From: a virus | Taxonomy: Duplodnaviria; Heunggongvirae; Uroviricota; Caudoviricetes | Strand: one strand, 5' to 3' | Virus record (IMG/VR): IMGVR_UViG_2740892231_000012 | Length of the DNA stretch: 41,599 nucleotides | In this document: piece after piece, positions 1 through 41,599 of the stretch | Layout of the letters: each line of letters starts with the position of its first letter | Position numbering within the stretch: the first letter of the stretch is position 1 | Notes under the pieces: model-generated | Database searches by the model: none | Seen by the model: the letters and a program-made list of their open reading frames with translations, nothing else | What the model was told of the DNA's origin: nothing | Translations under genes and position numbers: made by a program

Positions 1-285
1 ATGATTATCAATAACGTCAAACTGGTGCTGGAAAACGAAGTGGTACACGGTTCGCTGGAGGTGCAGGATGGCGAAATCCGCGCCTTTGCCGAAAGCCAGA
101 GCCGCCTGCCAGAAGCGATGGACGGCGAAGGTGGCTGGCTACTACCCGGCCTGATTGAGCTGCATACCGACAACCTCGATAAATTCTTCACCCCGCGCCC
201 GAAAGTCGACTGGCCCGCCCATTCGGCGATGAGCAGCCACGACGCGCTGATGGTGGCAAGCGGCATCACCACCGTGCTGGTATAG
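1..285 (+). pseudogene. phnM: 5' fragment (94 aa) of a phnM-like gene (phosphonate C-P lyase pathway), ending at a premature stop at the prophage junction
   Basis: Translation MIINNVKLVLENEVV...SGITTVL matches my recollection of the E. coli PhnM N-terminus (about 378 aa in full). The reading frame stops at 283-285, immediately before AT-rich phage-end sequence. Confidence 0.6.
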
Positions 286-408
286 CGCGGCGATTTTTTT
301 GATACCGATTTGCATTTCATTTGATACCGCTGAAAAACGCCGATACGCAACTTATTTGATACTAAATCGGCGCTTTTCTTTTGGGTTTTAGAATGAGTTT
401 TTAAGCGT

Positions 409-1146
409 TCACTCACTCTCTTTTAAACCAGTTTTAACTGTTTGTGGTTTTGGGTAAGGCTGGACTTTGAATAGCTTTGTGTTGAGGCGTTTTCTGGCCC
501 TCTTGTTCAGAAACCGGATGTAACGAAACTGACGGAATTTATGAACACTGGCTCTGTCGATATTAGCCCTCAGATGTTCACCTCGCTGTCCGCCTCGTTT
601 AATGGCATTCCTGCAAATCTCGTGATACCACTCGCCATCAAGTTCATAGAATGTTGATTCGTGGCTGCCTACATAATCAAAATTGCTTGCCTGATACACG
701 ACACCAAGACAGCCACAACGCTCATCTGCAAACGACTGAACCCACTGTACCTGCGGATAAAGCTGCCTGATTAGCTTGAGCGCGTAACTGATTGCCCTTG
801 ATTCGGAGTTTCTCGGCATACAGTCATGCAGCCATAACCGGTTAAGCTCCATATATTCACGGTTCCGCGTGCCCGTTACGACGCGTGCACCACTGTTTGG
901 ATTAAGGGCATAGCCCCATTGCATTACGCCAACCAGCTCCCGTTCTGAAAATATGCCCAGATGAAGGTAGGAGTTATTTACGAAACGGTGGCTGTAATGT
1001 TTATTGACGATGACCAGTCTGGCCAGCCAGCAACTTATTGTCTCAACCCGCAACTCACGGGAGCCATAACCAACGATATTGTCGTTATAGCGAATAAGTT
1101 CAGGCGTGCTGATGATACGGGATGTGACTTGCTTTCTGTTCCCCAC
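409..1146 (-). CDS. mom: Mom-like DNA modification protein
   Basis: 245-aa ORF that is the last gene before the phage end and overlaps the 3' end of a Com-like zinc-finger ORF, as in the Mu com-mom operon. The true start may lie downstream of 1146. Confidence 0.65.
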
Positions 1147-1300
1147 GACAGGATTTCCTTGTGTATGTGGGGTGCTCTGTGGCGCTCGGAGATGTGATTT
1201 GATTGAGGGTTTTACAGCGCGGACATTTTACTTCCAGATAACTGAAACTGGCCCGTGCCAGTAGCTTATTGCAGTGTCGGCACCGTATGTTTCGATACAT
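1100..1300 (-). CDS. com: Com-like zinc-finger translational activator of mom
   Basis: Contains [10 protein letters not shown]...VKCPRCKTL, two CxxC pairs as in Mu Com. Internal ATG at 1300 has an AGGAGG 9 nt upstream; the longer ORF reaching 1345 is probably not translated. Overlaps the mom start. Confidence 0.7.
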
Positions 1301-1342
1301 GGCCGCATAACCTCCTGCTTTGTTGTTGATGCCTTTCTCATG

Positions 1343-1490
1343 CAATCGATCGACAAAAACGATCGATTCGATTTGTTTAATTGATACAACAAATAGATTG
1401 AAAAGTCATCAACAATGATTCAGGGAGGTGATTATTTACTTAAAGAAAACGAAGAGTTAGCGAGTGAAAACGATCATAAAATGATCATTT
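1343..1490 (-). promoter_or_regulatory. GATC-rich region upstream of com-mom, candidate Dam-methylation-sensitive mom promoter region
   Basis: Several GATC sites clustered just upstream of com (in CGATCGAC and ACGATCGATT near 1345-1365, and CGATCAT and ATGATCAT near 1470-1490). In Mu, the mom promoter is controlled by Dam methylation of upstream GATC sites. Confidence 0.4.
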
Positions 1491-1573
1491 TATTGACTTT
1501 TTATCCAGTGAAGGTAGGATCGCGCGTATATGTAGTATGTTTCAAATCAACAGGATACTACATAAAAGGGAAA

Positions 1574-1612
1574 CCCAGCATAGCTGGAACTATGCTGGGT
1601 CAATCTGTAAAA
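1574..1612 (-). terminator. Candidate rho-independent terminator for leftward transcripts (perfect 10-bp inverted repeat followed by a T-rich run on the minus strand)
   Basis: CCCAGCATAG-ctggaa-CTATGCTGGG at 1577-1602. On the minus strand the stem is followed by TTTCCCTTTTAT. Confidence 0.4.
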
Positions 1613-1707
1613 ACTTGCATCAATGCTTTACTTCGAGCTCGTGGCGTATCCTATGATATTCCCCGGTCTCCTGTAAAGCAGAGATGCATAAAAAGGAGAT
1701 CTTTATC

Positions 1708-1878
1708 ATGGATAAAGAGCCTGTTTGCCCTGCCTGTAAGACTCCCTTACAGCTCATCTATCGCCGTTCTCGATCTCAAAATGGCAAGACATACAAACCA
1801 AAAAATGCTTCCTGTTTCAGGATGCTGATATGTCCTGCCTGTTCTCCCCGGAGGGAAAATACACAAAACGTGCATTAA
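1708..1878 (+). CDS. Small hypothetical zinc-ribbon protein (56 aa, CPAC...CPAC)
   Basis: ATG at 1708 is preceded by AAGGAG at good spacing. Two CPAC motifs. It is the only plus-strand ORF inside the cargo block. No homology recognised. Confidence 0.35.
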   Translation: MDKEPVCPACKTPLQLIYRRSRSQNGKTYKPKNASCFRMLICPACSPRRENTQNVH

Positions 1879-1916
1879 CAAATTCACCCGGCAGGGAAAC
1901 CTGCCGGTCGGTATTG

Positions 1917-2162
1917 TTACATCATAGTACCGTCAGTTCCGGGCTGAACCGGCTCTGGTTGCTCTACGGCTTGAGGCTCATTCTCCGTGCTGTTTTCAGC
2001 CGGAGAATGGCCAACCATTCGGGCCAGCACTTCATCAACATATGCGTCGATTTGTGCCTCAAAATCCTTGCGAACCTGCGCCTTCAGCACGCGGTTCACT
2101 TCTTCAGAATAAAGTGCCTGTTTGACAAGCTCTTCAGTAACCGTGCCTTTAATCTCTGGCAT
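1917..2162 (-). CDS. Hypothetical protein (81 aa, acidic and Pro-rich C-terminus)
   Basis: ORF co-oriented with the esterase, with GGAGAA ahead of the ATG. No homology recognised. Confidence 0.4.
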   Translation of the reverse strand: MPEIKGTVTEELVKQALYSEEVNRVLKAQVRKDFEAQIDAYVDEVLARMVGHSPAENSTENEPQAVEQPEPVQPGTDGTMM

Positions 2163-2197
2163 GAATATTCTCCTTTTGCAGGTATATTGCCCCGTTA

Positions 2198-2380
2198 TCA
2201 GAGCGGGGTCGGGTCGTTTGGGGATGACGGTGCCTGTGCTGTTTTACTGAGTTTTTCAGCTGCCGCATCATCAATTTTACGGCGAATATAATTTCTGATG
2301 ACCTTATAACCGCCGCTCACCAGATATAACGCACTGACCACTGCGCAGAAATAAAGCAGCATTGTATGAACGAATGTCAT
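2198..2380 (-). CDS. Hypothetical small membrane protein (60 aa, one predicted TM helix)
   Basis: Hydrophobic N-terminal segment LLYFCAVVSALYLVSGG followed by a basic stretch. Co-oriented with the esterase. Confidence 0.35.
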   Translation of the reverse strand: MTFVHTMLLYFCAVVSALYLVSGGYKVIRNYIRRKIDDAAAEKLSKTAQAPSSPNDPTPL

Positions 2381-2526
2381 ATAACCTTACCTTTGATATT
2401 GACTACATAATTCGTTATCGGGTAAAAACATCGAAGCGACTGATAACCACTCCTTCGGGAGTATTTTTATTTTCCTTTATGGGTTAGGTAGCTCCCGCCA
2501 GCCATATCATGACCGGCGGGATTTTT

Positions 2527-4566
2527 TTATTCTGTTACCGCTTTTTTCACTTCCACCACAATGCTGTCAATCAGCACCGGGTAAGTTGCATTTTTTGTGA
2601 TATCCGTTACGCGGAGTTTGTCCACCGGGAAAGTTCCTACTGGTGACTGCGTCAGGGTAAACGCGGCACCATCCTGACCATCAATAACCGGAATAACCTG
2701 AAGGCTGTTATTTCCTGCAAAACGGAAGGCCAGCGTATGCCATTCATTATCAAATGCACCAAAGGTTCCCAGTTTCTGGTTATTTGTTGCCACTTTTGCA
2801 TTGTGGTACATCACATTCAGGTCTTTTGCGTCTGTCTGGATGTAGAACGATGCCAGCAGATTATTCCCTGCATCCCCTGTCAGGGTGACACCCTGCGGCA
2901 GAGAGGAAACCGGCCAGTAAAGCGCCATGACATACTGGTTTGCCACCAGGTCGCCCGGTACTTTAAAACGACAACTGATTAAACCACCATTTTTCAGCAG
3001 TTCAGCACCAGTACCGGCATCATGATCCAGATACCAGGATGATTTACCTGTTTCCTTGGTCAGTTTCATTGCCTTACCACCTGTGCCTCCTGCATCACTG
3101 ATAATTTCAGCTTTACCGCCAGCCGGCTCCCAGCCCTGGGCTTTCAGATTTCCTTCTGACTCACTGACACGGTAAGACAGCAGTGTTGTGGTTACTGCTT
3201 CAGTTTCTGAAGGTGACGGCACTGGTGCTTCAGTTTCAGAAGATGGAACATCGGCTTTTACTGTGGTTCGCCCCGCATGAGTCAGAACTGCCGTGGCCAG
3301 ACGGTCGGAAATAATCCCACGACGTGCCCATGAACTGAAATGGCTGGCCCGGTCCGTAGATGTCCAGGTGGCGGCACTGTTACGCCACGTTGAGCCGTAA
3401 TAACCAATGGATTCAATATCCGGGTCTTCTGCCGGATTGTTGGTGGGTACATTCGCGCCATTTTCATCTGTCATTAATGGGACGAAATGAATGTTTTTAT
3501 CTGTTTTATTTTTGTAGCCGTCATAGATTGCCTGGTATGCCTGTTCGTTTTTCTGTTTCCAGAAATACGTGGTATCACCACAAATCCACGGAACGCCAGC
3601 AGCACTGCCACCGGTACACTGTTCCGCCTGTTCAGCCAGGTCTGCGCGGAATTTTTCCACCATCGCCAGAAACAGCGCAGAATGCTCCGTCGGCTTCGCA
3701 TCAATATCAAACTCGCCCTGCATCCACACCACAGCAAGCAGGCGGTTTTTCGGGTTCTTCGCCAGTGCCGCTTTTGTCCGGCTGATTAAGTCCTTATACA
3801 GCGGCTTATCCACACCCCAGCGGGCTGAGTCCTCTGAAGCACCCGTGCTGTCACTGTACGTGCCGTCAGCACCCACCGTGAATGCAGAACCACCACGGCA
3901 GCAGGGAACCAGCAGAATCCCCGCATCTGCCGGAATAAACGGCAGCAGTTTTTTGGCAATGTGAAGCCCCTGACCCACGGTGCCATATTGCCCTTTAGCC
4001 ACATCCGCTTTCGGGTGATTTTTTCCACTCATATCCTGCACATCATGCAGACAGTGGTCGGCCAGAATGATGTCGTTATACTGACAGGCTTTACCTCCCG
4101 GCGTGACTGTACTGCGACGGGCTAACTGCATAATACGCGGTTCGGGGCGGTCATATGTCTCCGGCAGTGGCAGACCTTCACCGTAAGCCATACCGTTTGA
4201 CTGACCAGCAAGAACCACCACGTAATACCAGGAAGGGGAGCTGGAAGCAGTTTCATTTCCTGACGGACGGGTATGTGTTTCAGCATTATCCCAGTCTGAC
4301 GGTTCAGCAGTACCGGCAACATCAGCACTTAACGGAATGACCGCACCAATACCCGCTCCGGTAATTTCCACACTCGGATCACCGGATACTGGCCTTACCC
4401 ACAGGCAATCCCGGGTATTAAAACTGATGAGACAGTCAGCAAATGTCATTCCTCCTTTTGTTTCGGCCGGAGGAAAGGGAGCCTCAAGAAATGCCGCTGT
4501 ACCACCGGAAACTTTAACAGTAAAGTTTCCGGGCATTGATGATAGTTGAACCCATTTGGACGTCAT
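2527..4566 (-). CDS. Putative carbohydrate esterase, sialate O-acetylesterase (SASA/DUF303) family, resembling prophage NanS-p; cargo gene
   Basis: 679-aa ORF with VVVLAGQSNGMAYGEG, which matches the GQSN catalytic-serine motif of SASA-family SGNH esterases. Long C-terminal domain looks like a carbohydrate-binding module. Sits between gin and com, where Mu has no gene. Confidence 0.6.
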   Translation of the reverse strand: MTSKWVQLSSMPGNFTVKVSGGTAAFLEAPFPPAETKGGMTFADCLISFNTRDCLWVRPVSGDPSVEITGAGIGAVIPLSADVAGTAEPSDWDNAETHTRPSGNETASSSPSWYYVVVLAGQSNGMAYGEGLPLPETYDRPEPRIMQLARRSTVTPGGKACQYNDIILADHCLHDVQDMSGKNHPKADVAKGQYGTVGQGLHIAKKLLPFIPADAGILLVPCCRGGSAFTVGADGTYSDSTGASEDSARWGVDKPLYKDLISRTKAALAKNPKNRLLAVVWMQGEFDIDAKPTEHSALFLAMVEKFRADLAEQAEQCTGGSAAGVPWICGDTTYFWKQKNEQAYQAIYDGYKNKTDKNIHFVPLMTDENGANVPTNNPAEDPDIESIGYYGSTWRNSAATWTSTDRASHFSSWARRGIISDRLATAVLTHAGRTTVKADVPSSETEAPVPSPSETEAVTTTLLSYRVSESEGNLKAQGWEPAGGKAEIISDAGGTGGKAMKLTKETGKSSWYLDHDAGTGAELLKNGGLISCRFKVPGDLVANQYVMALYWPVSSLPQGVTLTGDAGNNLLASFYIQTDAKDLNVMYHNAKVATNNQKLGTFGAFDNEWHTLAFRFAGNNSLQVIPVIDGQDGAAFTLTQSPVGTFPVDKLRVTDITKNATYPVLIDSIVVEVKKAVTE

Positions 4567-4860
4567 AATAATCAGCCTGTTCCTGAATAAACTGAATTAT
4601 CATATCCACAGACCGATAAACGCCATTTTGCGTTAATTCAGTAAAGGCCCAACAAAGGGAGCGTCTTATTTTTCCGAAACGCTCGCAGGATAATAACGAT
4701 AAAGGGTTGAAAGGCCGATATCAAAAATAAGTGCCACCTGTCTTCGACTGACACCCCCGGCCAGTAAACGCCCAACCTGCTCGTATTGTTCCTGCGTGAG
4801 ACGGCGGGGTCTGCCGCCGGTTCGTCCCCTTTCACGGGCAGCNNNNNNNNNNAGAGCGTC

Positions 4861-5603
4861 TTATTTTTCCGAAACGCTCGCAGGATAATAACGATAAAGG
4901 GTTGAAAGACCGATATCAAAAATAAGTGCCACCTGTCTTCGACTGACACCCCCGGCCAGTAAACGCCCGACCTGCTCGTATTGTTCCTGCGTGAGACGGC
5001 GGGGTCTGCCGCCGGTTCGTCCCCTTTCACGGGCAGCTGCAAGACCAGCCCGTGTCCGTTCGACAATTAATTCACGCTCCATTTCTGCCAGCGCACCCAT
5101 TATGTGAAAAAAGAAGCGCCCCATGGGGGTTGACGTATCAATGTTGTCAGTAAGACTACGAAAATTTATCCCCTGTTGCTGTAATTCATCTGTCAGCGCA
5201 ACAAGGTGGCGCATACTGCGCCCCAGCCTGTCCAGTTTCCAGACCATCAGCGTGTCACCGGGTTTTAGTTTCTTCAGTGCCCGCTTCAGTCCCGGCCGCT
5301 GTGTCGTTTTACCACTCATTTTGTCTTCAAAAATCTGCTCACATCCTGCACATTCCAGCGCATTTCTTTGTAAACCGGTGTTNNNNNNNNNNACATACTG
5401 CGCCCCAGCCTGTCCAGTTTCCAGACCATCAGTGTGTCACCGGGTTTTAGTTTCTTCAGTGCCCGCTTCAGTCCCGGCCGCTGCGTTGTTTTTCCGCTCA
5501 TTTTGTCTTCAAAAATCTGCTCACATCCTGCACATTCCAGCGCATTTCTTTGTAAACCGGTGTTCTGGTCATTTGTTGATACGCGTATATAGCCAATCAG
5601 CAT
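4861..5603 (-). CDS. gin: Gin DNA invertase (serine recombinase); coordinates include an N10 gap at 5383-5392 and its duplicated flank
   Basis: MLIGYIRVSTNDQNT...GDTLMVWKLDRLGRSM...INFRSLTD...GRFFFHIMGALAEMERE is closely similar to Mu Gin / Hin-family invertases. A second copy of the gin 3' end at 4666-4842 is a gap-flank duplicate. Confidence 0.9.
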
Positions 5604-5665
5604 GTATTTACCTTCCTTAAAAAGAGGTGGAAAAGCCTTTTAAAGCAGATATACGGCATCCCTGA

Positions 5666-5692
5666 AACCTCGGTTTACGGGATACGGTAAAC
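5666..5692. promoter_or_regulatory. gix-like recombination site, right boundary of the invertible segment
   Basis: AACCTCGGTTTACGGGATACGGTAAAC resembles the Mu gix core and is an inverted copy of the site at 7206-7232. Lies directly upstream of gin. Confidence 0.6.
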
Positions 5693-6037
5693 AGGGCCGC
5701 GAATGCCCTGCCATCAAACGGTACGGCTGTTGCAGCAAGCAGGCTGGCAAATGCCCGCAGAATCAATGGTGTCGCCTTTGACGGCACGCAGGATATAAAC
5801 ATTACGTCAGGAATGCCGGAATCAACGGCCAATCAGCGTTATGTTACAGGGGTAAGACTGGGAGCGCAGGCATTAAGCGGCGGACTGGAATATAATTACT
5901 CCCTGTCATCAGGAAATGTGATTACCGGTTTTAAGACTGACGGAGACTGGGAAATGCGTGGTGGTGATGACCGTGTTTATTACAGACAGATACAATATTG
6001 TATTAATGGGCATTGGGTATCCGCTGCAAGTATTTAA
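5681..6037 (+). CDS. Silent alternative tail-fibre C-terminal cassette (S'v-like), promoterless in this orientation
   Basis: Translation DTVNRAANALPSNGTAVAASRLANARRINGVAFDGTQDINITSGM... parallels the S segment ...TVNKAADALPSGGTAVAANRLATPRNINGVPFDGTLDINITSGM. C-terminal YYRQIQYCINGHW parallels YYRPVQIYINNAW in S. Confidence 0.6.
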   Translation, partial: DTVNRAANALPSNGTAVAASRLANARRINGVAFDGTQDINITSGMPESTANQRYVTGVRLGAQALSGGLEYNYSLSSGNVITGFKTDGDWEMRGGDDRVYYRQIQYCINGHWVSAASI

Positions 6038-6158
6038 TTAACGGGGGCATAGCACACAGCAGCCAGCATCTGAAATATGCGTTATTTCAGACAAGCATTG
6101 CCTGTATATGGCGATAGTATTATTCCTGTTTTTATCATTGATTTACATGGTGATGTTT

Positions 6159-6810
6159 ATGCAACTGATTAATGTCAAACGATATTACCCGAAAGACAAA
6201 CCCTATGGTGAGGATGTTCAGTATTTCCAGAGTGAGGACGGAAGGGATTTTTATGAATCTATCCCGCTTTTTACAAAGAAATACAAACTCTGTATTTCGC
6301 CTGTAACGGGTATTATCTGCTCTGTTGCTGAAGATGTCTCTGCTTTATATCCGGCAGGTTTTACTGTTGTTGAAGTGGACGAACTGCCGGAAGGTGTGAA
6401 TATTGACGGTAACTGGCAGTTTTCTGATGGCCTGATATCAAAGGTGCCGGTAAACTGGAAGACGGTTGCTGAAAAGCGCCGCTCATCGCTGCTCCAGGAA
6501 GCCAACGAAACTGTGGATGACTGGAAAACGGAATTAAAACTGGACATGATTAGCGATGAAAATAAATTACAGCTGACGCGCTGGATGGCGTATATCCGNN
6601 NNNNNNNNTCGCTCATCGCTGCTCCAGGAAGCCAACGAAACCGTGGATGACTGGAAAACAGAATTAAAACTGGACATGATTAGCGATGAAAATAAATTAC
6701 AGCTGACGCGCTGGATGGCGTATATCCGACAGCTTAAAGAAATGCACCTTAATGATATTGCCAGTGAGGGGCATTACCAGGCGATTCCCTGGCCGGAAAA
6801 ACCGGAATAA
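6159..6810 (+). CDS. Tail-fibre assembly protein (U/Tfa family); includes N10 gap at 6599-6608 and duplicated flank
   Basis: Similar to Mu U: ...GIICSVAEDVSA..., ...FTVVEVDELPEG..., and C-terminal ...MISDENKLQLTRWMAYIRQLKEM...IPWPEKPE. Confidence 0.75.
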
Positions 6811-6844
6811 TTCAGAGGGTGCATTCAGCACCCTTTTCTGTGGT

Positions 6845-7756
6845 TTACACTGAACTTACCGTTCTCCAGGCATTATTAATATAAATCTGAACCGGGCGAT
6901 AATAGACCCCACCGATATTGTCCGCAGACCGGGAGCCGGTTTCCTGCACGTTAATACCGGAAAGCATACAACCGGAAGGTGCGCTGTAATTCCATGACAT
7001 TTCATTGCCTCCGGGTGAATGATAGCTCTGTGCTCCAAGCTGAACATTCTGTACATACCGGCCATCTGCGGTTGACTGCGTCATTCCTGACGTGATGTTG
7101 ATATCCAGCGTTCCGTCAAAAGGAACACCATTAATATTTCTTGGGGTGGCGAGTCTGTTTGCTGCCACGGCGGTTCCACCCGATGGCAGGGCATCAGCAG
7201 CCTTATTTACCGTTTCCCGTAAACCGACGTTATCGATAAAAGCGCCTTTATCCGGAATGTCTGCGCCGTTCTGCTCCCTGCGCAGGTAACGGTTATCACC
7301 TTCGCTTTTGCTGTAAACATCCAGATTATTACGGGCGGTTCCCGCATTCTCCAGGTCGGCAAGGTTCTGATCCTTCGCCAGAGCATTAACGTCACCGGGA
7401 CCAAGACTGTTTTTTGTGGCAAGCGCCCCAAGACCAAGATAACCACGGGCAAGACGCTGGGCTTCCGCACCGGCATCAGCAATTTCTTTCAGGTTGTTTT
7501 TCCGGGAAAAGGCATTCGCAGCGATAATGGCTTTAATGGACAGCGTAAGCTGGTTTAACTGCGCCTTATCCGGCTGAATACTGGCTTCAGCCAGAATATT
7601 CAGCAGTTCGGCCTGGAGAATATTCAGCCAGTCCTGACCAATCCAGCTGATACCTTTTTGTCCGTCACCTTCGGTAAACCAGGTGGTGGTATTACTCTGC
7701 GCCGGAGCCAGTTCAGGCATATTCGCCACGCCGGAATTATTATCAACATGGAACAT
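6845..7756 (-). CDS. Tail fibre protein S (constant part plus currently expressed variable C-terminus)
   Basis: Start MFHVDNNSGV uses an ATG overlapping the stop of the upstream baseplate gene (TAATG), preceded by GAGGAG. Contains the gix-like site at the constant/variable junction. Confidence 0.75.
   Translation of the reverse strand: MFHVDNNSGVANMPELAPAQSNTTTWFTEGDGQKGISWIGQDWLNILQAELLNILAEASIQPDKAQLNQLTLSIKAIIAANAFSRKNNLKEIADAGAEAQRLARGYLGLGALATKNSLGPGDVNALAKDQNLADLENAGTARNNLDVYSKSEGDNRYLRREQNGADIPDKGAFIDNVGLRETVNKAADALPSGGTAVAANRLATPRNINGVPFDGTLDINITSGMTQSTADGRYVQNVQLGAQSYHSPGGNEMSWNYSAPSGCMLSGINVQETGSRSADNIGGVYYRPVQIYINNAWRTVSSV
7206..7232. promoter_or_regulatory. gix-like recombination site inside the S coding sequence, left boundary of the invertible segment
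   Basis: TTACCGTTTCCCGTAAACCGACGTT is the inverted counterpart of the 5666-5692 site. Confidence 0.6.
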
Positions 7757-8316
7757 TAAATATTCTCCTCTTCGTGACTGTTTGCATATACGTAAATAAA
7801 CGTCTGCCATGCAGGCTTATAACGGTTCAGAATACATTCCAGCGCACCACCCTCATAAATACGCAGCGGGGTGAGAATATCATCCAGCACATTCATATTC
7901 CGGTAGCCGGTTTCACTGTTTATCGTGACAATACTGACCCACTGTGAATCCGGTGATGGCTGAATATCTATTTCATAACCAAACTCTGCCGCAAACCGGA
8001 TATAAAATTCACGGTTCAGCGAAGGCTTCATCCGGTATTTATTCCCGGCATAACGCTGTCGTTCTGTGATGGTGGCTCCGGCCATATCACACTCGGGAAG
8101 GCCGAGATAACGCTCCCAGTCTTCCAGAAGCAGACGGGAACTGTCAGGGAAACGTTCTGCCAGCAGTTGTTTTCCCGTCCATGCAACACGTTCGGTGGAA
8201 TGGCTGAGGCCAAGGCATAACGCAGCCAGTACGGATGACGGCCGCTTGTCCCAGGCCAGTCCGTCAGGCAGCAACTGCAACAGGGCGCGCTGATGCGGAG
8301 TGAGGGTTACAGCCAT
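7756..8316 (-). CDS. Baseplate protein (Mu gp48-like)
   Basis: 186-aa ORF placed between the baseplate J-like gene and the tail fibre gene, as in Mu; translationally coupled to both. Confidence 0.6.
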   Translation of the reverse strand: MAVTLTPHQRALLQLLPDGLAWDKRPSSVLAALCLGLSHSTERVAWTGKQLLAERFPDSSRLLLEDWERYLGLPECDMAGATITERQRYAGNKYRMKPSLNREFYIRFAAEFGYEIDIQPSPDSQWVSIVTINSETGYRNMNVLDDILTPLRIYEGGALECILNRYKPAWQTFIYVYANSHEEENI

Positions 8317-9392
8317 GTGATTTCCCCCACTGTCAGCAGCTCACTGTCCCCCGCCTGAACCGACGTCAGCGGGCTGCGCACTTCAAAATCCTCCAGATTT
8401 TTCACCCCCGCCACGGCACGCCAGAAAGACGACGCCAGAACCAGACCGCCGGGCCGGGATTCGTTGTATAACAGGTCAGTCAGTGCCTGTTTTACGGCCG
8501 CCTGATTCTCCGGTGTTTTCGGGATGATCCTGATACTGAAGGGCACTGGCTTATTGGTCAGTTTAAACACGGTCACCGTCGGCCCCAGCGGCTGACCGAC
8601 AGGCTGACCGGTCGCCGGATCATCATGACTGCGGATATAATCCGCCACACGTTTCACATCACCTTCACCGGGAAAAATGTCCGGGTTGTTGTCCTGAACG
8701 AACGTCACCCCCACGCTGCCCGCCTGCGGCCATTCCGGGCGGCACCATGCCCGCGTCACCCCCGGCACTTCACGCGCCCAGCGTTCAAAATCGTACTGCG
8801 TGCCGCCGGACGGCGGATTCTGCACCCGGAAAACCAGGCGGGAAAGCAGCTCCGGCACTGTTTCCACATCCGCACCACCGGTGATCCCTGTTCCGGTCAC
8901 CGTGGCCGTCTGGTTGATCCCCGCCTGCGGAGTGACAAACGTCAGTTTCGTCCCTGCCGGGGCATTTCCCGCACGACCGGCACTTTCGGCCTCCACACTG
9001 ACATTCAGCGTACCGGCTTTACCGGTCAGTGAGGAGGTGATGCGGTAAACCACGCCGTCACTGCGCTGGAGAAGCACACCTTCCGTGATCCCCGCATCCG
9101 TGGTCAGCATCAGCTGAACCGGCCCGTCACCCCGTGAGGCGGGTTTACGCATGACACCCCAGAAAGCGCAGTGCTTCAGCAACTCGGCTTCATCGGCTTC
9201 TGTCGGGATGATCTGACGTGCAATCCAGGCCAGATGTTCATGCTCCTGTGCAGACAATCCTGCCTGAGCATACGCAATGGCATTCAGGGTGGTTTCATTC
9301 ACGCCCGGCTGCGAACCGGGAAGACGCTGGCTGATATCCTGCTGTGTCTGCGTGATTAATTGTGCCAGCGGTAAAGGCTGATAAGGCATCAC
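8307..9392 (-). CDS. Baseplate J-like wedge protein (Mu gp47-like)
   Basis: 361 aa, at the baseplate J position between the gp46-like and gp48-like genes. Confidence 0.7.
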   Translation of the reverse strand: MMPYQPLPLAQLITQTQQDISQRLPGSQPGVNETTLNAIAYAQAGLSAQEHEHLAWIARQIIPTEADEAELLKHCAFWGVMRKPASRGDGPVQLMLTTDAGITEGVLLQRSDGVVYRITSSLTGKAGTLNVSVEAESAGRAGNAPAGTKLTFVTPQAGINQTATVTGTGITGGADVETVPELLSRLVFRVQNPPSGGTQYDFERWAREVPGVTRAWCRPEWPQAGSVGVTFVQDNNPDIFPGEGDVKRVADYIRSHDDPATGQPVGQPLGPTVTVFKLTNKPVPFSIRIIPKTPENQAAVKQALTDLLYNESRPGGLVLASSFWRAVAGVKNLEDFEVRSPLTSVQAGDSELLTVGEITWL

Positions 9393-9826
9393 TCCCCCTT
9401 AAGATCAGCATAAAAAATCATGGGTCTTACCGAACCATCAGGCAGGGTTATGCGCACCGAAAGCGCCAGCCGCGCGTGTCCCACACGTTCTGCATGACAG
9501 ACCACGGATGACGCCACGCCATCCTGACTGAGCCAGCCCAGCGCCTCATCCGCGTAGGCACGGGCACGGCTTATCACGGAGACCAGCGTTTTTTCCCGGC
9601 TGAGAAGCCACAGACGGGAGCCAATGGGGCGCGGGCGAAAACTGTCTCCCCACCATCCCCGGCGGTCACGTGTGCCATCAGGGATTTCATCCGATGCCAG
9701 TGCCCGGCGGTCAGTAAACAGTGAAATCAGAACCGCTGTCAGCAGGCTGTCATCTGTCAGCAGGTCTGCACCGTTCAGTTGCAGCGAACCGCATCCCTGA
9801 TCCCACACAATTGCAATATCAGCCAT
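9389..9826 (-). CDS. Baseplate protein (Mu gp46 / gpW-like)
   Basis: Probable start MADIAIVWDQG...; the ORF track extends further 5' into the upstream gene. Position between the spike and J-like genes. Confidence 0.6.
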   Translation of the reverse strand: MADIAIVWDQGCGSLQLNGADLLTDDSLLTAVLISLFTDRRALASDEIPDGTRDRRGWWGDSFRPRPIGSRLWLLSREKTLVSVISRARAYADEALGWLSQDGVASSVVCHAERVGHARLALSVRITLPDGSVRPMIFYADLKGE

Positions 9827-10433
9827 TCTCCGGCGCTCCTGTCTTACTGCCTTCACCGTTATCATGATGTACATGGCCGGAATAGGTGATTCCCGCAATA
9901 ACAGCCTCGGACATCGTGAACGTACCCTGTGATTTTCCTGTGCCGTCAATGGTCAGATTACCTTTGATATGCAGGTTTTTATCCACCGTGACATTGCCCG
10001 TAAAGGTGGCTTCCGGTGTATCCACCTGAACACCTTCATCGGCGTAAATTTCCAGCGTCTTACAGGTCACAATGATCCGACCGTTCTTTGTCAGACGTAT
10101 ACGGTGCCCCTCATGGTGATACACGCCGGTATCTCCGGCAGTGAGTCCGGTCGGGCGACTGCGGCGGTCTTCCACCACAAGCACCACGGTCTGATCACGC
10201 TGCCCGCCCAGACAGGCAAAAAAGGTTTCCGCACCCGGCAGGGGAACACTGATCTGCCCGTACTGCTGGGGACGCTCCACATCATCAAAGGTTTCGCCGT
10301 CCATGCCGGTGAGCTGCACATTCTGCATTTTCAGTTCGTCATGTGTGCCGGTCAGAACGCCCCGGCCAAACAGCAGGCGAATGCCGCGCGTTACCGGGGC
10401 AATCAGGCGGCTGAACACTTCATCATTCATCAA
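9819..10433 (-). CDS. Baseplate assembly protein V / central spike (Mu gp45-like)
   Basis: 204 aa with Gly-rich C-terminal spike-like region (...NLTIDGTGKSQG...GHVHHDNGEG); syntenic position. Confidence 0.7.
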   Translation of the reverse strand: MMNDEVFSRLIAPVTRGIRLLFGRGVLTGTHDELKMQNVQLTGMDGETFDDVERPQQYGQISVPLPGAETFFACLGGQRDQTVVLVVEDRRSRPTGLTAGDTGVYHHEGHRIRLTKNGRIIVTCKTLEIYADEGVQVDTPEATFTGNVTVDKNLHIKGNLTIDGTGKSQGTFTMSEAVIAGITYSGHVHHDNGEGSKTGAPENG

Positions 10434-11547
10434 AGCTAATCCCCTGTTTTTTCATCTGCTGGCGAATAAAGGCATCAACATCATCACCGGAACCACCACG
10501 GCCCTTACTGTCCGGCTCTGCCGGAACGATAAAGCCGTCACGCGGTGCCAGTACCAGCCGGGTGACTTCCCCGTTCTGCTCATCCAGTAAAAACTCCACC
10601 TGGCAGACCAGCAGTTCAGTCTGTTCGATACCGAAACGCAGGGCTGAAACACCGGTCAGCAGATTGACATCCCATAACCGGCCATCATCCCGGAACCAGC
10701 CACGCACGGTGGCGGAAAACCGTTCTGAACGGGCAACCGCACGGCGCATCTCCCGCAGGGCGCGCTGCCGTGCACCGGTGGTGTCTGTCTGCTGATCGGC
10801 GAGGATGATTTTCGGCCGGTAGCGACCGATCTGCTCATCACTGATGATGCCCACTGGGGCCGCCAGCCGGGCGGCAGATTCGCTGTCTCCCCGTTTGCCA
10901 CCACCGCGTCCATGCCCCCGGACACGGTATTCGCTGTATCGTCCTCGCCAGTCCGTGTTGTAATCGGCATCAAGCAGGTTTTCCCCCAGCACCAGTCTGT
11001 CCGTCTGCTGATTTCCTGCCTGGGTGAACACCAGATCACCGTCAGCATTACTGGTCACCAGCACCCCACGATGCCGGGCCGCACGGGTCAGCGCATCCGC
11101 CACGGTTTCTGAGTTTTCCAGGGTAAAAGAGCTGAAGGGGCGTGCAGCCGTGTCGTCGTTAACCTGCCAGCGCACGGCTATTCCGAAGGGCGCACATAAA
11201 TCTGCGGCAATCTGTGCCAGCGTCCGGTTTCGCCACTGGCTGCCGGGATGGATGGCGGCACAGTCCACCAGGTCGCCGGTTTTATCCCGACCGTTAATGC
11301 TGATCTGATGACGGGTTGCACTGATCCGCTGACTGACCTGATCCAGCCAGCCACTGATGACAGTCTGCCCGTTAATTCTGAGCGTCAGGGACTGACCGGT
11401 CCGCAGGGCTGAGGGGATGCGCTCACCGGGCAGCATCAGCCCCAGTTCAAACGACCCGGCCAGATGCTCCAGAGAACGACGGACGCTTACCGTCAGCCAG
11501 CCGGAAAAAATACTGCCGCCAATATACAGCTCAATCCTGCTGCTCAC
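10423..11547 (-). CDS. Baseplate hub / late-control gpD-like protein (Mu gp44-like)
   Basis: 374 aa, immediately downstream of the DNA circulation protein, as in Mu. Confidence 0.7.
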   Translation of the reverse strand: MSSRIELYIGGSIFSGWLTVSVRRSLEHLAGSFELGLMLPGERIPSALRTGQSLTLRINGQTVISGWLDQVSQRISATRHQISINGRDKTGDLVDCAAIHPGSQWRNRTLAQIAADLCAPFGIAVRWQVNDDTAARPFSSFTLENSETVADALTRAARHRGVLVTSNADGDLVFTQAGNQQTDRLVLGENLLDADYNTDWRGRYSEYRVRGHGRGGGKRGDSESAARLAAPVGIISDEQIGRYRPKIILADQQTDTTGARQRALREMRRAVARSERFSATVRGWFRDDGRLWDVNLLTGVSALRFGIEQTELLVCQVEFLLDEQNGEVTRLVLAPRDGFIVPAEPDSKGRGGSGDDVDAFIRQQMKKQGISFDE

Positions 11548-12889
11548 TAATCACCTCCACACTGCGACCACCAGGAACAAAAACCGGATCAGGGATGTTG
11601 TTCCTGCGGACAAAATACTGCCAGCGACGGCTGTTGCCGGTGGCACGGTACAGCGTGACCAGTGCCGGTTCGGTGGTTCTCACCATGACCAGAGAAGCAC
11701 CGGGAAGATGCACGCTACGCGTTGTTAAATCCTCTGTCAGCGCAAGCCTGGCATCACGTAATGCAAGGGCGGTTCCGGTATGGCCCTGTGCGGACAAATC
11801 CAGCACCTGTTGTTCCAGGGCATCACTCAAATCCCGGTTGATCCGCTGCACATCGGCAGAACTTTCCAGCCAGGCCAGTCCGCCCTCCCGGTCTGTATCC
11901 TGAACGTGCGTCGCACTCTGCCGGACGACCTGATCCAGCAGTTTTCCTACCGTCTGCGCCTGTGACACCAGGGTTGCGCTCTGCATGACTGTCCGCAGCA
12001 GACGGATATTTTTCTGTGCCGCAGGCGTCAGACCAATCAGGATCTGCGGATCATCCTGCCCGCTGAGGGTATAACGCAGGGAAGAAAGTGTGCGGTACAG
12101 TTGCGGCATTGCCTGCTCTGTCATGCTGTCACGATTTGTGGTCAGGCTGCCGGACGGCGTTGCGGCCTTCCCGGTCAGTGACAGGGAAGGATCGCCGGGC
12201 AGTCCCGTCAGCACCGCAAACATTCCGGCCAGAGATTCAGCCATGCGACGGGGCGAATTAATCAGGGCGGCAGCATTCCCTTTCAGGGCAGTGAAACTGG
12301 CCGTAAAGGCACTGATATCCTGCACAATCCCCATTCCCGAAACGGCATTCTCCAGCGCATCAATTTTATCGCTGATGGTGTCGGTCATGGCCTGCACATC
12401 ATGCAGGCCGTCTGAAATCACTGTCCAGCTGTCTGAAAGCGTGTTAAACAACTGATTCATTGCTGAACCGCTTTTCTGCTCCAGAACGGCAGCCGTGTCT
12501 TCAGCCACCGCCGGTGCGGTATCGTCACTGGCGGGGATCGCGTTGATCGTGAACTCAACCGTTCCCTGTTCGCTGGCGTTATAACGGCTTTCAAAGCTGT
12601 TTATCAGCACATTTAAGGTGCCGTAATCCGGGTGCATCAGTTCACCGGCACCGGGTGCCCGCAGCGCATCCCGCAGGCGGCTTCGCTGCGTCTGAAGATC
12701 ATCGCCGATCACAAGAGCCGTGAATGTAAACTCCGGGAGTTTTGGCCCTAAATCATCCGCGCCGCCGCTTTCCCGCAGAGGATATTCACGGCGTACAATG
12801 TTACGTCCGCCCCGTTCCCGTTGTTCCTGATAAACCAGAAACGGTACACCACGAAAGGAGCCACGCCCCGGCGTGTCAGTAGAGGCCAT
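11531..12889 (-). CDS. DNA circulation protein (Mu gp43-like)
   Basis: 452 aa, directly downstream of the tape measure gene, as in Mu. Confidence 0.7.
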   Translation of the reverse strand: MASTDTPGRGSFRGVPFLVYQEQRERGGRNIVRREYPLRESGGADDLGPKLPEFTFTALVIGDDLQTQRSRLRDALRAPGAGELMHPDYGTLNVLINSFESRYNASEQGTVEFTINAIPASDDTAPAVAEDTAAVLEQKSGSAMNQLFNTLSDSWTVISDGLHDVQAMTDTISDKIDALENAVSGMGIVQDISAFTASFTALKGNAAALINSPRRMAESLAGMFAVLTGLPGDPSLSLTGKAATPSGSLTTNRDSMTEQAMPQLYRTLSSLRYTLSGQDDPQILIGLTPAAQKNIRLLRTVMQSATLVSQAQTVGKLLDQVVRQSATHVQDTDREGGLAWLESSADVQRINRDLSDALEQQVLDLSAQGHTGTALALRDARLALTEDLTTRSVHLPGASLVMVRTTEPALVTLYRATGNSRRWQYFVRRNNIPDPVFVPGGRSVEVISEQQD

Positions 12890-15097
12890 AGTTCCCTCCG
12901 TTCCAGACGTTCACATCCAGGCCATGCTGTGCGGTATCATCCACATCAATACTGCGTGCCCGCCAGCCTTCAGGGGCCACAAGCTCCACCCGTGCGGCGG
13001 TTTTCGCGGTGGCCTGTCCGCCATTTTCATCACTGCCCCGTAATTTCTGCCAGGCTTCGGTCAGCCATCCCCCCAGATAATCACCGAGATAACTGCCCAC
13101 CGTGGAGCCAATGGCAACCCCGACCGGACCGGCGGCAGCCCCCAGCGCGCCACCGGCGATACTTCCGGCAAGGGAACCCATGGCACCGGCTTTATCAGCT
13201 GCACTGGCGCTGTTGTCCAGCAGTACAGGAGCCGCCATGGCACCGGCCCACAGGGCACCACCGCCCAGCCGACCGGCACCACGGAACAACCCGGCAAAAC
13301 GCCCCAGCCCCATGCGGTTTCCGGCAGCCGAAAGCAGACCACCGGCACGGCTCATCATACGACCGAAGAAGCCCTGTTTACCGGCGCTCTCTGCCAGTTG
13401 TTCGCCTGCGGTCACAACGGTCGGGACACCCCGCCCACGTCCGGGGCCGCGTTTTTTACGGCCGCGCACGGTTTTGCCGTCACCGCTGACCACCACATCC
13501 CCGCCACCTGATGCCAGACCACCCGCAGGCCAGTTGGTGACCAGTACGGGCTGAACGGCAGCAGGATTTACCCCGGTAAGAAAGTTCATAAAACGCTGGC
13601 CGCGTCCTGGCTGCGTGCCCGGAACGGTGGTCTGCGGTTTACGAAAAGGCGAGGTCAGCACAGCGGCCGTGGATAACCCGTACCCCAACAATGCCGCCCC
13701 CGGTCGCAGTGCCCCAAGACCTATGGCGCGGACAGCCTTCAGCGCACGGGTGGCGAGATACATATACAGGAGATATTTCGCGGCGGTCTGTGCGCCCTGA
13801 CCAATGCGATCCAGCGCATCGCCATAACCAGCGTCACGCAATGCCTGAAGCGTTTCCCTGACTTTCTGAATGGCCCGGTAAAACCCCGTCGCTGCGTCTC
13901 TGGCATACTCAAACCCCTGATTCAGGGCTGAGGCTGTTTGTGTGGCCAGCTTGTCCTNNNNNNNNNNGCAATGCGATCCAGCGCATCGCCATAACCGGCG
14001 TCACGCAATGCCTGAAGCGTTTCCCTGACTTTCTGAATGGCCCGGTAAAAACCCGCCGCTGCGTCTCTGGCATACTCAAACCCCTGATTCAGGGCTGAGG
14101 CTGTTTGTGTGGCCAGCTTGTCCTGTAAGCCGCTTTTCTGTGCCGCATCGGCATAATCCAGGAAGCCTTTCAGGCTCTTTTTCAGGTTGTCAAATGGCCC
14201 TTTTGCCATTACTTCACGGGCAAATCCGTCCCAGACGTCGCCCATCATGGATGTCATCCCTGTCCATGAGTTCATGGCGTTTTTCTGGGCACCTTTTGCC
14301 TGTTCGGCCATCACCTGAAATAACAGCCGAATGCTGTCCGGTCCCAGTTTTCCTTTCTCGCCTTTCTCACGGATGATCTTCTGGTTTACACCCAGTTTAT
14401 CGGCCAGCAACTGGTAAACGTTTATCCCGTATCCGGTCAGGATACTGGCGTCCGCAGCCTGGATACTCTGGCGGGCAAACATCTGTTTGAGTTGCAGGGA
14501 CGCACCCTGTGCATCTGACAGTGACCAGCCGTGATAGCCGCCCTGATCCTGAAGCATGGTAATAAAGCGGCGGGCTTCCCTGTCACTCATACCGAACCCG
14601 CGACTGGAGGCGTATTCCTGCATAACCCCCGCCAGTCCCCAGGTGGTTTCCTTTGCGTTCTGTACCGCCCAGGCTTTCACTGCTTCCGTTTTTGCCGTAT
14701 CGCCATGATTAATGGCATTGAGACGCAGAATATAGTTCTCCATCTCTGCGGCCGGGCGGATAAAGGCTTTATTAAAACCATAGACCGCAGCCCCTCCTGC
14801 CAGCATCCCGTAAAGGTTGCTGAGACGTCCCAGCGTGCCGGTAATACTGCCCTGAAGACGGTCAAAATCCGACGTTACCGTGCGGATACTGCCACGGACA
14901 CCGGCAAGCGTACGCTGCATACGGGAGCCGACAAGCTCTGTCTCCTGACCGGCACGGCGGGCTGCATTTCCAATTCCACCCAGCCCCGTCCTGCCGACTC
15001 GGGAGAACGCCCCCAGCTCCTGTGACCACTGGCGGGATTTGGCAGAAACATTGCCGAGTAAATCGACAATCAGGGAGGCTTTCAGGTTTTTTGCCAT
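12876..15097 (-). CDS. Tail tape measure protein; interrupted by N10 gap at 13958-13967 with duplicated flanks
   Basis: Long, Ala/Gly-rich, largely helical ORF between the tail chaperone and DNA circulation genes. The track splits it into 391-aa and 321-aa pieces at the gap. Confidence 0.8.
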
Positions 15098-15224
15098 GGG
15101 TTACTGCTTCGTTCTGAGAATTTTTTCCGTTTGTTGGCAGTGCCGGTAAAGTTGCGATAAGGGGAGGTTAAGCGCCCATTCCGGGCCGCTTCTGGTCACC
15201 ATCCCCAGCACTATTGCCGCTTCT

Positions 15225-15701
15225 TCAATCTGCGCCCGACACTGCGCCTGCTCGCCCCCGGTCAGCCGCCAGCTTTCCGGCAAGCGCAGTATCCAGCAGG
15301 CTGACCGCTGCCATCAGACGGGAGAGATCGCGCTCGCTTAACTGCCCAATCTGGCGTTGTGACAACGGCCCCTGAATGTCACCGACAGCGGCAATCTGGC
15401 GACGCAGCAGCGCAATACCGCGCAGGGCCGGTGATGCCACCAGAACCGGGCCATTTCGGGTTTCCATAAGACGTTCAGCATCGGTTTCCGCATCAATGCT
15501 GTCTTTCGCCGTCAGTTCGCGGAAGGTGACGCGGTATTCACGGGATTCCCCGAACGGCAGACCGTCGAGCAGATCCACATAGCCTTTCGCCAGTTGTTCA
15601 GCCAGACCGGCGGTGCGTGGATCGCCGTCCTCAAGTGCATCACGGATAGCCTCAATAACGGCTTCGTCAGAAACCGCGTTTTTTTTCTTTCGTGTGGTCA
15701 T
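15225..15701 (-). CDS. Tail assembly chaperone (Mu gp41-like)
   Basis: 158-aa ORF between tube and tape measure genes. A second ORF (15101-15283) overlaps its 3' end in another frame. Confidence 0.55.
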   Translation of the reverse strand: MTTRKKKNAVSDEAVIEAIRDALEDGDPRTAGLAEQLAKGYVDLLDGLPFGESREYRVTFRELTAKDSIDAETDAERLMETRNGPVLVASPALRGIALLRRQIAAVGDIQGPLSQRQIGQLSERDLSRLMAAVSLLDTALAGKLAADRGRAGAVSGAD

Positions 15702-15715
15702 TGCATTTTTCCTGA

Positions 15716-16081
15716 TTACTGGACATGGGTACTGGTGGCACTGGCGAACTTCGCGGAGATCTCCCCACCACCGTCAAGTGAGGCCGGTTCACTGCTCCAG
15801 GCTTTCGTCATCATGTGGACTTCGCCGGTATCCGCCACAAACTCGATAGTGACCGCAGTCCAGGTGTTGATTTCATCAGCGGCCGGTGAACCTTCTCCGC
15901 CTGCCGGAAATTTGCAGTCCAGCGTCGCTTCACGTGGTTTCTGGCGGTAACCATAGACTTTCGCGCCTTTCACCACTTCACGTTCAAAACCTGACGGAGA
16001 AAATGTAGCCCCCTCAAGTGTCTCGTATTCCTGACCGTTCACACGGATAGTGGCCGTGCCCTGATACTGTTTTCCGCTCAT
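15716..16081 (-). CDS. Tail tube protein (Mu gp40-like)
   Basis: 121 aa, immediately downstream of the sheath gene. Confidence 0.75.
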   Translation of the reverse strand: MSGKQYQGTATIRVNGQEYETLEGATFSPSGFEREVVKGAKVYGYRQKPREATLDCKFPAGGEGSPAADEINTWTAVTIEFVADTGEVHMMTKAWSSEPASLDGGGEISAKFASATSTHVQ

Positions 16082-16089
16082 GCCTTACC

Positions 16090-17589
16090 TCACAAAATGA
16101 AACGGATCTGTGCTGCCAGGAAGCGGAACTGGTTAACCAGATCCGGCGTGCATAACACGTCAAGACGGTTTCGATCTGACGCATTACGCTCCACAAGCAG
16201 ATTCTTTTTAAAGGTGTCCAGATTTTCGACCAGCCCGAGTTCCACCCACTCTTCACCCAGCGAAATTAACTGAAGCTTCATGATCTCCGGCGTCACGATA
16301 TTCTGACCGGCACGAACGGGCGTCCCGTCATCAGCCAGTTTATGGCGCGGAAAACGTTGTGTGATAAAAGTACGCAGGGAATAACGCAGCCAGGAGAGGG
16401 TGTAGATGGTTTCCACATCCAGATAGCTGGGATCACTTTCGCCGTACACGTTCTGGCGATACATGGTCACCTGACGTTCGATCTGAACCACATCACCGGC
16501 AGCCACACTGACCGTGGCAATCCCTCCCCACAGCAGACTGTTACGCTCTTCACGCGTCAGACGATCGGCCGGGGCCGGGGCCATGCGTGACGGAAGCGCC
16601 AGCGTCTGAAGCGGACGCGCAGGATCTGCCCCCAGAGACGGCGCACAGGTGGCGCAGACCGCCGCTGCCCAGAGGTAATCCGGTTCAGGGGCTTTGGGAA
16701 TGAATGTGCAGGTCGCCAGAAAATCATTGCGTTTTGCCCCGAATGCCTGCACCTCACCAAACGTGCCGGTATGCGCCATCCACAGCACACCGTCAGACAT
16801 TTTGGCCGGTCCCCAGCGTTTCAGAAGCTCATCACTGATGATTTTCAGGTTTGCATCATCCTTATAGGGCATGACGACATAGTTGTACTGGCGATCGCCC
16901 ATACCCGCCACGCTTCGGGTGATATCCGGGTTAGTGGCTTTTGTTTTGGGATACCCAAGTTCAATGGTCAGTCCACCCGGTGTGGTTTCTCCGTCATGAT
17001 AATTAACACGGATATCATGTACGGAACATTCACCGGTAAAACGGGCATTAATTCCCATACTTCCCTTGAGTCCGCTGGCGTTATCTGCTACCTGACCTGC
17101 ATAAGCACTGAAGGGCGCATCAGCATCGGCATTAATAACAGAGACCAGAGCGTCAATAAGCTCCTTACCTTTCTGCCCCTTCGTGACAGCCAGCAGATAA
17201 CGCCGACCGCCGATATAAATGTGCAGAACACCATCCTGAGAGGCGGTGCCAATTATATTCATGAGACATGCCTGAGCCTGACCGGTGCCGCTCCCCTGAG
17301 CAATGGCATACAGTTCAGCATCAGGATTGATGGCGATAAATTCCGCCACCATCAGGGCAATCATGGAGCCGCGCCCCCAGAATTCTGTTGCCTGAGACGC
17401 ACGGGTGATCCTGACCGGAACATCCAGAACACCGGTACCGTCCACGGCATTCTCTTTCATTCTCGCCTGACCAAACAGCAGTACACACTGACGCTGTGCC
17501 GGGGTGCCGGTGACAGCCATGGAGTTATTAAACTCAACCTCAATCAGCGGTATACGGCGGTCATTACCGATCCCGTCAAAATTAATCAT
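16090..17589 (-). CDS. Contractile tail sheath protein (Mu gp39-like)
   Basis: 499-aa ORF at the sheath position, with size matching Mu sheath. Confidence 0.85.
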   Translation of the reverse strand: MINFDGIGNDRRIPLIEVEFNNSMAVTGTPAQRQCVLLFGQARMKENAVDGTGVLDVPVRITRASQATEFWGRGSMIALMVAEFIAINPDAELYAIAQGSGTGQAQACLMNIIGTASQDGVLHIYIGGRRYLLAVTKGQKGKELIDALVSVINADADAPFSAYAGQVADNASGLKGSMGINARFTGECSVHDIRVNYHDGETTPGGLTIELGYPKTKATNPDITRSVAGMGDRQYNYVVMPYKDDANLKIISDELLKRWGPAKMSDGVLWMAHTGTFGEVQAFGAKRNDFLATCTFIPKAPEPDYLWAAAVCATCAPSLGADPARPLQTLALPSRMAPAPADRLTREERNSLLWGGIATVSVAAGDVVQIERQVTMYRQNVYGESDPSYLDVETIYTLSWLRYSLRTFITQRFPRHKLADDGTPVRAGQNIVTPEIMKLQLISLGEEWVELGLVENLDTFKKNLLVERNASDRNRLDVLCTPDLVNQFRFLAAQIRFIL

Positions 17590-17831
17590 TGCGGTTTCTC
17601 CTTATCGGATGCCGGTTGGGCGACCGGTTTTTCTGTCGCAGTCGTTGCATCCGCAGATACAGCCGGAGCCTCTTCAGCGGCTTTTTCAGCCTGAATGACA
17701 TCGCCGTCATCAAGACGCCGACACCAGAACGGCGTGAAGGGCTTTTCCTCCCCCTCCTGTGCCAGCGGGCGCATTGTGTCGGGATCACGAATCAGGCGTC
17801 CCGGCGCGGGTTTGATAAAGATGGTTTTCAT
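17586..17831 (-). CDS. Small conserved phage protein (Mu gp38-like)
   Basis: 81 aa, translationally coupled between the gp37-like and sheath genes. Confidence 0.5.
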   Translation of the reverse strand: MKTIFIKPAPGRLIRDPDTMRPLAQEGEEKPFTPFWCRRLDDGDVIQAEKAAEEAPAVSADATTATEKPVAQPASDKEKPQ

Positions 17832-18392
17832 TTACAGTTCCTCCGGCGGTTCGACCGCCGTTGTCGTGTTCCCCGGCAAATCAATATGTGCCTCAAACGG
17901 CGGCGTACCGGGCGGCTCCACAAAGGTTTCGTAATGACGCAGGAAGTCGTCCAGCGAGCTGATATCGGTCAGCGGTGCGATCATTTCCTCGCAGGAGAAA
18001 TAAAGCGCATACATCACCGCACCACTGTTCGCCTGGGTTTCGGTGTAACCGTTGACCGCCTTTTCAAAGTAAAGCGGTGAGGTTTTTTCTGTTCTGAAGC
18101 CGTTAAGCACGGCAATCAGCCGGGCCACAATCTGATACAGTCCGGGGCGGCTGGCCTCACGCCCGTTGAGCATGTCGCCAATGACGTAGAACACCCAGTG
18201 ACTGACCAGGCGACCACGGGTACGGCCTTCACCGGCACCCAGCCAGGCAACGTAGATCGCCGGGGCGTTAATCAGCATGCTGCGCAGTACGCCGTCGCTC
18301 CAGTCGCCGGGATGCGTGTCAACAGACACCAGTTCATTCCCGAAATACTCACGGATGCGGGCGATGTATGCCTGTTCGGTTTCCGTAATCAT
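17832..18392 (-). CDS. Virion morphogenesis / neck protein (Mu gp37-like)
   Basis: 186 aa, syntenic between the gp36-like gene and the sheath block. Confidence 0.6.
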   Translation of the reverse strand: MITETEQAYIARIREYFGNELVSVDTHPGDWSDGVLRSMLINAPAIYVAWLGAGEGRTRGRLVSHWVFYVIGDMLNGREASRPGLYQIVARLIAVLNGFRTEKTSPLYFEKAVNGYTETQANSGAVMYALYFSCEEMIAPLTDISSLDDFLRHYETFVEPPGTPPFEAHIDLPGNTTTAVEPPEEL

Positions 18393-18808
18393 ACGAAGCC
18401 CTTCTGGTTGCGCCCGAATACCGCTGCATCAGACTGAACCAGTGGTAAATCCCCGGATTCAGGGGCTGCACCGTTCGTATCCACACCGACCGGCACATTG
18501 CCGTTCATGACATCTTTCAGCCAGGCCAGCGCTTCACGGTAACGGTCACGCGCCTGATCGGAGGCTCGCTGATCGCACAGGTAATAAAAGGCAATCGCGC
18601 AACAGTGCTGAACAAGAACAGCCGGGATAACCTCCAGCGGCAGCGTGTAACGGGCGGACAGATAGCTGTCGATAAGGGCTGACGCATCTGTCAGCGCCCG
18701 GTTCAGCTTGCGCGTGTCCGGCTCATCCGAACGGGGCACAGCCAGTAACGGCCTGAGCAAATCCTCGCGGTAACGCGCCCGCATATCGGTTTCAGTGGCG
18801 TAATTCAT
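18389..18808 (-). CDS. Head-tail connector protein (Mu gp36-like)
   Basis: 139 aa, syntenic position downstream of the major head region. Confidence 0.6.
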   Translation of the reverse strand: MNYATETDMRARYREDLLRPLLAVPRSDEPDTRKLNRALTDASALIDSYLSARYTLPLEVIPAVLVQHCCAIAFYYLCDQRASDQARDRYREALAWLKDVMNGNVPVGVDTNGAAPESGDLPLVQSDAAVFGRNQKGFV

Positions 18809-19198
18809 GCACGGGCCTGTTTCGCTTTGTTACCGGTCTTTTTCCGGGGAGCATCCTGTCCGGCTTCGGCTTCGGCTTCGGCTTCGGCTTCGGCTTCGGC
18901 TTCGGCTTCGGCTTCGGCTNNNNNNNNNNCCGGCCACTGCATGAACCACACCCGCCACGCTCCCCGCATCATCAGCAGACGTCTGTAGTATTCGCACAGT
19001 GAGGCATGGCTCCGCCTCCAGTCGGGCAAGCTGCTCCGGGGTGACCTCAACCTGCTGACGTCCACGCGTGAACAGAAACCCCGCACGACGAAACGCCGAA
19101 CGACTGCAACGCACTTCTGCCAGCACCGTGACAGAATTGTCACCACTGACCTGAAGACCTGAATCATCTGTTGCTGCCACAGTGTGATGTTCATTCAT
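18805..19198 (-). CDS. Head-region protein with internal (Ala-Glu)n repeat (Mu gp35 position); frame uncertain across N10 gap at 18920-18929
   Basis: N-terminal part MNEHHTVAATDD... is in one frame; after the gap an (AE)n tract and basic tail GQDAPRKKTGNKAKQARA are in another frame. Confidence 0.45.
18859..18919. repeat. Tandem hexanucleotide repeat (GCTTCG)n of about 10 or more units, truncated by an N10 gap
   Basis: Directly visible as cggcttcggcttcgg... running into the gap; encodes (Ala-Glu)n on the minus strand. Confidence 0.9.
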
Positions 19199-19241
19199 AT
19201 TTGCCCTCCGCAGGGGCCGGGCCGTAAACCCGGCTCACCGT

Positions 19242-20189
19242 TTACAGATAATCCGCGACAACCAGCTCCAGCTTGCCCTTCATCTCGTTAGAGACGGTTG
19301 CGTTTCCGTCTGCGAACAGTTCACGCTCCAGCAGCTGCACCGCCTGTTTTTCCAGCGAGGTGGGGACAACAATATGGGTGGGTTTGATGCCGAGTTTGCG
19401 GCCACCGTCAGCGGTAAATTCGCGCATGGCTGACCAGCCGTGCCACAGTGCATCCAGCGTCAGCGGTGACTGCATCATGTAGGCCATCTGCCAGAAGCCG
19501 TAGCCCACATTGCGACGGGCGGAAGCACCGAACACAAATTCGTTATCGGTGAATGCGCGACCTTCATCGACTTTGGTCTGGGCAACCAGTTCAGCCTTAC
19601 GGCGATCCTGATAAATCAGCGGTTTTACCGCGCGGGAGCAGTCAAGCAGATACCAGGCCGGACCGCTGTAATCAGCCTGTGCGCCGACAGAGCCGGTTTT
19701 TGCCACAAACATATTGCTGACCATCTGCGCATCCCCGGAGCCATCCACTTTAGGGTAAACCGGATGTTCGGTATCAAAGAAGTTCTGACCGTCATAGCAG
19801 GCCGCACTGATCCCGTCACGCAGGGCAGCAAAGACCAGCTCATCCGGTTGTACCGCCGCAGCGCGCCCCATCTCCTGGAACAACGGGGAATAAATACCGA
19901 GGTTGTCGTCTTCGAAGTCATCGCGGCTAATGGCGACAGTGCCTTCAAAAGTTTTGTTCACGATGGCATAGCCATAGGCTTTCATCTTCTCGATGACGCG
20001 GGAGCCGATCCACTCACGGAACTGCGGGAACTGCCCCAGCCAGCCGTAGGTGTTGGATTTCGATGTGGAGGGCACGGTCATCGCAATTTTTTTATACTGC
20101 GACGGGGCCATGGACATCCCGGCCTGAAAATCAGAACGGTAGCCCGTCATCAGGGCGGTGATCATCGCCGGTGTAATCGGGGTAGGCAT
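19242..20189 (-). CDS. Major head subunit (Mu T-like)
   Basis: 315-aa ORF immediately downstream of the protease/scaffold gene, with size and position matching the Mu major head protein. Confidence 0.85.
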   Translation of the reverse strand: MPTPITPAMITALMTGYRSDFQAGMSMAPSQYKKIAMTVPSTSKSNTYGWLGQFPQFREWIGSRVIEKMKAYGYAIVNKTFEGTVAISRDDFEDDNLGIYSPLFQEMGRAAAVQPDELVFAALRDGISAACYDGQNFFDTEHPVYPKVDGSGDAQMVSNMFVAKTGSVGAQADYSGPAWYLLDCSRAVKPLIYQDRRKAELVAQTKVDEGRAFTDNEFVFGASARRNVGYGFWQMAYMMQSPLTLDALWHGWSAMREFTADGGRKLGIKPTHIVVPTSLEKQAVQLLERELFADGNATVSNEMKGKLELVVADYL

Positions 20190-21313
20190 TATTGCATTTC
20201 CTCTTTCATTTTCAGGAACTCGGCTTCGGTTTTACCCAGCAGTTTGGCGGCCGCGATATCTTCAGCCGACAGCGCAGCGGTGGCAGTCTTTTTATCCGGC
20301 ACGGTCACGGTGTCGGTCTGAAGAGAGGTCAGGGCCGCAACCGGCTGGCGGGCGTCAAGCTGTGCAGAAAGTGCCGCAACGCCAATCTGCCCGCCCAGTT
20401 GTTCCAGATAGCCGCGTTCGCTTTTGAAGATGCGCCCTTCGGATTCAGCCTTGTCCAGCACCTGCTCCAGCGTGGTGCTGCCGTGCTGCGCCGACAGCGC
20501 AACGTATTCGGTACGCAGGGCGTTATACGTTTCAACGGGCACGTATTTCGTCAGATCAATACTGCCGCCAGCCGGTGTGCCTTTTGCGGTTTCCAGCTCT
20601 GCCGACAGACTGGCGACCTGTGTTTTCAGGTTGTCGTGTGCATCCGCACGGGTTTTGATCCCGGTGAGGGCAGACAGCGCCGCCGTGCCCAGCTCCGGCG
20701 TAAATTCGTCACCGTCAGCCACGGTCAGACCGAGCGCCGTCAGCAACTGGCGTAATTGCTCATTCATGGAGGTATCCTTTAAAGGAGGGTTTAAGGCGTT
20801 ATAAAGGTCATCCGCCGACAGCGCGGCGACAGGATTCATGCCGGTCAGACCGGGGTCACCGGTAATAGCCAGCATCCGAAGTTCGACAGGTTCGCCGGTG
20901 TTCTCGTCATAGCCAATCACCGGTGAAAACCAGGGGAATTCGTTATTACGCAGATGTTCAAGGGCCGGAGGGTTCCACTTCGGGCGCACCTCGAAGCCAC
21001 GCTCTTCACTGAAGCGAAAATTCTCCGGTGAGGCCATCACAAAACCGGCAGCCGGTGCCTGATGCCCCTTAATCAGGGTCTGGTGGTTGTAGTCAATTTT
21101 CACCGGCTGATTGAGCGCCACAACCCGGGAGACCATGCGCTCAACGGCTGCATGGTTGATCAGCCAGCCCTCGGCCGGTTTTTCCGGGCGACCGTCACGG
21201 GCCTTTACCCGACCGGCTGGCATGATCTGACACCAGTCACCGTCCCCGTCTGCGGACAGGCTGATGGCATTCAGAATGGCATAAGCAAGTTTGGGCGTGT
21301 TTTTCGTCTTCAT
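20189..21313 (-). CDS. Head maturation protease / scaffold (Mu I-like)
   Basis: 374 aa with a protease-like N-terminal half and an Ala-rich helical C-terminal scaffold-like half; directly upstream of the major head gene. Confidence 0.8.
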   Translation of the reverse strand: MKTKNTPKLAYAILNAISLSADGDGDWCQIMPAGRVKARDGRPEKPAEGWLINHAAVERMVSRVVALNQPVKIDYNHQTLIKGHQAPAAGFVMASPENFRFSEERGFEVRPKWNPPALEHLRNNEFPWFSPVIGYDENTGEPVELRMLAITGDPGLTGMNPVAALSADDLYNALNPPLKDTSMNEQLRQLLTALGLTVADGDEFTPELGTAALSALTGIKTRADAHDNLKTQVASLSAELETAKGTPAGGSIDLTKYVPVETYNALRTEYVALSAQHGSTTLEQVLDKAESEGRIFKSERGYLEQLGGQIGVAALSAQLDARQPVAALTSLQTDTVTVPDKKTATAALSAEDIAAAKLLGKTEAEFLKMKEEMQ

Positions 21314-21489
21314 TCCGGCAGCATAAGCCGGGAATTTTCAGGGCGGGTTTTGCGGGATTTCAGGAAGTGCTTCCAGGGGAAAAATACAAAGGCGCTTCAC
21401 GCAGATTTTAAAGCCCGTTAAATACAGGTTAGAAAATCACGACACGCGCCTGAAGGGGGTAAGGTAATGCATTTGCATACCTTAAACAA
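21314..21489. other. Intergenic region between G-like and I-like genes; candidate Mu-type central strong gyrase site
   Basis: Position only: Mu carries its strong gyrase-binding site in the G-I intergenic region near the genome centre, and this 176-bp AT-rich spacer is in the equivalent place. Confidence 0.3.
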
Positions 21490-21963
21490 TTAAGGCGTTT
21501 CTGTGGCCTTTTTAAAGCGTTTTCTGATTTCGTCCATGATCTCCTGCTCTGCCACCTGATCAAAGCCCATATACGGACGTGCACCAATGGCCGCCGGTCC
21601 CGGCGGCATACCGGGCAGGCCACCCCACTGATGAATGGCCGCATAAGGCTCATTTGATCCAATCAGCGCCCAGGTGTCGCCATAATCCGTGGTCAGGCGT
21701 CGGGCCAGATCGCCGTTCAGCGTCAGGATTTTGCCGGGCATGTATCCCTTACGGGTACGCCACTTGCGGTAAGGATCTGACCAGTCATGCCAGCGTTCGC
21801 CGTCCGGCTCTTTTTCCTGTTCAAACGCCATTTCTGACGATGACAGAAGACTCGCCGCCACACTGCGGGCCAGGTCTTTTCCACCACCCACAAACTGAAG
21901 CCGGGCAAAGACCCGCTGGAGACGCGCAACGTCCACCACCACGGCTGCATCGATGGATGACAT
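21490..21963 (-). CDS. Virion morphogenesis protein (Mu G-like)
   Basis: 157 aa, between the F-like and I-like genes. Confidence 0.7.
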   Translation of the reverse strand: MSSIDAAVVVDVARLQRVFARLQFVGGGKDLARSVAASLLSSSEMAFEQEKEPDGERWHDWSDPYRKWRTRKGYMPGKILTLNGDLARRLTTDYGDTWALIGSNEPYAAIHQWGGLPGMPPGPAAIGARPYMGFDQVAEQEIMDEIRKRFKKATETP

Positions 21964-22081
21964 GTTGCCTCCTTAAAACTATCTGATTAAAATAAATACA
22001 GGCCGGTGTACTCTTAACTGGTAAAGCGGCATAAACCCTCAGGGGTCATATGTTTATGCGGGTTCGACCCCCGTCACCGGC

Positions 22082-23407
22082 TTACAATTTACCTTCCAGT
22101 AGTTCCAGCTTTCCGCCCTCTATTGCTTTTTCAATATCAAATTTATTTACCCGGTAAGCATTAATTACCACATCCAGCTTATCCGGCTGGCGCTTCACAC
22201 CATAAGGCGCATTGACGGCAATCTTTGCCGTTCCGTCACGGGTTTCAGTGATGTAAAGCAGGTTCTGATGGACATGATCCCACAGCACGGCATCAGGCGC
22301 GGCCAGCATTGCCGGTAATCGCCCGAAATCCTCCGGCGTCAGGGCGATACCGTCATTCTGATGTTTCACGCTGTCCGCATGGAGCACATTTTTACCGCTC
22401 ATCGCCAGCAGGCGGGCCGGTGGCGTTCCCGTCCGGCTTTCCACCGCCTGCGCAATACTTTCGGTCATAAAGCCCAGCGTGCGGATATCGTTACCGCCTC
22501 GCCGGGTTTTCATGATGTTTTTTGCCCAGATGCGGAACGCCAGCTGCCGCTCCGGGCTGTTGTTCATCTCCTGAACCACCATTTCCCGTAACTCCGGGCT
22601 TTTCACCTCGATCAACTTGCGGAGCAGCGCCTGGTCTGTGCCGAACGCCGCCGAACCGGGGTTATATGACCAGCCCACATCCGGTGTCATGGTTCTGGTG
22701 CCATCTGAATATGTGGTCACCGGCATTTCTCTGACTTCCCCGGTCTGCTTATCCACGCCAGCCTCAACATTGCGGGTGGAGAGATGATCCTGACCGGATG
22801 AAACAGACAGCCCCATCGCATCCAGACGGGCCTGAGACAATGGCCGGACACGGCAGCGACAGTTCCAGCCATTGGGCGGGTAGTGTGTATTCCAGAACGG
22901 ATCGTCATAGCGGAATACCAGACCGTTAAGGGCGGAATGCGCCGGGCGGGTGCGGCTGTCCATCACCGCCACATACTGCCAGAACGGATGCGTGTCCGTG
23001 TTGTTCATCATCTGCGTGTAACGCCCGGCATTGTAAGCCACACGGGTGTTCACGTTGTAAATCAGCGCCAGACGGCGGGGACTGCCCAGCTGCACTTCTT
23101 CCGCGTTACCGGCACTGTCCACCACAATCTGTTTTCCCCACCATCCCAGCTTTTGCAGGCGGGGTGTCAGTGTGCGGATAAATGCTTTCTGTGAAATCCC
23201 CTCATCAACAGCACGCTGCACTTCCGCCTGTAGTGTGGTCAGTACGTCCAGGCGTGCCACTTTTGCCGCCGTGAATGAACGGGCATGAACATCTGCGTTT
23301 GTTTCGAACCAGTTCCAGCTGATATGCGCCCCTTTAGCGCGGAAGTATGCCACCGCCTCTTTTGAGGGAAGCGTGGCGGCATAACCTAAATCAATCCCCT
23401 GTGCCAT
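22082..23407 (-). CDS. Head morphogenesis / minor head protein (Mu F-like)
   Basis: 441 aa, immediately downstream of the portal gene; contains NGWNCRCR. Confidence 0.75.
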   Translation of the reverse strand: MAQGIDLGYAATLPSKEAVAYFRAKGAHISWNWFETNADVHARSFTAAKVARLDVLTTLQAEVQRAVDEGISQKAFIRTLTPRLQKLGWWGKQIVVDSAGNAEEVQLGSPRRLALIYNVNTRVAYNAGRYTQMMNNTDTHPFWQYVAVMDSRTRPAHSALNGLVFRYDDPFWNTHYPPNGWNCRCRVRPLSQARLDAMGLSVSSGQDHLSTRNVEAGVDKQTGEVREMPVTTYSDGTRTMTPDVGWSYNPGSAAFGTDQALLRKLIEVKSPELREMVVQEMNNSPERQLAFRIWAKNIMKTRRGGNDIRTLGFMTESIAQAVESRTGTPPARLLAMSGKNVLHADSVKHQNDGIALTPEDFGRLPAMLAAPDAVLWDHVHQNLLYITETRDGTAKIAVNAPYGVKRQPDKLDVVINAYRVNKFDIEKAIEGGKLELLEGKL

Positions 23408-24989
23408 CCAGCATCCCCTTCATTTCCGCAGCAAACATGGCATCACTGAGCAGCGTCATCAGGCGGGAATCATCCATTTCACGGTAAAGGGCAGGCAGGT
23501 CTGCCAGTGCCTCCGCCAGCCCCCGCGTTCTGATGGCTTCAATGACCGGCTCCAGTACCGGGTCGATGGCCTCCTGTAACCGGCGGGCAGGCACCGCATC
23601 CCCCATGTCGTCCAGTTCATCTCGGGGGCTGCTCTTCGCTTCCGGCAGTCTGGCAGCCAGCGCTGTCTGCTCTGTCTTCTCCTGTTTTTCCGGTGGCATC
23701 TCTTTGTCTGTCTGAGCAGGTTCATTGCCACTCTGACGGACACGGAAGATGGCTTCACCGGGGGCAGGCTGTGGAATACCGGTCTGCTCCCGTACCCAGG
23801 GATCAGGAATATCCATCCCCGTACTGAGCTGCATCACCGCACTGGTGATTTTGGTGATATCCCCCGGCTCTTTTGTCTGGAAACAGATACGCGGCAGGCG
23901 ACGGATATCAATGGCGTGGGCGGTGTTCAGGGCATACAGCGGATACACCAGATCGCGGTTCAGCGTGGCGGCCAGCTGACGTAAATCAGAATTCCTGATT
24001 TCCCGGCGCACCTCGTTATGCACTTCACCCAGCGAGCGCGCGCCTTTGTCTCCGGCTTCCGTGGTCAGCGTGCCGCCGAGTATTGCTTTGGAGATGGAAC
24101 GCTCCCCCCACGAAATCATGGTTTCAAACGGATCGGCCTGACCGTTCGCGGCTGCCTGAAACTCCAGAGACATCCCGGCCGGGATGATCCCGCCTGTACG
24201 TCGCCCGATATCCATCACCGCCCGCATCAGGGCGCTTTTCTGCTCCGGCGTTGCCCCGGACGGGTATTTACCGACCTTCATCGGCAGGCCGTACACCTCC
24301 AGAAATTCAGCCAGATCGCGCACGGAATAGTTTTTGAAAATGAACGGCCAGATAAGCGTCCTGACAAGCCCCGTTGCGCCGCCGTAACCGGTGCGTGAAC
24401 GTGACTGATGCACTATCCAGCCAAAGGGCTGAAACGCCACCCCGGCATGGCTGCCGTCACGCAGCCGCAGTTCGCTCAAATCATCCGGGTTAAGGCAGAA
24501 ATGCCCGCTGTCACGCCAGCGGATGGCGCGGATGATGTGCATTTTACCGAGCATCCCGTGCTCAATCTCCATGCAGGAATAGCCTTTCAGGATAGCATCG
24601 GTGGCATCAAACAGCATGGCATCAAACCAGTCGGCGGAATGCAGATATTCGTCGAGCATTTCCGCGTCCTTTTTCTCATTCGCGCTGGCGTTCGGGGGCG
24701 GCTCAATACTCCATGGCACCCCCTGAATGGCAAGGCGTCGCTTGCCCAGCTCTGCAAAAAGGTGGGTATCCTTTTCTTCAATGTCAGCGGCCAGATCGGA
24801 CTGGGCAATCAGATCGCCACGTTCAGCCCCGCGAAGGCACTGTGCCGCCCGGTTCGGGGTGATACCCGAGGCCGGATGTTCAATATAACGGCTGGCAATC
24901 TGCGGAATATCCAGCGCGGCACTCTGCATCTCCGGGTCAAAGGAGAAAGGTTTTCCGTCAAGATCAATTATGCGTCCCACTACCAGCAC
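23391..24989 (-). CDS. Portal protein (Mu H-like)
   Basis: 532 aa, downstream of and overlapping the terminase large subunit gene. Confidence 0.85.
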   Translation of the reverse strand: MLVVGRIIDLDGKPFSFDPEMQSAALDIPQIASRYIEHPASGITPNRAAQCLRGAERGDLIAQSDLAADIEEKDTHLFAELGKRRLAIQGVPWSIEPPPNASANEKKDAEMLDEYLHSADWFDAMLFDATDAILKGYSCMEIEHGMLGKMHIIRAIRWRDSGHFCLNPDDLSELRLRDGSHAGVAFQPFGWIVHQSRSRTGYGGATGLVRTLIWPFIFKNYSVRDLAEFLEVYGLPMKVGKYPSGATPEQKSALMRAVMDIGRRTGGIIPAGMSLEFQAAANGQADPFETMISWGERSISKAILGGTLTTEAGDKGARSLGEVHNEVRREIRNSDLRQLAATLNRDLVYPLYALNTAHAIDIRRLPRICFQTKEPGDITKITSAVMQLSTGMDIPDPWVREQTGIPQPAPGEAIFRVRQSGNEPAQTDKEMPPEKQEKTEQTALAARLPEAKSSPRDELDDMGDAVPARRLQEAIDPVLEPVIEAIRTRGLAEALADLPALYREMDDSRLMTLLSDAMFAAEMKGMLDGTGD

Positions 24990-26938
24990 CCCCGATCAAA
25001 TTCATGATATGCCTCATCGTCATCACGATAACCGCCCTCCATGGCCCGCGACCGCTCCGGCAGCGCCTGGCAGGCTGATTCATCCAGGATAAAGCCCTCC
25101 ATGTATGACGCCCGGTTTGCCATACAGAGCGCCACGGCAAAATCACCATGGCGGCGGGCGTTCACAGCCGTTGCGTTCTGGTCCTTCGTACGCCCCTTGT
25201 CGATTTGCGGGATACCGTTCACCACCTTCACATGGCGCAAATCATCAAGCGTGGTCTGATGGCGGGCGATGAGGATATTCTGATCCTCAAACTCGGCCTT
25301 CAGTTTTGGCATCCACTCGCCGTACCACTTCGGCGATAACATCACGCAGTCGATGATGTCCGGGCCAAAGGCCAGCAGCGCGGCTTCGGCCAGATAGCCG
25401 CCGTTACCGGTGGCGTCGAACGCCGCACCGACCAGCGCCGGAACGCGGGTCAGGATGTACATCATCACCTGCTCCTGCTGGGCATACGGCAGGTTGCGCA
25501 GCTCCACGCGAAACACCTCGCGTTTTGCCAGGGATTCAGTGATTTCCAGCAGCACAAAGCAGGAGAGGTCACCGGTGCGGGCAAAGTCTTCCCCGAAGCT
25601 GAAGCGGGAACGGGGATTTAACGCCTCTAAAAGCGGTTTTAAATGTTCTTCACACCAGGTTAAAACCTCCGATTCACGCAGCCATGTGGCACGGCTGATG
25701 AAGTCGTCCGGGGCTTCAAACGTCAGAATCGGGATGTCGCGGAGCATCGCCATTTCAATAAGCGCGTGAGGAATATAGGCACCGCCGGATTTTTTCGGGA
25801 TACAGCCGTATTCCTCGTCGGCATCCTCACGNNNNNNNNNNCGGCACGGCTGATGAAGTCGTCCGGGGCTTCAAACGTCAGAATCGGGATGTCGCGGATC
25901 ATCGCCATTTCAATAAGTGCGTGAGGAATATAGGCACCGCCGGATTTTTTCGGGATACAGCCGTATTCCTCGTCGGCATCCTCACGGGTCGGGGCGTTTT
26001 TGTAGAGATCATCACGCCACTTCTGCTCGCTTTCCGGTGACCATTCGCGGCCGGTGACATAACAGATACGACGGTACAGCCCGTCCGCAATGGCATCATC
26101 CAGGGTAATGCGGTGGACGCTGTAATCCTTGCGCCCTTCGCGGGCTTCCTGAATGTACTGATTAAACAGATTATCGACGCCGTTATGCGTGGAGATAATA
26201 CGCACGCGCGCGCCCCACATGGTGAGCGCCATTGCCGCCTTGAGAAGCTCATCCAGTGACTCGTGGAACGCGGCTTCATCAATCACCACATCCCCCTGAA
26301 GGCCGCGCAGGTTTGACGGACGGGAAGACAGTGCCTGAATTTTGAATCCACTGTTCGGAAAGCGGATCATGTAGGTCAGAATTTCTTCTTTTTTATCCCG
26401 ATCCCAGAAGGTCTGCTCATACACATCAGCATCTGCCAGCTGGTTAAAGGCACGGGAGAACAGTGCACAGGCAGAAATATATTCCAGCGCCATCTCCTGC
26501 TTTGACCCCACATAAAACACATTGCGGCCACCGCGCCGCTTCGGTTTTGCAGCGGTAATGACGTTACGCCCGGCTTCCGCCCAGGTAAGCCCGGTGCGGC
26601 GGGATTTTTCCGCGATGCAGACCTCGCTTTCATCCTCAAACCAGCGGGCCTGATAATCCAGAAATACCGGCATATCACCGGGCAAATCAAGGCTGTCCGG
26701 CACATCCACGCCCAGCAGGGCTTTTTCACCGGCCAGATCAATTTTGCGGGTNNNNNNNNNNTTCGCTTTCATCCTCAAACCAGCGGGCCTGATAATCCAG
26801 AAACACCGGCATATCACCGGGTAAATCAAGGCTGTCCGGCACATCCACGCCCAGCAGGGCTTTTTCACCGGCCAGATCAATTTTGCGGGTGGAGACGGTA
26901 TTCGTCAGTAAGGGGGAGAGTTCTTCGGCGTTATTCAT
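24980..26938 (-). CDS. Terminase large subunit; includes N10 gaps at 25832-25841 and 26751-26760 with duplicated flanks
   Basis: Large ORF split in the track into 66-, 385- and 257-aa pieces sharing repeated text at the gaps; position upstream of portal. Confidence 0.8.
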
Positions 26939-27625
26939 CAGGCTTTACCCAACAGAATCCCCTTAATACGGGACTCAAGCTGTTCACTCATCCCGTCCAC
27001 GCCGCGCAGCTCGTCGGTGACGGCGTTTGCCATCTCTTCAGCAAATGCGGCCCGGATTTCTTTTTCACGCTTAATGCTGCGCTCGGCGGCACTTTCCGCA
27101 CGCTGTGCTGACAGGAGGATGTCCTTAATAAGACGCATATCCACGTCGCTGTCACTGTTCAGGGATTCGGTCGCGGCACGCAGACGGCGGTACATCAGGG
27201 CGCGGGACATCTCCAGAATCAGCGCTGTGGTTTCACCGGTTGGCTTGTCTCCCAGTTCGGCCATCATGGCTTTTGTCTGCTCGCGTAAATCACGCAGGTT
27301 ACGGGCAATCAGCTCATTNNNNNNNNNNTGCAGTGGTTTCACCGGTCGGCTTGTCCCCCAGTTCGGCCATCATGGCTTTTGTCTGCTCGCGTAAATCACG
27401 CAGGTTACGGGCAATCAGCTCATTACGGGAGGCTTCCCGGCTGATGGCCGCCGGTGAAAGCTGCTGCTCTTCCGGCAGGCCCGCCTCACGGATCAGACGG
27501 TTGATTTCCTCGCGTATCTGGACCTGCGTCAGACGTTTTTCACGCAGCATTTCCAGCAGTGGCTTACGGATGCTGTCGGGGAGCAAATCCACCTTGCGCA
27601 CGCGTCCACGCGTCGGCTTGTCCAT
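26938..27625 (-). CDS. Putative terminase small subunit-like protein (Mu gp27-like); includes N10 gap at 27319-27328
   Basis: Basic N-terminus MDKPTRGRVRKVDLLPDSIRKPLLEMLREKRLTQ then helical region; ATGA overlap with the terminase large subunit start. Confidence 0.55.
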
Positions 27626-27627
27626 CG

Positions 27628-27918
27628 TTACCCCCTTGCGCGTGGTTTCTTCACACCCGGAACGCTGGCGCGACCTTCCGCCACATCCTGACCCCGGCCG
27701 GTCAGTTCGGCGATGAAATAACCGTTAACGAGCGTGCGCTTACGCACCAGTCCCTGCTCGGCAAGCCAGGCAATGTGGGTGTGAACGGTGTCGCGGGACA
27801 CGCGGTGGCCGTAATCATCCAGACAGTCCTGGAGCACGGATTCACCCAGTTCACCGTTGTAATCTGCCAGCGACCGCAGAATGACCAGACGCTGATCTTC
27901 AGTAATGAAATCACTCAT
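27628..27918 (-). CDS. Conserved phage protein (Mu gp26-like)
   Basis: 96-aa ORF, coupled to neighbours in the lysis-to-packaging block. Confidence 0.45.
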   Translation of the reverse strand: MSDFITEDQRLVILRSLADYNGELGESVLQDCLDDYGHRVSRDTVHTHIAWLAEQGLVRKRTLVNGYFIAELTGRGQDVAEGRASVPGVKKPRARG

Positions 27919-28223
27919 TGCGTTTTTTTCCTTACAGCCTGCTCCAGCAGCAGTTCGTTCTGATAGGAGACAGAGCGGAGCGTGGCATTCGTGGTTTTCA
28001 GTTCACCCCGCAGGGTCACGATTTCCACATTCAGACGGTTGACCTCGGCTTCTGTCGGCAGTGACGACAGGCGGGTTTCCACCTTCTCAACGCGGTCGGA
28101 GAGTTTTTCAAAGGCCTCGCGGGGGACAAACGTTTTGCGCATCAGCGCCATGAATATCCCGCCAGCGGTTGCCGTCGCCGAAAGGATCGGCACAACATAA
28201 TCTTTAACGATGCTGACCCACAT
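27915..28223 (-). CDS. Membrane-anchored coiled-coil protein (Mu gp25 releasin-like)
   Basis: N-terminal TM segment VVPILSATATAGGIFMALM then helical domain; position in the lysis cassette. Confidence 0.45.
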   Translation of the reverse strand: MWVSIVKDYVVPILSATATAGGIFMALMRKTFVPREAFEKLSDRVEKVETRLSSLPTEAEVNRLNVEIVTLRGELKTTNATLRSVSYQNELLLEQAVRKKTQ

Positions 28224-28497
28224 GACGGGCCTCCATGATGTTCTGGCAGTTCACACAACGGATGGCATCCGGCACAGCAACAAGACGTGCGGCGGGGATC
28301 TCTCCGCCACAGTCCGCGCAGACACGTCTGCCCGGAGCATCCATTGCCCGGCGCTTACGTGTCAGCCGGTTACAAAGGGCGCGTTCTGATCCCCGCTCCA
28401 TCACAGCCTGAGCACGATCTGAATCATCCATACCTTTTTCCTTACTTCGTCTTTCCTGCCGGAACAGCAGGCGTTCCGGCCATATCAGTAAATTCAT
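28204..28497 (-). CDS. TraR/DksA-family C4 zinc-finger protein
   Basis: CADCGGEIPAARL...RCVNCQ four-cysteine motif typical of phage TraR-like proteins. True start is probably the internal MDDSDRAQ. Confidence 0.65.
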   Translation of the reverse strand: MNLLIWPERLLFRQERRSKEKGMDDSDRAQAVMERGSERALCNRLTRKRRAMDAPGRRVCADCGGEIPAARLVAVPDAIRCVNCQNIMEARHVGQHR

Positions 28498-28717
28498 GTT
28501 GTCGCCGCGCCTCCAGACGACGAATACTGGCCTTGTCCACGTTGCAGTTCTTGATCACCGCCAGCAGTTGCAGGTTGTAAGTGACCGATGCCCCAAACGT
28601 GAACGGCTCCGGCGCAGGAGGGACCAGGCAGTCAGCCAGCCATTCAGCGGGGATCGGCACCGGCTTCACAGGCACGTATTTCACAGACGGCCCGGCGCAC
28701 CCGATCAGCCACATCAT
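28442..28717 (-). CDS. o-spanin (outer-membrane lipoprotein), overlapping the i-spanin 3' end in another frame
   Basis: LFLMMWLIGCAG lipobox-like signal followed by Pro-rich PVKPVPIPAEW...PPAPEP. Confidence 0.6.
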   Translation of the reverse strand: MMWLIGCAGPSVKYVPVKPVPIPAEWLADCLVPPAPEPFTFGASVTYNLQLLAVIKNCNVDKASIRRLEARRQHEFTDMAGTPAVPAGKTK

Positions 28718-29292
28718 CAGGAACAGGGGCAGAGGCCGCAGGCACTGCTGCCAGCGACCGGCGGACAACGCTCTGCTGCCCCTCGCTGTGCTGAATGTTC
28801 TGTTGTTTTTCATTCGTGGCCGCCTCACTGATTTGTGAAATGAGTTGCAGGGTGTGCTGCTGATTTGCCAGCACCTGACGCGCCTCATCCCGCTCACGCA
28901 CAAGCACCTGATTATTGTCTTCAAGGCGCTGCGTCTTCTGGTGCATTCCCCATACCACGGCAGCCAGCACGCTCATCACCCCCAGCGCCGCCATACAGCC
29001 TCCGGCAATCAGGGCCGGTAAGGGATTATTCACCGCAGCCACAGGACACCCCGTAACAGCAGTACCGCACACAGCAGCGCTATCATGAGCGGNNNNNNNN
29101 NNTAGCGGCAACCAGTACAGCGATAATCCCCAGCGCCGCCATGCACGCCCCGGCAATCAGGGCCGGTAAGGCATTATTCACCGCAGCCACAGGACACCCC
29201 GTAACAGCAGTACCGCACACAGCAGCGCTATCATGAGCGGTCGCCAGAAGCGGTTCAGACTTTCGGCAAGTCGTAGCGACATAACCATTCAT
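28644..29292 (-). CDS. i-spanin (inner-membrane, coiled-coil); start uncertain; includes N10 gap at 29093-29102 and duplicated flank
   Basis: TM segment LPALIAGGCMAALGVMSVLAAVVWG followed by Gln-rich helical region; immediately downstream of the endolysin. Confidence 0.55.
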
Positions 29293-29879
29293 CCGCCGAA
29301 CGGCGGGCCTCAAGGCCGGGGAGTTTCACCCCCTTTGAATAAATCCAGCGGATATACTGCTTACAGGACGCGGGCATCTGCCCGGCATTGATCAGGCGCA
29401 GAAGCGTGGAGTTGCGGAAGTTCGTTTCACCGGCCCAGAAGATCCACGAAGCCAGCGCCACAGTCTGACCACGGGTAAGCGGCACCTGAACACGCCGATC
29501 AATGGCCGCAAAGGCCCATTTCATGTCCTTNNNNNNNNNNAAAGTTCGTTTCACCGGCCCAGAAGATCCACGAAGCCAGCGCCACCGTCTGACCACGGGT
29601 AAGCGGCACCTGAACACGCCGATCAATGGCCGCAAAGGCCCATTTCATGTCCTTTTCCAGTAGTTCCAGGCATTCTTCATCTGTCAGGGTCATACCCGGT
29701 TTCACATCCGGGCCGGTATGGCCGTAACAGATGGTGGGTGTACCGGTGGGATCGATATACGTGGAGTTTTCTTTCCCTTCCCAGTAACCGGTGTAATGCG
29801 TGGCAATCGTGAACGTCCCGGCACCGGCCAGAACAAGGGCAATCAGCTTTTTACGCAGTGGTGCGGGGAGTTTTGGCAT
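29255..29879 (-). CDS. SAR endolysin (lysozyme-like); includes N10 gap at 29530-29539 and duplicated flank
   Basis: N-terminal signal-anchor-release segment LIALVLAGAGTFTIATHY, then TICYGHTGPD... and ...VPLTRGQTVALASWIFWAGETNF..., similar to Mu Lys. Confidence 0.8.
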
Positions 29880-29950
29880 TGTTACGCTGTCTCATGATGT
29901 TCTCTGAGTCAGCGTAACGGTGAAGGAAAGGCGGCAGGCTTTGCGGAATA

Positions 29951-30376
29951 TCAGAAAAGTGGCGGTTGCGTTCTTGCCAGATGCAGACGGCGCTGTTCGC
30001 GTATGACGGTATAAATCTGGGTTTCTGACATCCGGTAATGGCGGCGAAGGGATTCAATTTTCTCGCCCCGGTCCCAGCGCGAAAATATCTCATTGTTTCG
30101 CAGCTCGGCAAAGAGAGATTCCCCGACCGGCAGGTAATAACCCCGTCCGCCCATATAGGCTGCCTGAGCCGCAGCCACCTTGCGTGCCAGTTTACCGGCC
30201 AGTACCGGCTCAATCCCCTGACGCTGAAGTTCTGCGCCGGTGACTTCAACCAGTTCTGACAGGGTCCGCGGCCAGTTCTTTTTGAGAACATCATCAGGGA
30301 TGTCATCAAGGCGGTCGATAAGGGCGTGCAGTTGCTCACTGTCACCACCAAACATGCTCATCTGAGTTTCTGCCAT
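29951..30376 (-). CDS. Mor/C-family late transcription activator
   Basis: 141 aa, immediately upstream of the endolysin as for Mu C; helix-turn-helix-like C-terminal region. Confidence 0.7.
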   Translation of the reverse strand: MAETQMSMFGGDSEQLHALIDRLDDIPDDVLKKNWPRTLSELVEVTGAELQRQGIEPVLAGKLARKVAAAQAAYMGGRGYYLPVGESLFAELRNNEIFSRWDRGEKIESLRRHYRMSETQIYTVIREQRRLHLARTQPPLF

Positions 30377-30445
30377 ATCAGCCTCCGGTTCTCGCGTTCC
30401 CGGTAAGTTTAAAATAAAAATCCCGCGTTGTGGCGGGATTTGGGG

Positions 30446-31139
30446 TTAACGGGGAAGTGATTTTTCATACTGCCTGCAAACGGCGTCATACCCCATCAGC
30501 GTGCGTTCGGGCATTCCCATCGCGGCCAGCATTTTGCGGCGGTGCCATCGCTTGAGACGCTCCAGCACATCTGAGGCCAGGGCGGGGTGTTGCTCCAGCC
30601 ACTGCCAGTTTGCCACACCTTCGCCGCCGTTCTGCGCGGCCGTCTGCGATTTCACCCAGCGGTTAAGAGCGGTTTCCGCACCATCAGAGATAAAGCCCTG
30701 CCGGTGCATCACTTTCCAGATGGCGCGAATTTTGGCGGTCACCGTACCCGGTTTTAAGGCCCGGTTAACCGGTTTCTGACGCACTTTAAAACCGCGTTTT
30801 TTGAAAACATCCAGCACGCGGGATAACTCATCCGGTGACATNNNNNNNNNNGGCGGTTTCCGCACCATCGGTGATAAAGCCCTGCCGGTGCATCACCTTC
30901 CAGATGGCGCGAATTTTGGCGGTCACCGTACCCGGTTTTAAGGCCCGGTTAACCGGGTTCTGACGCACTTTAAAACCGCGTTTTTTGAAAACATCCAGCA
31001 CGCGGGATAACTCATCCGGTGACATATCCCGGCAGCTGGTTTTGCCGGTAGCTGCCAGCAGCGCGGATGTATAAGTCTCATCATCCAGGGCAAGCTCGCG
31101 CTTTGCCACATGAATGGCGGATATCAGTTTTCCTCTCAT
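30446..31139 (-). CDS. gemA: GemA-like protein (Mu gp16 family); includes N10 gap at 30842-30851 and duplicated flank
   Basis: MRGKLISAIHVAKRELALDDETYTS...TGKTS...MSPDELSRVLDVFKKRGFKV fits the GemA family pattern. The track shows the same text on both sides of the gap. Confidence 0.65.
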
Positions 31140-31432
31140 ACCGTATTTACCTTTTTACGGACATGGAAAGCCTTTTCTGCCTCATCCCACCGGGCATGGT
31201 GTGTTGGCGGAATAATCATTATGTGCCAGCCATCTCTGCTTGTTATTCGGCAGAAAAATTCACCGTTATATAACACAATGGCCTGCTGAATGAGCGCATC
31301 AGCCGCCCGTTCAACCGGATGTCTTTTATCAAAAAAGCAGATGATTTTTCGACATAACCACCGGGTAATAACAAATGCGCCGAAAAAGGATGTGATATAT
31401 AAGCACCAGAACAACAGAGAACTATTGTCCAT
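31136..31432 (-). CDS. Small membrane-anchored hypothetical protein (98 aa), paralog 1
   Basis: N-terminal TM LFWCLYITSFFGAFVITRWLCRK; AAGGAG ahead of the ATG; diverged paralog of 31631-31927. Confidence 0.5.
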   Translation of the reverse strand: MDNSSLLFWCLYITSFFGAFVITRWLCRKIICFFDKRHPVERAADALIQQAIVLYNGEFFCRITSRDGWHIMIIPPTHHARWDEAEKAFHVRKKVNTV

Positions 31433-31630
31433 TATCTTTCTCCTTATTCACTCTTCTGCGGCATTCGGCACAGTCATCAGGGCTTTCAAATGTATCCGGC
31501 TCGCGATTATGAGCCAGATNNNNNNNNNNACTGGTTTTGCCGGTGACCGCCAGTAGTACGGATGTGTAGGTTTCATCATCCAGGGCAAGCTCGCGTTTTG
31601 CCACATGAATGGCAGATATCAGTTTCCCTC

Positions 31631-31927
31631 TCATGCTGTATCAACACTCCTGCGGATATGATAGGTATTATTTTCCCGATCGAGCTGAACCCGATACTCC
31701 GGAGGAATCACAAAAATATTAAAACCATCATCAGTTTTTATTCTTGAGTAGCATTCCCCCTTATGATATCTGGCCAGTGCATTAATCAGAGAAGTCGCCG
31801 CCTGCCCAATCAGGTATTTTTTATGAAAAATACTGATAACTTTCCGGCACAGCCATCGTGTAATGACGAATGCACCGAAAAAGGATGTGATATATAAATA
31901 CCAGAACAACTGCGAACTACTGTCCAT
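31631..31927 (-). CDS. Small membrane-anchored hypothetical protein (98 aa), paralog 2
   Basis: N-terminal TM LFWYLYITSFFGAFVITRWLCRK; preceded by a copy of the same 90-bp upstream segment and followed by a diverged copy of the gemA 5' end. Confidence 0.45.
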   Translation of the reverse strand: MDSSSQLFWYLYITSFFGAFVITRWLCRKVISIFHKKYLIGQAATSLINALARYHKGECYSRIKTDDGFNIFVIPPEYRVQLDRENNTYHIRRSVDTA

Positions 31928-32026
31928 TATCTTTCTCCTTATTCAGTCTTCTGCGGCATTCGGCACAGTCATCAGGGCTTTCAAATGTATCCGGCTCGCG
32001 ATTATGAGCCAGATNNNNNNNNNNGA

Positions 32027-32573
32027 CTATTCATTTGCTTTATCCTCCATGCTGGACAGAATCATATGTATTAATGTCGGGCGTGGAGATATACGCATTT
32101 CATTAAGCGTCTGAAGGGCAGCAACAGCTGCCTGTTTATCGGTGCCTTTGGCAATCTCTGCAAGAGAATGCACAATCCATAACGGACTTAACGCCACGGC
32201 TGAATCCAGAATCATGTCATCCATAATAATTTCTGGCATATCCCGCTTGTCACATTCTTCATCCATAAAAGAAACGATTTTTTCTGCTTCTTCCGGTTTC
32301 ATGCCTCCGGCGATGAGAATTTTACGATATTCATAAGACGATCTTAATTCAATACTNNNNNNNNNNTTCAGCAAGAGAATGCACAATCCATAACGGGCTT
32401 AACGCTACGGCTGAATGCAGAATCATGTCATCCATAATAATTTCTGGCATATCCCGTTTGTCACATTCTTTATCCATAAAAGAAACGATTTTTTCTGCAT
32501 CTTCCGGTTTCATGCCTCCGGCGATGAGAATTTTACGATATTCATAAGACGATCTTAATTCAATACTCATCAT
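32027..32573 (-). CDS. Hypothetical early protein (about 112 aa real length); includes N10 gap at 32357-32366 and duplicated flank
   Basis: MMSIELRSSYEYRKILIAGGMKPEDAEKIVSFMD... appears twice across the gap. Confidence 0.4.
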
Positions 32574-32585
32574 TCACCTGCCTGT

Positions 32586-32978
32586 TTAATCAGTTTCCAG
32601 TGCTTTGCTACGGGCAACAGCCTCACACTCAAAAAATACCGACTCCGGCACACGCTCCTTTAATTCACGAACAAGAAAATCATTAACGAGTTCATGACGT
32701 CTTATATTTCTTTCCTTTTCCTCCTGGCGCAATACAGCAAGGCGGTATTCAACAGTCCGGCGTTGTTTCTGAAAGACAGCCAGTGCTTTTCTGGCAGAGT
32801 TACGCCATGTATCATCGCCACAGGGTTCGTATTCAAGCTGAAATTTAATCTCTTCAATGGTTTCTTTTATTTTTGCCAGCAAGCTAAGACAGTCGCTGAT
32901 TGTCTTCAGTTTTTCATTATCAATATAACTTCTCACGCATTCACCTCCCGTCATTCCGGTAAAGCTGAAATATGGCAC
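32586..32978 (-). CDS. Hypothetical early protein
   Basis: 130-aa ORF in a co-oriented, tightly packed early-gene array. Confidence 0.4.
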   Translation of the reverse strand: MPYFSFTGMTGGECVRSYIDNEKLKTISDCLSLLAKIKETIEEIKFQLEYEPCGDDTWRNSARKALAVFQKQRRTVEYRLAVLRQEEKERNIRRHELVNDFLVRELKERVPESVFFECEAVARSKALETD

Positions 32979-33262
32979 CAGTGCGTCACCTGTCCGTCCT
33001 CATCTTCAAGGCAGGCTCCGGTTTCTTCATCAATAAAAAAGCCTTCATACCCCATATGGCCGATGCGCAGTTCCTGTTGGTCACCATACTGAACAATCAG
33101 CACGACAGCCTCCATATCAGGCGGAAATGCGTCATCCAGTGAATGCCAGGGATAACCGCGCAAATCCCCGAAATAAACACCGGTCAGCGTTCCGCCACAA
33201 ACCGACATTCCGGCGGCACATACCAGAGGCTCGTCTGATTCAACAAATAATGTCGTTATCAT
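32951..33262 (-). CDS. Hypothetical early protein
   Basis: 103-aa acidic ORF in the same array. Confidence 0.4.
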   Translation of the reverse strand: MITTLFVESDEPLVCAAGMSVCGGTLTGVYFGDLRGYPWHSLDDAFPPDMEAVVLIVQYGDQQELRIGHMGYEGFFIDEETGACLEDEDGQVTHWCHISALPE

Positions 33263-33810
33263 GGCATTAACTCCCGTAATACAACATCTTCGGCAGTCCG
33301 GCGATGGTGATAAATAAAATTCACCGTACTCTCGGATAATTCAAATTTCTCGCCTATTTCCCGGAAGGTAAGACGTCGTGGTGATTCAGCATCCCGTAAT
33401 TCACGAATAAGATGAACATCATCATCAGGTATACGGGTGAAGGGCAGCAACTCTCCGTATTTTTTCATGCTTACGCCAATATATCGCGCCCGTTTGTGGA
33501 CAGAATCCCGGTCTCGCCCCAGATATTCTCCTATTTGCTTACCGGTCATCGTTCTGGCATTTTTTCGGATAAATTTATCTTCATCATGTTTAAATCTTGG
33601 ACGTTTGCATTTGAGCAACTCCGGGTAAGTACCGCGTAATAAAACAATCCGGTTATGTACACCCCAGAAACTTCTTTTTACCCTGACAGCAATATCCTTA
33701 ACCGGGGTGGATGGATAAAGCGCAATCAGCAGTGCATCTTCTTCAGGTGTCCACGCACGGACATGAGCGGGTGCACGGCCTTTTCGCCCCATGGGTTGTA
33801 AAATCATCAT
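33259..33810 (-). CDS. Putative DNA-binding protein with repeated helix-turn-helix-like segments
   Basis: Three similar segments: WTPEEDALLIALY...IAVRV, MTGKQIGEYLGRDRDSVHKRARYIGV, LTFREIGEKFELSESTVNFI. Confidence 0.4.
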   Translation of the reverse strand: MMILQPMGRKGRAPAHVRAWTPEEDALLIALYPSTPVKDIAVRVKRSFWGVHNRIVLLRGTYPELLKCKRPRFKHDEDKFIRKNARTMTGKQIGEYLGRDRDSVHKRARYIGVSMKKYGELLPFTRIPDDDVHLIRELRDAESPRRLTFREIGEKFELSESTVNFIYHHRRTAEDVVLRELMP

Positions 33811-33813
33811 ACA

Positions 33814-34329
33814 TCACCCCCTGACTCGCTTTTCAGCAGCATAAAACTCATCAGACAGAATTTCGGTCATTTTCCGTTTTGCGGAATCATCTTCGCACTG
33901 AAGGTAAATAACATCGTCAACGCAGAACCACTTCACGGGACCATGCAATATTGCTGAAAAGTCAATGCCCAGCCAGAACAACAGGGCATCGGTTCTGGCA
34001 TACGTGACGGGCGAATATTCACGCCACAGACTGTTAAGTTCGTCAGAGGCAACGCGCAGGGCTTTGGGAATACGTGATGTGCGCGGTGTGCAGCTCCAGC
34101 CATTCGACGCAGTCGGTTTTCGCCATAAGTCGCGATGAAAAGGATATTTGTCATCCATAAAGCGCAGCCCTTTAAAACAAAAGCCACTGATACCGGATAC
34201 AAATACCGACCGGCACGCAACATTCAGCACGGCCTCAAGGCGTTTTGCCTCATCCTTAACTTTCTGGCAGTCCTGCTGATATTTTTGCCACGCGGCCAGC
34301 GCGGAAGGGTTTGATGTTTTAAAGAACAT
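33814..34329 (-). CDS. Hypothetical early protein
   Basis: 171-aa ORF translationally coupled to the upstream gene (shared base at 34329). Confidence 0.4.
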   Translation of the reverse strand: MFFKTSNPSALAAWQKYQQDCQKVKDEAKRLEAVLNVACRSVFVSGISGFCFKGLRFMDDKYPFHRDLWRKPTASNGWSCTPRTSRIPKALRVASDELNSLWREYSPVTYARTDALLFWLGIDFSAILHGPVKWFCVDDVIYLQCEDDSAKRKMTEILSDEFYAAEKRVRG

Positions 34330-34862
34330 TACGCCACCTCCGCAGATATCCCGGCAGGCGCGGCCGTCCGGTCAACAATCAGGTAACGCAGAACACGCGC
34401 GGTGATATTCCAGCCGCTTAAACCGCAGATGATGACACCCAGGCGTATGTCGATATACGCCATCACAAACTGGGGCACGCCTTCTTTCATGGCCTGCTCA
34501 TCAACTTCAGCCACCACATAAACGGTTTCGCAGGTCAGTACGCCCTGAGCAAATTCCCACGCCATCGACGGAATATCATGCCCCTCAATCCACGGCAGGG
34601 ACTTTCTGAAGCTGCACCACTGAACATCATCAGCCGCACATTCCTGGCTGCATTTGCGACGAACCGGCTGCACCGGGCGGGGACGCGGAATATCATAAAA
34701 ACCGTTACATTCCGTCAGCACCCCGGCATCAACCGCATCACGCAGAAAATAAACCATCGAGGATGGCGGCATATTCATTTTTTCAGCCAGAACACCGCAG
34801 GTCAGACGTCCGTAAATACGCAGCCAGTTTTTAACCCCTTCAAGCACTTTTGCATCAATCAT
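34329..34862 (-). CDS. Hypothetical early protein
   Basis: 177-aa ORF in the same coupled array. Confidence 0.4.
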   Translation of the reverse strand: MIDAKVLEGVKNWLRIYGRLTCGVLAEKMNMPPSSMVYFLRDAVDAGVLTECNGFYDIPRPRPVQPVRRKCSQECAADDVQWCSFRKSLPWIEGHDIPSMAWEFAQGVLTCETVYVVAEVDEQAMKEGVPQFVMAYIDIRLGVIICGLSGWNITARVLRYLIVDRTAAPAGISAEVA

Positions 34863-34865
34863 GAA

Positions 34866-35408
34866 TTATTCCTCCGTCAGCGCCACATATTCAGAATGTT
34901 TAATTTCCTGGCATTCTTCAGGAATACACCCTATTATTTCCCTGCCATAAGCGCCTACTTTAAACACCACGCACAGGGCATCACGGGAGAGCGACGGGGT
35001 CCACCAGGAGTCCGTGTTAAACATGGAGGGGATTCTCATTACCCCCAGCTTTTCACAGAGCCAGACAAGGAAATCAGGACGCTTTCTTAACTCACGTTCA
35101 GCGGTTTCAATCATTGCGGCAATCGCCGGACCTTCAGGGCATGACTCATCAGGTCTGGCAATAAAGCACGGTCCGTCCCCGATAAAAGCCACATCATCGC
35201 GCTTACGCCAGCCCGCAGGCAGAGCACCAGAAAAATAAAACTCACTGATTACGTCCATGGCAAACGGCTTTAAGCGCAATCCGGCAGCGCCTGTATTTTT
35301 CAGTAATGCCCGAAGAATACTGTTGCGTAGCGGTAAAACAGTCTGTTGATATTTGGTGAAATATTTATTTGTCTGCACACGGTCTAATTTGAAATAAAAA
35401 TATGCCAT
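34866..35408 (-). CDS. Hypothetical early protein
   Basis: 180-aa ORF in the same array. Confidence 0.4.
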   Translation of the reverse strand: MAYFYFKLDRVQTNKYFTKYQQTVLPLRNSILRALLKNTGAAGLRLKPFAMDVISEFYFSGALPAGWRKRDDVAFIGDGPCFIARPDESCPEGPAIAAMIETAERELRKRPDFLVWLCEKLGVMRIPSMFNTDSWWTPSLSRDALCVVFKVGAYGREIIGCIPEECQEIKHSEYVALTEE

Positions 35409-35505
35409 ATATCCTGTTCCTTATTTTCAGTTTACAGGCGCAGGCAGTCCCCTGACGCGAGCGCCATAATTAAAACGAAGTGATATTTAATTGATTAATG
35501 CGGTG

Positions 35506-36036
35506 TTATTTATTCAGTCCGGCGTCCTGTTCAAAAGGCTCGACATAAAAACTTTCAGCGCCTTTATTCACCTTAATACCGGCAATCCCTTTCACCGCAT
35601 CCGGCTCCGCCAGGACCGCTTCCTTGTTCACTTCCTCTTTCGTGCGGATAAAACGCTCAAGGCCCATACGGCGCAGCATTTCAATCACACCTTCCACATC
35701 ACGACTGACGCTGCATGATGGATTCCCCAGTCGCCATGACACCGTTCCGGTGGTCAGATTGGCAGTTTTGGTTTTGCCGCCGTTCGTCAGCTCATCACGG
35801 TTGGTTTTGCACCAGTCCTGAATCCCCTTAAAAAGCACTTTGATTTCTTTTTTAAGGTTTTCAATCTGCGGCGTATAACGGGCGGTGATTTCTGCCACTT
35901 CATCATTCATCGCTGTTTCCAGGCGCAGCGCCTCTCGCTGAATATCGCCCAGGGTGCGGATATCGCGGCTGACCTCTTCACGGGTCTGCGGTGCCGCCTC
36001 TGCTGCGGCCTTTAATTTTGTAACGCGTTTTGCCAT
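35506..36036 (-). CDS. gam: Gam host-nuclease inhibitor (Ku-like DNA end-binding protein)
   Basis: Close similarity to Mu Gam: ...LGDIQREALRLETAMNDEVAEIT..., ...WCKTNRDELTNGGKTKTANLTTGTVSWR..., ...LERFIRTKEEVNKEAVL.... Confidence 0.9.
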   Translation of the reverse strand: MAKRVTKLKAAAEAAPQTREEVSRDIRTLGDIQREALRLETAMNDEVAEITARYTPQIENLKKEIKVLFKGIQDWCKTNRDELTNGGKTKTANLTTGTVSWRLGNPSCSVSRDVEGVIEMLRRMGLERFIRTKEEVNKEAVLAEPDAVKGIAGIKVNKGAESFYVEPFEQDAGLNK

Positions 36037-36047
36037 TTTGTTTTTCC

Positions 36048-36341
36048 TTATTGCACTGTGCCTGATGCTTTATGCACGCGGTGGCGTTTAATGATGGCAT
36101 CCGCCCCAAAAGCCTGTACAGATGCCTGAAATTCCGCTGAGAGAAACTGAATAATTTCAGGGCTGTGATACTGGAGAATACTTGCATAAACGTCACAGAG
36201 TGACGTCGGCCTGTTATTCGTATCACGTTCTGTTTTTACATCCACACCAATCTTTTCATGCACTTCAACACAGTCATTGCCTGCCGGTTTTTCGTCATGC
36301 GAAACATGCTTAAATTCAAAAATAACGCGTACTTTGCTCAT
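36048..36341 (-). CDS. Small hypothetical early protein, tandem paralog A
   Basis: Starts MSKVRVIFEFKHVSHDEK; the adjacent gene starts MSKVVRIIFEYKEHVIHK. Confidence 0.45.
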   Translation of the reverse strand: MSKVRVIFEFKHVSHDEKPAGNDCVEVHEKIGVDVKTERDTNNRPTSLCDVYASILQYHSPEIIQFLSAEFQASVQAFGADAIIKRHRVHKASGTVQ

Positions 36342-36345
36342 GGAA

Positions 36346-36618
36346 TTACCCCTGCTGATTAAATTCATTACCTTTAATAACCCCGGAACGCATGCTCATA
36401 TCTTTCATGAGCGCACTGGCTTTCATTGCCACAAGTTCAGCAAAGTCTCTGCTTTCCGCGAGCATAACCACCCCAAAAATCATGGCGGGTCCATCACCTT
36501 TCTGCTTTATCCCGGTTGAACGTATGTCCAGACTTACCCCCATGCGCACTGTTCCATCAGCGTTTTTATGGATAACGTGCTCCTTGTATTCGAAAATAAT
36601 GCGTACGACTTTACTCAT
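36346..36618 (-). CDS. Small hypothetical early protein, tandem paralog B
   Basis: 90 aa; N-terminus paralogous to the gene at 36048-36341. Confidence 0.45.
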   Translation of the reverse strand: MSKVVRIIFEYKEHVIHKNADGTVRMGVSLDIRSTGIKQKGDGPAMIFGVVMLAESRDFAELVAMKASALMKDMSMRSGVIKGNEFNQQG

Positions 36619-36896
36619 CCTCTGGTCCTCGTTCTGTTTGGATAACTGACCCGGCGTCTGACCTCACGGCAGAACCGAATCATGGCATTAAAGGCTTCTT
36701 CCTCCGTCACCGCTTCCGGTATCCCCGGAACCAGTAACTGCTCCTGTTCATCACGTCCATGACGCGCCATAACCTCAATCACATGCCGTACCGTGGCAGG
36801 CTTTCCGGCAACTATCGGCAATGCACCTTCCGGCAGGACGTAACCAAACTCAATAAGACCACTCGACCACGCCCATGCAATGAGATTTTTTTTCAC
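36615..36896 (-). CDS. Hypothetical early protein
   Basis: 93-aa ORF coupled to neighbours. Confidence 0.4.
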   Translation of the reverse strand: MKKNLIAWAWSSGLIEFGYVLPEGALPIVAGKPATVRHVIEVMARHGRDEQEQLLVPGIPEAVTEEEAFNAMIRFCREVRRRVSYPNRTRTRG

Positions 36897-36897
36897 C

Positions 36898-37164
36898 TCA
36901 CACCTCCCAGTAAACCGTGCAGCCGCTGATGCGGGTGGCCTTCACACGGCGGCGCAGGCCGTTGGTCTGTATGGTGATTTCAATTTCACCGGTTCCCTGC
37001 ACGTTGCCTACCGGCGGCGTGGTTTTCAGTGCAAAACGTTGTGGGTAGCGCTTACTGCGTTCCAGTACCGCACCGGCAAGTTCGGTCAGACGGCGCGCGC
37101 TGTTCAGGGAGTCGAATAAATTCATTTTGTTACCGCAGGATTGCATATTCATATAACACCTCAT
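36898..37164 (-). CDS. Hypothetical early protein (candidate kil-region gene by position only)
   Basis: 88-aa ORF downstream of B in the early operon. Confidence 0.35.
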   Translation of the reverse strand: MRCYMNMQSCGNKMNLFDSLNSARRLTELAGAVLERSKRYPQRFALKTTPPVGNVQGTGEIEITIQTNGLRRRVKATRISGCTVYWEV

Positions 37165-37392
37165 TTAGCTGACTTGTTTCGCACCAACAGAACGGCATAT
37201 TCCGCTGTAAACTTCTGTCGCACCTTCGCGATCAAGTCCGGCAGATATCACCATTCGTGTGCGGTCATTAAATTCAAAAAGTAAATCGCCACATTCTTTA
37301 TTTTCGGCCAGTGAAATCACCTTCACGTTATCGAAATTAACCAGGTAAAAGCGTCCGTAAATATCAGGAATATAAAATACCGCCATAATCAC
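37165..37392 (-). CDS. Hypothetical early protein
   Basis: 75-aa ORF immediately downstream of B with ATGA overlap. Confidence 0.35.
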   Translation of the reverse strand: MIMAVFYIPDIYGRFYLVNFDNVKVISLAENKECGDLLFEFNDRTRMVISAGLDREGATEVYSGICRSVGAKQVS

Positions 37393-38321
37393 ACCTGTGA
37401 GAGTAATTCAGGGTTGGTATAAACCTCTTTAAAGGCCGCATTAATATGTTTTTCTGTCAGCGCCGCACCTTCACCGCTGGCGGTGAGCCACGCCTGGTTA
37501 AGCGTATGTGTCAGAACGCGTAACGCTCCCGGCTTTTCAGCGATAGCCTGCATGACGGCCAGCTCGGCCTCACCACTGATACCCCATGCCCTGGCAATGG
37601 CCAGCACATCCGCCTTTTTGGCCTTGCGAAGTTGTTTTGTACGGGCAAGACGGCTGAACAGGCGCGATAAATCATCAACGGCGCGGCGTCCACCTTTAAA
37701 CAATCCGCGCGGGTTACCAATAAGCACCATCCCGATCCCCGTGGCGTCCTGAATTGCCCGGAGTTGCTCCAGACCGTCAATACCAAGATGATCCGCCTCA
37801 TCCACAATCACCAGTCCACGCGTTCCCATCAGGCGACGGCGGATGGCGCGGGATAATGCCCCTTTGTTCGCGCGGGTGTAATCAATCCCCAGCGCATCGG
37901 CCAGCTCCAGCAGACACTCCGTGACGCTGGAGTGCGCGGGTGACAGGGTGATCATCCAGGTGTTTGGTTGCTCCTGGCAGTAATTACGGGCGGTGGCCGT
38001 TTTACCTACCCCCGGCACGCCCACAATGACGTTAATACAGCCCATCAGGCGAACCGCCTGAAACAGTGCGCGCAGCTCCTGAACTGTCTGCGTTTCCACA
38101 AACTGCGGCGGTTCCGGCAGTGCGCTTTGTTTATTCCAGTTCTCATACCAGGAACGCAGGGAAGCAGCCACAGCGGCGTTATCGCCTTTATATTTCCCCT
38201 TGCGGAAAGCCGATAATGTGCCGTCGGAAATTCCCGCCTCTCTGGCGATGGCATACTGCGTCAGTACGCCGCCATCAATAAGTTCATCAATGGTCTTGAT
38301 TACATCGTTAATATCAGTCAT
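37389..38321 (-). CDS. B: Transposition target-DNA activator B (AAA+ ATPase, MuB-like)
   Basis: 310 aa with N-terminal HTH region, Walker A GVPGVGKT and Walker B LVIVDEADHL; immediately downstream of the transposase. Confidence 0.9.
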   Translation of the reverse strand: MTDINDVIKTIDELIDGGVLTQYAIAREAGISDGTLSAFRKGKYKGDNAAVAASLRSWYENWNKQSALPEPPQFVETQTVQELRALFQAVRLMGCINVIVGVPGVGKTATARNYCQEQPNTWMITLSPAHSSVTECLLELADALGIDYTRANKGALSRAIRRRLMGTRGLVIVDEADHLGIDGLEQLRAIQDATGIGMVLIGNPRGLFKGGRRAVDDLSRLFSRLARTKQLRKAKKADVLAIARAWGISGEAELAVMQAIAEKPGALRVLTHTLNQAWLTASGEGAALTEKHINAAFKEVYTNPELLSQV

Positions 38322-38391
38322 ATTATTAACCTCTCATTTGATACCTTGTTTAATCAAATAACCTGAGTCGCCGCTCGGGTTATTTTTTATT

Positions 38392-40597
38392 TCAGGCCAG
38401 CGGGTCATTTTCTTTTAATTTCGCTTCGAGCAACTGCAATCCCCGCTGGAAATTGCGCTCGTATTCTTCATCAGGCTCATCATCAACGGCAGGTTGCTGA
38501 ACGGCCACCGTATTACCTACCGGGCGATAGATGTTTTCCAGCCAGGGCTCCTGCGGCTTGTGCTCCAGCACGTTGACAACCTCATCCTCGGCATCACGGA
38601 TTTTTTCCTCTGCGCGTTTACGCATGCCTTTAAGGCGTTGCTGCTGTTTGTAGTATTCCGCGCTAACCGGGAAGGCTTCGCGTTTATTACCGTCCCATAC
38701 CGCCTCGCAAATCACGCTGCCATCCAGGCGACGTACGGTAATTCGTTCGGCATCATGAATGTCATAGCTGATAAGCACCTTGCGGCCATGCTCATCACGC
38801 AGCTCGGGCGCGTAGTAAATATTATTCAGCCAGCGTATTTCACAGCGTCTTACAGGGCGTTCCACCATCGGCCGGAACATGTCCCGCAATTCCACATCGG
38901 ACAGCCATTCAATTTCCGTGTCCTCTTCCGCCAGGCGTTTTTTTCTGAACTCCGCCGGGCTGTAATGCTTGCCGTTCGGCTTCACCGGTAATTCATCGTG
39001 CGGCCGGTTGTTGTACCACTCAACACCATCACGAATGGCATCAATCAGTTCAGACCAGGACGGTAAATCACGCATCGCTGACTGCTGCCGGGCGTTCAGC
39101 CGTTTGCCCTGTTGCAGGGCAGTAAATGCCGAGCGTAAATCGCGGTTGGTTTTGCGTAACGTCTCGCGATCTGCACCTTTCCCGAAATAGGTGCGGTATT
39201 TACGGGCTATGCGCATCGGTAATGTGCGGTTAAGCCGTTCGATAATGCCTCGTCCCTGCGGATTACCGGCAATCCCGGTCGGGTGATTAATCCCCAGTCG
39301 CGGCAGTATCCCCACAACCTCCTTATCCAGGATGTCGGCGGTTTCCCCGGAGCCGTTATCCGAGTAATACAGAAACGGTTTGCCGTGATGGCGAATGCCG
39401 TGCTGTATGGCACCGGCTACGGCGAAAACATTTTCAGCCAGGTCAAGGCTCCAGCCCACCACAAAGCGCGTGCCACCGTCGATAACAAAGGTCACTTCCG
39501 GTGCAAATGGCCGACCGTGAACCGGGTGTGCGCATTTCAGCTTCATGCCGTGACCGTCACCAATCCAGACATAATTCACCGGCATTTTTGACCAGTCGCG
39601 GCGCGTGAATCCCTCAAGCTGGCGGTATTCACTGCCGGTCACCCGGCCTTTTTGTTTCACCACTTCCGGCAGTTTCTTCATTGCGCGGCGAATGGTGTCA
39701 TAAGACGGCATGATATCGAGCATATAAGGCTCATCAGCGTGCCGGTGCTGCCATTCAGCGACAAAATCCTCGTAAGCCTCGGTCATTGGTCGGCCGTTTG
39801 ACTGGCGATACTGCGCCAGAAATTCGGGCAGCCAGTTAATATCTTCGGCTTTTATTTCCTGGCGCTTACCCGGTGCCAGTAAAAGCAGGCGTTCAGCGGC
39901 GTTCTGCGCCTTGTTAAAGGCCGCAATCCAGCGTTTCAGCGTGATTTCACTTAACGCGCGGCTGTTTCCCTTTTTGGCGTTCGCCGTCTCAACCATTGCC
40001 ACAATGCGCTCGTCCAGCTGCGAACGNNNNNNNNNNTGCAATCCAGCGTTTCAGCGTGATTTCACTCAACGCACGGCTGTTTCCCTTTTTGGCGTTCGCC
40101 GTCTCAACCATTGCCACAATGCGCTCGTCCAGCTGCGAACGTGCCAGGTTGTCAACGATAAACCGGATAGCCTTCGCACAGCTGAAACCAGGTTGTTGCG
40201 CGACTTTCAGAACTTCGCTGACGATCGCGATTCGTGCATCAGCCACCTGGCGCTGGTTTTCAGTCAGGGCATTAAGGCGTTCGAGCATCAGTTGTGGTGA
40301 TCCGCGATATGCCTCCACCGCATCAACCACGGCAGGCGAGCGTCTGGCCTTTGTCACCACCGGAGCTGGTGATTCATCGGCTTTTTGCGTCATCAGTTGC
40401 AGGGCGTAGCGTTCACGTAATGCCTGCTGCGTCACTTCAGGTAAACAGTCGATGCTGTATTCAGTTGCTTTAGAGCCTGAGCGACGACGGGAACAACAGC
40501 TTTTCCCTTGTACGTAACGTTGTAATGCCTGGCGAATACCTTTTGTTGTAGCAGGCATTCCGGGCGCGCCAATCAGTTCTTTTGCAATGACATACAT
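38392..40597 (-). CDS. A: DDE transposase A (MuA-like); includes N10 gap at 40027-40036 and a duplicated flank of about 100 bp
   Basis: Long ORF downstream of ner, with MuA-like N-terminal DNA-binding region and catalytic core. The track shows ...ARSQLDERIVAMVETANAKKGNSRALSEITLKRWIA on both sides of the gap. Confidence 0.9.
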
Positions 40598-40598
40598 A

Positions 40599-40847
40599 TC
40601 ATGACGCCTTTCTCATATAGCTCTTAACCTGGTATCTACTGGGCCAGATTTCTTCAGGCGATACCCCAAGAGCATCAGCAATTATTTGCTGATACGGTCG
40701 GCAAGGAGTACGTAATACGCTTTTCAGCGAATCCCTGCTGTAACCAGCCTTTAAAGATAAAGAGCGCAGTGATAAGCCAGCCATGTGTAAGCGCGCCTTG
40801 ATGATTTCAGGCGGCCAATCGTGATCTGAAACTTCTCTTCTACTCAT
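40599..40847 (-). CDS. ner: Ner-like DNA-binding regulator
   Basis: 82 aa; ...AGLSLRSLSLKAGYSRDSLKSVL...QQIIADALGVSPEEIWPSRYQ resembles Mu Ner / Nlp. First gene of the early operon. Confidence 0.8.
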   Translation of the reverse strand: MSRREVSDHDWPPEIIKARLHMAGLSLRSLSLKAGYSRDSLKSVLRTPCRPYQQIIADALGVSPEEIWPSRYQVKSYMRKAS

Positions 40848-41014
40848 ACTTCCTCTATTCTAAAAAGTTACCCGCGCGGATATTCGTGCGGATATCTGTA
40901 CGGGTAAATAATAGAACAAACAAAAGAACCAGATCAAGGTATTTTGTTCTTTTTATTCTTTGTAGTGTTTTTGTTATTAATATCAATAAGATAAATACAA
41001 AGGAACCTGAGAGC
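40848..41014. promoter_or_regulatory. Divergent operator/promoter region between ner (early promoter) and the c repressor
   Basis: 167-bp AT-rich spacer between divergently transcribed ner and repressor genes, equivalent to the Mu operator region. Confidence 0.6.
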
Positions 41015-41599
41015 ATGAACATGAAAAACAGTTCTTTTCTCGACGAAGGAAAAGAACCAGTGATCGAACGGATTTTTCGTCTTGCAGAGCGTTACAAATC
41101 GAGAAGTGAGGCGGCTAGAGCATGGGGAATAAACGTTCAGACATTGCAGAACTACTACAAAAGGAGAAACAATCAGCCGCCACCACAACCAAGAAAGCAC
41201 CATCTCCAGAACATTGCAGAAAGAGAACATGTATCTATGGAGTGGCTAGTCCATGGTTATGGTGATGAGCCAAGCATGAAAAAAGAACCAATTGAACAAG
41301 CAAAAAGAACAAAAAAACAAAGAATTGATGATAGTGATTCCATCATCATGAGGGCGTGGGACTCGCTAACTTCATCTGAACAAGAGATTTTGTCCAACTT
41401 ATTGATCAGAAAAGGGGCCGAACTACTAACCGTTTTGCTTGATACAGATATTCAAAAACTGCACTCATTGAGCGGAGTCAAAAGAGCACTAGCATTGAGT
41501 CTACAAGAGTTACCCGATGATACTGTAAGAGAGATTTATGAAGAATGTGAAGCTAAGGTTAATCATTTAAATGTAACCCAGAAAAAGGCTAGTGCGTAA
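41015..41599 (+). CDS. c: Repressor c-like protein
   Basis: ATG at 41015 preceded by AAGGAA; 194 aa to the stop at the window edge; divergent from ner at the position of Mu c. The ORF track starts earlier at 40886, inside the operator region. Confidence 0.65.
   Translation: MNMKNSSFLDEGKEPVIERIFRLAERYKSRSEAARAWGINVQTLQNYYKRRNNQPPPQPRKHHLQNIAEREHVSMEWLVHGYGDEPSMKKEPIEQAKRTKKQRIDDSDSIIMRAWDSLTSSEQEILSNLLIRKGAELLTVLLDTDIQKLHSLSGVKRALALSLQELPDDTVREIYEECEAKVNHLNVTQKKASA

Follow-up and report, generated by a model that had tools for sequence, protein, structure and literature searches.

The window, the whole stretch of 41,599 nucleotides analysed here, opens within a host gene and passes into phage DNA after 280 bases. 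We read its first 408 bases as follows, where R1 to R3 are the candidate transposase sites of the right end:

1-280, plus strand: 5' fragment of phnM (codons 1-93 plus one base), 100% identical to the intact phnM of E. coli 120899
1-285, plus strand: truncated hybrid open reading frame of 94 aa, its last codon and TAG stop supplied by the phage end
280/281: phnM'/R junction, present in the window, reading ...ACCGTGCTGG / TATAGCGCGG
277-280, strand not applicable: predicted copy, CTGG, of a 4-bp target duplication, as expected from six of six insertions of the family
281-408, strand not applicable: very likely the right end (attR) of a transposable prophage of the Sp18 type, extending from its terminus 5'-TATAGCGCGGCG as far as the stop codon of mom
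298-305, plus strand: TTTGATAC copy 1, core of R1 (putative terminal transposase site), at base 18 from the terminus
320-327, plus strand: TTTGATAC copy 2, putative R2 core (enrichment, left-end counterpart, conservation in Yersinia phages)
355-362, plus strand: TTTGATAC copy 3, putative R3 core (same three grounds as copy 2)

The hybrid reading frame begins with ATG, its translation opens with MIINNVKLVLENE and it runs for 94 codons. When aligned, every base of 1-280 was identical to the intact phnM of E. coli 120899 and of other strains, and upstream of the fragment, in the source contig CCPU01000114.1, stand phnC, phnD, phnE, phnF, phnG, phnH, phnI, phnJ, phnK and phnL, all of normal length. 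Given this complete match, and since the fragment follows phnL in the phnC-P operon, we identify the gene as phnM itself and not merely as phnM-like. Codons 1-93 encode PhnM, while it is the phage end that creates codon 94 (G/TA) and the TAG stop at 283-285. After ...GTGCTGG the intact gene continues with ACGCGGTG, whereas the window continues with TATAGCGCGGCG, and four independent insertions (n=4) are identical from TATAGCGCGGCG on and divergent before it, which puts the switch from host to phage at 280/281. The original prediction, that a PhnM N-terminus stops where phage-end sequence begins, thus holds, and the alignment of 1-285 to an intact phn operon that it proposed gives 280/281 as the exact breakpoint; the segment does align to phnM, and it is not a naturally short gene followed by intact host DNA.

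Two features near the junction were set aside. A terminator-like hairpin at 272-290 straddles the junction and is an incidental product of the joining, not a feature in its own right. The 7 bases GGCGATT that the phage end has in common with downstream phnM match by coincidence and leave the breakpoint where it is.

The 94-aa product has no match to any Pfam domain and, among ~15 billion proteins, is recorded on one contig only, CCPU01000114.1 (517,583 bp; assembly GCA_000752815.1); an insertion at phnM nt 280 was absent from 5,426 complete E. coli genomes. Such a junction could be an assembly chimera, with phnM intact in the strain, and the scaffold is indeed of low quality in the prophage region. 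However, the first run of Ns lies at 4843-4852, which leaves the junction inside a single N-free contig that covers at least 1-4842 plus upstream host DNA, and the breakpoint falls exactly at the canonical right terminus common to independent insertions, a coincidence not expected of a random chimera. On these two grounds we take the phnM/right-end junction to be real, and a chimera to be a very remote prospect, the least probable of the alternatives weighed here.

The phage side of the junction belongs to a family that is widespread in E. coli. Its right terminal 132 bases are identical at 129 of 132 positions to the right end of Sp18 of O157 Sakai, and the sequence from 281 on matches hundreds of E. 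coli chromosomes, always starting at the same base beside different genes. The right end adjoins a fimbrial gene, bcsA, flgL, cheB, terB, sgrR and genes of other prophages, with the terminus at the same base next to fim, phnM nt 597, an Stx phage, lsrC, ygfK and sorM; the left end of Sp18-type phages was found in 10 different contexts. The expectation that Mu-type insertion is near-random and mutagenic fits this family, which occupies different gene-disrupting sites across genomes. We conclude, with a probability of about 0.9, that the DNA from 281 onward is the right end of an Sp18-type (Mu-like) prophage that entered phnM of GCA_000752815.1 at codon 94 by DDE transposition.

The remainder of the window carries the body of the prophage:

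281-41599, minus strand: Sp18-type prophage body, with structural and early genes on the minus strand; 16 contigs and 15 runs of 10 N
409-1146, minus strand: mom (DNA adenine modification), last gene at the right end; Pfam PF25680 Mom, E = 4.5e-77, and relatives annotated Mom
1100-1300, minus strand: com (zinc-ribbon regulator of mom); Pfam PF10122 Zn_ribbon_Com, E = 2e-12
37389-38321, minus strand: MuB-like transposition ATPase; Pfam Phage-MuB_C and AAA_22
38392-40597, minus strand: MuA-family transposase, its gene split by the N-run at 40027-40036; Pfam HTH_Tnp_Mu_1 and Mu-transpos_C
40599-40847, minus strand: ner-like early regulator; Pfam HTH_35
41015-41599, plus strand: repressor (c-like) at the left end, by position and orientation as in relatives

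The mom/com pair, the MuB-like ATPase, the MuA-family transposase, ner and the repressor stand in Mu order. Over 92% of the first 24.7 kb, identity is ~95% to stretches labelled 'inserted Bacteriophage Mu-like phage' in two Stx-phage records, and a protein identical to the repressor occurs on very many E. coli contigs at different loci. Intact relatives encode a transposase of 696 aa (an intact copy lies at 35517-37607 of locus L018) and a MuB-like ATPase of 310 aa. A phmmer search of the transposase against all PDB chains returned no MuA entry; its only matches were the ASV/RSV integrase catalytic cores, at E ~1e-4 over residues 363-426. Judged by these searches, the transposase is only remotely related to MuA and has a very diverged core.

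The body also holds a gene for a 679-aa SASA/DUF6645 protein (2527-4566, minus strand) whose DNA is 78-81% identical to genes of many Stx-converting lambdoid phages, where some relatives are annotated as 9-O-acetyl-N-acetylneuraminic acid deacetylase. The SASA/DUF6645 module is common to Mu-like and lambdoid prophages.

Three direct repeats had been noted in the right end, and TTTGATAC is indeed found exactly at 298, 320 and 355 on the plus strand. The spans given for them earlier (298-307, 320-329 and 355-364) are right in position, and their 10-base length just takes in the next two bases. The motif occurs five times in the window against 1.02 copies expected, a count reached in 0 of 100 shuffles, and three of the copies fall within 65 nt. 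Counted from the right terminus, they begin at 18, 40 and 75 nt. The left end, read from the source contig, likewise has three copies, which begin at 18, 113 and 165 nt from its terminus and have the same orientation relative to it; the terminal copy thus begins at base 18 from both termini. In the phages vB_YpM_Tongde and vB_YpM_5, all 24 of the 24 motif bases are invariant amid only 55-57% identity at the other bases of 281-380, which argues for selective constraint on the three motifs. Since the motif is enriched, recurs at the left end and does not vary in the distant relatives, the suggestion that the repeats resemble transposase end-binding sites is well supported, and the TTTGATAC copies are very probably transposase-binding sites (R1-R3).

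The original prediction also expected a 5-bp target-site duplication, as Mu would leave. We compared both junctions for six simple insertions of the Sp18-type family, which carry the following direct repeats:

lsrC, strain CFSAN027343: 4 bp, GACA
ygfK, strain B1_2: 4 bp, GGAA
fimbrial gene, strain 2009C-3554: 4 bp, AACG
phnM nt 597, strain 20R2R: 4 bp, AGGA
Stx2c phage: 4 bp, GATG
sorM, strain Sakai (Sp18): 4 bp, TTTA

The phage always spans 5'-TATAGCG (right) to GGTTACA-3' (left; TGTAACC when read from outside), a 4-bp direct repeat flanks it in six of six insertions, and record LC727881 annotates the same 4-bp duplication. A right terminus of 5'-TA is shared by the window, Sakai Sp18, four other insertions and the Yersinia phages. 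A reading with a 5-bp duplication and TG...CA ends was rejected, as terminus shifts of one base or a carried-over flank base fit the six insertions inconsistently; since only 4 bp with the TATAGCG right terminus fits all six, we dropped the 5-bp reading, and the earlier expectation fails for this family. To delimit Sp18-type prophages, one should therefore look for TA/TG termini and a duplication of 4 bp instead of the 5 bp of Mu.

Together these observations suggest how the insertion may have arisen. The transposase would recognise, at either end, three sites that contain TTTGATAC, of which the outermost lies 18 nt from the terminus, and would link the 3' ends of the phage to target bonds spaced 4 bp apart, showing little preference for particular targets; we infer the joining step from the anatomy of the ends and from the six other insertions.

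We retrieved the DNA past the window by way of a transposase fragment unique to this scaffold. The left phage terminus lies 272 nt past the end of the window and abuts codon 51 of bdm, which is followed by osmC and ddpF. The prophage is flanked in the scaffold by ...GCTGG on one side and by GGATG... on the other, with no common duplication. Where the rest of phnM had been expected at the other junction, then, a truncated bdm was found instead, again with no shared duplication. The terminus cuts bdm after codon 51 of 71 (positions 8002-8160 of locus L016, from the source contig). The bdm/phage junction, too, was absent from the 5,426 complete E. coli genomes; with neither the phnM nor the bdm junction among them, both events appear recent and strain-specific. 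In K-12, bdm and phnM lie on the minus strand, at 1.556 Mb and 4.317 Mb respectively, and the scaffold reads them in opposite directions, which makes the join one of the inversion type. The junctions beyond the one in the window are:

bdm'/L, present in the scaffold: ...GATAACGACATCC / TGTAACCAGG
L/'phnM, predicted: ...ATTCACCTGGTTACA / CTGGACGCGGTGGCGATT
R/'bdm, predicted: ...CGCCGCGCTATA / ATCCTCAGTGATATCTACC

The prophage is not assembled as one piece. There are 15 runs of exactly 10 N, all of them within the phage and none in the ~18 kb of host flanks (10 kb upstream included); they start at 4843, 5383, 6599, 13958, 18920, 25832, 26752, 27319, 29093, 29531, 30842, 31520, 32015, 32357 and 40027, and the last ends at 40036. 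Adjoining contigs overlap at 12 of the 15 joins, over 96-201 nt and with 2-16 mismatches, and these overlaps were left unmerged. For some joins each version of the overlap matches a different natural Sp18-like prophage with 0 mismatches, which argues that the differences are not errors. Two joins show this most clearly: at the join after 30841 one version matches locus L015 and the other loci L018 and L011, and at the join after 40026 one version matches 20R2R and the other matches ten others. Across an N-run, 31036-31529 and 31531-32024 are tandem versions of one early-region segment, 79-85% identical (families D1 and D8). They are probably the alleles of two prophage copies that ended up adjacent in the scaffold, and not a genuine duplication. 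Genes that span joins are interrupted or in part repeated, among them those for the Gin-like recombinase (4666-5382) and the transposase (38392-40597), and the apparent length of the prophage is ~41.6 kb, against 38.7-40.0 kb in complete relatives.

We think it likely that two or more diverged Sp18-like prophages are present in the genome, with one in phnM and another in bdm, and that the ~41.6-kb 'prophage' of the scaffold interleaves contigs of both. If two copies were threaded into one string, entry from phnM at the right end and exit into bdm at the left end are what would be expected.

Alternatively, the scaffold may be correct: inversely oriented Sp18-like prophages in phnM and bdm would have recombined and inverted the ~1.56-4.32 Mb segment (K-12 coordinates), leaving each prophage flanked by phnM on one side and by bdm on the other. 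Prophage-bounded inversions on the Mb scale are known in O157 (PMC7430833; PMC5931665), the join is of the inversion type, with phnM and bdm both on the minus strand in K-12 and opposite in the scaffold, and the prophage ends share no duplication. Mis-scaffolding through a collapsed two-copy repeat would, however, predict all of this just as well, and the region is plainly fragmented and interleaved. Moreover, the inversion would be asymmetric about ori/ter and would reverse ~1.9 Mb of one replichore, for which strong counter-selection is expected. In E. coli, reversal of ~1.9 Mb of a replichore including TerA, TerD and TerE is unlikely to persist. We therefore regard a recombinational inversion as unlikely.

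Far less probable still is that a single prophage moved by intramolecular replicative transposition from bdm to phnM, or the reverse, and left inverted copies flanking an inverted segment, as in the classical Mu-mediated inversion. The geometry would be the same as for recombination, with one old and one new flank per copy and no shared duplication, and both junctions are recent, being absent from the 5,426 complete genomes. Such an event nevertheless predicts identical copies, whereas the overlaps at the contig ends carry different alleles known from other natural prophages and a segment occurs twice, in versions with 79-85% identity; the fitness argument against the recombinational inversion applies here equally. 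With two diverged prophages interleaved in one scaffold as the preferred reading, the prophage region of GCA_000752815.1 should not be treated as a single element, and its right and left ends come from different loci.

That reading implies two reciprocal junctions, the left end joined to CTGG plus distal phnM and distal bdm joined to the right end; both are predictions, and a simple insertion into phnM is itself inferred. The predicted hybrid reading frame of 292 aa (left end joined to distal phnM) was absent from the protein collection, the query having assumed the distal phnM allele of another strain. Distal phnM fragments of 283 aa and 278 aa are found only on Logan/ENA short contigs. The 283-aa product (MAIGDVRDGG...), present on one Logan/ENA contig of 1,656 bp, starts at a GTG three codons past the insertion point, and could be the distal piece of phnM, from reads of this or a related strain.

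The insertion should have a clear consequence for phosphonate metabolism. PhnM is represented here by 93 of its full-length 378 residues, and no full-length amidohydrolase-fold protein is present. Besides cutting PhnM short, ~39 kb of phage would part phnN, phnO and phnP from the operon promoter. Established phn genetics holds that phnG-phnM are needed for cleavage of the C-P bond; with phnM truncated, the C-P lyase pathway is predicted to be inactive, and the strain should be unable to use phosphonates by this route, a phenotype deduced from those genetics. A literature search on the assembly accession and on the JNE phage records found nothing relevant. This is an ordinary strain-specific knockout by a known prophage family, and it has little significance beyond this strain.

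Mu itself is the model for the transposable phages with which this prophage is compared. The two share transposability, the early layout of repressor, ner, A and B, the mom-com pair at the right end and a left terminus of 5'-TG. They also share an arrangement of three sites per end (putative here), packed at the right end and placed one-plus-two at the left; Craigie et al. in 1984 reportedly described R1-R3 of Mu as packed at its right end and L1-L3 as one-plus-two at its left. The prophage nevertheless has no DNA-level similarity to Mu, its site motif is unlike that of Mu, its right terminus is 5'-TA instead of TG, and it leaves a duplication of 4 bp where Mu leaves 5 bp; Mu cuts its target 5 bp apart (PMC3325207). 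With a TA right terminus and a 4-bp duplication, the family is Mu-like in its working and yet fails two defining details of Mu.

It is tempting to ask whether the branch that holds Sp18 and the Yersinia Muvirus phages departs from Mu in its chemistry, with a TA-3' end, a 4-bp stagger and a catalytic core nearer to retroviral integrases than to MuA. We put this forward tentatively, from sequence comparison, and at somewhat less than even odds. A CA-3' end is, to our knowledge, near-universal. In the literature that we searched the 4-bp stagger and the TA end are undiscussed, and the only prior trace found was the 4-bp 'duplication' feature in LC727881; the departure may thus be undescribed as a mechanistic difference.

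Among the Yersinia Muvirus phages, vB_YpM_Tongde, vB_YpM_5 and vB_YpM_6 have a right end that begins with TAAAGCGCGC and carry three TTTGATAC copies at the same positions; they differ from the phage in the window in their host genus and in the 55-57% identity elsewhere in the end region. The vB_YpM_Tongde record (positions 1-400 of locus L021) includes host glyS and a further ~300 nt of DNA that is not phage, lying beyond the right terminus, as would be expected from the headful packaging of a transposable phage.

The closest known systems are Sp18 (O157:H7 Sakai, in sorM) and its STEC relatives, such as PhiFRIK804-3 and Mu_JNE082796, which have the same gene order, the termini TGTAACC... and ...CGCGCTATA, and the 4-bp duplication. 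Sp18 and its relatives are intact, transposing, non-circularising Mu-like phages that occupy strain-specific sites (PMC2669165; PMC7430833; PMC10132054), where their insertions disrupt genes (PMC7430833; PMC10132054), and STEC genomes carry one to three Sp18-like phages each (PMC10132054). These relatives differ from the present case in their insertion site, and the phage here is represented by what is probably an interleaved scaffold of at least two copies. The nearest parallel for the disrupted gene is E. coli 20R2R (NZ_CP062160.1), in which an Sp18-like prophage lies in phnM in the same orientation with both junctions intact (3001-3597 of locus L001 and 3237-3782 of locus L017). That insertion is an independent event, at phnM nt 597 as against nt 280 here, and two hits in a 1.1-kb gene may be a coincidence or may reflect a mild regional preference.

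Follow-up and report, generated by a model that had tools for sequence, protein, structure and literature searches.

The com–mom pair of phage Mu (Mup54/Mup55) occupies the right end of a transposable phage, with com overlapping the GTG start of mom, and the same arrangement is found in the window, the whole stretch of 41,599 nucleotides analyzed here. Mu Mom has a GNAT fold and moves glycine from Gly-tRNA(Gly) to the N6 of adenines in double-stranded DNA; rearrangement of this product yields N6-carbamoylmethyl-adenine, and the phage DNA then resists many restriction enzymes (PMC13219725). The Com recognition element consists of CC(N)2-3GAG within a hexaloop (PMC6483171). Homologues of Mom and its regulators have been reported at the corresponding position of Sp18 in E. 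coli O157 (PMC3299994), a predicted intact Mu-like prophage (PMC2669165). In FluMu (hin1523), Pnm1 (nma1821), Hia5 and Pseudomonas B3, a Com homologue and a putative target gate the modification gene at the mom position (PMC3299994); these published cases concern adenine methyltransferases, whereas the window has a true Mom and a sister variant of it a C5-cytosine methylase. Dam/OxyR switches carry GATCs inside the OxyR half-sites, in pairs 13 bp apart in the case of gtr, and OxyR and GATC methylation each block the other (PMC2909390).

The locus in the window is very probably the com–mom module of an Sp18-type Mu-like prophage, conferring adenine modification through a Com-gated Mom, with putative Dam/OxyR and C control of its transcription. 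Judging from the sequence, this prophage is inserted in E. coli phnM (Table 1), with the com–mom pair on the minus strand about 130 bp inside its right end. Bases 1–279 code for PhnM residues 1–93 (NF011981, E = 7.8e-57, profile positions 1–93 of 378), the phnM ORF meets a stop just within the phage DNA, and homology to a second phage copy begins at about 281 in the comparison with LC727881, a record of a Mu-like phage in which the insertion boundary and the target duplication are marked. The TTGATAC(C/T) repeats next to this junction are presumed to be transposase-binding end repeats. The earlier note on this DNA had described a Com-like ORF overlapping the start of a Mom-like ORF at the phage end, and both elements of that description are borne out, the location by the PhnM-coding sequence and the phage-shared sequence that follows it, and the overlap by two ORFs with Pfam matches to both families. 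The likeness to the Sp18-type prophages of O157 and other STEC is drawn from published descriptions; the copy in the window is the one inserted in phnM. The module as such is ordinary and already known: of 5,426 complete E. coli genomes, 233 carry one at least 95% identical to it, O157:H7 strains included, annotations of it already exist in about 200 E. coli genomes, and in RefSeq the two genes go by the names Mom family and Com family. NCBIfam models gave no match to Mom or Com, although RefSeq names both. The com–mom feature contains no N-runs.

Table 1. Coordinates of the com–mom module, its candidate control elements and associated features in the window
Feature	Position	Strand	Details
phnM, 5′ part; host gene interrupted by the prophage (insertion junction)	1–280	+	NCBIfam PhnM equivalog NF011981
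Prophage right end with repeated TTGATAC(C/T) motifs	281–385		Nearly identical to the annotated phage end in LC727881
mom, 245-aa Mom-family GNAT enzyme (adenine N6-carbamoylmethylation of DNA, by homology), GTG start	409–1146	−	Pfam, PHROG, identity to Mu Mom
com, 66-aa CCCC zinc-ribbon protein, translational activator by homology; 3′ end overlaps mom by 47 nt (1146–1100)	1100–1300	−	Pfam, PHROG, identity to Mu Com
Translation-inhibition hairpin; CCCCAC (1172–1167) pairs with GUGGGG (1146–1141), burying the mom GUG	1141–1172	−	RNA folds
Com target on the mRNA, GCGC[CACAGA]GCAC; CC-ACA-GAG, closing C-G pair, 6-nt loop	1172–1185	−	Same register as Mu GCCUGCGAGCAUCCCAC
Hypervariable segment (15 nt) of the com leader, lying between palindrome and SD	1329–1343	−	Six versions among 14 near-identical upstream regions
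Perfect 9-bp inverted repeat AATCGATCG-N7-CGATCGATT with GATC 1348 and 1361, 13 bp apart; candidate OxyR dimer site	1344–1368		
Overlapping OxyR-consensus matches	1349–1416		13/20 at 1349–1385, 1358–1394 and 1362–1398; 14/20 at 1380–1416
Candidate promoter B; ATGACT (1409–1404), 17 nt, TATCAA (1386–1381)	1381–1409	−	
Candidate promoter A; T-tract then TAAGTA (1442–1437)	1437–1450	−	Like Mu Pmom TTTTTTAAGAT
Plus-strand promoter TTGACT-16-TAGGAT	1493–1520	+	L055: TTGACT-16-TAAGAT; L056: TTGACG-16-TATAAT
Intrinsic terminator closing the preceding minus-strand transcription unit	1572–1601	−	13-bp stem then T-run
Mor/C-family late activator gene	29951–30376	−	Pfam Mor PF08765, E = 2.8e-32

The 245-aa protein that the earlier note had called Mom-like is clearly so. 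It shares 80% identity with Mu Mom in a gap-free alignment of 229 residues, covers all 202 positions of its Pfam family profile (PF25680, positions 1–202 of 202, E = 4.5e-77, 258.7 bits with the cut-off at 27.1), and matches PHROG 1384 (E = 9.5e-84) and the Mu Mom structure PDB 8BV8 (E = 1.3e-124). The gapless alignment to Mu Mom and chain 8BV8_A extends through the Mom-specific HTH-like insertion (Mu residues about 175–209). Four residues are essential for Mu Mom activity (R111, S124, D149 and R151) and five are important (W48, H58, Y59, Y159 and W181) (PMC13219725), and all nine are kept in the window as R103, S116, D141, R143, W40, H50, Y51, Y151 and W173. The pN/pS of mom is 0.06–0.15, which indicates purifying selection, and is 0.06–0.09 in comparisons with variants diverged at 15% of synonymous sites. 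By homology, the window Mom would transfer glycine from Gly-tRNA(Gly) to adenine N6, yielding N6-carbamoylmethyl-adenine and restriction-resistant phage DNA, and mom would thus protect the adenines of the phage DNA from restriction enzymes. Com aligned with its Mu counterpart as the earlier note had proposed, with 47% identity and the same four cysteines (C7, C10, C26 and C29, in the form CxxC...CxxC), and matched Pfam Zn_ribbon_Com (PF10122, E = 3.3e-12, 46.1 bits with the cut-off at 22.9) and PHROG 13819, "gpCom control of modification" (E = 5e-13). The open com frame spans 1100–1345, and the start is likely the ATG at 1300, 10 nt after the SD AGGAGG (1316–1311).

At the mom start, where the earlier note had suggested looking for the Com-binding stem-loop, both the Com-type motif and a start-sequestering hairpin are present. 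The GCC-ACA-GAGCAC motif lies directly 5′ of the CCCCAC...GUGGGG hairpin, in the register seen in Mu; its stem comprises 2 bp plus 1 in the window against 4 bp in Mu and is thus weaker here. RNA folds of the window, Mu and LC727881 agreed on this inhibitory hairpin, and the mom SD AAGGA (1160–1156) sits in its loop. Across 21 lineages, the arm sequences of the hairpin vary, complementarity is kept, and the start codon or the SD is always covered. An Rfam scan of 250–2500 returned nothing meaningful.

In ten genomes and in LC727881, a C5-cytosine methylase replaces mom behind the same com and translational gate; strain 90-3040 (NZ_CP027459) is one carrier of this variant. The com gene, the hairpin and the GTG start are all kept when mom is swapped in this way, and the retention of the GTG and the hairpin across the swap marks them as a functional gate and confirms the mom start codon. 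Our literature search for a module of com plus a cytosine methylase found nothing specific.

Upstream of com, the comparison with Mu concerns the GATC sites. GATC is under-represented over the whole window (123 observed versus 159 expected) and does not occur in 1–1347; five sites then follow at 1348, 1361, 1472, 1483 and 1518, within 221 nt upstream of com, forming the densest 180-bp GATC stretch of the window, with five sites against a maximum of four in clusters elsewhere. This count by itself is only mildly unusual, and it is the arrangement and the conservation of the sites that carry the argument. The first two form the inverted repeat that we regard as a candidate OxyR dimer site, the occupancy of which would depend on Dam methylation. 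An element of the form CGATCG-N7-NGATCGAT, with its GATCs 13 bp apart, lies upstream of com in both Mu and the window, and the 13-bp-spaced pair is also present in most enterobacterial relatives and absent in most non-enterobacterial relatives; the OxyR half-sites of P22 gtr have the same GATC spacing (PMC2909390). Among 14 sequence variants of the module, the palindrome is invariant in 13; one natural variant (L054) has lost the second GATC, and a 52-bp block surrounding the pair is almost invariant, with variation at the adjacent bases.

When the OxyR consensus, ATAGnTnnnAnCTAT-N7-same, was scanned over the whole 41.6-kb window (83,126 positions), eight of the ten best matches fell in 1349–1416, and the half-site 1349–1363 of one of these matches (1349–1385) lies in the palindrome carrying the GATC pair. 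The same scan on Mu ranked the known OxyR region first in its locus, with 13/20. The OxyR mapping suggested in the earlier note thus places the GATC pair in a stretch that matches the consensus as well as the known site of Mu does. In local shuffles, the maximum score was reached in 1% and the match count in none of 5000. These matches are suggestive of OxyR binding rather than proof of it, because a degenerate, AT-rich consensus is matched here to a region of 67% A+T.

The layout around this element differs from that of Mu. In Mu, three GATCs, at about −88, −70 and −57, lie upstream of the C box and the promoter, an arrangement that the window does not share, its OxyR-type element having two. 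The pair lies 51 and 64 nt from the com ATG, compared with 78 and 91 nt in Mu; being 27 bp nearer com, it leaves no room for the promoter layout of Mu, and the Mu C box, −35 ACCACA and −10 TAAGAT cannot follow the GATC element. The com SD, at −16 to −11 from the ATG, leaves no space for a C box, a −10 and a leader beside the pair. A Mu-like promoter downstream of the pair was considered and rejected, since the pair and the SD are only 32 nt apart and this interval holds no −10-like hexamer with A2 and T6. The earlier proposal that the GATC sites match those of Mu mom control accordingly holds for the element itself (1348 and 1361) and fails for its position relative to the promoter, the third upstream GATC of Mu being missing; it also fails for the sites at 1472, 1483 and 1518, which surround another promoter.

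It is possible, though in our judgment unlikely, that the genes are com and mom and that the GATC palindrome is nevertheless no OxyR/Dam switch, transcription being controlled by the phage late activator only. The palindrome could then be the operator of another dimeric regulator, a SeqA/Dam sequestration site, or a leader or opposite-strand hairpin. A terminator scan indeed picks out 1344–1368 as a hairpin on the plus strand with a T-rich run after it, but there is no upstream plus-strand gene that requires a terminator at this position. By itself, the palindrome scores 7/10 per half-site, with 6–7/10 for the second half-site, whereas the clustering of OxyR matches around it goes far beyond that of local-composition shuffles. 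The displacement of the element relative to com, compared with Mu, would also fit such an alternative, and D108-type relatives have two GATCs 18 bp apart without the 13-bp pair, so that the 13-bp arrangement is not universal; this spacing is, however, that of the proven gtr OxyR half-sites, and the Mu sequence CGATCG-N7-(C/A)GATCGAT is part of an established OxyR site and the top match in our scan. We therefore prefer the reading of the palindrome as a Dam/OxyR element, and we infer that com–mom depends on Dam and OxyR.

An intrinsic terminator closes the transcription unit that precedes com, its stem being preserved in the variant L055 through compensatory changes, and com–mom therefore needs its own promoter. 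A sigma-70 scan of the minus strand over 1300–1570 found no promoter. Two candidates can be proposed, both with a poor −10, that of promoter B lacking a T in the last position. At the position of promoter A, aligned relatives have TAAAAT (L053 and L031) or TATGTA (L055), and in the regions upstream of the lys-like and I-like operons, too, −10-like hexamers come after a TTTTCT tract. The hexamers of promoter B are essentially invariant in the 14 variants (ATGACT/ATGACA and TATCAA) and its spacer varies; the close homology with L053 and L031 drops off just upstream of it. Under either candidate, the OxyR-type sites would overlap or follow the transcription start, as OxyR(BC) of gtr overlaps its promoter and unlike those of Mu. 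In agn43 as well, the OxyR site overlaps or follows the transcription start, and the window would resemble this arrangement more than it resembles that of Mu. E. coli agn43, Salmonella/P22 gtr and Salmonella opvAB are the Dam/OxyR epigenetic switches to which the element may be likened; unlike these, the window has one GATC pair only and no second, alternative GATC-bearing site, and there is hence no evidence for an ON/OFF toggle.

The activator of com–mom transcription is likely the 141-aa Mor/C-family protein encoded in the window, which is 39% identical to Mu C and 27% identical to Mu Mor. Its gene lies directly upstream of the lysozyme gene, just as the C gene adjoins a lysis gene in Mu. 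The C-dependent late promoters of Mu (Plys, PI, PP, Pmom) show a dyad-symmetric C box centred near −43.5, a T-tract, a recognizable −10 and a poor −35. No common C-box dyad could be defined from the regions upstream of com, the lys-like operon (29880–29960) and the I-like operon (21314–21489), which share only the TTTTCT tract before −10-like hexamers; their palindromes differ in sequence and register.

These comparisons suggest a control scheme in several steps. The C homologue would switch on the weak com–mom promoter late in lytic growth, which is the weakest step of the scheme. Dam and OxyR would gate transcription, OxyR binding the unmethylated GATC-pair palindrome and the half-sites in 1349–1416 and acting as a repressor, and full methylation of the GATCs would prevent this binding. 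The element would act at or downstream of the promoter (candidate A or B), unlike that of Mu, which lies upstream of the C box. On the mRNA, the mom GUG is locked in the CCCCAC/GUGGGG hairpin, as seen by sequence and folding, and this would block translation as in Mu. By analogy with Mu, Com made from the same mRNA would bind the CC-ACA-GAG hexaloop and open the hairpin, and Mom would be made only after Com has accumulated.

Hundreds of E. coli genomes contain this textbook anti-restriction system, already under its name, and the module matters little for discovery. It does lead to the prediction that DNA packaged by this prophage carries N6-carbamoylmethyl-adenine, a modification that would help the phage and transduced DNA past restriction barriers among STEC and other E. 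coli. The joint proposal that the Dam/OxyR element of Sp18-type prophages has shifted from upstream of the promoter, as in Mu, to overlapping or downstream of the transcription start and that the com gate is portable appears doubtful to us as a whole. If it were true, a heritable switch dependent on methylation state, and not only a late-gene check, could govern mom or the cytosine methylase that replaces it, and com, the hairpin and the GTG would constitute a portable gate behind which recombination, about 15 nt past the start codon, swaps one toxic modification gene for another. Both the displacement of the OxyR-type element and the exchange of mom for a cytosine methylase behind an unchanged com would provide natural variants for studying the layered control of a toxic gene and could interest specialists in phage regulation.

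The three outer GATCs (1472, 1483 and 1518) belong to a different context. Mu has the gin invertase gene upstream of its com–mom region; the window has instead the terminator, a divergent small zinc-ribbon gene and lambdoid-type DUF826/DUF1378 genes. The outer sites flank the conserved sigma-70 promoter of this small conserved gene, which is directed away from com. We consider it improbable that all five GATCs, including those of the 1472/1483 palindrome and the one at 1518, make up one extended Dam-sensitive mom control region, a reading to which the coordinates of the earlier note (up to 1490) would lead. If TAAGTA (1442–1437) is taken as the −10, GATC 1486–1483 lies exactly 44 nt upstream, which equals the distance from the third GATC of Mu to TAAGAT, and a perfect 18-bp palindrome, ATAAAATGATCATTTTAT, at 1476–1493 looks like a protein-binding site; this outer palindrome, however, has an 11-bp spacing that is not of the OxyR type and reaches no high consensus score. 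The outer GATCs, moreover, surround the plus-strand promoter, and the L053 and L031 variants, with a com–mom 97–98% identical to that of the window, nevertheless lack the whole outer stretch together with its GATCs. That the module is a silent relic, its promoter decayed in this lineage and mom no longer expressed from the prophage, is most improbable: no acceptable −10/−35 pair occurs from the terminator to com, and the good TATACT/TATAGT that L055–L057 have just after the GATC pair is lacking in the window, yet neither ORF is damaged, every catalytic residue is present and purifying selection is strong, the regulatory block is nearly invariant, and activator-dependent late promoters are expected to look poor, like Mu Pmom (PMC3378877).

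The 137-aa plus-strand ORF at 1415–1828, named "frameshifted hypothetical protein" in RefSeq and containing GATC 1472 and 1483, was rejected as non-coding; its substitutions relative to L055 are spread evenly across codon positions (21/16/17), and its frame is broken in relatives. The adjoining 56-aa ORF shows a third-position bias (19/14/31).

The earlier note had described a Com-like zinc-finger ORF overlapping the start of a Mom-like ORF at the phage end, and both the gene identities and the location are borne out. PHROGs profiles agree with the Pfam assignments of mom and com (listed in the table), the two genes overlap by 47 nt, and com most sensibly starts at ATG 1300, ten bases past AGGAGG, giving a product of 66 aa with CxxC motifs at residues 7-10 and 26-29. 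When aligned with Mu Mom, as had been proposed, the 245-aa protein was 80% identical over 229 residues without a gap; it also matches the Mu Mom crystal structure 8BV8 ('methylcarbamoylase mom', E=1.3e-124). Mom is a GNAT-fold enzyme that moves glycine from Gly-tRNA(Gly) onto adenine N6 in duplex DNA, forming an adduct that rearranges to N6-carbamoylmethyl-dA; in Mu Mom, R111, S124, D149 and R151 are essential and W48, H58, Y59, Y159 and W181 are important (PMC13219725, 2026). All nine residues are conserved in the Mom of the window. Compared with natural variants of this module, mom has a pN/pS of 0.06-0.15 and is therefore maintained by selection.

Features of the com-mom region and its surroundings
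Feature	Position	Strand	Remarks
mom ORF	1146..409	minus	GTG start, 245 aa; Pfam Mom, E=4.5e-77
com ORF	ends at 1100	minus	Zn_ribbon_Com, E=3.3e-12; overlaps mom
Candidate promoter A	1450..1437	minus	T-tract then TAAGTA; aligned TAAAAT in L053/L031, TATGTA in L055
Candidate promoter B	1409..1381	minus	ATGACT-17-TATCAA; hexamers essentially invariant, spacer variable
56-aa zinc-ribbon ORF	1708..1878	plus	CPAC...CPAC; divergent from com; strong SD
DUF826, DUF1378 and 679-aa DUF6645/phrog_143 protein	1917-4566	minus	directly upstream of com region

The first 279 bases of the window encode PhnM residues 1-93 (NCBIfam equivalog, E=7.8e-57), after which the phnM frame enters foreign DNA, and from ~281 the window matches the end annotated for a 'Bacteriophage Mu-like phage' that lies within an Stx phage (LC727881), which places com-mom at the phage end. 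Together with the Mu-type genes deeper in the window (GemA, a Mor/C-family activator and lysozyme, all on the minus strand), this identifies the window as a Mu-like prophage inserted in E. coli phnM and viewed from its right end. Where the window has the DUF826, DUF1378 and DUF6645 genes, Mu has the gin invertase and G segment; DUF826 and DUF1378 are typical of accessory regions of lambdoid phages. The window is a scaffold with fifteen gaps of exactly 10 N (between 4843 and 40036, e.g. 29093-29102 and 29531-29540), none of which lies inside the com-mom region. The flanks of these runs are duplicated, and the runs are unmerged scaffold joins that split genes artificially; for instance, there are two overlapping lysozyme ORFs (29255-29635 and 29499-29879), and GemA occurs twice.

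The com-mom finding is correct but already known, since RefSeq names a 'Mom family adenine methylcarbamoylation protein' and a 'Com family DNA-binding transcriptional regulator', and since Sp18, a Mu-like prophage of O157 Sakai, has Mom and regulators at the corresponding position (PMC3299994), a likeness drawn from the literature description of Sp18. The RefSeq name of Com is a misnomer; Com is an RNA-binding translational activator. Of 5,426 complete E. coli genomes, 233 have a module at least 95% identical to that of the window. The displaced OxyR-type element and the exchange of mom for a cytosine methylase, both described below, are modest comparative observations.

Mu Com binds a short hairpin directly 5' of a translation-inhibition structure whose stem holds the mom GUG, and it recognises CC(N)2-3GAG within a hexaloop that has a C-G closing pair (PMC6483171). 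The mRNA of the window reads GCGC[CACAGA]GCAC-CCCCAC-(20 nt including AAGGA)-GUGGGG, and that of Mu AUGC[CUGCGA]GCAU-CCCAC-(11 nt including GGAG)-GUGGG; RNA folding predicts the start-codon hairpin in both. The stem of the Com hairpin is weaker in the window than in Mu. Among 21 com-mom lineages retrieved from genomes and viral contigs, the arms vary (CCCAC/GUGGG, GCCAC/GUGGC, CUUCCU/AGGAAG, CCUCCA/UGGAGG, GCGCC/GGCGC, CGUCC/GGACG), yet complementarity is kept, and the start codon or Shine-Dalgarno sequence is covered in every lineage. LC727881 and 10 of the 5,426 E. coli genomes have a 350-aa C5-cytosine DNA methylase (PF00145, E=2e-42) instead of mom, with the phage end, com, com-upstream region, hairpin and GTG 95-100% identical to the window. 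The replacement extends from ~15 nt past the GTG to about position 385; the methylase gene (6160-7212 of LC727881) aligns to about 385-1131, and the recombination junctions fall ~15 nt inside the ORF and ~100 bp away from the phage end. This swap behind an unchanged com, hairpin and GTG fixes the mom start codon and indicates that the com/hairpin unit works as a module, a natural exchange that supports the predicted gate. Adenine methylases stand in mom's place behind com in FluMu, Pnm1 and B3 (PMC3299994). Homologues of mom with no detectable com upstream occur at loci L007, L010, L013, L016-L019, L023, L095, L097 and L104-L109; at L010, L095 and L097, a 13-bp GATC pair still immediately precedes mom.

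The GATC sites upstream of com had been taken to match the Dam-dependent control of Mu mom, a match that holds for the element around two of the five. No GATC lies in 1..1347; the five that follow, at 1348, 1361, 1472, 1483 and 1518, are narrowly the densest 180-bp cluster of the window (5 versus 4). The sites at 1348 and 1361 sit 13 bp apart in a perfect palindrome, AATCGATCG-N7-CGATCGATT (1344-1368), whose Mu counterpart, CGATCG-N7-AGATCGATT, comprises Mu's second and third GATCs; proven OxyR half-sites of P22 gtr likewise hold GATC pairs spaced 13 bp (PMC2909390). We scanned for the published OxyR consensus (ATAGnTnnnAnCTAT, a 7-nt gap and a repeat, scored out of 20). Eight of the ten best matches of the whole window, scoring 13-14, fall within 1349-1416, and the identical scan ranks Mu's known OxyR region first in the Mu locus (13 of 20). 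When the local 86 bp were shuffled, 1% of trials reached the maximum score, and none of 5000 reached the number of high-scoring registers. In most enterobacterial lineages, the best OxyR-type match within 330 nt upstream of com falls on the GATC cluster, and most of the distant loci outside the enterobacteria (in marine and metagenome-assembled genomes) lack a GATC cluster beside com. The 52-bp block TATTTGTTGTATCAATTAAACAAATCGAATCGATCGTTTTTGTCGATCGATT is nearly invariant across 14 sequence variants of the window-type module. The proximal pair, we conclude, belongs to a constrained, probably Dam-sensitive, OxyR-type element at which OxyR probably binds. The 15-nt stretch that comes after the 52-bp block, between the palindrome and the com SD (1329-1343, minus strand), has six versions among 14 near-identical upstream regions, and one variant also carries a 6-nt CAACAA expansion.

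The likeness to Mu holds for these consensus sites but not for the distance of the GATC pair to com. The com ATG of Mu is preceded, at 109, 91 and 78 nt, by three GATCs, after which come the C box (TTATGCCCCAATAA), a -35 ACCACA, a 19-bp spacer that includes a T6 run, and a -10 TAAGAT (PMC2582627). In the window the pair lies 64 and 51 nt from the ATG with the SD at -16..-11, so that the Mu layout cannot fit. A strong terminator upstream (1601..1572), preserved by compensatory changes in the related locus L055, means that com-mom needs its own promoter. Either candidate in the table would put the OxyR-type sites across or downstream of the start site; the related loci L055-L057, unlike the window, have a good TATACT/TATAGT seven bases past the GATC pair. 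The C homologue of the window is 39% identical to Mu C, and no recognition sequence for it was definable from the com-upstream, lys-like and I-like regions. The promoter/activator step is the weakest part of the proposed mechanism. A near-palindrome, AAGGTATGCAAATGCATTACCTT (21461-21483, minus strand), followed by TTTTCT-AACCT in the 176-bp gap before a putative head protease/scaffold gene, may serve this phage as a late-promoter operator.

The GATCs at 1472, 1483 and 1518 surround a plus-strand sigma-70 promoter, TTGACT-16-TAGGAT (1493-1520), that points to the 56-aa zinc-ribbon ORF ~180 nt downstream. This promoter is kept in relatives with diverged spacers (TTGACT-16-TAAGAT in L055, TTGACG-16-TATAAT in L056), and the ORF is 46% identical there, with substitutions biased to the third codon position; no family assignment was found for its product. 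L053 and L031, whose com-mom is 97-98% identical to the window, lack the whole stretch bearing the distal GATCs. On these comparisons, evidence would be needed before the three are assigned to mom control. An 18-bp perfect palindrome, ATAAAATGATCATTTTAT (1476-1493), centred on GATC 1483-1486, abuts the -35 and overlaps a second palindrome, GATCAT-AAA-ATGATC; the former is absent from L055, L053 and L031. A 137-aa plus-strand ORF (1415-1828), which RefSeq annotates together with the following ORF as one 'frameshifted hypothetical protein', has no codon-position bias, is broken in relatives and is unlikely to be a gene. A conserved promoter-like TTTACA-18-TAGGAT (1677..1648, minus strand) precedes the hairpin terminator by ~40 nt, and the two together (1677..1562) could produce a ~75-nt sRNA that is antisense to the zinc-ribbon gene's 5' UTR; this region has no Rfam match, and its conservation is far above that of its flanks.

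Follow-up and report, generated by a model that had tools for sequence, protein, structure and literature searches.

A putative NanS-p-class sialate O-acetylesterase with an exchanged N-terminal domain in the standard gin to com-mom block of Sp18-type Mu-like prophages

The DNA analysed here, referred to as the window, is a 41,599-nucleotide draft scaffold from a Caudoviricetes virus (IMG/VR record IMGVR_UViG_2740892231_000012). A prophage end was located at ~276-281, inserted in phnM (1-285); the alignment with the Sp18 prophage of E. coli Sakai begins at 281 and is co-linear up to 40945. The right end is of the Mu type, with an invertible tail-fibre segment, gin, com and mom, and by its sequence the element is an Sp18-type Mu-like transposable prophage. 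An esterase gene, two small genes and a zinc-ribbon ORF were found between gin and com (Table 1).

Table 1. Features of the gin to mom region, with positions in the window
Feature	Position	Strand	Basis
mom (DNA modification gene; prophage right-end gene)	409-1146	-	Pfam Mom E 4.5e-77; 71% nucleotide identity to Mu mom
com (translational activator of mom)	1100-1300	-	Pfam Zn_ribbon_Com E 3.3e-12; RefSeq annotation of near-identical genomes
Perfect 9-bp inverted repeat AATCGATCG-N7-CGATCGATT	1344-1368		Read from sequence
13-bp hairpin followed by UUUCCCUUUUAU on the Mu-rightward strand	1572-1601	-	-22.1 kcal/mol, z -4.7
Orphan zinc-ribbon ORF, 56 aa, 2x CPAC, AAGGAG Shine-Dalgarno	1708-1878 (alternative start 1684)	+	ORF scan, sequence
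GC-rich 8-bp hairpin between the convergent DUF826 and zinc-ribbon ORFs	1885-1912		-21.2 kcal/mol, z -4.1
DUF826-family acidic protein, 81 aa	1917-2162	-	Pfam DUF826 E 2.1e-15; PHROG 311 E 2.6e-30
DUF1378-family single-pass membrane protein, 60 aa	2198-2380	-	Pfam DUF1378 E 1.2e-38; PHROG 494
13-bp hairpin immediately past the esterase stop codon	2489-2521		-23.2 kcal/mol, z -4.2
Esterase aa 459-679, lectin-like jelly-roll C-terminal domain (DUF6645)	2530-3192	-	Pfam DUF6645 E 4.1e-70
Esterase aa 431-458, Pro/Ser/Thr/Glu-rich linker	3193-3276	-	Sequence composition; relaxed selection, dN/dS ~0.55
Esterase aa 113-430, NanS-type SGNH (SASA) catalytic domain	3277-4230	-	Pfam SASA E 9.8e-12; PDB 3PT5
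Esterase aa 81-112, predicted disordered acidic linker ending ASSSPS	4231-4326	-	AlphaFold pLDDT <50; pI 4.05
Esterase aa 1-80, lineage-specific all-beta domain in place of DUF1737	4327-4566	-	AlphaFold, sequence searches, selection
gin (G-segment DNA invertase)	4666-5603	-	Pfam Resolvase and HTH_7; 73-76% nucleotide identity to Mu gin

The scaffold contains 15 runs of exactly 10 N each. Comparison with a complete genome showed that the three runs checked, at 4843, 5383 and 6599, carry overlapping duplicates of ~120-185 bp on both flanks. Two of these runs (4843-4852 and 5383-5392) interrupt gin, which is intact (186 aa) in complete genomes, including 2010C-3347 (99.2% identical), where it lies 99 bp upstream of the esterase gene. 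The flanks of the 4843-4852 run repeat the 3' end of gin, whose true stop is at 4666, with a second copy from 4861. A preliminary description of this DNA had placed a block of ~3.5 kb, ending at 4860, between gin and com-mom; the block is present, but this end takes in the N run and the duplicated gin 3' end, and the true gin-to-com interval is 1301-4665 (3,365 bp, ~3.37 kb). The ORFs it had listed, encoding a 679-aa protein, a 60-aa membrane protein, an 81-aa acidic protein and a zinc-ribbon protein on the opposite strand, were all recovered in the ORF scan. ORFs with XXXX in their translations, e.g. 4638-5066, were dismissed as artefacts. The GC content of the block is 0.44-0.57, against ~0.46-0.52 in its flanks, and the only AT-rich part is the variable slot between DUF826 and com (0.39-0.40).

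The 679-aa ORF (2527-4566, minus strand) contains VVVLAGQSNGMAYGEG at residues 115-130. Its proposed identity as a SASA/NanS-p-like esterase was supported by profile and structural matches: Pfam SASA scored 45.4 bits (cutoff 24.8), DUF6645 was matched with E 4e-70, residues 104-428 match the solved E. coli NanS (PDB 3PT5, E 1.8e-117), and residues 459-674 match the solved C-terminal domain of a NanS-p (PDB 6YP6, E 3e-112). In BLASTP, the protein is 78% identical to NanS-p of the Stx2 phage 1717 from residue 102 on (residues 102-673). The predicted key residues are the oxyanion Gln122 and the nucleophile Ser123, within GQSN, and His409, within RASH, which align with Gln18, Ser19 and His301 of NanS (the latter two numbered Ser30 and His312 in the 3PT5 chain), residues with described roles (PMC9063846). 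The GQSN and RASH block motifs are typical of active NanS-p enzymes (PMC10462455). A catalytic Ser/His/Asp triad had been expected; the Ser and the His were found, aligned with those of NanS, and the Asp was not, although the triad is the wrong test because NanS uses a Ser-His pair without a catalytic Asp (PMC9063846). The ORF is intact, with dN/dS of 0.04-0.25 over all three domains and 0.09-0.17 in the catalytic domain. On these comparisons, the 679-aa protein is almost certainly a phage-type sialic-acid O-acetylesterase of the NanS-p class, and the name "sialate O-acetylesterase" is already in place at NCBI for the exact protein. The NanS-p enzymes of EDL933 and O104:H4 act on Neu5,9Ac2 and mucin (PMC8065619), and homology to these assayed enzymes suggests the same activity for the 679-aa protein.

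The long C-terminal part, noted earlier for its carbohydrate-binding look, is the lectin-like jelly-roll. The four aromatic residues of the sugar site proposed for vb_24B_21 (Y510, Y515, Y540 and F611; PMC10462455) are all kept, as Y545, Y550, Y575 and F646, and the dN/dS of this domain is 0.17-0.25. A signal peptide was not detected, the maximum hydropathy of 19-residue windows with their start in residues 1-60 being 0.82.

The N-terminal part differs from that of the Stx-phage enzymes. No Pfam match was found for residues 1-80, and DUF1737, a family against which the preliminary description had proposed a profile search, is absent from the 679-aa protein, while the same kind of scan gives E 1e-15 for NanS-p of phage 1717. 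BLASTP between the two proteins detected no similarity before residue 102, nor to the first 59 residues of the 1717 protein. The AlphaFold model of residues 1-80, built from seven sequences only, has six beta-strands with a pLDDT of ~80. Five matches were returned from 1.84e9 representative proteins, four of them fragments of the same type of esterase and one an unrelated repeat protein that matched weakly; the only proteins seen to carry the domain were esterases encoded immediately downstream of gin in a Mu-like setting. A weak relation links the domain to PHROG 4772, whose members are stand-alone phage proteins of 79 aa (E 6.8e-6 with the Salmonella allele), and its fold matches in BFVD are uncharacterised phage proteins of 85-99 aa. 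Purifying selection was detected on the domain (dN 0.28 with saturated dS, or dN/dS 0.04-0.09). As modelled and compared here, residues 1-80 form a beta-domain of their own, maintained by selection, where the lambdoid enzymes have the DUF1737 capsid anchor. This replacement of the capsid-binding domain is the sole unusual feature of the block; what is new is the domain architecture of the esterase, the enzyme family being already known.

Two small genes follow the esterase gene. The 60-aa DUF1378 protein has one hydrophobic helix (residues 3-21, mean Kyte-Doolittle hydropathy 2.0) and a pI of 9.3, and the 81-aa DUF826 protein has a pI of 4.36, with 16 D+E vs 7 K+R. A DUF826 gene is also found downstream of nanS-p in the Stx2 phage 1717, and DUF826 or DUF1378 genes have been reported between nanS-p and S (PMC10462455). 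The slot between DUF826 and com is variable, with at least five alternative contents, and here it is occupied by the zinc-ribbon ORF, which has a weak Trm112p-like Pfam match (E 0.005, below cutoff) and no homologues beyond this locus type among 5.8e9 proteins. In RefSeq, the ORF on the plus strand is listed as a pseudogene, a frameshifted version of a 154-aa ORF (Sakai ECs_4996), whose counterpart in the window is split by a 1-bp deletion; we think that the 56-aa zinc-ribbon portion is the sole plausible gene there. The start of com, according to RefSeq, is the ATG at 1300, giving a 66-aa protein.

Sakai Sp18 (O157:H7; ECs_4943-4998) has the same gene order, with an identical layout from ECs_4992 (gin) to ECs_4998 (mom) and 98.8% DNA identity across the block. 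It is inserted in sorM instead of phnM, as expected because the phage transposes, and the remaining differences are allelic only, namely the split of ECs_4996 in the window and parts of the tail region that are just 77-85% identical. The common order of gin, esterase, DUF1378, DUF826, variable slot and com was also found in all six other complete genomes inspected, including those of a mouse commensal and a human commensal and a decayed remnant. Among 34 IMG/VR loci, the esterase gene is followed by com in 25, and the remaining loci end before com. A search of 5,426 complete E. coli genomes found 80% or more of the block, in this allele, in no fewer than 168; a second allele was counted in 43 genomes and this com-mom in 233. 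An esterase with the N-terminal domain likewise follows gin in a Mu-like prophage of Salmonella and in a metagenome contig; the Salmonella domain is only 28% identical to that of the window.

This distribution contradicts the earlier reading of the block as foreign cargo, since the same genes are routine at this position in the Sp18 lineage. The comparison with Mu on which that reading was built is correct: in Mu, gin (end at 35673) and com (start at 35768) are 94 bp apart, and the block, with its esterase, DUF1378 and DUF826 genes, is absent between them, although gin and mom are homologous and alike in order and orientation (identities in Table 1). D108 and SfMu have a right end of this gin-com-mom kind as well, and in SfMu the PCR product from gin to mom measures only 1.5 kb. 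The block is thus cargo relative to Mu and a fixed part of its own Sp18 lineage, that is, a standard, long-sequenced part of Sp18-family Mu-like E. coli prophages and not a one-off insertion. A literature search found no paper mentioning ECs4993-4996.

The named relatives of the esterase are L0105/z1466 of 933W, vb_24B_21 (gp84) of phi24B and gp44 of phage 1717. The lambdoid enzymes share with it the NanS-type SGNH domain with GQSN and RASH, the DUF6645 domain with the same four aromatics, disordered inter-domain linkers, the lack of a signal peptide, a prophage location and DUF826/DUF1378 small genes behind. They differ in having the DUF1737 capsid anchor where the window esterase has an unrelated 80-aa all-beta domain, and in being carried by lambdoid phages instead of a transposable Mu-like myovirus. 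Their genes lie between Q/stx and the holin gene S, whereas the window gene lies between gin and com-mom and is therefore not under Q antitermination or SOS control. The chromosomal NanS (YjhS, PDB 3PT5) aligns over the full length of the catalytic domain, including Ser19, His301 and Gln18, and likewise lacks a catalytic Asp, but it is a single-domain protein of ~330 aa encoded in the nanCMS operon, in contrast to the phage-borne protein with additional N- and C-terminal domains.

A functional phage-type sialate 9-O-acetylesterase, together with DUF1378 and DUF826, is likely to constitute a fixed accessory module of Sp18-lineage enterobacterial Mu-like phages, located between gin and com-mom. 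Homology to relatives that have been solved and assayed indicates that the SGNH type II domain would cleave the 9-O-acetyl group off Neu5,9Ac2, with Ser123 as nucleophile, His409 as base, and an oxyanion hole formed by Gln122 and a backbone Gly, without a catalytic Asp, as in NanS. The C-terminal jelly-roll could steer the enzyme to glycans, as the phi24B structure suggests, and the lack of a signal peptide suggests that the esterase would stay in the cytoplasm until phage lysis or travel with the particle. Following the NanS-p literature, mucin sialic acids, once de-O-acetylated, would become usable by sialidases and E. coli, from which the gut population of lysogens would profit. As mitomycin does not induce Sp18 (PMC2669165), lysis would have to come from rare events of spontaneous induction for the enzyme to be released in this way. 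The added benefit of an Sp18-type copy is in doubt, given that STEC hosts already hold several lambdoid nanS-p copies (median of 3 matching places per genome, maximum 12).

It is very unlikely that a single Mu-like phage picked up the block recently and sporadically from the late region of a lambdoid Stx phage. Such a capture would agree with the absence of the block from Mu, and apparently from SfMu, with the 78-81% DNA identity that the catalytic and C-terminal regions share with nanS-p genes from many Stx phages, and with the downstream DUF826 partner shared with lambdoid phages, but the layout occurs in every Sp18-type right end inspected and in the Salmonella prophage with its divergent N-terminal domain. 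This domain is not lambdoid; the DUF1378/DUF826 DNA had no match in 50,697 phage records except two inserted Mu-like phages; and the synonymous divergence between Mu-lineage esterase alleles is saturated, indicating an old acquisition. Equally improbable is that the real substrate is a bacterial surface polysaccharide, for example an O-acetylated O-antigen or an O-acetylated polysialic acid capsule, with the esterase serving adsorption or superinfection exclusion and not host nutrition. This idea has been raised for NanS-p generally (PMC8065619), and it would fit the proximity of the gene to the host-range (tail-fibre inversion) region and the carbohydrate-binding-type domains at both ends of the enzyme; however, the catalytic domain closely matches NanS and the lambdoid NanS-p, relatives shown to be active on free and mucin-bound Neu5,9Ac2 (PMC8065619), and nothing in the evidence points toward a bacterial substrate. 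The role as a receptor-modifying factor suggested in the preliminary description is speculative.

Somewhat less improbable, although still unlikely, is that the Mu-like phage carries the esterase as part of its virion, with the N-terminal domain anchoring it to the particle as DUF1737, the capsid-decoration anchor of the phi24B NanS-p (bioRxiv 10.64898/2026.04.10.717836), anchors gp84 to capsid hexons. The enzyme would then help the phage to cross or cling to O-acetylated sialomucus, or act at the bacterial surface. The domain exchanged here is exactly that anchor, again with a disordered linker, and its replacement is under purifying selection and confined to esterases downstream of gin; the weak relation to a stand-alone phage PHROG has a parallel in DUF1737, likewise mostly stand-alone, the fold matches are small phage proteins, and the gene comes directly after the tail-fibre and gin region. 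Yet it lies beyond gin, outside the structural operons, the model of the domain comes from few sequences, and the domain allele varies independently of the baseplate and tail-fibre proteins, given that a 59%-identity allele was found on 93-98% identical baseplates and a 100% allele on 75-80% identical ones. A general scheme in which phage NanS-type esterases would be modular assemblies of anchor, enzyme and lectin, with the anchor swapped per carrier and the 80-aa domain fixing the esterase to the particle as the Mu-lineage counterpart of DUF1737, is doubtful to the same degree. If it were true, a transposable myovirus would display a mucin-editing enzyme on its virion, and the always-linked DUF1378 and DUF826 could belong to the same functional unit.

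Regarding the expression of the accessory module, no convincing sigma-70 promoter was detected upstream of the esterase (6 matches vs 6.3 expected), and no shared late-promoter motif was found. In the hairpin past the esterase stop codon, the T-run is confined to the plus strand, which suggests a role in ending antisense transcription or in stabilising the 3' end of the esterase mRNA, and the hairpin between the DUF826 and zinc-ribbon ORFs is probably a bidirectional terminator. The 1572-1601 hairpin, located within the annotated ECs_4996 ORF, keeps its stem in three sequence variants through compensatory changes, with one whole base pair lost, and probably terminates transcription or acts as an insulator upstream of the mom promoter. 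The inverted repeat at 1344-1368 contains two GATC sites, lies 44-68 nt upstream of the com ATG and is invariant in a three-genome alignment; the Dam-sensitive control of the mom operon may act through this region.

The interval between gin and com measures 3,365 bp in the window, against 94 bp in Mu, confirming the extra block ahead of com-mom that the preliminary description had reported. Its extent had been given as 1346-4860; the block itself stands, while the last ~195 bp are a scaffold artefact. The window contains 15 N-runs, each of exactly 10 N (4843-4852, 5383-5392 and 6599-6608 included). Mapping to the complete E. coli genome 2010C-3347 (99.2% identical) showed that the first three join overlapping pieces, with ~120-185 bp written twice at each and a few SNPs between the two copies. 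These duplicated flanks create false ORFs with XXXX (e.g. 4638-5066) and the appearance of a gin gene in three pieces. The features of the region are listed in the table, where the minus strand corresponds to the Mu-rightward direction.

Features of the gin-mom region in the window
Feature	Position or length	Strand	Basis
gin	4666 onward; true stop 4666; duplicated past N-run 4843-4852	-	ORF, Pfam, RefSeq comparison
gin-esterase gap	99 bp		
679-aa ORF (esterase)	4566-2527	-	
DUF1378 gene	2380-2198	-	
DUF826 gene	2162-1917	-	
Stretch between DUF826 and com	~600 bp		
Zinc-ribbon ORF (within this stretch)	1708-1878	+	
com	1300-1100	-	
mom	1146-409	-	

Nearly the whole window is one Mu-like prophage, which aligned to prophage Sp18 of E. 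coli O157:H7 Sakai over 281-40945. It is inserted in phnM (5' part of the gene at 1-285, prophage end region at 276-408), and its left end lies beyond the window. Insertion sites vary among copies (phnM in the window, sorM for Sakai Sp18, and bcsA, flgL, an Ig-like adhesin gene and others elsewhere), which fits active transposition of the Sp18-type lineage. DNA identity to Sakai Sp18 was ~90-99% at the right end and over most of the other prophage regions, and 77-85% in the tail-fibre/baseplate region (6610-13376), the lower value indicating that the lineage is mosaic in its host-range region.

[quoted passage not shown] Pfam placed SASA at residues 116-313 and DUF6645 at 524-642, and residues 104-428 matched the E. 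coli NanS/YjhS structure 3PT5 (E 1.8e-117), in agreement with the SASA-type esterase proposed earlier. The active site of NanS consists of Ser19 and His301 with oxyanion-hole Gln18, without a catalytic Asp (PMC9063846); the aligned residues are Ser123, His409 and Gln122. GQSN and RASH, the block motifs of active NanS-p alleles (PMC10462455), are both present. The C-terminal part, which had been thought to look carbohydrate-binding, matched 6YP6, the C-terminal domain of phage phi24B 'NanS-p', over residues 459-674 (E 3e-112), and the proposed sugar-binding aromatics of that domain (Y510, Y515, Y540 and F611) correspond to Y545, Y550, Y575 and F646. By BLASTP, the protein was 78% identical to NanS-p of Stx2 phage 1717 over residues 102-673, with no similarity N-terminal to residue 102. 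The phage 1717 protein comprises DUF1737, SASA and DUF6645; DUF1737, one of the families earlier suggested for a profile search, was absent from the 679-aa protein in the Pfam scan. The protein shares with NanS-p the catalytic domain, the active-site residues and the C-terminal domain, and differs in lacking DUF1737 and a lambdoid location.

The block had been described as foreign cargo, a reading that holds relative to Mu and fails within the Sp18 lineage, where the same genes are routinely found at this site. In Sakai Sp18 the order is ECs_4992 (invertase), 4993 (2,040 bp), 4994 (183 bp), 4995 (246 bp), 4996 (opposite strand), 4997 (com) and 4998 (mom), and it recurs in the annotation of 2010C-3347, 97-3250, M1, S1-CAM-01-A, SW070917 and SMN197SH3, the last locus being a decayed remnant. 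An N-terminal domain search of IMG/VR yielded 34 loci, with the order gin, esterase, DUF1378, DUF826, com and mom wherever the contig extends far enough. A Salmonella enterica contig (GCA_037428405.1, L006) encodes homologues of Mu gp45, gp46 and gp48, tail fibres, a gin-type resolvase and an esterase whose N-terminal domain is 28% identical, and on a short metagenome contig a resolvase gene immediately precedes an esterase with the same N-terminal domain. In a set of 5,426 complete E. coli genomes, 233 carried this com-mom, 168 had 80% or more of the 4.5-kb block and 43 carried a second allele of the catalytic and C-terminal domains; the phage carrying an esterase copy is present in ~4% of them, commensals included. 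The module is therefore constant within its widespread lineage and foreign relative to Mu alone. The sequence has been public since Sakai was sequenced in 2001, and the identical protein already carries the NCBI name 'sialate O-acetylesterase / DUF6645 domain-containing protein', in a cluster that has 1,046 members at 90% identity. Our literature search, outside whose scope lay the primary NanS-p papers, found no paper mentioning ECs4993-4996 or discussing this copy, and none linking a sialate O-acetylesterase to an E. coli Mu-like prophage.

Some loci show local departures. In the mouse commensal M1 (L043) and the human commensal S1-CAM-01-A (L046) the esterases have 689 and 684 aa and lie ~300 bp from the tail-fibre assembly gene; gin is annotated in neither, which may leave the tail-fibre segment fixed in a single orientation. 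In SW070917 (L045, NZ_CM129862.1, 4963-6169) a DNA cytosine methyltransferase gene occupies the place of mom after com, as if the DNA-modification gene under Com control had been exchanged. The Salmonella locus has two additional small ORFs (58 and 87 aa, without Pfam families) between gin and the esterase (8792-10461), and its contig stops within the esterase, as many draft contigs do, probably because the catalytic domain is multi-copy.

The N-terminal domain (residues 1-80) is the sole real departure from known NanS-p. No Pfam family covers it, and a search of 50,697 phage records with it returned only two Stx-phage records, both containing an inserted Mu-like phage. Five matches were found among 1.84 billion representative proteins, four of them partial sequences of this type of esterase, while the fifth, a 1,445-aa repeat protein, is unrelated and matched weakly; an indexed search of 5.8 billion proteins gave fragments from E. 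coli, Shigella and Salmonella only. A genome-contig scan with the domain alignment gave 69 pattern matches, none confirmed. The AlphaFold model, built from seven sequences, has six beta-strands in residues 1-78 (pLDDT ~80) followed by a disordered linker. Compared with an allele of 59% identity, dN was 0.28 with dS saturated, and dN/dS against close alleles was 0.04-0.09, while the two linkers of the esterase were relaxed (~0.5), indicating a real domain under selection. A paralogue within the prophage was considered on a borderline tblastn match (E 0.04) to a gp43-like 'DNA circulation' gene and was rejected by profile comparison (probability 0.3%).

Since DUF1737 of phi24B gp84 has been described as a capsid-decoration anchor (bioRxiv 10.64898/2026.04.10.717836), the domain swap becomes the most interesting point: the Mu-lineage copy differs precisely in the domain that this 2026 preprint names. 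An alternative virion anchor seems an improbable role for the Mu-lineage domain, because the domain does not co-vary with tail proteins and no informative fold match was obtained. Its alleles track those of the neighbouring gin and not the baseplate or tail-fibre proteins. The best fold matches in BFVD (E 0.009) were generic, to uncharacterised phage proteins of 85-99 aa. The phrog_4772 family of stand-alone 79-aa phage proteins, of unassigned function, was matched by the Salmonella allele at E 6.8e-6 and by the window allele at E 3e-3; tblastn of the Salmonella domain against phage records for members of this family returned only the two inserted Mu-like phages.

Allele comparisons indicate that the esterase is mosaic within the Mu lineage. 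N-terminal domains 96-100% identical to that of the window are joined either to this pair of catalytic and C-terminal domains or to one 67%/38% identical, and the 59%-identity allele is joined to catalytic and C-terminal domains 70% and 73% identical. The DNA of the catalytic and C-terminal domains of the window esterase was 78-81% identical to nanS-p genes from ~300 phages, Stx phages and their relatives. A source in sequenced lambdoid phages was considered for the second allele of these domains (L017 type), which had no megablast match in the phage collection; an E. coli non-full-length match adjacent to an integrase fragment, the one inspected, proved to be a decayed Mu-like remnant; exchange with lambdoid phages is thus undemonstrated, and mosaicism is seen only among Mu-lineage alleles. 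DUF1378 and DUF826 DNA of the Mu lineage had no detectable match in lambdoid phage records, so any transfer between the backbones would be old. Phage 1717 has the order Q, stx2AB, nanS-p, DUF826-containing ORF and holin S, and DUF826 or DUF1378 genes are reported to sit between nanS-p and S (PMC10462455). Two unrelated phage backbones thus retain the esterase together with DUF826 at the least, which suggests that the enzyme and its small neighbours may function jointly.

By analogy with its relatives, which de-O-acetylate sialic acids at the 9 position, both free and on mucin (PMC8065619), the esterase would make these sugars usable by E. coli. Hydropathy revealed no hydrophobic signal sequence, so the enzyme would be expected to meet its substrate when the phage lyses the cell, or as a particle-bound protein. 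A sigma-70 promoter scan gave 6 matches versus 6.3 expected, and no C-dependent late-promoter motif above noise was shared between the upstream regions of Sakai Sp18 lys, I, P and com and that of the esterase. An Rfam scan of 1-5700 (E up to 1) gave a single match, a chance one to a snoRNA. NanS-p esterases are discussed as fitness factors with which Shiga-toxin-producing E. coli can use the O-acetylated sialic acids of mucin as food; surveys count their copies in lambdoid prophages. The present copy leaves the basic picture of the enzyme unchanged and adds a further intact NanS-p, whose carrier phage is neither lambdoid nor SOS-inducible (PMC2669165); some commensal carriers may have no other copy. 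It also offers a natural experiment on what the N-terminal domains do and what DUF1378 and DUF826 contribute.

The slot between DUF826 and com is variable (463-933 bp), with at least five contents of unrelated orphan small ORFs. Cassettes of 463, ~616, 720, ~855 and 933 bp were found (window 1301-1916; related loci L014, L020, L022, L023, L036, L040 and L041). None of their ORFs has a Pfam family; examples are two convergent ORFs (66-78 and 68-76 aa) and, in another cassette, an ORF of 97-101 aa. The window slot holds the zinc-ribbon ORF (56 aa), which has a good Shine-Dalgarno and for which a protein search found no homologues elsewhere. In Sakai the 154-aa ECs_4996 is this ORF fused to upstream sequence. 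We think that the fusion is accidental and the 154-aa ORF an annotation artefact, because it depends on a 1-bp indel, its upstream part shifts in frame or length between alleles (ORFs of 56 to 137 aa), and that part holds a stem-conserved hairpin. This 13-bp hairpin (1572-1601; also ~4770-4800 in the related locus L001) has a folding energy of -22 kcal/mol (z -4.7), compensatory changes, among them the loss of one whole base pair, maintain its stem across three variants, and a U-rich tract follows it on the Mu-rightward strand. It is probably a terminator ahead of the mom promoter and would shield the com-mom operon from upstream transcription. Two further strong hairpins follow the esterase and DUF826 genes. 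Just upstream of com (1344-1368), two GATC sites fall within the perfect inverted repeat AATCGATCG-N7-CGATCGATT, which is reminiscent of the Dam/OxyR-controlled GATC cluster of Mu Pmom, although its geometry is different.

Follow-up and report, generated by a model that had tools for sequence, protein, structure and literature searches.

The window, meaning the whole 41,599-nucleotide stretch of viral DNA analysed here (IMG/VR record IMGVR_UViG_2740892231_000012), carries on its minus strand mom (409-1146), com (1100-1300), DUF826 (1917-2162), and DUF1378 (2198-2380). The SASA/DUF6645 esterase gene (2527-4566) and gin are also on this strand, unlike a 56-codon ORF located between com and DUF826. 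The features found at and around this ORF are as follows.

1415-1828, plus strand: ORF of 137 amino acids, in a different frame from the small ORF where the two overlap; an extra G after 1713 lengthens it to 154 amino acids.
1493-1520, plus strand: sigma-70-type promoter candidate, with -35 TTGACT (1493-1498), a 16-nt spacer, and -10 TAGGAT (1515-1520).
1529-1564, plus strand: SL1, whose 10-bp stem (TATGTAGTAT / ATACTACATA, 100% complementary) closes a 16-nt loop; it is predicted to stand at the 5' end of the transcript.
1573-1600, plus strand: SL2, the inverted repeat ACCCAGCATAG-CTGGAA-CTATGCTGGGT.
1616-1688, plus strand: SL3, a long imperfect hairpin (TGCATC/GATGCA, TGCTTTAC/GTAAAGCA, GAG/CTC, TCG/CGG, and TATC/GATA).
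1648-1677, minus strand: promoter-like TTTACA-18-TAGGAT inside SL3, recovered separately from the window and from Salmonella.
1693-1698, plus strand: Shine-Dalgarno sequence AAGGAG, 9 nt 5' of the ATG and invariant across all relatives.
1700-1718, plus strand: SL4, an 8-bp hairpin (TCTTTATC-ATG-GATAAAGA) whose loop is the start codon, present in the predicted minimum-energy fold.
1708-1878, plus strand: zinc-ribbon ORF of 56 amino acids, from ATG at 1708 to TAA at 1876-1878, MDKEPVCPACKTPLQLIYRRSRSQNGKTYKPKNASCFRMLICPACSPRRENTQNVH.
1888-1907, both strands: candidate two-way terminator hairpin (CCGGCAGG-GAAA-CCTGCCGG) between the convergent stops of the small ORF and DUF826.

The product of the small ORF carries CPAC at residues 7-10 and again at residues 42-45 of 56 (CPAC-x31-CPAC). 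A reading of this DNA made from the sequence alone had described a CPAC...CPAC ORF with an AAGGAG site, antisense to all of its neighbours. We find this ORF as described, and it is both conserved and constrained in its own frame. The 56-codon frame is unbroken in all E. coli-type alleles, where the protein begins MDKEP... or, if the extra G is present, MKEP.... Both states are common among complete E. coli genomes (68 of 5,426 carry the locus without the G and 139 of 5,426 with it). Polymorphisms counted in the ORF frame comprise seven synonymous and five non-synonymous changes (ratio 0.21, binomial P = 0.0085), compared to ratios of 1.61 and 0.50 for the remaining frames. Salmonella-type alleles of the gene give ratios of 0.13-0.27. 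These patterns indicate that purifying selection acts on the 56-codon frame.

Furthermore, an exhaustive HMMER scan recovered a stand-alone homologue of 53 amino acids with 47% identity. The Salmonella homologues are stand-alone genes of 52-53 amino acids at the equivalent position, where they are annotated as a gene on hundreds of contigs, and the four cysteines and both prolines are invariant between the E. coli and Salmonella proteins. One allele group, present on several contigs, has the change C7Y in the first zinc ligand, and the copy in the relative L045 is frameshifted. Thus, the protein is dispensable in some lineages. Neither the peptide nor the DNA of the ORF was found in the supplements of a ribosome-profiling study of O157:H7 Sakai, and a 2026 paper on EHEC sRNAs names Sp18 solely because a mutant had lost that prophage.

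The small ORF overlaps the tail of the 1415-1828 ORF on the same strand, which the sequence-only reading had not noted. Public annotation takes the 1415 ORF as the gene, and its RefSeq label is either "hypothetical protein" or "frameshifted". If this annotation were correct, then the 154-amino-acid ORF (1415-1878, with the extra G) would be the real gene, the copy in the window would be a pseudogene that arose by frameshift, and the hairpin and promoter-like site would be no more than coding sequence. The frame-fusing state with the extra G does outnumber the state without it (139 versus 68 genomes), there is a RefSeq entry (WP_115801860.1) whose corresponding 154-amino-acid cluster has 205 member sequences, and "frameshifted" is the PGAP label given to copies without the G. 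However, an open and constrained frame over 1415-1878 is lacking in the window and in many relatives. The upstream frame has no frame-specific constraint (ratios of 0.57 versus 0.77 and 0.56 in the three frames), the 1415 ORF is broken in 6 of 13 alleles, and indels of -1 or +2 break its frame in 11 of 18 distinct E. coli sequences. Even among alleles with the extra G, those that carry hairpin version B have a stop at codon 56 of the 1415 frame. Indels and compensatory substitutions in the hairpin segment would also rewrite the putative 154-amino-acid protein (KPSIAGTMLGQSVKTC versus GPDSYSYLDLEQIR), and codons 1-32 belong to a backbone that is shared with the relative L020, where unrelated sequence follows them. 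The stand-alone Salmonella counterparts likewise argue against the long reading, and in copies with the extra G the zinc-ribbon frame keeps its own ATG behind an unchanged AAGGAG. We judge that the short ORF is a real gene and that the annotated 137/154-amino-acid ORF is not, and we regard the long reading as most improbable. In approximately 200 complete E. coli genomes, including many from Shiga toxin-producing strains, this locus is labelled as a 154-amino-acid hypothetical protein or as a "frameshifted" pseudogene. Because the evidence points to a gene of 55-56 codons, pseudogene counts and small-protein catalogues are wrong at this locus.

The small protein is predicted to be hydrophilic and basic (pI 9.8, GRAVY -0.88) and has no hydrophobic stretch. 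Its AlphaFold2 model, of moderate confidence (pLDDT 70), places strands at residues 15-20 and 36-41, and the knuckles and strands together agree with a zinc ribbon. From the sequence and this model, we infer that the product is a zinc-ribbon-type protein that would bind zinc. Zinc ribbons of the YgiT/MqsA and TFIIB types similarly have two CPxC/CxxC knuckles about 30 residues apart and a beta-hairpin, but all scores of the small protein fall below the cut-offs of these families. The Salmonella form reaches 14.2 bits (E = 0.04) against a cut-off of 20.2 for the YgiT/MqsA-type model TIGR03831, to which the window protein has no match, and other sub-threshold scores are 21.2 versus 22 for PF13453 (Salmonella form) and 17.2 versus 22 for Trm112p. 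The small ORF has no match at E <= 1 to the Com family (PF10122, Zn_ribbon_Com), whereas Com of the window scores 46.1 bits (3.3e-12). No profile of Pfam, PHROGs, NCBIfam, or PADLOC scored above threshold with the small protein, with alternative ORFs that share its leader, or with the Salmonella downstream genes. A sequence search of the PDB returned chance CPxC matches only, and Foldseek comparison of the AlphaFold2 model with the PDB gave no match with E < 1.

Upstream of the gene, a TTGACT-16 bp-TAGGAT element at 1493-1520 had been proposed to resemble a promoter. It is present, with 9 matches of 12 and with hexamers and spacing that suit sigma-70. As a lone match it is not above chance, given that 5.5 kb contain six comparable sites versus 5.7 +/- 2.3 in shuffled sequences. 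Positional conservation in relatives adds support. Salmonella has TTGACT-16-TAAGAT at an equal distance (37 nt from the -35 to ATGTAGT) and with a diverged spacer, and the relative L044 has a near-consensus TTGACG-16-TATAAT at the equivalent place and at the matching distance from SL1, within different surrounding sequence. Among the relatives the -10 is TAGGAT, TAAGAT, or TATAAT, the spacer is always 16 nt, and the distance from the -35 to SL1 is always 35-37 nt. The hexamers and their spacing are thus held while the spacer drifts, as would be the case for a conserved sigma-70 promoter. Transcription is predicted to start near A1528. The GC-rich stretch CGCGCG lies 3' of the -10, and GATC occurs at 1483-1486 and at 1518-1521, the second site overlapping the -10.

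Comparison of the window with Salmonella shows that the approximately 180-nt leader is conserved across the genera better than the ORF, with identities of 77% in the promoter, 84% in SL3, and 84% in the Shine-Dalgarno region versus 51% in the ORF body. The leader also behaves as a module, because in three relatives (L033, L036, and L041) it precedes a different ORF of 68 amino acids. A search of Rfam with positions 1300-2000 gave a best match of 17 bits against thresholds of 40-80.

The SL1 stem is retained in Salmonella with a different loop sequence. SL3 and one other block are the best conserved in the unit; the SL3 consensus folds, and compensatory changes occur at four pairs. Wobble pairs in SL3 and SL4 favour the plus strand (18 G.U cells versus 4 A.C cells), and the Salmonella form of SL4 (TCTTTATT) contains a U.G pair that is workable on the plus strand only. 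The folding energy of the whole leader does not distinguish the strands. Given this equivocal result, our strand call is not based on wobble pairs alone.

SL2 is the inverted repeat that the sequence-only reading had reported as a perfect 10-bp repeat at 1577-1602. The repeat is indeed perfect, although its arms are 11 bp long and lie at 1573-1583 and 1590-1600 around a 6-nt loop. That reading had asked for RNA folding on both strands, and the hairpin proves to be stable on each: -21.3 kcal/mol (z -4.25) on the plus strand and -22.1 kcal/mol (z -4.70) on the minus strand, with no shuffled sequence as good. Thus, the absence of both a conserved ORF and a stable hairpin, which would have spoken against the proposal, is not what we observe. 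All of the SL2 sequence versions examined fold, with energies from -15 to -23 kcal/mol. MAFFT and RNAalifold misaligned the SL2 stem due to indels, and we therefore used a hand-registered table of seven versions, which leans towards structure and in which 70 of 71 cells are paired and none of 2,000 column shuffles is as good. Six of the 11 pairs have changed on both sides and yet remain paired, and one entire base pair has been inserted in the stem. The comparison indicates that SL2 is under selection for pairing rather than for sequence. SL2 lies downstream of a conserved promoter and upstream of a conserved ribosome binding site, and the leader around it is more conserved than the ORF. Its best reading is as a component of the 5' leader of the small gene.

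In L044, L042, and L019, the hairpin occurs twice in tandem, each time together with the adjacent ACTACATAAAGGGA as one duplicated unit. The L019 case was first suspected to be an assembly artefact, but the tandem hairpins are probably real since L044 and L042 have the same arrangement.

Palindromic DNA could alternatively act in double-stranded form, either as an operator for a dimeric regulator or as a recombination or cruciform site at the border of a swappable module. The perfect palindrome is about 60 bp from position ~1512, the point where L020 diverges from the window, inner bases (CCAG..ATAG / CTAT..CTGG) are common to several E. coli versions, and GATC is enriched in 1340-1720 (6 in 381 bp versus 2.96 per kb in the window). 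Nevertheless, the hairpin lies away from the recombination junctions that we see (~1512, ~1688, and 1880), and very different stem sequences are found beside a near-identical small protein, which would be the obvious candidate binder. The two arms vary together at 6 of 11 positions, a whole base pair can be inserted, and the 6-nt loop is both asymmetric and variable. A stem that varies freely as long as it is paired, with an asymmetric loop, is characteristic of a single strand that folds and not of a site for a dimeric DNA-binding protein. A DNA-level role thus seems very improbable, and the earlier suggestion that the hairpin is an operator loses its footing, because pairing is kept without conservation of sequence and the loop is not symmetric.

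A folded strand could still be the minus strand, in which case SL2 would be a terminator rather than a leader structure. Such a terminator might (a) keep leftward transcription of the cargo or late genes from reading through into the toxic com-mom operon, or (b) end a cis-antisense RNA that would begin near 1641 and be about 75 nt long. The minus-strand stem (-22.1 kcal/mol, 13 pairs) is one that an intrinsic terminator could have, and SL2 is the top minus-strand terminator-like match in the window, with 13 pairs followed by TCCCTTTTAT. Version B of SL2 is more stable on the minus strand (-19.2 kcal/mol versus -12.8 kcal/mol on the plus strand), the tandem-duplicated unit includes ACTACATAAAGGGA, which in minus-strand reading is a U-containing tail, and the second module of L044 has a tail with a better U-tract (ACUCUUUUAUG). 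The tail in the window (UUCCCUUUUAU) was flagged by the scan. However, the tail of most versions is CCCUUUAUG, which starts with CCC and has only three U, and the Salmonella hairpin was not flagged as terminator-like.

Version (a) is the one that the sequence-only reading had put forward, and it is weakened by the C-rich and then U-poor tail, by the lack of a flagged hairpin in Salmonella, and by the separate hairpin (1888-1907) that already stands right after DUF826. With the latter in place, a second block would be partly redundant. In the Salmonella relative L028, plus-strand genes lie to the right, so there would be no leftward cargo transcripts to stop there.

Version (b) draws on the minus-strand TTTACA-18-TAGGAT site, which was detected independently in E. 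coli and Salmonella and whose hexamers and spacing are invariant in 20 of 20 distinct sequences with four versions of the spacer. This site could be a promoter for the antisense RNA of about 75 nt, which would run into SL2. Because it is as invariant as the plus-strand site, part of the leader conservation could serve an antisense RNA. The structure of SL3 and a CUCCU stretch complementary to the Shine-Dalgarno sequence offer another explanation for the invariance of the hexamers, and the hydrophilic, basic small protein is unlike most type I toxins. Taking both versions together, we consider a minus-strand terminator rather unlikely. If made, an antisense RNA able to pair with the leader would control the small gene as in type I toxin-antitoxin pairs.

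The hairpin at 1888-1907 folds with -18.3 and -21.2 kcal/mol (z -3.6 and -4.1) on the two strands. The Salmonella ORF has a canonical plus-strand terminator behind it (ACTCCAGCC...GGCTGGAGT TTTTCTG).

The unit is found divergently upstream of com and mom, or of com and a C5-methylase gene, in Mu-like prophages of E. coli and Salmonella, with three different sets of downstream neighbours. The sequence-only reading had placed it within the cargo block, but it travels with the com side of the phage and not with the esterase cargo. The entire module is replaced in L020, and the unit is therefore not essential to the phage. Two scans of species-representative genomes, one with the single protein and one with the alignment, found no relative, and among annotated phages only two records carry the unit, both of them Stx phages having a Mu-like insert. 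Phage Mu has no counterpart because gin abuts Pmom there. The family is narrow (E. coli and Salmonella only), and our comparisons consequently rest on few independent lineages.

Based on these comparisons, we propose that positions 1493-1907 of the window form a single unit of a Mu-like prophage that is transcribed autonomously on the plus strand and consists of a promoter, a structured leader, a zinc-ribbon gene, and a terminator. We think this proposal is probably correct, with a confidence that is somewhat better than even. The sigma-70-type promoter (1493-1520) would start an mRNA near 1528 and direct transcription away from the com-mom operon. The first ~180 nt would form a structured leader comprising the 5'-terminal SL1, SL2, the long SL3, and the small SL4 with the AUG in its loop. 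A strong ribosome binding site and the 56-codon gene would follow, and the hairpin shared with the convergent DUF826 gene would end the unit. As an RNA structure of the leader, SL2 would most likely govern the stability or translation of the message and may be a protein-binding site. The small protein is probably a nucleic-acid-binding factor, made from a promoter that would need no phage activator.

A more elaborate scheme would combine the leader with version (b) in a cassette under sense and antisense control. The basic zinc-ribbon protein would bind nucleic acid and tune the Com-dependent mom or C5-methylase module, or host restriction, and its synthesis would be gated by the leader and by the ~75-nt antisense RNA that ends at SL2. 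We regard this scheme as speculative and unlikely. If true, the anti-restriction arm of Mu-type phages would have a previously unseen level of control, and the leader would be a new cis-regulatory RNA motif able to precede different small genes.

Several known systems resemble the proposed unit in part. A small prophage protein, a long structured 5' UTR, and a possible short antisense RNA to that UTR are shared with type I toxin-antitoxin systems and with RalR/RalA (Lar) of the Rac prophage. RalR/Lar is itself small, rich in cysteine, and encoded by a prophage, and it is linked to restriction alleviation. The product of the unit differs in being hydrophilic (GRAVY -0.88) and in having no match to Lar or to a toxin family in Pfam, NCBIfam, PHROGs, or PADLOC. 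Type I toxins are small and usually hydrophobic, a description that a protein with this GRAVY value and a pI of 9.8 does not fit.

Translation from the com-mom mRNA of Mu is reportedly controlled by RNA hairpins around the start codon, as described in work by Hattman and Kahmann, and the AUG and Shine-Dalgarno sequence here also lie in or beside conserved hairpins. A link between the leader hairpins and the Com target near the mom start was considered and dropped: the minus strand at 1141-1215, read by eye, has a CCCCAC...GUGGGG hairpin around that start but no resemblance to the leader. Mu Com is a basic, four-cysteine zinc protein of about 60 amino acids in a Mu-type phage; the small protein is likewise small and basic with four cysteines, and the com gene is less than 400 bp away. 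Com of Mu is a zinc-finger translational activator of mom (PMC3378877). The two proteins have no detectable homology, the cysteine spacing is CxxC-x16-CPxC in Com versus CPxC-x31-CPxC here, and the gene described here is on the opposite strand with its own candidate promoter. RNA binding by its product is conjectural. Transcription out of the mom control region in the same direction has a precedent in momP2 of Mu, where RNA polymerase, without the activator C, binds a promoter that points away from mom (PMC3378877). momP2 overlaps Pmom, whereas the candidate promoter here is about 170 bp further out, and Mu has no equivalent sequence.

The details of the unit are new, but it belongs to a familiar type, the small prophage gene cassette. 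Its constant position next to the tightly controlled, toxic DNA-modification module of Mu-type phages, together with a leader that is conserved and reused, makes it a tractable candidate both for a new RNA motif of leaders and for a small regulator associated with anti-restriction. Like phage morons, it appears to have its own sigma-70-type promoter and terminator, lies in sequence that varies, can be exchanged or lost (L020 and L033), and would need no phage activator site. It differs from them in its long structured leader, which is more conserved than the gene and is reused before another ORF, an arrangement that is unusual for morons.

A Mu-type prophage lies reversed here, so that its right end falls at the left end of the window. 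As the sequence-only reading had stated, the small zinc-ribbon ORF is opposite to its neighbors: the promoter-like site, the repeat, and the ORF are the sole plus-strand features of this stretch.

Features of the left end of the window
1-285: truncated host ORF
409-1146, minus strand: mom (Pfam Mom, 4.5e-77)
1100-1300, minus strand: com (Zn_ribbon_Com)
1493-1520, plus strand: promoter-like TTGACT-16-TAGGAT
1573-1583 and 1590-1600: perfect inverted repeat, 11 bp (SL2)
1693-1698, plus strand: AAGGAG upstream of the small-ORF ATG
1708-1878, plus strand: small ORF, 56 aa, CPAC...CPAC (ATG at 1708, stop codon at 1876-1878)
1888-1907: second hairpin, flanked by the small-ORF and DUF826 stop codons
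1917-2162, minus strand: DUF826
2198-2380, minus strand: DUF1378
2527-4566, minus strand: SASA/DUF6645 esterase, 679 aa
Beyond the small ORF, right of the mom/com side, minus strand: gin-type invertase

The small ORF and its AAGGAG are present as first described, and RefSeq annotates the locus inconsistently (window 1415-1878; related loci L001 5316-5779, L002 3316-3780, and L046 1220-1685). In O157:H7 strain F8798, a single 154-aa CDS spans 1415-1878, and in CV261 and 90-3040 this stretch is labelled 'frameshifted'. The annotations diverge because of a single G that follows ATGGAT (window 1713/1714) and joins a 98-codon upstream frame with the zinc-ribbon frame. Both states are common, with the extra G absent in 68 and present in 139 complete E. 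coli genomes. PGAP calls the 154-aa hypothetical protein WP_115801860.1 where the G is present and a 'frameshifted' pseudogene elsewhere, an inconsistency that touches about 200 complete E. coli genomes. None of the three RefSeq records examined annotates the conserved 55-56-aa ORF.

Judged by the alleles compared, the real gene is the short ORF (1708-1878). The first 18 related loci comprise 13 distinct alleles; its frame is unbroken in each of them and in every further E. coli-type allele examined, and copies with the extra G keep its own ATG (MKEP...) with the same AAGGAG ahead. In 6 of these 13, the upstream frame is truncated, and 11 of 18 distinct E. coli sequences have net -1 or +2 indels in the upstream part. 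The zinc-ribbon frame shows 7 synonymous polymorphisms and 5 non-synonymous ones (ratio 0.21, binomial P = 0.0085), and the same sites read in the two other frames give ratios of 1.61 and 0.50. The upstream frame has a ratio of 0.57 versus 0.77 and 0.56 in its alternative frames, which is no difference. Codons 1-32 of the long ORF are, in related locus L020, part of backbone that runs on into unrelated sequence. We therefore rejected the long ORF (1415-1878) as a gene; with its upstream frame broken and lacking frame-specific constraint, it is an artefact of longest-ORF preference. The 56-aa protein is nearly absent from protein databases because gene callers prefer the 135-137-aa frame.

Scanned exhaustively with HMMER, 1.84 billion representative proteins yielded one distant relative, a 53-aa Salmonella protein (47% identity) that has in common with the window protein MDKE, both CPxC motifs, GKTY+PK, and CSP. 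Hundreds of Salmonella contigs annotate this homologue as a stand-alone gene, and dN/dS among Salmonella-type alleles is 0.13-0.27. The small ORF is thus conserved and constrained in related elements, with the Salmonella homologue at the equivalent position: in Mu-like prophages, divergently upstream of com+mom or com+C5-methylase. No member of the family was found in species-representative genomes or in isolated phages. Downstream of the Salmonella homologue, neighbors vary: L028 has three plus-strand ORFs and L042 a 754-aa esterase. This com-linked position with changing neighbors indicates that the unit moves together with the com side of this group of phages rather than within the esterase cargo block, where it had first been placed. 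The esterase, DUF1378, and DUF826 (1917-4566; L002 453-2180) match lambdoid/Stx-prophage gene families, in which yjhS and 9-O-acetyl-N-acetylneuraminic acid deacetylase are the names given to the esterase. The Mu-like prophage is itself inserted in such a lambdoid-prophage esterase gene in strain F8798 and two Stx-phage GenBank records.

Sequence comparison indicates a conserved leader upstream of the small ORF. The window and Salmonella L028 are 77% identical in the promoter, 84% in SL3, and 84% from the SD to codon 4, compared to 51% in the ORF body and 41% in the interval that separates the com control region from the promoter. Taken alone, the promoter's consensus match is at chance level (6 sites versus 5.7 +/- 2.3 in shuffles), but hexamers and spacing are kept in relatives. 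Salmonella has TTGACT-16-TAAGAT at the same position with a diverged spacer, and L044 has a near-consensus TTGACG-16-TATAAT at equal distance from SL1 in otherwise different sequence. Transcription is predicted to start near 1528, immediately 5' of SL1, whose 10-bp stem (not its loop) is conserved. Then follow SL2, SL3 (1616-1688), a long hairpin with compensatory changes, and SL4, an 8-bp hairpin with the AUG in its loop. A canonical plus-strand terminator lies 3' of the ORF in Salmonella. The leader matches no Rfam family.

No other piece of the region varies as much in sequence as SL2, yet its pairing is always kept. The repeat, given earlier as 10 bp at 1577-1602, is perfect but measures 11 bp; its folding energy is -21 to -22 kcal/mol for both strands, a value that no shuffle reached. 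Three versions in E. coli and four more in Salmonella-type loci all fold (-15 to -23 kcal/mol). The window's version has one entire base pair inserted, the half-steps of which survive as bulges in two other versions. Standard pairs fill 70 of 71 cells, 6 of 11 pairs have changed on both sides with pairing kept, and none of 2,000 column shuffles matched this pairing; the alignment was registered by hand to the structure and covers few lineages, so these numbers lean toward pairing, although the pattern is clear. Such covariation favors a folded single strand over the duplex operator once proposed. Some elements carry two tandem copies of a module consisting of ACTACATAAAGGGA, the hairpin, and ~35 nt (L044 1099-1230; L042 1508-1640; L019 about 780-957). 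The second copy is diverged and has a bulge; the SL1 3' arm recurs in its 5' flank, making alternative pairings with the SL1 5' arm possible.

The strand on which SL2 acts is the weakest link of this reading. The plus strand is supported by the conservation of the upstream promoter, by the contiguous SD and the constrained ORF, by the Salmonella terminator, and by the SL3/SL4 cells (18 G.U versus 4 A.C). Against it, whole-leader folding energies are equal on both strands, the minus strand gives the more stable fold of hairpin version B, and a minus-strand TTTACA-18-TAGGAT in SL3 is invariant in 20 of 20 distinct sequences. A candidate antisense RNA of ~75 nt from this site would end at SL2; however, most versions have CCCUUUAUG as the tail following the stem, and in Salmonella the hairpin does not score as terminator-like. 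Termination on this strand, including that of leftward cargo transcripts, is unlikely. Every element first noted is confirmed, and the initial interpretation is partly supported: the ORF, promoter, and hairpin are real, and the cargo placement and the terminator and operator roles are not favored.

The plus-strand leader also occurs without the zinc-ribbon gene. In L033, L036, and L041, promoter and leader are kept to ~1688 and precede a different, 68-aa ORF (MDKLTTDPKLQAAR...; L033 8039-8245, plus strand), a reuse that marks the leader as a module in its own right. A ~57-aa ORF (MDKNKKQPDTKGLE...; L033 8208-8444, minus strand) converges with it, and in L020 (1584-1779) the minus-strand ~57-aa ORF alone replaces the entire hairpin-plus-zinc-ribbon module. 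Neither protein matches a family.

The zinc-ribbon protein is basic and hydrophilic (pI 9.8, 11 K+R versus 3 D+E, GRAVY -0.88), and a moderate AlphaFold2 model (pLDDT 70) places two strands between the CPxC knuckles. Family and structure searches returned only sub-threshold zinc-ribbon resemblances and ruled out a Com homologue. From composition and fold class only, we infer a nucleic-acid-binding role. One allele group (L010, L025, L026, L031) carries Tyr in place of Cys7, predicted as the first zinc ligand, in some cases together with R48Q, and a Salmonella-type copy is frameshifted in an A-run (L045 1667-1750). The protein can therefore be lost, and some lineages seem to be losing it while retaining the leader.

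In Mu, the divergent promoter momP2 overlaps Pmom and mom translation is controlled by Com (PMC3378877). These are precedents for the unit, whose novelty is modest, but its promoter lies ~170 bp further out, and Mu has no equivalent region. By type, the unit is a moron-like cassette for a small zinc-ribbon protein; unusual are a leader more conserved than its gene, the reuse of this leader, and a possible antisense partner.

GATC is ~5-fold enriched in 1340-1720 (6 in 381 bp versus 2.96 per kb window-wide). Upstream of com, two of these sites belong to the palindrome AATCGATCG...CGATCGATT (1344-1368), and two (1483, 1518), retained in L028, bracket or overlap the plus-strand promoter. This placement hints at Dam-dependent control of both divergent promoters. 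In several E. coli and Salmonella relatives, mom is replaced by a C5 DNA cytosine methyltransferase (L020 165-1217; L028 6398-7450; L042 1-1149; L046 1-951). Since com and the GATC-containing control region are retained, Com-type control may serve a different DNA-modification enzyme there.

Fifteen runs of exactly 10 N (4843-4852, 5383-5392, 6599-6608, and 12 more up to 40027-40036) and the duplicated flanks of the first gap (the gin 3' end and downstream sequence at ~4650-4842 and again from 4853) identify the window as an unfinished scaffold of short contigs; the finding lies within one unbroken contig (1-4842). The host ORF at 1-285 stops exactly at the prophage end and resembles the 5' part of a disrupted host gene, possibly phnM-like; its only Pfam resemblance is a weak one to amidohydrolases (E = 0.077). 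The same prophage occupies many host genes in other strains (oppF; flanks of L013-L018), as expected of a transposing phage.

What the first reader, a model, noticed from the sequence alone, without database searches (positions are those of the whole stretch)
4843..40036. Fifteen N10 gaps, each flanked by near-identical direct repeats with scattered SNPs
Every gap (4843, 5383, 6599, 13958, 18920, 25832, 26751, 27319, 29093, 29530, 30842, 31520, 32015, 32357, 40027) has roughly 80-180 bp repeated on both sides with a few mismatches. This is the signature of overlapping contig ends joined without merging, possibly from strain heterogeneity. It inflates gene lengths and creates apparent frameshifts in gin, the assembly gene, tape measure, terminase, endolysin, gemA and A.
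Basis: seen in the sequence. Interest (0 to 1): 0.45.

Follow-up and report, generated by a model that had tools for sequence, protein, structure and literature searches.

The report
Assembly artefact from two collapsed prophages
The N-gaps with duplicated flanks are not biology: a short-read assembler (word size 69) merged two nearly identical Mu-like prophages of one E. coli genome into one scaffold and, wherever they differ, wrote both versions one after the other with ten Ns between.

Summary

In those 13 gaps, a block of n bases left of the gap (n = 96-485) aligns without indels to the n bases right of it. The first base always differs, the last 68 are always identical, and no two differences are 69 or more apart. 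A one-parameter model rebuilds the 41,599-base window exactly at k = 69 and at no other k from 55 to 83. The model treats the blocks as the two arms of de Bruijn-graph bubbles, written in series with N10.

Gap 18920 is a variable (GGCTTC)n repeat and also fits k = 69. Gap 32015 is a real 90-bp hole.

The source is scaffold CCPU01000114.1 of GCA_000752815.1. All 15 gaps lie inside the prophage, and about 18 kb of host flank has none. One prophage end sits in phnM and the other in bdm, loci 2.76 Mb apart in K-12. I therefore infer that the two sequence versions are two prophage copies in one genome, not two strains.

Both arms match natural alleles. Collapsing either arm restores nine broken genes. 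This is an artefact of low interest.

The parts
1..280 (+). Host DNA: the 5' part of phnM, cut by the prophage insertion. The 94-aa fragment ends at a stop codon just inside the prophage end.
   Evidence: It aligns to K-12 phnM down to position 4,316,939.
281..41599 (-). Mu-like transposable prophage, with most genes on the minus strand, running from the mom/com end to the repressor gene. The true end lies about 272 bp beyond the window. As written here it is a composite of two copies.
   Evidence: The collapsed length is about 39.2 kb, against 38,962-39,310 bp in three closed relatives.
4658..5037 (.). Bubble 1: left arm 4658-4842, N10 4843-4852, right arm 4853-5037 (n=185, 3 differences). 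It lies in the 3' part of the Gin-like recombinase gene.
5211..5564 (.). Bubble 2: left arm 5211-5382, N10 5383-5392, right arm 5393-5564 (n=172, 6 differences). It lies in the 5' part of the Gin-like recombinase gene.
   Evidence: The left arm is identical to CV261.
6479..6728 (.). Bubble 3: left arm 6479-6598, N10 6599-6608, right arm 6609-6728 (n=120, 3 differences). It lies in the tail-fibre assembly gene of the invertible segment.
   Evidence: The left arm is identical to L002 and the right arm to CV261.
13801..14124 (.). Bubble 4: left arm 13801-13957, N10 13958-13967, right arm 13968-14124 (n=157, 4 differences). It lies in the tape measure gene.
18862..18929 (-). A (GGCTTC)n array followed by N10 (18920-18929). 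The array encodes (Glu-Ala)n in the HI1506-related protein. This gap has no duplication. At least the 9 nt AAATCTGTA is missing.
   Evidence: The period-6 run of 59 nt plus the 9 missing nt equals 68, which is k-1.
25687..25986 (.). Bubble 5: left arm 25687-25831, N10 25832-25841, right arm 25842-25986 (n=145, 3 differences). It lies in the protein at the terminase large subunit position.
26623..26890. Bubble 6: left arm 26623-26751, N10 26752-26761, right arm 26762-26890 (n=129, 3 differences). It lies in the same terminase-position gene.
   Evidence: The left arm is identical to L001.
27223..27424 (.). Bubble 7: left arm 27223-27318, N10 27319-27328, right arm 27329-27424 (n=96, 4 differences). 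It lies in the Gp27-family gene.
28955..29240 (.). Bubble 8: left arm 28955-29092, N10 29093-29102, right arm 29103-29240 (n=138, 16 differences). It lies at the 5' end of the Rz-like endopeptidase gene.
   Evidence: The left arm is 100% identical to closed genome CV261. The right arm has 1 mismatch to L002.
29417..29654 (.). Bubble 9: left arm 29417-29530, N10 29531-29540, right arm 29541-29654 (n=114, 2 differences). It lies in the lysozyme gene.
   Evidence: The left arm is identical to CV261 and the right arm to L001 and L002.
30668..31025 (.). Bubble 10: left arm 30668-30841, N10 30842-30851, right arm 30852-31025 (n=174, 5 differences). It lies in the GemA (gp16) gene.
   Evidence: The left arm is identical to L013 and the right arm to L009.
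31035..32014 (.). Bubble 11: left arm 31035-31519, N10 31520-31529, right arm 31530-32014 (n=485, 124 differences, 74% identity, no indels). These are two alleles of the GemA 5' end plus a 98-aa gene and part of a 65-aa gene.
   Evidence: The left arm is identical to CV261. The right arm is 99.8% identical to 97-3250 and at least 44 other closed genomes.
32015..32024 (.). N10 marking a true gap. The 90 bp found at this spot in 11 relatives is absent.
32156..32567 (.). Bubble 12: left arm 32156-32356, N10 32357-32366, right arm 32367-32567 (n=201, 8 differences). It lies in a 110-aa early gene.
   Evidence: The left arm is identical to CV261 and the right arm to L001 and L004-L013.
39922..40141 (.). 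Bubble 13: left arm 39922-40026, N10 40027-40036, right arm 40037-40141 (n=105, 3 differences). It lies in the N-terminal part of the MuA transposase gene.
   Evidence: The left arm is identical to CV261 and the right arm to L004-L013.

Best explanation
The window is a stretch of a draft E. coli scaffold (GCA_000752815.1, CCPU01000114.1). A de Bruijn-graph assembler running at k = 69 merged two nearly identical Mu-like prophages into one path.

How the pattern arises:
- Each cluster of differences between the two copies forms a bubble with two single-coverage arms.
- The paired-read scaffolder sees both arms as neighbours at the same place but finds no graph path from one to the other. It therefore writes arm 1, a minimal buffer of 10 N, then arm 2, and continues through the shared sequence.
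- A node is exported as the last base of each of its k-mers. So arm 2 begins exactly on the first differing base, and both arms end k-1 = 68 bases after the last differing base.

The result is 13 false tandem duplications (2,221 bp plus 130 N) that break nine genes. There is also one unresolved length difference in a (GGCTTC)n repeat and one 90-bp hole.

Shown directly: the k = 69 geometry, the natural origin of both arms, the restriction of gaps to the prophage, and the two unrelated host junctions.

Inferred: that the software was Velvet with its Pebble scaffolder, and that both copies sit in one genome rather than in two mixed cultures.
For: Geometry of the duplicates:
- in 13 of 15 gaps the n bases left of the gap and the n bases right of it align without gaps. 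The first base differs in 13 of 13, the identical tail is exactly 68 in 13 of 13, and the largest spacing between differences is 60 (below 69).
- I took the two collapsed haplotypes, clustered differences closer than k, and wrote each arm from the first difference to the last difference + k-1, with N10 between arms. This regenerates the window exactly (41,599 nt) at k = 69. It fails at every other odd k from 55 to 83.
- at gap 18920 the 59-nt repeat run plus the 9 nt that relatives have before CCGGCC equals 68.
- there are no other repeats of 40 nt or more.

Both arms are real alleles:
- arms match closed genomes exactly or nearly so.
- transitions to transversions are 33:11 in the 11 mild bubbles.
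- CV261 equals the left arm at 5 of the 6 bubbles between 29 and 40 kb, so the left arms there look like one coherent haplotype.

The duplications are not in the real element:
- relatives have a single copy at every site.
- removing either arm (2,351 bp) restores nine genes to full-length single alignments.

Two copies at two loci:
- the source scaffold has no N run in 10.0 kb of left host flank or in the 8.4 kb recovered beyond the window's right end (about 8.2 kb of it host DNA), against 15 in the prophage.
- the left junction is in phnM and the right junction in bdm, 2.76 Mb apart in K-12. The flanking bases are CTGG and GGAT, whereas three single insertions in closed genomes have matching 4-bp repeats.
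- several related copies per genome are common (up to 6 places per genome).

Software behaviour:
- (PMC2793427): Velvet's Pebble links single-coverage 'unique' nodes. [quoted passage not shown]
- (PMC5320598): a common Velvet pipeline scans k from 66% to 90% of read length, which includes 69 for 100-nt reads.
Against: - The reads, the coverage and the rest of the assembly were not available. Twofold depth over the prophage and the two complementary junction contigs are therefore predicted, not seen.
- The 10-N floor for short or negative distance estimates, and the last-base export of nodes, are my recollection of the Velvet manual and the 2008 paper. I could not find a citable text for either.
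- Gap 32015 fits the model only if the last difference in the missing 90 bp lies at position 22. That cannot be checked.
- The smallest arm is 96 k-mers. I do not know the exact rule that made shorter bubbles disappear.
- No closed genome carries either junction, so the two copies could not be phased independently.
Confidence: 0.9

Rival explanations
1. Mixed culture or strain heterogeneity. Two closely related strains were sequenced together, each with one Mu-like prophage. One strain has it in phnM and the other in bdm. The assembler merged them in the same way.
For: The bubble geometry only requires two sequence versions in the read set, not that they share a cell. Both arms are natural alleles.
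Against: There is no N10 site in about 18 kb of host flank, against one per 2.8 kb inside the prophage. The two strains would therefore have to be near-clonal apart from the prophage. Several related copies in one genome are common in closed E. coli genomes. This reading needs an extra assumption (contamination) that the data do not call for.
Confidence: 0.1
2. Overlapping ends of adjacent contigs from an overlap-type assembly or a reference-guided ordering were joined with N10 without merging. The mismatches are low-quality contig ends.
For: The left copy always abuts the gap and the right copy follows it, which is also what overlapping ends would look like.
Against: The identical tail is exactly 68 nt in 13 of 13 pairs and the first base after the gap is always a variant. 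Only k = 69 regenerates the window. The differences are internal, dominated by transitions, and match natural alleles. They are not end-of-contig errors. The 485-bp pair is only 74% identical.
Confidence: 0.03
3. The duplications are real tandem repeats in the phage genome, and the Ns are unrelated placeholders.
For: None beyond the raw appearance of the sequence.
Against: Every relative examined has a single copy at every site. The duplications would disrupt the transposase, terminase-position protein, tape measure, lysozyme and other genes. Eleven of the 13 insertions (n + 10) are not multiples of three. The fixed 68-nt tail has no biological rationale.
Confidence: 0.01
4. A variant of the best explanation. 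Two copies exist in one genome, but the phnM-prophage-bdm join is real. It would have been produced by homologous recombination between two inverted prophage copies, giving a large chromosomal inversion, rather than by mis-scaffolding.
For: The scaffold runs down the K-12 coordinates to phnM and then up from bdm. That is the topology an inversion between the two sites would give. Such an inversion would contain both the origin and the terminus (my knowledge of the K-12 map), so replichore balance would be kept.
Against: A scaffolder walking through a collapsed two-copy repeat gives the same join whatever the true arrangement. There is no independent evidence, and no closed genome has these junctions.
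Confidence: 0.1

Closest known systems
Unpopped de Bruijn-graph bubbles (heterozygous or two-copy variation) written out in series by a paired-read scaffolder, giving false 'haplotype duplications' in draft assemblies. Velvet's Pebble behaviour is described in PMC2793427.
   Same: There are two alternative arms with clustered SNPs and an exact k-1 identical tail. The arms are joined by a buffer of Ns because no graph path links two parallel arms. The window can be regenerated exactly from two haplotypes with k = 69.
   Different: The software is not recorded in anything I could read. The 10-N floor is from memory. The variation comes from two prophage copies in a haploid genome rather than from diploid heterozygosity.
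Collapsed multi-copy prophage repeats that cause chimeric scaffolds in short-read bacterial assemblies.
   Same: One scaffold enters the prophage from one host locus (phnM) and leaves it at another (bdm). Gaps occur only inside the repeat.
   Different: Here the collapse is nearly complete, because the copies are far more alike than any pair of relatives examined (which are 92-99% identical to the window). This is why only 13 clusters of differences show up.
E. coli Mu-like transposable prophages, such as the 'inserted Bacteriophage Mu-like phage' regions in Stx phage records LC727895 and LC727881 and the prophages of JNE141411, SCU-106 and CV261.
   Same: The gene order is the same, from mom/com through gin, tail, head and lysis genes to mor, gemA, gam, B, A, ner and the repressor. 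DNA identity is 92-99%. Insertion sites look random: csiR, dmsA, oppF, phnM and bdm.
   Different: It shares only a 66-nt match (about 88% identity) with phage Mu itself over the 24.4 kb tested. The flanking repeats in three closed genomes look like 4 bp rather than Mu's 5 bp.

Membership tests
De Bruijn-graph bubble artefact (both arms written in series) | Both copies end a fixed k-1 bases after the last difference, at every site. | tested here: met
   The identical tail is 68 nt in 13 of 13 pairs.
De Bruijn-graph bubble artefact (both arms written in series) | Differences within one arm are never k or more apart, and separate bubbles are more than k apart. | tested here: met
   The largest spacing within an arm is 60. 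Clustering at k = 69 gives exactly 13 clusters and regenerates the window.
De Bruijn-graph bubble artefact (both arms written in series) | A single k explains all sites. | tested here: met
   Only k = 69 of the odd values 55-83 gives a sequence identical to the window. Gap 18920 also fits, since 59 + 9 = 68.
De Bruijn-graph bubble artefact (both arms written in series) | The true sequence has one copy. Removing either arm gives a colinear, intact element. | tested here: met
   Relatives have a single copy at every site. Nine genes are restored by collapsing.
Velvet/Pebble as the specific software | Neighbouring unique nodes with no connecting path are joined by a run of N. | tested here: met
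   The behaviour is described in PMC2793427, and the window shows it at 13 sites.
Velvet/Pebble as the specific software | A minimum buffer of 10 N, and node sequence exported without its first k-1 bases. | not testable with these tools
   The sequence fits both points: every run is N10 and every right arm starts on the first variant base. The software rules themselves are from my memory of the manual and the 2008 paper.
Two prophage copies in one genome (as opposed to mixed strains) | Variation is confined to the prophage. | tested here: met
   There are 15 gaps in the prophage and none in the 10.0 kb and roughly 8.2 kb host flanks. The rest of the 517-kb scaffold was not visible.
Two prophage copies in one genome (as opposed to mixed strains) | Two distinct insertion sites. 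| tested here: met
   The sites are phnM and bdm, 2.76 Mb apart in K-12, with no common target repeat.
Two prophage copies in one genome (as opposed to mixed strains) | Twofold read depth, 50:50 alleles and no empty-site reads. | not testable with these tools
   No reads were available.
Mu-like transposable prophage | MuA-type DDE transposase plus MuB ATPase, with Mu-type early, lysis, head and tail gene order. | tested here: met
   The precomputed Pfam hits are Mu-transpos_C, Phage-MuB_C, Phage_Mu_Gam, Mor, GemA, Mom and Com. The window is colinear with annotated relatives.
Mu-like transposable prophage | Insertion at many unrelated host sites, with a short target duplication. | tested here: met
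   The sites seen are csiR, dmsA, oppF, phnM and bdm. Perfect 4-bp flanking repeats occur in 3 of 3 closed genomes, while a 5-bp repeat fits only 1 of 3.

The most novel reading that the evidence does not exclude
The strain is a double lysogen carrying two Mu-like prophages. They appear to share the same repressor region and are far more alike (long stretches with no visible difference, and differences confined to 13 patches plus a repeat-length change) than either is to any prophage in 5,426 closed E. coli genomes. That pattern would suggest either intragenomic transposition followed by patchy exchange with other prophages, or ongoing gene conversion between co-resident copies. It might also come with a real 2.76-Mb inversion between them.
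Probability: 0.25. Interest if true: 0.3.

Novelty: not a real feature. Interest (0 to 1): 0.1.

Why it matters
The value is practical, not biological.

Anyone annotating or mining this record would call false frameshifts, truncated or inflated genes, and a 41.6-kb 'phage' that is really about 39.2 kb. This includes provirus catalogues that cut it out by gene boundaries. The record as written is also a mosaic of two copies with unknown phase.

The scaffold probably joins two distant chromosomal regions as well.

The fixed-tail rule gives a simple, reference-free test to flag and repair this class of artefact in other draft genomes. The rule has three parts: the first base after the N-run is a variant, the last k-1 bases are identical, and no two variants are k or more apart.

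Tried and rejected
- I searched 5,426 closed E. coli genomes for either host-prophage junction, hoping to phase the two copies from a sibling strain. None carries them.
- I looked for a citable statement of Velvet's 10-N minimum and of its node-sequence definition. The searches gave nothing relevant and the 2008 Velvet paper is not held.
- I searched the literature for the accession prefix CCPU01 and found no paper.
- I considered G-segment inversion (gin) as the cause of the three gaps at 4.8-6.6 kb. I rejected it because those pairs are direct, SNP-type and obey the same 68-nt rule as the rest, and no inverted repeat of 40 nt or more exists.
- I considered sequencing error as the source of the mismatches. 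I rejected it because arms match natural alleles exactly and transitions dominate.
- I checked for tRNA genes and Rfam families and found none.


Full report
**1. Checking the observation**

The window holds 150 N in fifteen runs of exactly ten.

Local alignment of the 400 nt on each side of every gap gave scores of 86-179 at twelve gaps. The maximum was 14 at 155 random control positions. An independent repeat finder showed that every direct repeat of 40 nt or more in the window is one of these gap-flanking pairs, and that there is no long inverted repeat.

Three gaps looked different at first: 18920, 31520 and 32015.

**2. Anatomy of the duplicates**

An ungapped register test showed one rule at thirteen gaps. 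The n bases immediately left of the N-run align base for base with the n bases immediately right of it, where n = 185, 172, 120, 157, 145, 129, 96, 138, 114, 174, 485, 201 and 105. In all thirteen:
- the first base of the block differs between the copies;
- the last 68 bases are identical;
- no two neighbouring differences are more than 60 apart.

The 31520 case is a 485-nt pair that is only 74% identical. Its right copy is the whole segment between gaps 31520 and 32015.

A fixed tail of 68 and a start exactly on a variant base are what the two arms of a bubble in a de Bruijn graph with k = 69 look like, if each node is written as the last base of each of its k-mers.

I tested this as a generative model. 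I collapsed the window into two haplotypes and clustered their 184 differences with the rule 'closer than k'. Each arm was written from the first difference to the last difference + k-1, with the arms in series and N10 between them. At k = 69 the output is identical to the 41,599-base window. At every other odd k from 55 to 83 it is not.

**3. The two remaining gaps**

*Gap 18920.* The gap follows a 59-nt period-6 run, C(GGCTTC)9GGCT. The repeat encodes (Glu-Ala)n near the C-terminus of the HI1506-related protein. Its length varies among relatives, with about 1, 10 and 13 units. Relatives have AAATCTGTA (9 nt) between the array and the CCGGCC that restarts after the gap. The sum 59 + 9 = 68 is again k-1. 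This fits two copies that differ in array length, with the short arms dropped from the scaffold (inference).

*Gap 32015.* This is a true hole. Eleven relatives have exactly 90 bp there. A negative distance estimate after the spurious 485-nt insertion would explain why only ten Ns were written (inference).

**4. The differences are real alleles and the duplications are not real**

- Arms match independent genomes exactly. Examples are 30842 left = L013 and right = L009, 6599 left = L002, 26752 left = L001, and 32357 and 40027 right = L004-L013.
- The rare left arm at 29093 is 100% identical to closed genome CV261.
- The divergent right arm at 31520 is 99.8% identical to 97-3250, and at least 45 closed genomes match it at 99% or more.
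- Transitions outnumber transversions 33:11 in the eleven mild bubbles.
- CV261 equals the left arm at 5383, 29093, 29531, 31520, 32357 and 40027. The left arms therefore look like one coherent haplotype over the last 11 kb.
- Relatives have a single copy at every site.
- Deleting either arm removes 2,351 bp and gives 39,248 bp. It restores full-length single alignments for the Gin-like recombinase, tail-fibre assembly protein, tape measure, the protein at the terminase large subunit position, Gp27, lysozyme, GemA, a 110-aa protein and MuA.
- Only the genes at the two true gaps stay broken.

**5. Where the two versions come from**

The element is a Mu-like prophage that is widespread in E. coli, especially in STEC.

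The 94-aa host fragment at the window start is unique to one public scaffold: GCA_000752815.1, CCPU01000114.1, 517,583 bp. A transposase fragment cut at gap 40027 led to the same scaffold. The fetched flanks are identical to the window where they overlap. They contain no N run in 10.0 kb to the left, nor in the 8.4 kb recovered beyond the window's right end, of which about 8.2 kb is host DNA.

The left prophage end lies in phnM, at about K-12 position 4,316,939. The right end lies in bdm, at about K-12 position 1,556,126. These are 2.76 Mb apart.

Three closed relatives have perfect 4-bp repeats on both sides of the element (GTAA, TGCG and CATA). The source scaffold has CTGG and GGAT. The two ends therefore belong to two different insertions.

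Together with the restriction of all gaps to the prophage, this points to two near-identical copies in one genome that were collapsed into one scaffold. Several related copies per genome are common in closed genomes. A mixture of two near-clonal strains cannot be excluded without the reads.

**6. Mechanism in the software**

The Pebble paper (PMC2793427) states that Velvet links single-coverage 'unique' nodes. When read pairs say two nodes are neighbours but no path is found, it merges them with a buffer of Ns whose length equals the distance estimate.

In a two-copy repeat, the shared sequence has double coverage and the bubble arms are the unique nodes. Two parallel arms sit at the same estimated position and have no path between them. 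This predicts the observed order: arm, Ns, arm, shared sequence.

The 10-N floor and the last-base export of nodes are my recollection of the Velvet manual and the 2008 paper. I could not find a text for either.

The value k = 69 is not a common default. It does lie in the 66-90% of read length range scanned by a widely used VelvetOptimiser pipeline, for 100-nt reads (PMC5320598).

**7. Comparison with what is known, and verdict**

This is a known class of artefact: unmerged alternative haplotype arms and a collapsed multi-copy prophage in a short-read draft. It is not a biological feature.

The details differ in three ways. The blocks are bubble arms, not overlapping contig ends. The versions are probably two prophage copies, not two strains. 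Only 13 of the 15 gaps are of this kind.

Interest is low. The main value is a warning about this record and a simple rule for detecting the artefact elsewhere.

Noticed in passing
window 1-280 and about 272 bp beyond window end (L014 near 8156; source scaffold CCPU01000114.1): The scaffold enters the prophage from phnM and leaves it into bdm/osmC, loci 2.76 Mb apart in K-12. So the 517-kb scaffold is probably chimeric, or else it records a real inversion between two prophage copies.
   Followed up: partly
L001 6349/45479, L002 6727/45688, L015 2469/41778: In three closed genomes the element TATAGCG...GGTTACA is flanked by perfect 4-bp direct repeats (GTAA, TGCG, CATA). A 5-bp target duplication as in phage Mu fits only one of the three.
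   Followed up: partly
window 18862-18919 (minus strand): A (GGCTTC)n array encodes a (Glu-Ala)n tract near the C-terminus of the HI1506-related head-region protein. The unit number varies among relatives (about 1, 10 and 13), so it is a coding VNTR.
   Followed up: partly
window 31035-32014: Two alleles of the same 485 bp (GemA 5' end plus small early genes) are 74% identical with no indel. Both are common in closed E. coli genomes. This looks like a sharply bounded replacement cassette in the early region, with identical flanks.
   Followed up: partly
window about 5600-7230: The tail-fibre and tail-fibre-assembly segment next to the Gin-like recombinase is in the same orientation as in SCU-106 (L002) and inverted relative to JNE141411 (L001). 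This is as expected for a G-segment-like invertible region.
   Followed up: no
L001 27227-27306, L002 27716-27796, L015 23552-23631 (window about 22.0 kb): RefSeq annotates a 'tRNA-OTHER' between the virion-morphogenesis and head-morphogenesis genes in all three relatives. ARAGORN finds no tRNA and Rfam finds no family anywhere in the window.
   Followed up: partly
window 2527-4566 (minus strand): The large SASA/DUF6645 protein between the DUF1378 gene and gin is only 59% identical to its counterpart in JNE141411, while its neighbours are 98-100% identical. It appears to be a variable accessory module.
   Followed up: no
whole window: The window begins at the ATG of the truncated phnM fragment and ends at the stop codon of the repressor gene. 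So it was cut out at gene boundaries and lacks the last roughly 272 bp of the prophage.
   Followed up: yes

What the first reader, a model, noticed from the sequence alone, without database searches (positions are those of the whole stretch)
5666..7232. Compact G-like invertible host-range segment with only one tail-fibre assembly gene
Inverted gix-like sites (5666-5692 and 7206-7232, the latter inside S) plus about 200 bp of inverted coding homology define a 1.57-kb invertible cassette next to gin. Unlike Mu, which has U and U', only one assembly gene is present, and it is co-oriented with the silent fibre cassette, not the expressed one. The current S variant therefore has no chaperone gene downstream.
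Basis: seen in the sequence. Interest (0 to 1): 0.6.

Follow-up and report, generated by a model that had tools for sequence, protein, structure and literature searches.

The report
One-chaperone invertible tail-fibre switch
This is a real Gin-type invertible host-range segment of a Mu-like E. coli prophage (the Sp18 type) that swaps two tail-fibre tips but carries only one fibre-assembly gene, a compact layout that turns out to be common in prophages and leaves open how the chaperone is supplied in the commoner orientation.

Summary
Two inverted gix sites bound a segment next to an intact Gin-family invertase. The 26-bp cores are at 5658-5683 and 7214-7239, each with a central TC. The segment holds a promoterless alternative fibre tip (S'v), one tfa gene, a hairpin, and the expressed tip (Sv) of a 303-aa Mu-S-like fibre.

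The N10 gap at 6599-6608 hides nothing. Its flanks overlap by 120 nt, and the collapsed sequence matches finished E. coli genomes end to end. The true segment length is 1426 bp, not 1.57 kb.

Inversion is real. My in-silico flipped sequence occurs at 99.6% identity in finished genomes: 183 genomes carry the window orientation and 26 the flipped one.

The element is the Sp18-type Mu-like prophage, whose invertible host-specificity region was noted in 2009. One tfa instead of two is a true departure from Mu, P1 and e14, but it is not unique. A survey of 80 invertase loci found the layout in two diverged lineages and in P2-like prophages.

Sv is under strong purifying selection. Sv-like tips in five other phages all have a tfa 2-5 nt downstream. 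The nearest Tfa relative follows an Sv-like tip.

Most likely one Tfa serves both tips. How it is expressed in the window orientation is not shown. Interest is modest.

The parts
4861..5603 (-). gin/pin-type serine DNA invertase. It is 186 aa after two assembly duplications are removed; the true coding sequence is 5603..5393 plus 5210..4861.
   Evidence: Pfam Resolvase 1e-50 plus HTH_7 1.7e-14. It is 75% identical to Mu Gin and 72% to e14 PinE, and its 5' region aligns with the enhancer-bearing 5' region of Mu gin. RefSeq calls it 'recombinase family protein'.
5658..5683 (.). gix-type crossover site next to the invertase (ATCCCTGAAACC TC GGTTTACGGGAT)
   Evidence: 19/26 match to Mu gix, with central TC. 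The core repeat is found only twice in the window, against 0 expected.
5666..5844 (.). left arm of the 179-nt inverted repeat, the conserved start of the variable fibre part
   Evidence: 75% complementary to 7053-7231; alignment.
5671..6037 (+). S'v, the silent alternative fibre C-terminus (about 122 codons). It has no start codon or promoter of its own.
   Evidence: Translation. In-silico inversion gives an in-frame 298-aa S'. This fusion is annotated as a complete 'phage tail protein' in strain Z869. The tip is 57% identical to the Mu S tip.
6038..6158 (+). 121-nt AT-rich spacer between the S'v stop and the tfa start. Its first ~35 nt are a relic of another tip's 3' end.
   Evidence: Alignment with variants L017, L008 and L023. 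Spacers are 51-121 nt in all single-tfa variants, against -4 to +20 nt in two-tfa segments with two outliers. Only weak sigma-70-like matches, 8-9 of 12, were found.
6159..6810 (+). tfa, the single tail-fibre assembly gene (173 aa). Window positions 6479-6608 are an assembly duplication plus gap.
   Evidence: Caudo_TAP PF02413 at 67.5 bits against a cut-off of 22.1. Homologous to Mu U, PDB 5YVQ_B, E 1e-15. 51% identical to Rac-SA53 tail2. RefSeq product is 'tail fiber assembly protein'.
6814..6836 (.). GC-rich hairpin between the converging tfa and S genes. It looks like a terminator on the + strand and has a weaker U tract on the - strand.
   Evidence: Terminator scan. Folds give -15.3 kcal/mol (z -3.1) and -14.7 kcal/mol (z -4.0).
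6845..7226 (-). Sv, the variable C-terminal part of the fibre that is expressed in this orientation
   Evidence: Part of the 303-aa ORF. The tip is 60-64% identical to the SfMu S' and Rac-SA53 fibre tips. dN/dS is 0.05-0.10.
7053..7231 (.). right arm of the 179-nt inverted repeat
7214..7239 (.). gix-type crossover site inside S (reverse complement: TTATCGATAACG TC GGTTTACGGGAA)
   Evidence: 22/26 match to Mu gix, with central TC.
7227..7756 (-). Sc, the constant N-terminal part of tail fibre S. Its start overlaps the stop of the gp48/YmfQ-like baseplate gene.
   Evidence: Residues 1-198 are homologous to Mu S 1-191, PDB 5YVQ_A, whole-protein E 5.6e-49. RefSeq annotates a 912-nt CDS.

Best explanation
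This is a working two-state Gin-type host-range switch of an Sp18-type Mu-like prophage.

How it switches: the invertase recombines the two gix sites, one of which lies inside fibre gene S. The constant part Sc is thereby joined either to Sv (window state, 303 aa) or to S'v (flipped state, 298 aa).

The single chaperone: the two tips are homologous members of the Mu-S/P2-H tip family, and the segment carries one tfa that most likely serves both. In the flipped state tfa lies downstream of S' in the late operon. In the window state it faces S across a hairpin, so it would have to be transcribed on its own. tfa does have its own ribosome-binding site and a 51-121-nt AT-rich spacer where the canonical systems have tight translational coupling.

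Shown here: the anatomy, the in-frame alternative fusion, natural occurrence of both orientations at the predicted crossover, a single tfa, purifying selection on Sv, and recurrence of the layout.

Inferred, not shown: that one Tfa serves both tips, and that tfa is expressed independently of orientation.
For: Anatomy.

The gap hides nothing.

Inversion: the in-silico flipped sequence is found at 99.6% identity and 100% coverage in strain Z869, with S' and then tfa annotated. Among 5,426 genomes, 183 have the window orientation and 26 the flipped one. Both orientations also occur in IMG/VR contigs.

Sv is functional: dN/dS is 0.05-0.10 at dS 0.7-2.6 in three comparisons.

Tfa is normally needed for such tips: Sv-like tips in Rac-SA53, SfMu S', Actinobacillus pPE4, Pectobacterium POP15 and a P2-like phage each have a tfa 2-5 nt downstream.

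The single Tfa fits Sv:
- Its closest relative outside the family (Rac-SA53, 51% overall and 67% in the fibre-binding N-domain) follows a tip that is 64% identical to Sv and about 30% to S'v.
- In Mu and SfMu the same U-type Tfa accompanies both an S'v-like tip (Mu S) and an Sv-like tip (SfMu S').

The layout is maintained, not decaying: it is kept in relatives whose Tfa is only 61-64% identical, and in a lineage whose invertase is 81% identical, with tfa under purifying selection wherever dS was measurable.

tfa is detached from its upstream gene: the spacer is 51-121 nt in single-tfa segments, against -4 to +20 nt in two-tfa segments apart from two outliers.

Role of the N-domain: that the Tfa N-domain binds the fibre tip, and that Mu Tfa stays on the virion, is taken from PMC9608196.
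Against: - No convincing promoter for tfa was found. Sigma-70-like matches are weak (8-9 of 12) and no more numerous than in shuffled sequence.
- The spacer sequence is not conserved between S'v alleles.
- A search for a Mu C-box-like dyad found nothing near tfa.
- The link between tip type and Tfa N-domain is loose. Other phages with Sv-like tips have N-domains only 24-39% identical to this one.
- Some loci with a single Tfa-HMM hit have a tightly coupled tfa (L043, L051, L062, L066, L082).
- The orientation counts are not phylogenetically independent.
Confidence: 0.5

Rival explanations
1. The Sv tip folds and works without Tfa. The switch then toggles two things at once: the tip sequence, and whether a Tfa cap is present on the fibre end. 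S' would carry bound Tfa and S would be naked.
For: In the commoner orientation tfa is antisense to the late operon and has no demonstrable promoter. 183 of 209 carrier genomes sit in this orientation, and Sv is under purifying selection. Mu Tfa stays on the mature fibre and contributes to host recognition, as summarised in PMC9608196.
Against: All five Sv-like tips inspected in other phages have a tightly coupled tfa. The closest relative of this Tfa follows an Sv-like tip.
Confidence: 0.2
2. The segment is a decayed derivative of a two-tfa G/P-type segment. The chaperone for Sv was lost, and the window orientation yields non-functional fibres.
For: Mu, SfMu, e14 and the EPEC Mu-like prophage all carry two convergent tfa genes. 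The spacer holds a relic of a former tip end, which shows past rearrangement.
Against: Sv has dN/dS of 0.05-0.10. The one-tfa layout persists across lineages that have diverged to 61-64% Tfa identity and 81% invertase identity, with intact ORFs. The supposedly defective orientation is the majority one. Sp18 is reported as apparently intact and efficiently packaged (PMC2669165).
Confidence: 0.1
3. In the window orientation Tfa is supplied in trans by tfa genes of co-resident lambdoid or P2-like prophages.
For: Hosts such as O157 carry many prophages (PMC2669165). Functional substitution between Ur-lambda Tfa and T4 gp38 is reported, as cited in PMC9659904.
Against: The fibre-binding N-domain is variable and specific. 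The layout occurs in many unrelated host backgrounds and in IMG/VR contigs. Depending on another prophage would be an unstable strategy for a transposable phage that moves between hosts.
Confidence: 0.1
4. The single tfa is an assembly artefact, and a second tfa lies in the gap at 6599-6608.
For: The window has an N10 gap inside tfa.
Against: The gap flanks overlap by 120 nt at 97.5% identity. The collapsed sequence aligns without a break to 183 finished genomes. RefSeq annotation shows one tfa. The stop-free antisense stretch inside tfa (130 aa) is not conserved in diverged relatives, where it is 67 aa.
Confidence: 0.01

Closest known systems
Sp18, the Mu-like prophage of E. coli O157:H7 Sakai, and its relatives
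   Same: It is the same element family. The window is 99.6% identical over this region to finished STEC genomes, and Sakai-era protein accessions appear in the relatives. [quoted passage not shown]
   Different: Nothing structural differs. In what I could search, the published remark does not analyse the single-tfa layout, the two S'v alleles or the orientation bias.
Phage Mu G segment (Gin/gix; S-U and S'-U')
   Same: The invertase is 75% identical. The gix sites match at 19-22 of 26 positions with the same central TC. Sc is homologous to Mu S residues 1-191, the tips are homologous to the Mu S tip, and Tfa is homologous to U and U'.
   Different: The segment is 1.43 kb, against about 3 kb in Mu. 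It has one tfa instead of two. The fibre is 303 aa, lacking the ~230-aa middle part of Mu S (504 aa). tfa is separated from its upstream tip by 121 nt instead of 2 nt.
e14 P segment of E. coli K-12 (pinE; stfP-tfaP / tfaE-stfE)
   Same: The neighbourhood is the same, YmfQ(gp48)-fibre-[segment]-invertase, with a compact segment and an invertase 72% identical.
   Different: e14 has two convergent tfa genes and unrelated tip types.
Multi-cassette inversion systems in P2-like prophages (EPEC E2348/69 'shufflon', PMC4272514)
   Same: They use Gin-family invertases and alternative fibre C-termini. In my IMG/VR sample, P2-like loci L036 and L071 have one chaperone gene with two silent tips.
   Different: Those have three crossover sites and different tip families. 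The window has exactly two sites.
Carotovoricin Er tail-fibre inversion (Nguyen et al. 2001; cited in PMC4272514; details from my own recollection, paper not held)
   Same: It is a very compact invertible fibre-tip segment bounded by 26-bp repeats next to an invertase.
   Different: I could not read the paper, so its chaperone content is unverified.

Membership tests
Gin/Pin/Cin-type phage host-range inversion system | Serine invertase of the resolvase/invertase family encoded next to the segment | tested here: met
   Resolvase 1e-50 plus HTH_7. 75% identical to Mu Gin and 72% to PinE.
Gin/Pin/Cin-type phage host-range inversion system | Two inverted 26-bp crossover sites with the same central dinucleotide | tested here: met
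   Sites at 5658-5683 and 7214-7239, both with central TC, matching Mu gix at 19/26 and 22/26. Exactly two sites in the window, against 0 expected by chance.
Gin/Pin/Cin-type phage host-range inversion system | One site inside the fibre gene, so that inversion swaps the C-terminal part in frame | tested here: met
   In-silico inversion gives an in-frame 298-aa S'. The same fusion is annotated in natural genomes.
Gin/Pin/Cin-type phage host-range inversion system | Both orientations actually occur | tested here: met
   183 genomes in one orientation and 26 in the other. Both are seen in IMG/VR contigs. Coexistence within one culture was not tested.
Gin/Pin/Cin-type phage host-range inversion system | Fis-dependent recombinational enhancer in the 5' part of the invertase gene | tested here: inconclusive
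   The first 150 nt of gin align well with Mu gin and e14 pinE. Fis binding and enhancer activity cannot be tested with these tools.
Canonical Mu G / P1 C / e14 P architecture | Two fibre-tip plus assembly-gene sets (S-U and S'-U') | tested here: not met
   Only one Caudo_TAP gene lies between the sites, and the gap hides nothing.
Tfa / Caudo_TAP tail-fibre assembly proteins (Mu U type) | Sequence membership | tested here: met
   PF02413 at 67.5 bits against a cut-off of 22.1. Match to 5YVQ_B at E 1e-15.
Tfa / Caudo_TAP tail-fibre assembly proteins (Mu U type) | Encoded immediately downstream of, and coupled to, the fibre gene it serves | tested here: not met
   In the window it is convergent with S. 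In the flipped state it is downstream of S' but 121 nt away, against -4 to +20 nt in canonical pairs with two outliers.
Tfa / Caudo_TAP tail-fibre assembly proteins (Mu U type) | Needed for trimerisation of the fibre tip and bound to it | not testable with these tools
   This needs co-expression or knockout experiments.
Mu S-type tail fibre | N-terminal baseplate-attachment part and C-terminal tip homologous to Mu S | tested here: met
   Whole-protein E 5.6e-49 against 5YVQ_A, with residues 1-198 aligned to Mu S 1-191 and residues 229-302 aligned to 435-503.

The most novel reading that the evidence does not exclude
The inversion may switch more than the tip sequence. It may also switch whether the fibre carries a Tfa cap. 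In the flipped state S' would be made together with Tfa, which in Mu stays on the fibre end and helps bind the host. In the commoner window state a chaperone-independent, uncapped Sv fibre would be made. That would make this tip the first of the Mu-S/P2-H family that needs no Tfa. The layout would then be a minimal two-receptor design rather than a shared-chaperone one.
Probability: 0.2. Interest if true: 0.55.

Novelty: new variant of a known kind. Interest (0 to 1): 0.3.

Why it matters
Invertible tail-fibre segments are the textbook case of programmed host-range variation, and the textbook design pairs every tip with its own chaperone gene. This widespread prophage family, along with several P2-like ones, keeps a single chaperone gene inside the invertible DNA. 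In the majority orientation that gene faces the wrong way.

There are two ways to explain this. Either the chaperone gene has its own orientation-independent expression signal, or one tip of a normally Tfa-dependent family does without it. Either answer would refine the rules used to engineer phage and tailocin host range by swapping tip-and-chaperone modules.

The question is small but well defined and directly testable. The element itself is ordinary and has been recorded before.

Tried and rejected
1. A second tfa hidden in the gap is rejected. The flanks overlap and finished genomes are continuous.

2. A hidden chaperone encoded antisense within tfa on the S strand is rejected. The 130-aa stop-free stretch in the window shrinks to 67 aa in relatives with diverged tfa.

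3. Sigma-70 promoter scans of 5550-7850, of the gapless homologue L001 and of the spacers of five variants gave only 8-9 of 12 matches, no more than in shuffles. These are candidates, not evidence.

4. A Mu C-activator-box-like dyad (TTATG-N5-ATAA, taken from Mu Pmom) gave 10 matches against 6.3 expected, none near tfa. The com/mom upstream region of this prophage does not align usefully with Mu Pmom.

5. A conserved hairpin in the spacer (CTGAAATA..TATTTCAG) is rejected. The changes in L017 are not compensatory.

6. A genome-contig scan with Tfa found no relatives.

7. The EPEC E2348/69 Mu-like prophage, whose inversion was shown experimentally, is an e14-type two-tfa segment and not this family.

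8. The North et al. 2019, North & Davidson 2021 and Nguyen et al. 2001 papers were not held. Their content is cited only through papers I could read, or marked as recollection.

9. I did not run structure prediction of the two tips. Both align directly to the solved Mu S tip, and a monomer model of a trimeric tip would not settle whether a chaperone is needed.
Full report
**What is in the sequence.**

The window is a Mu-like prophage with baseplate genes gp45-48, a fibre gene, gin, and com/mom further on. It carries 15 runs of ten Ns. At 11 of these, the two flanks repeat each other over 96-201 nt at 96-98% identity, which means contig ends were joined without being merged.

Three of these joins fall in the region of interest. 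Two cut the invertase gene (4843-4852 and 5383-5392) and one cuts tfa (6599-6608, 120-nt overlap at 97.5%).

After collapsing them, the 2720-nt stretch from gin to Sc aligns in a single piece, with 100% coverage and 99.6% identity, to finished E. coli chromosomes. RefSeq annotation there shows recombinase, one tail fibre assembly protein, a tail fibre protein and a YmfQ-family protein.

**Anatomy in window coordinates.**

- gin (186 aa, minus strand) runs 5603..4861 with the two duplications removed. It hits Resolvase at 1e-50 plus HTH_7 and is 75% identical to Mu Gin and 72% to e14 PinE.
- A 26-bp gix-type site lies at 5658-5683. Its inverted partner is at 7214-7239, inside fibre gene S. Both have the central dinucleotide TC and match Mu gix at 19 and 22 of 26 positions.
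- The shared core occurs exactly twice in the 41.6-kb window and never in 100 shuffles.
- Inward from the sites, 179 nt are 75% complementary. At protein level the two tips stay about 41% identical to their ends.
- Between the sites lie five features:
  - S'v (5671-6037, +), which has no start codon.
  - A 121-nt spacer.
  - tfa (6159-6810, +; 173 aa; Caudo_TAP 1.7e-18).
  - A GC-rich hairpin (6814-6836).
  - Sv (7226..6845, -), the end of the 303-aa S protein that starts at 7756.
- The true distance between crossover points is 1426 bp.

**Does it invert?**

I flipped the segment in silico at the central dinucleotides. S then reads through in frame into S'v, giving a 298-aa protein.

That artificial sequence exists in nature. 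Strain Z869 matches it at 99.6% over 100% of its length, with S' and then tfa annotated on one strand and the Sv cassette left as a 5'-truncated pseudogene beside the recombinase.

Among 5,426 complete E. coli genomes, 183 hold the window orientation and 26 the flipped one at 80% coverage or better. Both orientations also occur in IMG/VR contigs.

This is comparative evidence for inversion at exactly the predicted sites. Coexistence of both forms within one culture was not testable here.

**What it is.**

It is the Sp18-type Mu-like prophage of STEC and other E. coli. Asadulghani et al. [quoted passage not shown]

The fibre's first ~190 residues are homologous to Mu S (whole-protein E 5.6e-49 against PDB 5YVQ_A). 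Its last ~75 residues are homologous to the Mu S tip. The ~230-residue middle part of Mu S is absent.

**The single chaperone gene.**

Mu, SfMu, e14 and the EPEC Mu-like prophage each carry two convergent tfa genes in the segment. This segment carries one, co-oriented with the silent cassette. A chaperone encoded antisense within tfa can be excluded.

**Is the layout a one-off or decay?**

I fetched 80 viral contigs that encode relatives of the invertase and scanned them for inverted repeats and Tfa genes.

- The one-tfa segment is present, in both orientations, in the 98-99% invertase group. That group includes members whose Tfa is only 64% identical and whose Sc is 61-71% identical.
- It is also present in a second lineage with an invertase 81% identical, Tfa 61% identical and tips 33-41% identical.
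- At least two S'v alleles, 39% identical to each other, occur with the same tfa and Sv.
- More distant P2-like loci show one chaperone gene with one or two silent tips (L034, L036, L085, L071, L079). Many others show the canonical convergent pair.

Selection points the same way.

| Comparison | dN/dS | dS |
|---|---|---|
| Sv tip, three comparisons | 0.05-0.10 | 0.7-2.6 |
| tfa, where dS was measurable | 0.06-0.14 | 0.09-4.3 |

These values are; two further tfa comparisons were saturated at synonymous sites and gave no ratio. The layout is thus a maintained design, and the Sv fibre is a selected product, not a dead end.

**Does Sv need Tfa, and could this Tfa serve it?**

Sv-like tips (56-64% identical) occur in Rac-SA53, SfMu (S'), Actinobacillus phage pPE4, Pectobacterium phage POP15 and P2-like phages. 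In all five inspected, a tfa gene follows within 2-5 nt.

The closest relative of the window's Tfa outside its own family is Rac-SA53 tail2. It is 51% identical overall and 67% identical in the N-terminal domain. According to work summarised in PMC9608196, that domain is the variable, fibre-binding part, and the C-terminal helices are the conserved trimerising part. Rac-SA53 tail2 follows a tip that is 64% identical to Sv but only about 30% to S'v.

In Mu and SfMu one U-type Tfa accompanies both an S'v-like tip (Mu S, 57% to S'v) and an Sv-like tip (SfMu S', 60% to Sv).

Together these results make a single shared Tfa chemically plausible. They argue that Sv is not intrinsically chaperone-free. 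The correlation is loose, however, because other Sv-like tips travel with N-domains only 24-39% identical to this one.

**The open step.**

In the window orientation, tfa is antisense to the late operon and sits behind a promoterless S'v. In every single-tfa variant of this family, tfa is detached from the upstream tip by 51-121 nt of AT-rich DNA and has its own Shine-Dalgarno sequence. Of the tfa genes in two-tfa segments for which an upstream fibre ORF was found, all but two start between -4 and +20 nt from the tip stop codon. This fits independent initiation, but I could not show a promoter.

- Sigma-70-like matches are weak and no commoner than in shuffles.
- The spacer is not conserved between S'v alleles. 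In the window it begins with a relic of another tip's 3' end.
- A Mu C-box-like search found nothing near tfa.

The window orientation is the majority one: 183 of 209 RefSeq carriers, and most IMG/VR members of both lineages. That would be expected if Sv fibres are the ones that infect E. coli. These counts are not phylogenetically independent.

**Verdict.**

My estimates for how it works are as follows.

| Explanation | Confidence |
|---|---|
| The segment is a Gin-type two-state host-range switch | about 0.95 |
| One Tfa is shared by both tips and expressed regardless of orientation | about 0.5 |
| Sv is Tfa-independent, so the switch also toggles a Tfa cap | 0.2 |
| The window orientation is defective | 0.1 |
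| Tfa is supplied in trans by other prophages | 0.1 |

The kind of system is well known, and the locus itself was noted in 2009. The one-chaperone architecture is a real and recurrent variant that I did not find discussed in the literature I could search. Interest is modest.

Noticed in passing
window 4843-4852, 5383-5392, 6599-6608, 13958-13967, 25832-25841, 26752-26761, 27319-27328, 29531-29540, 30842-30851, 32357-32366, 40027-40036: Eleven of the 15 N10 gaps have flanks that repeat each other over 96-201 nt at 96-98% identity. These are contig ends joined without merging. They duplicate parts of gin and tfa and would make gene callers report fragmented or frameshifted genes.
   Followed up: yes
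window 2527-4566 (-): A 679-aa ORF lies directly downstream of gin. It has a sialate O-acetylesterase (SASA) domain and DUF6645, making it a NanS-p-like cargo gene sitting between gin and com/mom, where Mu has nothing.
   Followed up: partly
window 6038-6075: The first ~35 nt after the S'v stop codon look like the 3' end of a different fibre tip (compare L017, '...NGSWRTAGSA*'). This is a trace of cassette replacement by recombination. At least two S'v alleles, 39% identical, occur with the same tfa and Sv in E. coli genomes.
   Followed up: partly
L036 4200-5900 and L071 3800-5930 (IMG/VR P2-like contigs): In each locus one chaperone gene plus two tandem silent fibre tips lie next to a Gin-like invertase. 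These appear to be three-state systems with a single chaperone, which raises the same expression problem as in the window.
   Followed up: partly
window 5617-5802 (-): RefSeq relatives annotate a 61-aa 'hypothetical protein' here, antisense to the S'v cassette and spanning the gix site. It is probably a spurious call.
   Followed up: no
L003/L004 (E. coli FORC_044, SMN197SH3), fibre gene: In some flipped-orientation relatives, including those carrying Sakai-type protein accessions, the fused fibre gene is annotated as fragments (for example a 67-aa 'tail fiber protein'). This suggests frameshifts in S in part of the population.
   Followed up: no
E. coli genome hits: The orientation is strongly biased: 183 genomes in the window orientation against 26 flipped. 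For the e14 segment a roughly 50:50 mix within cultures is reported (PMC4272514). The bias could reflect founder orientation at lysogenisation, slow inversion or clonal sampling.
   Followed up: partly

What the first reader, a model, noticed from the sequence alone, without database searches (positions are those of the whole stretch)
18805..19198. Expandable (GCTTCG)n repeat encoding an (Ala-Glu)n tract inside a head-region gene
At least ten perfect hexamer units run straight into an assembly gap, so the true length is unknown and probably variable. The repeat sits in a coding region, joining an N-terminal domain to a basic C-terminal tail. In-frame hexamer repeats change linker length without a frameshift.
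Basis: seen in the sequence. Interest (0 to 1): 0.55.

Follow-up and report, generated by a model that had tools for sequence, protein, structure and literature searches.

The report
Known typing repeat in Mu-like prophage
This is a real six-base repeat of variable length that adds Ala-Glu pairs to the floppy tail of a small protein of a Mu-like E. coli prophage, but it is already used as marker "EHC-5" to fingerprint pathogenic E. coli, so it is ordinary.

Summary
A perfect (CGGCTT)9.8 array lies at 18861-18919 and abuts a 10-N run at 18920-18929. On the minus strand it reads (GCC-GAA)n = (Ala-Glu)n.

- **Gene.** It is the homologue of phage Mu gp35 / Haemophilus HI1506 (Pfam FluMu_N). It lies between the major head gene T and the adaptor gene gp36 of a Mu-like E. 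coli prophage.
- **Reading frame.** In complete genomes one ORF spans the repeat. The frame break in the window comes only from the arbitrary N10 spacer; the real gap is 9+6k nt.
- **Variation.** 228 of 5426 complete E. coli genomes carry the locus. The 86 full-length hits inspected show 27 length alleles, about 1 to 21 units and all in frame. Three near-clonal cattle isolates differ only by 13, 14 or 15 units.
- **Already known.** The published primers of MLVA locus EHC-5 (Izumiya 2010) flank the array in the window, so the repeat is a routine typing marker.
- **Protein.** The tract lies in a region predicted to be disordered. This lineage has lost the family's C-terminal helical domain and keeps only the acidic repeat and a short basic tail.

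Most likely the repeat changes length by replication slippage and is tolerated in an unconstrained tail. The function of gp35 is unknown. Interest is low.

The parts
18805..19198 (-). Gene for the Mu gp35 / HI1506-family protein ('HI1506-related protein'), interrupted in the window by an N10 scaffold spacer
   Evidence: ORFs and translation. Single CDS in complete genomes. Pfam FluMu_N E=2.1e-9, 37.3 bits against a 25.8 cutoff. PDB 2OUT E=5.6e-5. Homology to Mu gp35.
18861..18919 (-). Perfect hexanucleotide array: (CGGCTT)9.8 on the + strand, (GCC GAA)n = (Ala-Glu)n on the coding strand. This is the variable core of MLVA locus EHC-5.
   Evidence: TRF: 100% matches, score 118. Alignment to complete genomes. 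Allele series.
18859..18864 (-). Degenerate terminal unit GCC GGA (Ala-Gly) that closes the array. Its GCC overlaps the TRF coordinates of the array.
   Evidence: Sequence and alignment. (AG)n variants of this unit are expanded in some alleles.
18920..18929 (.). N10 scaffold spacer of arbitrary length. It hides TACAGATTT (codons for Gly-Thr-Asp-Leu, together with flanking bases) plus an unknown number of extra repeat units.
18983..19093 (-). Core of the FluMu_N domain (residues 36-72: FRRAGFLF..RGRQQVEVTPEQLARLEAEPCLTVRILQ)
   Evidence: Pfam hit. The AF2 model has pLDDT 85-89 over about residues 21-72, with beta strands and one helix. The best Foldseek hit is 2OUT.
18805..18858 (-). Short basic C-terminal tail QDAPRKKTGNKAKQARA plus stop. 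The TGA overlaps the ATG of gp36 (18806-18808) as ATGA.
   Evidence: Two tail classes (…KQARA and …KQAKKARA) exist among alleles.
18969..18991 (-). Binding site of the EHC-5 forward primer ATACTACAGACGTCTGCTGATGA (0 mismatches)
   Evidence: Primer from PMC10062581 S5 Table; match.
18822..18844 (+). Binding site of the EHC-5 reverse primer CCGCTTTGTTACCGGTCTTTTTC (1 mismatch, at the 5' base)
   Evidence: Primer; match. Exact in L001.
19204..19209 (-). Shine-Dalgarno GGAGGG, 5 nt upstream of ATG 19198
   Evidence: Read from the sequence.

Best explanation
The feature is a coding variable-number tandem repeat. It is a perfect (GCC GAA)n array inside the gp35/HI1506-family gene of a Mu-like (Sp18-type) E. 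coli prophage, and it is the same locus that public-health laboratories type as MLVA marker EHC-5.

Shown:
- The array is real.
- It lies in one ORF.
- Its copy number ranges from about 1 to about 21 among E. coli prophages, and it changes by single units between near-clonal isolates.
- All alleles stay in frame and keep the ATGA stop/start overlap with gp36.
- The tract lies in a segment with no predicted structure, in a lineage that has lost the family's C-terminal helical domain.

Inferred:
- Length changes arise by slipped-strand mispairing during replication of the perfect array. Neither strand forms a stable hairpin.
- The changes are tolerated, and essentially neutral, because the tract is a flexible acidic spacer or tail under little constraint.

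The gap in the window exists because short-read assembly could not cross the array. The N10 is a placeholder.
For: - Array and gap.
- Single ORF in complete genomes, and a 9+6k gap.
- Spread of the locus: 228 of 5426 complete E. coli genomes carry it. The 86 full-length hits listed show 27 distinct lengths, 755-866 bp. All lengths differ by multiples of 3, and by multiples of 6 within each tail class.
- Direct counts of 1, 13, 14, 15, 16 and 20 perfect units.
- Stepwise change: strains 118, 114 and 131 have the same chromosomal position and are 100% identical over the rest of the ~830-nt stretch aligned. They differ only by 15, 14 or 13 units.
- Assembly reliability: two independent assemblies of strain 97-3250 give the same length.
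- EHC-5 primers flank the array. Published EHC-5 values are 0 (absent) or 2-14 in O157 clades.
- Disorder: AF2 pLDDT is 38-56 with no secondary structure from residue 78 to the end.
- Constraint: dN/dS over gp35 codons 1-92 is 0.64-0.95 between the most divergent lineage pairs, with most changes outside the folded core. It is 0.02-0.16 in the flanking T and gp36 genes.
- Other draft contigs also end inside long arrays (L026, L034).
- The repeat strands fold at only -1.8 and -3.1 kcal/mol, weaker than shuffles.
Against: - Neutrality is inferred, not measured. Long, pure arrays of 13-20 units persist in several diverged prophage lineages, which could reflect either selection or high mutation pressure.
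- The function of gp35 is unknown, and gp35 was not resolved in the Mu virion cryo-EM study (PMC11915804). A length-dependent role therefore cannot be excluded.
- The copy number in the window's own genome is unknown.
- The original EHC-5 paper (Izumiya 2010) was not readable here. The identification rests on primers reprinted in PMC10062581.
Confidence: 0.87

Rival explanations
1. Adaptive tuning. The length of the acidic (Ala-Glu)n tract sets the reach or net charge between the RRAG-motif N-domain and the basic tail. The array would then act as a contingency locus that diversifies a head or neck accessory function, such as nucleic-acid or capsid binding.
For: Long pure arrays are kept in several diverged lineages. 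In this lineage the tract replaces the family's usual linker and C-terminal domain. HI1506 has basic patches on both domains; this comes from my own knowledge of PMID 17400915, which is cited in the Mu record.
Against: Alleles from 1 to about 21 units all occur in intact prophages, so no preferred length is visible. Interruptions (AG, VE, SE, TE, KA) are tolerated. The surrounding residues evolve at dN/dS near 1. The region is predicted to be disordered. No phenotype is known for gp35.
Confidence: 0.08
2. Assembly artefact. The array, or its apparent length, is produced by misassembly at a contig end of a poor scaffold.
For: The window is a scaffold of 16 pieces with 15 N10 spacers. 11 of the joins carry duplicated overlaps with 2-4% mismatches.
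Against: The same array with identical flanks is present in hundreds of finished genomes. It is also amplified routinely by PCR as EHC-5.
Confidence: 0.02
3. Two separate genes with an intergenic repeat, or a frameshift-type on/off phase-variation switch.
For: In the window as given, the two halves are in different frames.
Against: The frame offset is caused by the 10-N placeholder. All resolved alleles are single ORFs. The unit is 6 nt, so slippage cannot shift the frame. All 86 measured lengths are congruent modulo 3.
Confidence: 0.01

Closest known systems
MLVA locus EHC-5 (Izumiya et al. 2010, Microbiol Immunol 54:569; primers reprinted in PMC10062581 S5 Table)
   Same: It is the same locus. 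Both primers bind in the window, facing each other across the array. The number of repeats is variable, and the locus is absent from many strains, as expected for a prophage-borne marker.
   Different: Nothing material. In the one paper held here that mentions EHC-5, it is treated purely as a typing marker. The gene context (gp35 homologue, Ala-Glu tract, lost C-domain) is worked out here.
Phage Mu gp35 / Haemophilus FluMu gp35 = HI1506 (PDB 2OUT; Pfam PF17891 FluMu_N; PHROG 2498)
   Same: The N-terminal alpha/beta domain with the RRAG motif is homologous. The gene sits in the same position, between major head gene T and adaptor gene gp36. A low-complexity segment follows the domain.
   Different: Mu gp35, HI1506, and the Edwardsiella and metagenomic relatives carry a C-terminal helical domain of about 50 residues (…NTRIRA..L…FT..G.PKV.AV..ALG…Q I.AAL). 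The E. coli prophage protein lacks it and ends in (AE)n plus about 17-20 basic residues. It falls in a separate PHROG, 3622.
Classical E. coli O157 hexanucleotide VNTRs (TR1-TR7 / O157-3, -9, -10, -17, -19, -25, -37)
   Same: Same kind of element: perfect 6-bp arrays that change by slippage and are used for outbreak typing.
   Different: The repeat units differ (AAATAG, TGGCTC, TATCTT, TGCAAA, AAGGTG… against GCCGAA), and so do the loci. This one rides on a mobile Mu-like prophage, so it is often absent.

Membership tests
MLVA locus EHC-5 | Both published primers bind, convergently, on either side of the repeat | tested here: met
   Forward primer at 18969-18991 (-), 0 mismatches. Reverse primer at 18822-18844 (+), 1 mismatch at the 5' base. 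None expected by chance.
MLVA locus EHC-5 | Copy number polymorphic among EHEC strains, and locus absent (score 0) in many | tested here: met
   27 length alleles among 86 complete-genome hits; the locus is present in 228 of 5426 genomes. Published values are 0 or 2-14.
MLVA locus EHC-5 | Repeat unit and genome coordinates as stated in the original description (Izumiya 2010) | not testable with these tools
   The original paper is not in the held library. Only the primers reprinted in PMC10062581 were available.
HI1506 / Mu gp35 family (Pfam FluMu_N, PF17891) | N-terminal FluMu_N domain above Pfam's gathering score | tested here: met
   37.3 bits against a 25.8 cutoff, E=2.1e-9. phmmer to 2OUT E=5.6e-5. 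Foldseek's top and only significant hit is 2OUT, E=8.8e-4.
HI1506 / Mu gp35 family (Pfam FluMu_N, PF17891) | Gene position between Mu-type major head gene (gpT) and gp36 | tested here: met
   Pfam Mu-like_gpT upstream and Phage_Mu_Gp36 downstream. Same order in Mu.
HI1506 / Mu gp35 family (Pfam FluMu_N, PF17891) | Second, C-terminal helical domain joined by a flexible linker (the two-domain architecture of HI1506) | tested here: not met
   Alignment shows the ~50-residue C-domain in Mu gp35, Edwardsiella P0085 and most distant relatives. It is absent from all E. coli alleles. The protein is thus a member by its N-domain only, a truncated architectural variant.
Slippage-driven VNTR (microsatellite) | Stepwise gain or loss of whole units between otherwise identical sequences | tested here: met
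   Strains 118, 114 and 131 are identical across the rest of the ~830-nt stretch aligned and differ only by 15, 14 or 13 units.
Phase-variable (on/off) contingency locus | Unit length not divisible by 3, or promoter spacing altered, so that slippage switches expression | tested here: not met
   The unit is 6 nt and lies inside the ORF. All resolved alleles are intact ORFs.

The most novel reading that the evidence does not exclude
The acidic (Ala-Glu)n tract, paired with the basic tail, is a functional module that replaced the lost C-terminal domain of gp35. Its hypervariable length would then diversify a virion or assembly property of these Mu-like prophages, for example electrostatic interaction with DNA or the capsid. 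EHC-5 would be a true phage contingency locus rather than a neutral marker.
Probability: 0.06. Interest if true: 0.4.

Novelty: already known. Interest (0 to 1): 0.12.

Why it matters
The value is mainly practical.
- **Assembly.** The repeat explains why short-read assemblies of this prophage break here. It also shows that the frame break seen in the window is an artefact.
- **Typing.** The array is a routine epidemiological marker for EHEC. Its frequent "0" score is explained by its location on a mobile Mu-like prophage.
- **Biology.** This prophage lineage carries a truncated gp35 (N-domain only) whose tail tolerates 1 to about 21 Ala-Glu pairs. This suggests that the C-terminal part of this still-uncharacterised Mu protein is dispensable or weakly constrained.

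Tried and rejected
- **Literature.** Searches for HI1506, for Sp18 with tandem repeat, and for VNTR with Mu-like and O157 found nothing useful. The classical Noller TR1-TR7 units do not match this repeat. The EHC-6 forward primer does not bind the window.
- **Other genomes.** Species-representative genomes held only one relative, in Edwardsiella anguillarum, which has no repeat. The (AE)n form therefore looks confined to E. coli and Shigella prophages in these collections.
- **Protein function.**
  - NCBIfam gave no hit.
  - The matching PHROGs families have 'unknown function'.
  - Foldseek against the PDB gave only 2OUT and no virion component.
  - The Mu cryo-EM paper could not place gp35.
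  No function can be assigned.
- **Hairpin-driven expansion.** Rejected: both strands of the array fold more weakly than shuffles.
- **Overlapping gene.** The +1 frame ORF (MNITLWQQQ…VQI*) is open in all 12 variants, but its product is not conserved. It is what ORF listing fused to the true C-terminus because of the N10 offset. Rejected as a gene.
- **RNA genes.** ARAGORN and Rfam found nothing in the window.

Full report
**Observation.**
The + strand carries a perfect period-6 array (CGGCTT)9.8 at 18861-18919: 59 nt, 100% matches, TRF score 118. It runs straight into ten Ns at 18920-18929. Nothing comparable exists elsewhere in the 41.6-kb window; the next best hexamer array has 2.7 copies.

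Genes here are on the minus strand, where the array reads GCC GAA = Ala-Glu.
- **Start.** ATG at 19198 is preceded by GGAGGG at 19204-19209.
- **Stop.** TGA at 18805-18807 overlaps the ATG of the next gene as ATGA.

**The frame problem is an artefact.**
In the window as given, the N-terminal part (MNEHH…HAVA) and the C-terminal part ((AE)9AGQDAPRKKTGNKAKQARA*) are in different frames. The window contains 15 runs of exactly 10 N. At 11 of them, the 96-201 nt after the run repeat the sequence before it, with 2-8 mismatches. Both copies map to a single stretch of a finished genome. The window is therefore a scaffold of overlapping contigs joined by placeholder spacers.

Alignment to two complete genomes shows identical flanks. 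The window lacks TACAGATTT plus an unknown number of units, so the real gap is 9+6k nt. That puts both halves in one frame.

**One gene, variable tract.**
megablast finds the locus in 228 of 5426 complete E. coli genomes. In all 100 listed rows it is annotated as a single CDS, 'HI1506-related protein'. Examples:

| Genome | Protein | Tract |
|---|---|---|
| CP040307 | 152 aa | …HAVAGTDL(AE)n AGQDAPRKKTGNKAEQARA, 20 perfect units |
| CP074804 | 144 aa | 16 perfect units |

Among the 86 full-length hits listed, the matched stretch takes 27 different lengths between 755 and 866 bp. All lengths are congruent modulo 3. They fall into two series spaced by 6 nt, which differ by a 9-nt tail variant (…KQARA versus …KQAKKARA). 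Direct counts range from 1 unit (CP145714, 'LAEAGQD') to 20.

Three cattle isolates with the locus at the same chromosomal position are identical over the rest of the ~830-nt stretch aligned. They differ only by 15, 14 or 13 units. This is the signature of stepwise slippage. Two independent assemblies of strain 97-3250 agree on the length.

IMG/VR contigs show the same picture in several diverged lineages. Two draft contigs end inside arrays of 12 and 14 units, just as the window's contig does.

**It is MLVA locus EHC-5.**
The supplement of PMC10062581 lists the primers used by Japanese public-health institutes (the system of Izumiya et al. 2010). They bind the window as follows.
- **EHC-5 forward,** ATACTACAGACGTCTGCTGATGA: 18969-18991 on the minus strand, no mismatch.
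- **EHC-5 reverse,** CCGCTTTGTTACCGGTCTTTTTC: 18822-18844 on the plus strand, one mismatch at the 5' base.

The primers face each other across the array. In that study EHC-5 scores 0 in most O157 clades and 2-14 where present. This fits a marker carried by a mobile prophage. The classical TR1-TR7 loci have other units. The variable repeat is thus already known and in routine use.

**What the gene is.**
The neighbouring genes are as follows.

| Gene | Window coordinates |
|---|---|
| Mu-type protease I | 20189-21313 |
| Major head T | 19242-20189 |
| gp36 adaptor | 18389-18808 |
| gp37 | 17832-18392 |
| DUF2635 | 17586-17831 |
| Sheath | 16090-17589 |

The complete-genome context is a full Mu-like prophage with transposase, Gam, Mor, Com and the rest.

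The N-terminal part matches Pfam FluMu_N above threshold. It also matches the NMR structure of HI1506, PDB 2OUT (E=5.6e-5), and Mu gp35 (51% identity over 41 residues).

The Mu GenBank record labels gp35 'head-to-tail connector complex protein' by reference to the literature. However, the 2025 Mu cryo-EM study lists gp35 only as a probable structural protein whose structure could not be resolved, and finds no cement proteins on the capsid (PMC11915804). PHROGs gives 'unknown function'. Foldseek finds only 2OUT.

**Architecture.**
Mu gp35, the Edwardsiella homologue and most distant relatives share one layout: the N-domain, then a low-complexity linker, then a C-terminal helical domain of about 50 residues.

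All E. coli alleles lack that domain. After …GTDL they have only (AE)n, then AGQDA, then a basic tail of about 12-15 residues. The motif 'LAEAGQDA' resembles 'TLAEAGG' in the Mu linker and the C-terminal '…AALNQDA' of Edwardsiella. This suggests an internal deletion followed by expansion of a pre-existing AEA seed (inference).

AlphaFold2 was run with a shallow alignment. It models residues ~21-72 confidently (pLDDT 85-89; strands plus one helix). It gives pLDDT 38-56 with no secondary structure from residue 78 to the end.

**Constraint.**
dN/dS was estimated between diverged prophage lineages.

| Region | dN/dS |
|---|---|
| gp35 homologue, codons 1-92, most divergent lineage pairs | 0.64-0.95 |
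| Major head T, all pairs | 0.03-0.12 |
| gp36, all pairs | 0.02-0.16 |

The substitutions lie mostly outside the folded core: the core has 5 synonymous and 5 non-synonymous nucleotide changes, the rest 2 and 8. The disordered parts are therefore close to unconstrained, which fits tolerance of any tract length.

Synonymous divergence in this gene is about three times lower than in its neighbours. I cannot explain this (noted).

**Mechanism.**
Neither strand of the array forms a stable hairpin: -1.8 and -3.1 kcal/mol, weaker than shuffles. Simple slipped-strand mispairing on a perfect array is the most economical mechanism. Because the unit is 6 nt, the ORF and its translational coupling to gp36 are always preserved, so it cannot act as an on/off switch.

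I regard the variation as tolerated rather than selected, with confidence about 0.87 for the whole explanation. A tuning role for the acidic tract cannot be excluded (about 0.06-0.08), because the function of gp35 is unknown.

**Verdict.**
The feature is a known typing VNTR in a prophage accessory gene. It is already known and of low interest.

Noticed in passing
window 4843-4852, 5383-5392, 6599-6608, 13958-13967, 25832-25841, 26752-26761, 27319-27328, 29531-29540, 30842-30851, 32357-32366, 40027-40036: At 11 of the 15 N10 spacers, the 96-201 nt after the Ns repeat the sequence before them with 2-8 mismatches. Both copies map to one stretch of a finished genome. The apparent tandem duplications of period 182, 184 and 211 bp reported by TRF (5212-5564, 30669-31025, 32160-32567) are therefore unmerged contig overlaps, not biology. 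The 2-4% mismatch suggests that two related prophage copies or strains were mixed in the assembly.
   Followed up: yes
window 30852-31519 and 31530-32014: Two consecutive scaffold pieces end in the same 25-mer, and both map to the same endpoint in CP074804. The second matches at only 89% over its last 196 nt. It looks like a redundant or alternative contig, possibly from a second, diverged Mu-like copy.
   Followed up: partly
window 6609-14180: The tape-measure and baseplate side is only 77-84% identical to the otherwise ~97-100% identical prophage of CP074804. Positions 13377-14180 have no match at all. The tail module is mosaic.
   Followed up: no
window 18930-19194 (minus strand, +1 frame): An alternative ORF starts 4 nt after the true ATG (MNITLWQQQ…VQI*, 92 codons) and overlaps the whole N-domain. 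It is open in all 12 sequence variants examined, but its product is not conserved. It is probably a GC-rich chance ORF. It is the frame that the ORF listing fused to the true C-terminus in the window.
   Followed up: partly
window 18930-19198 compared with 19242-20189 and 18389-18808 (via loci L010, L020, L028, L030, L031, L001): The gp35 homologue has dN/dS of about 0.6-0.95, and a dS about three times lower than that of the flanking major head and gp36 genes (dN/dS 0.02-0.16). The relaxed protein constraint fits a disordered accessory protein. The low synonymous divergence is unexplained.
   Followed up: partly
L001 319-399 and L003 17318-17397 (equivalent to about window 22000-22100): PGAP annotates a 'tRNA-OTHER' on the opposite strand, between the head-morphogenesis (F-like) and virion-morphogenesis (G-like) genes. 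ARAGORN and Rfam find no RNA gene anywhere in the window.
   Followed up: partly
window 19199-19241 (minus strand): A GC-rich hairpin (GCCGGGUU…) lies between the stop of major head gene T and the start of the gp35 homologue. Its energy is -21 kcal/mol, z is only -1.3, and there is no U tract. Phage Mu has a predicted terminator at the same position.
   Followed up: partly
proteins P0097, P0101, P0106 (metagenomic relatives): Some distant relatives carry two tandem FluMu_N domains at the C-terminus of longer proteins. P0098 pairs one FluMu_N domain with a coiled-coil-like segment and a basic tail. The domain is thus used in several architectures.
   Followed up: no
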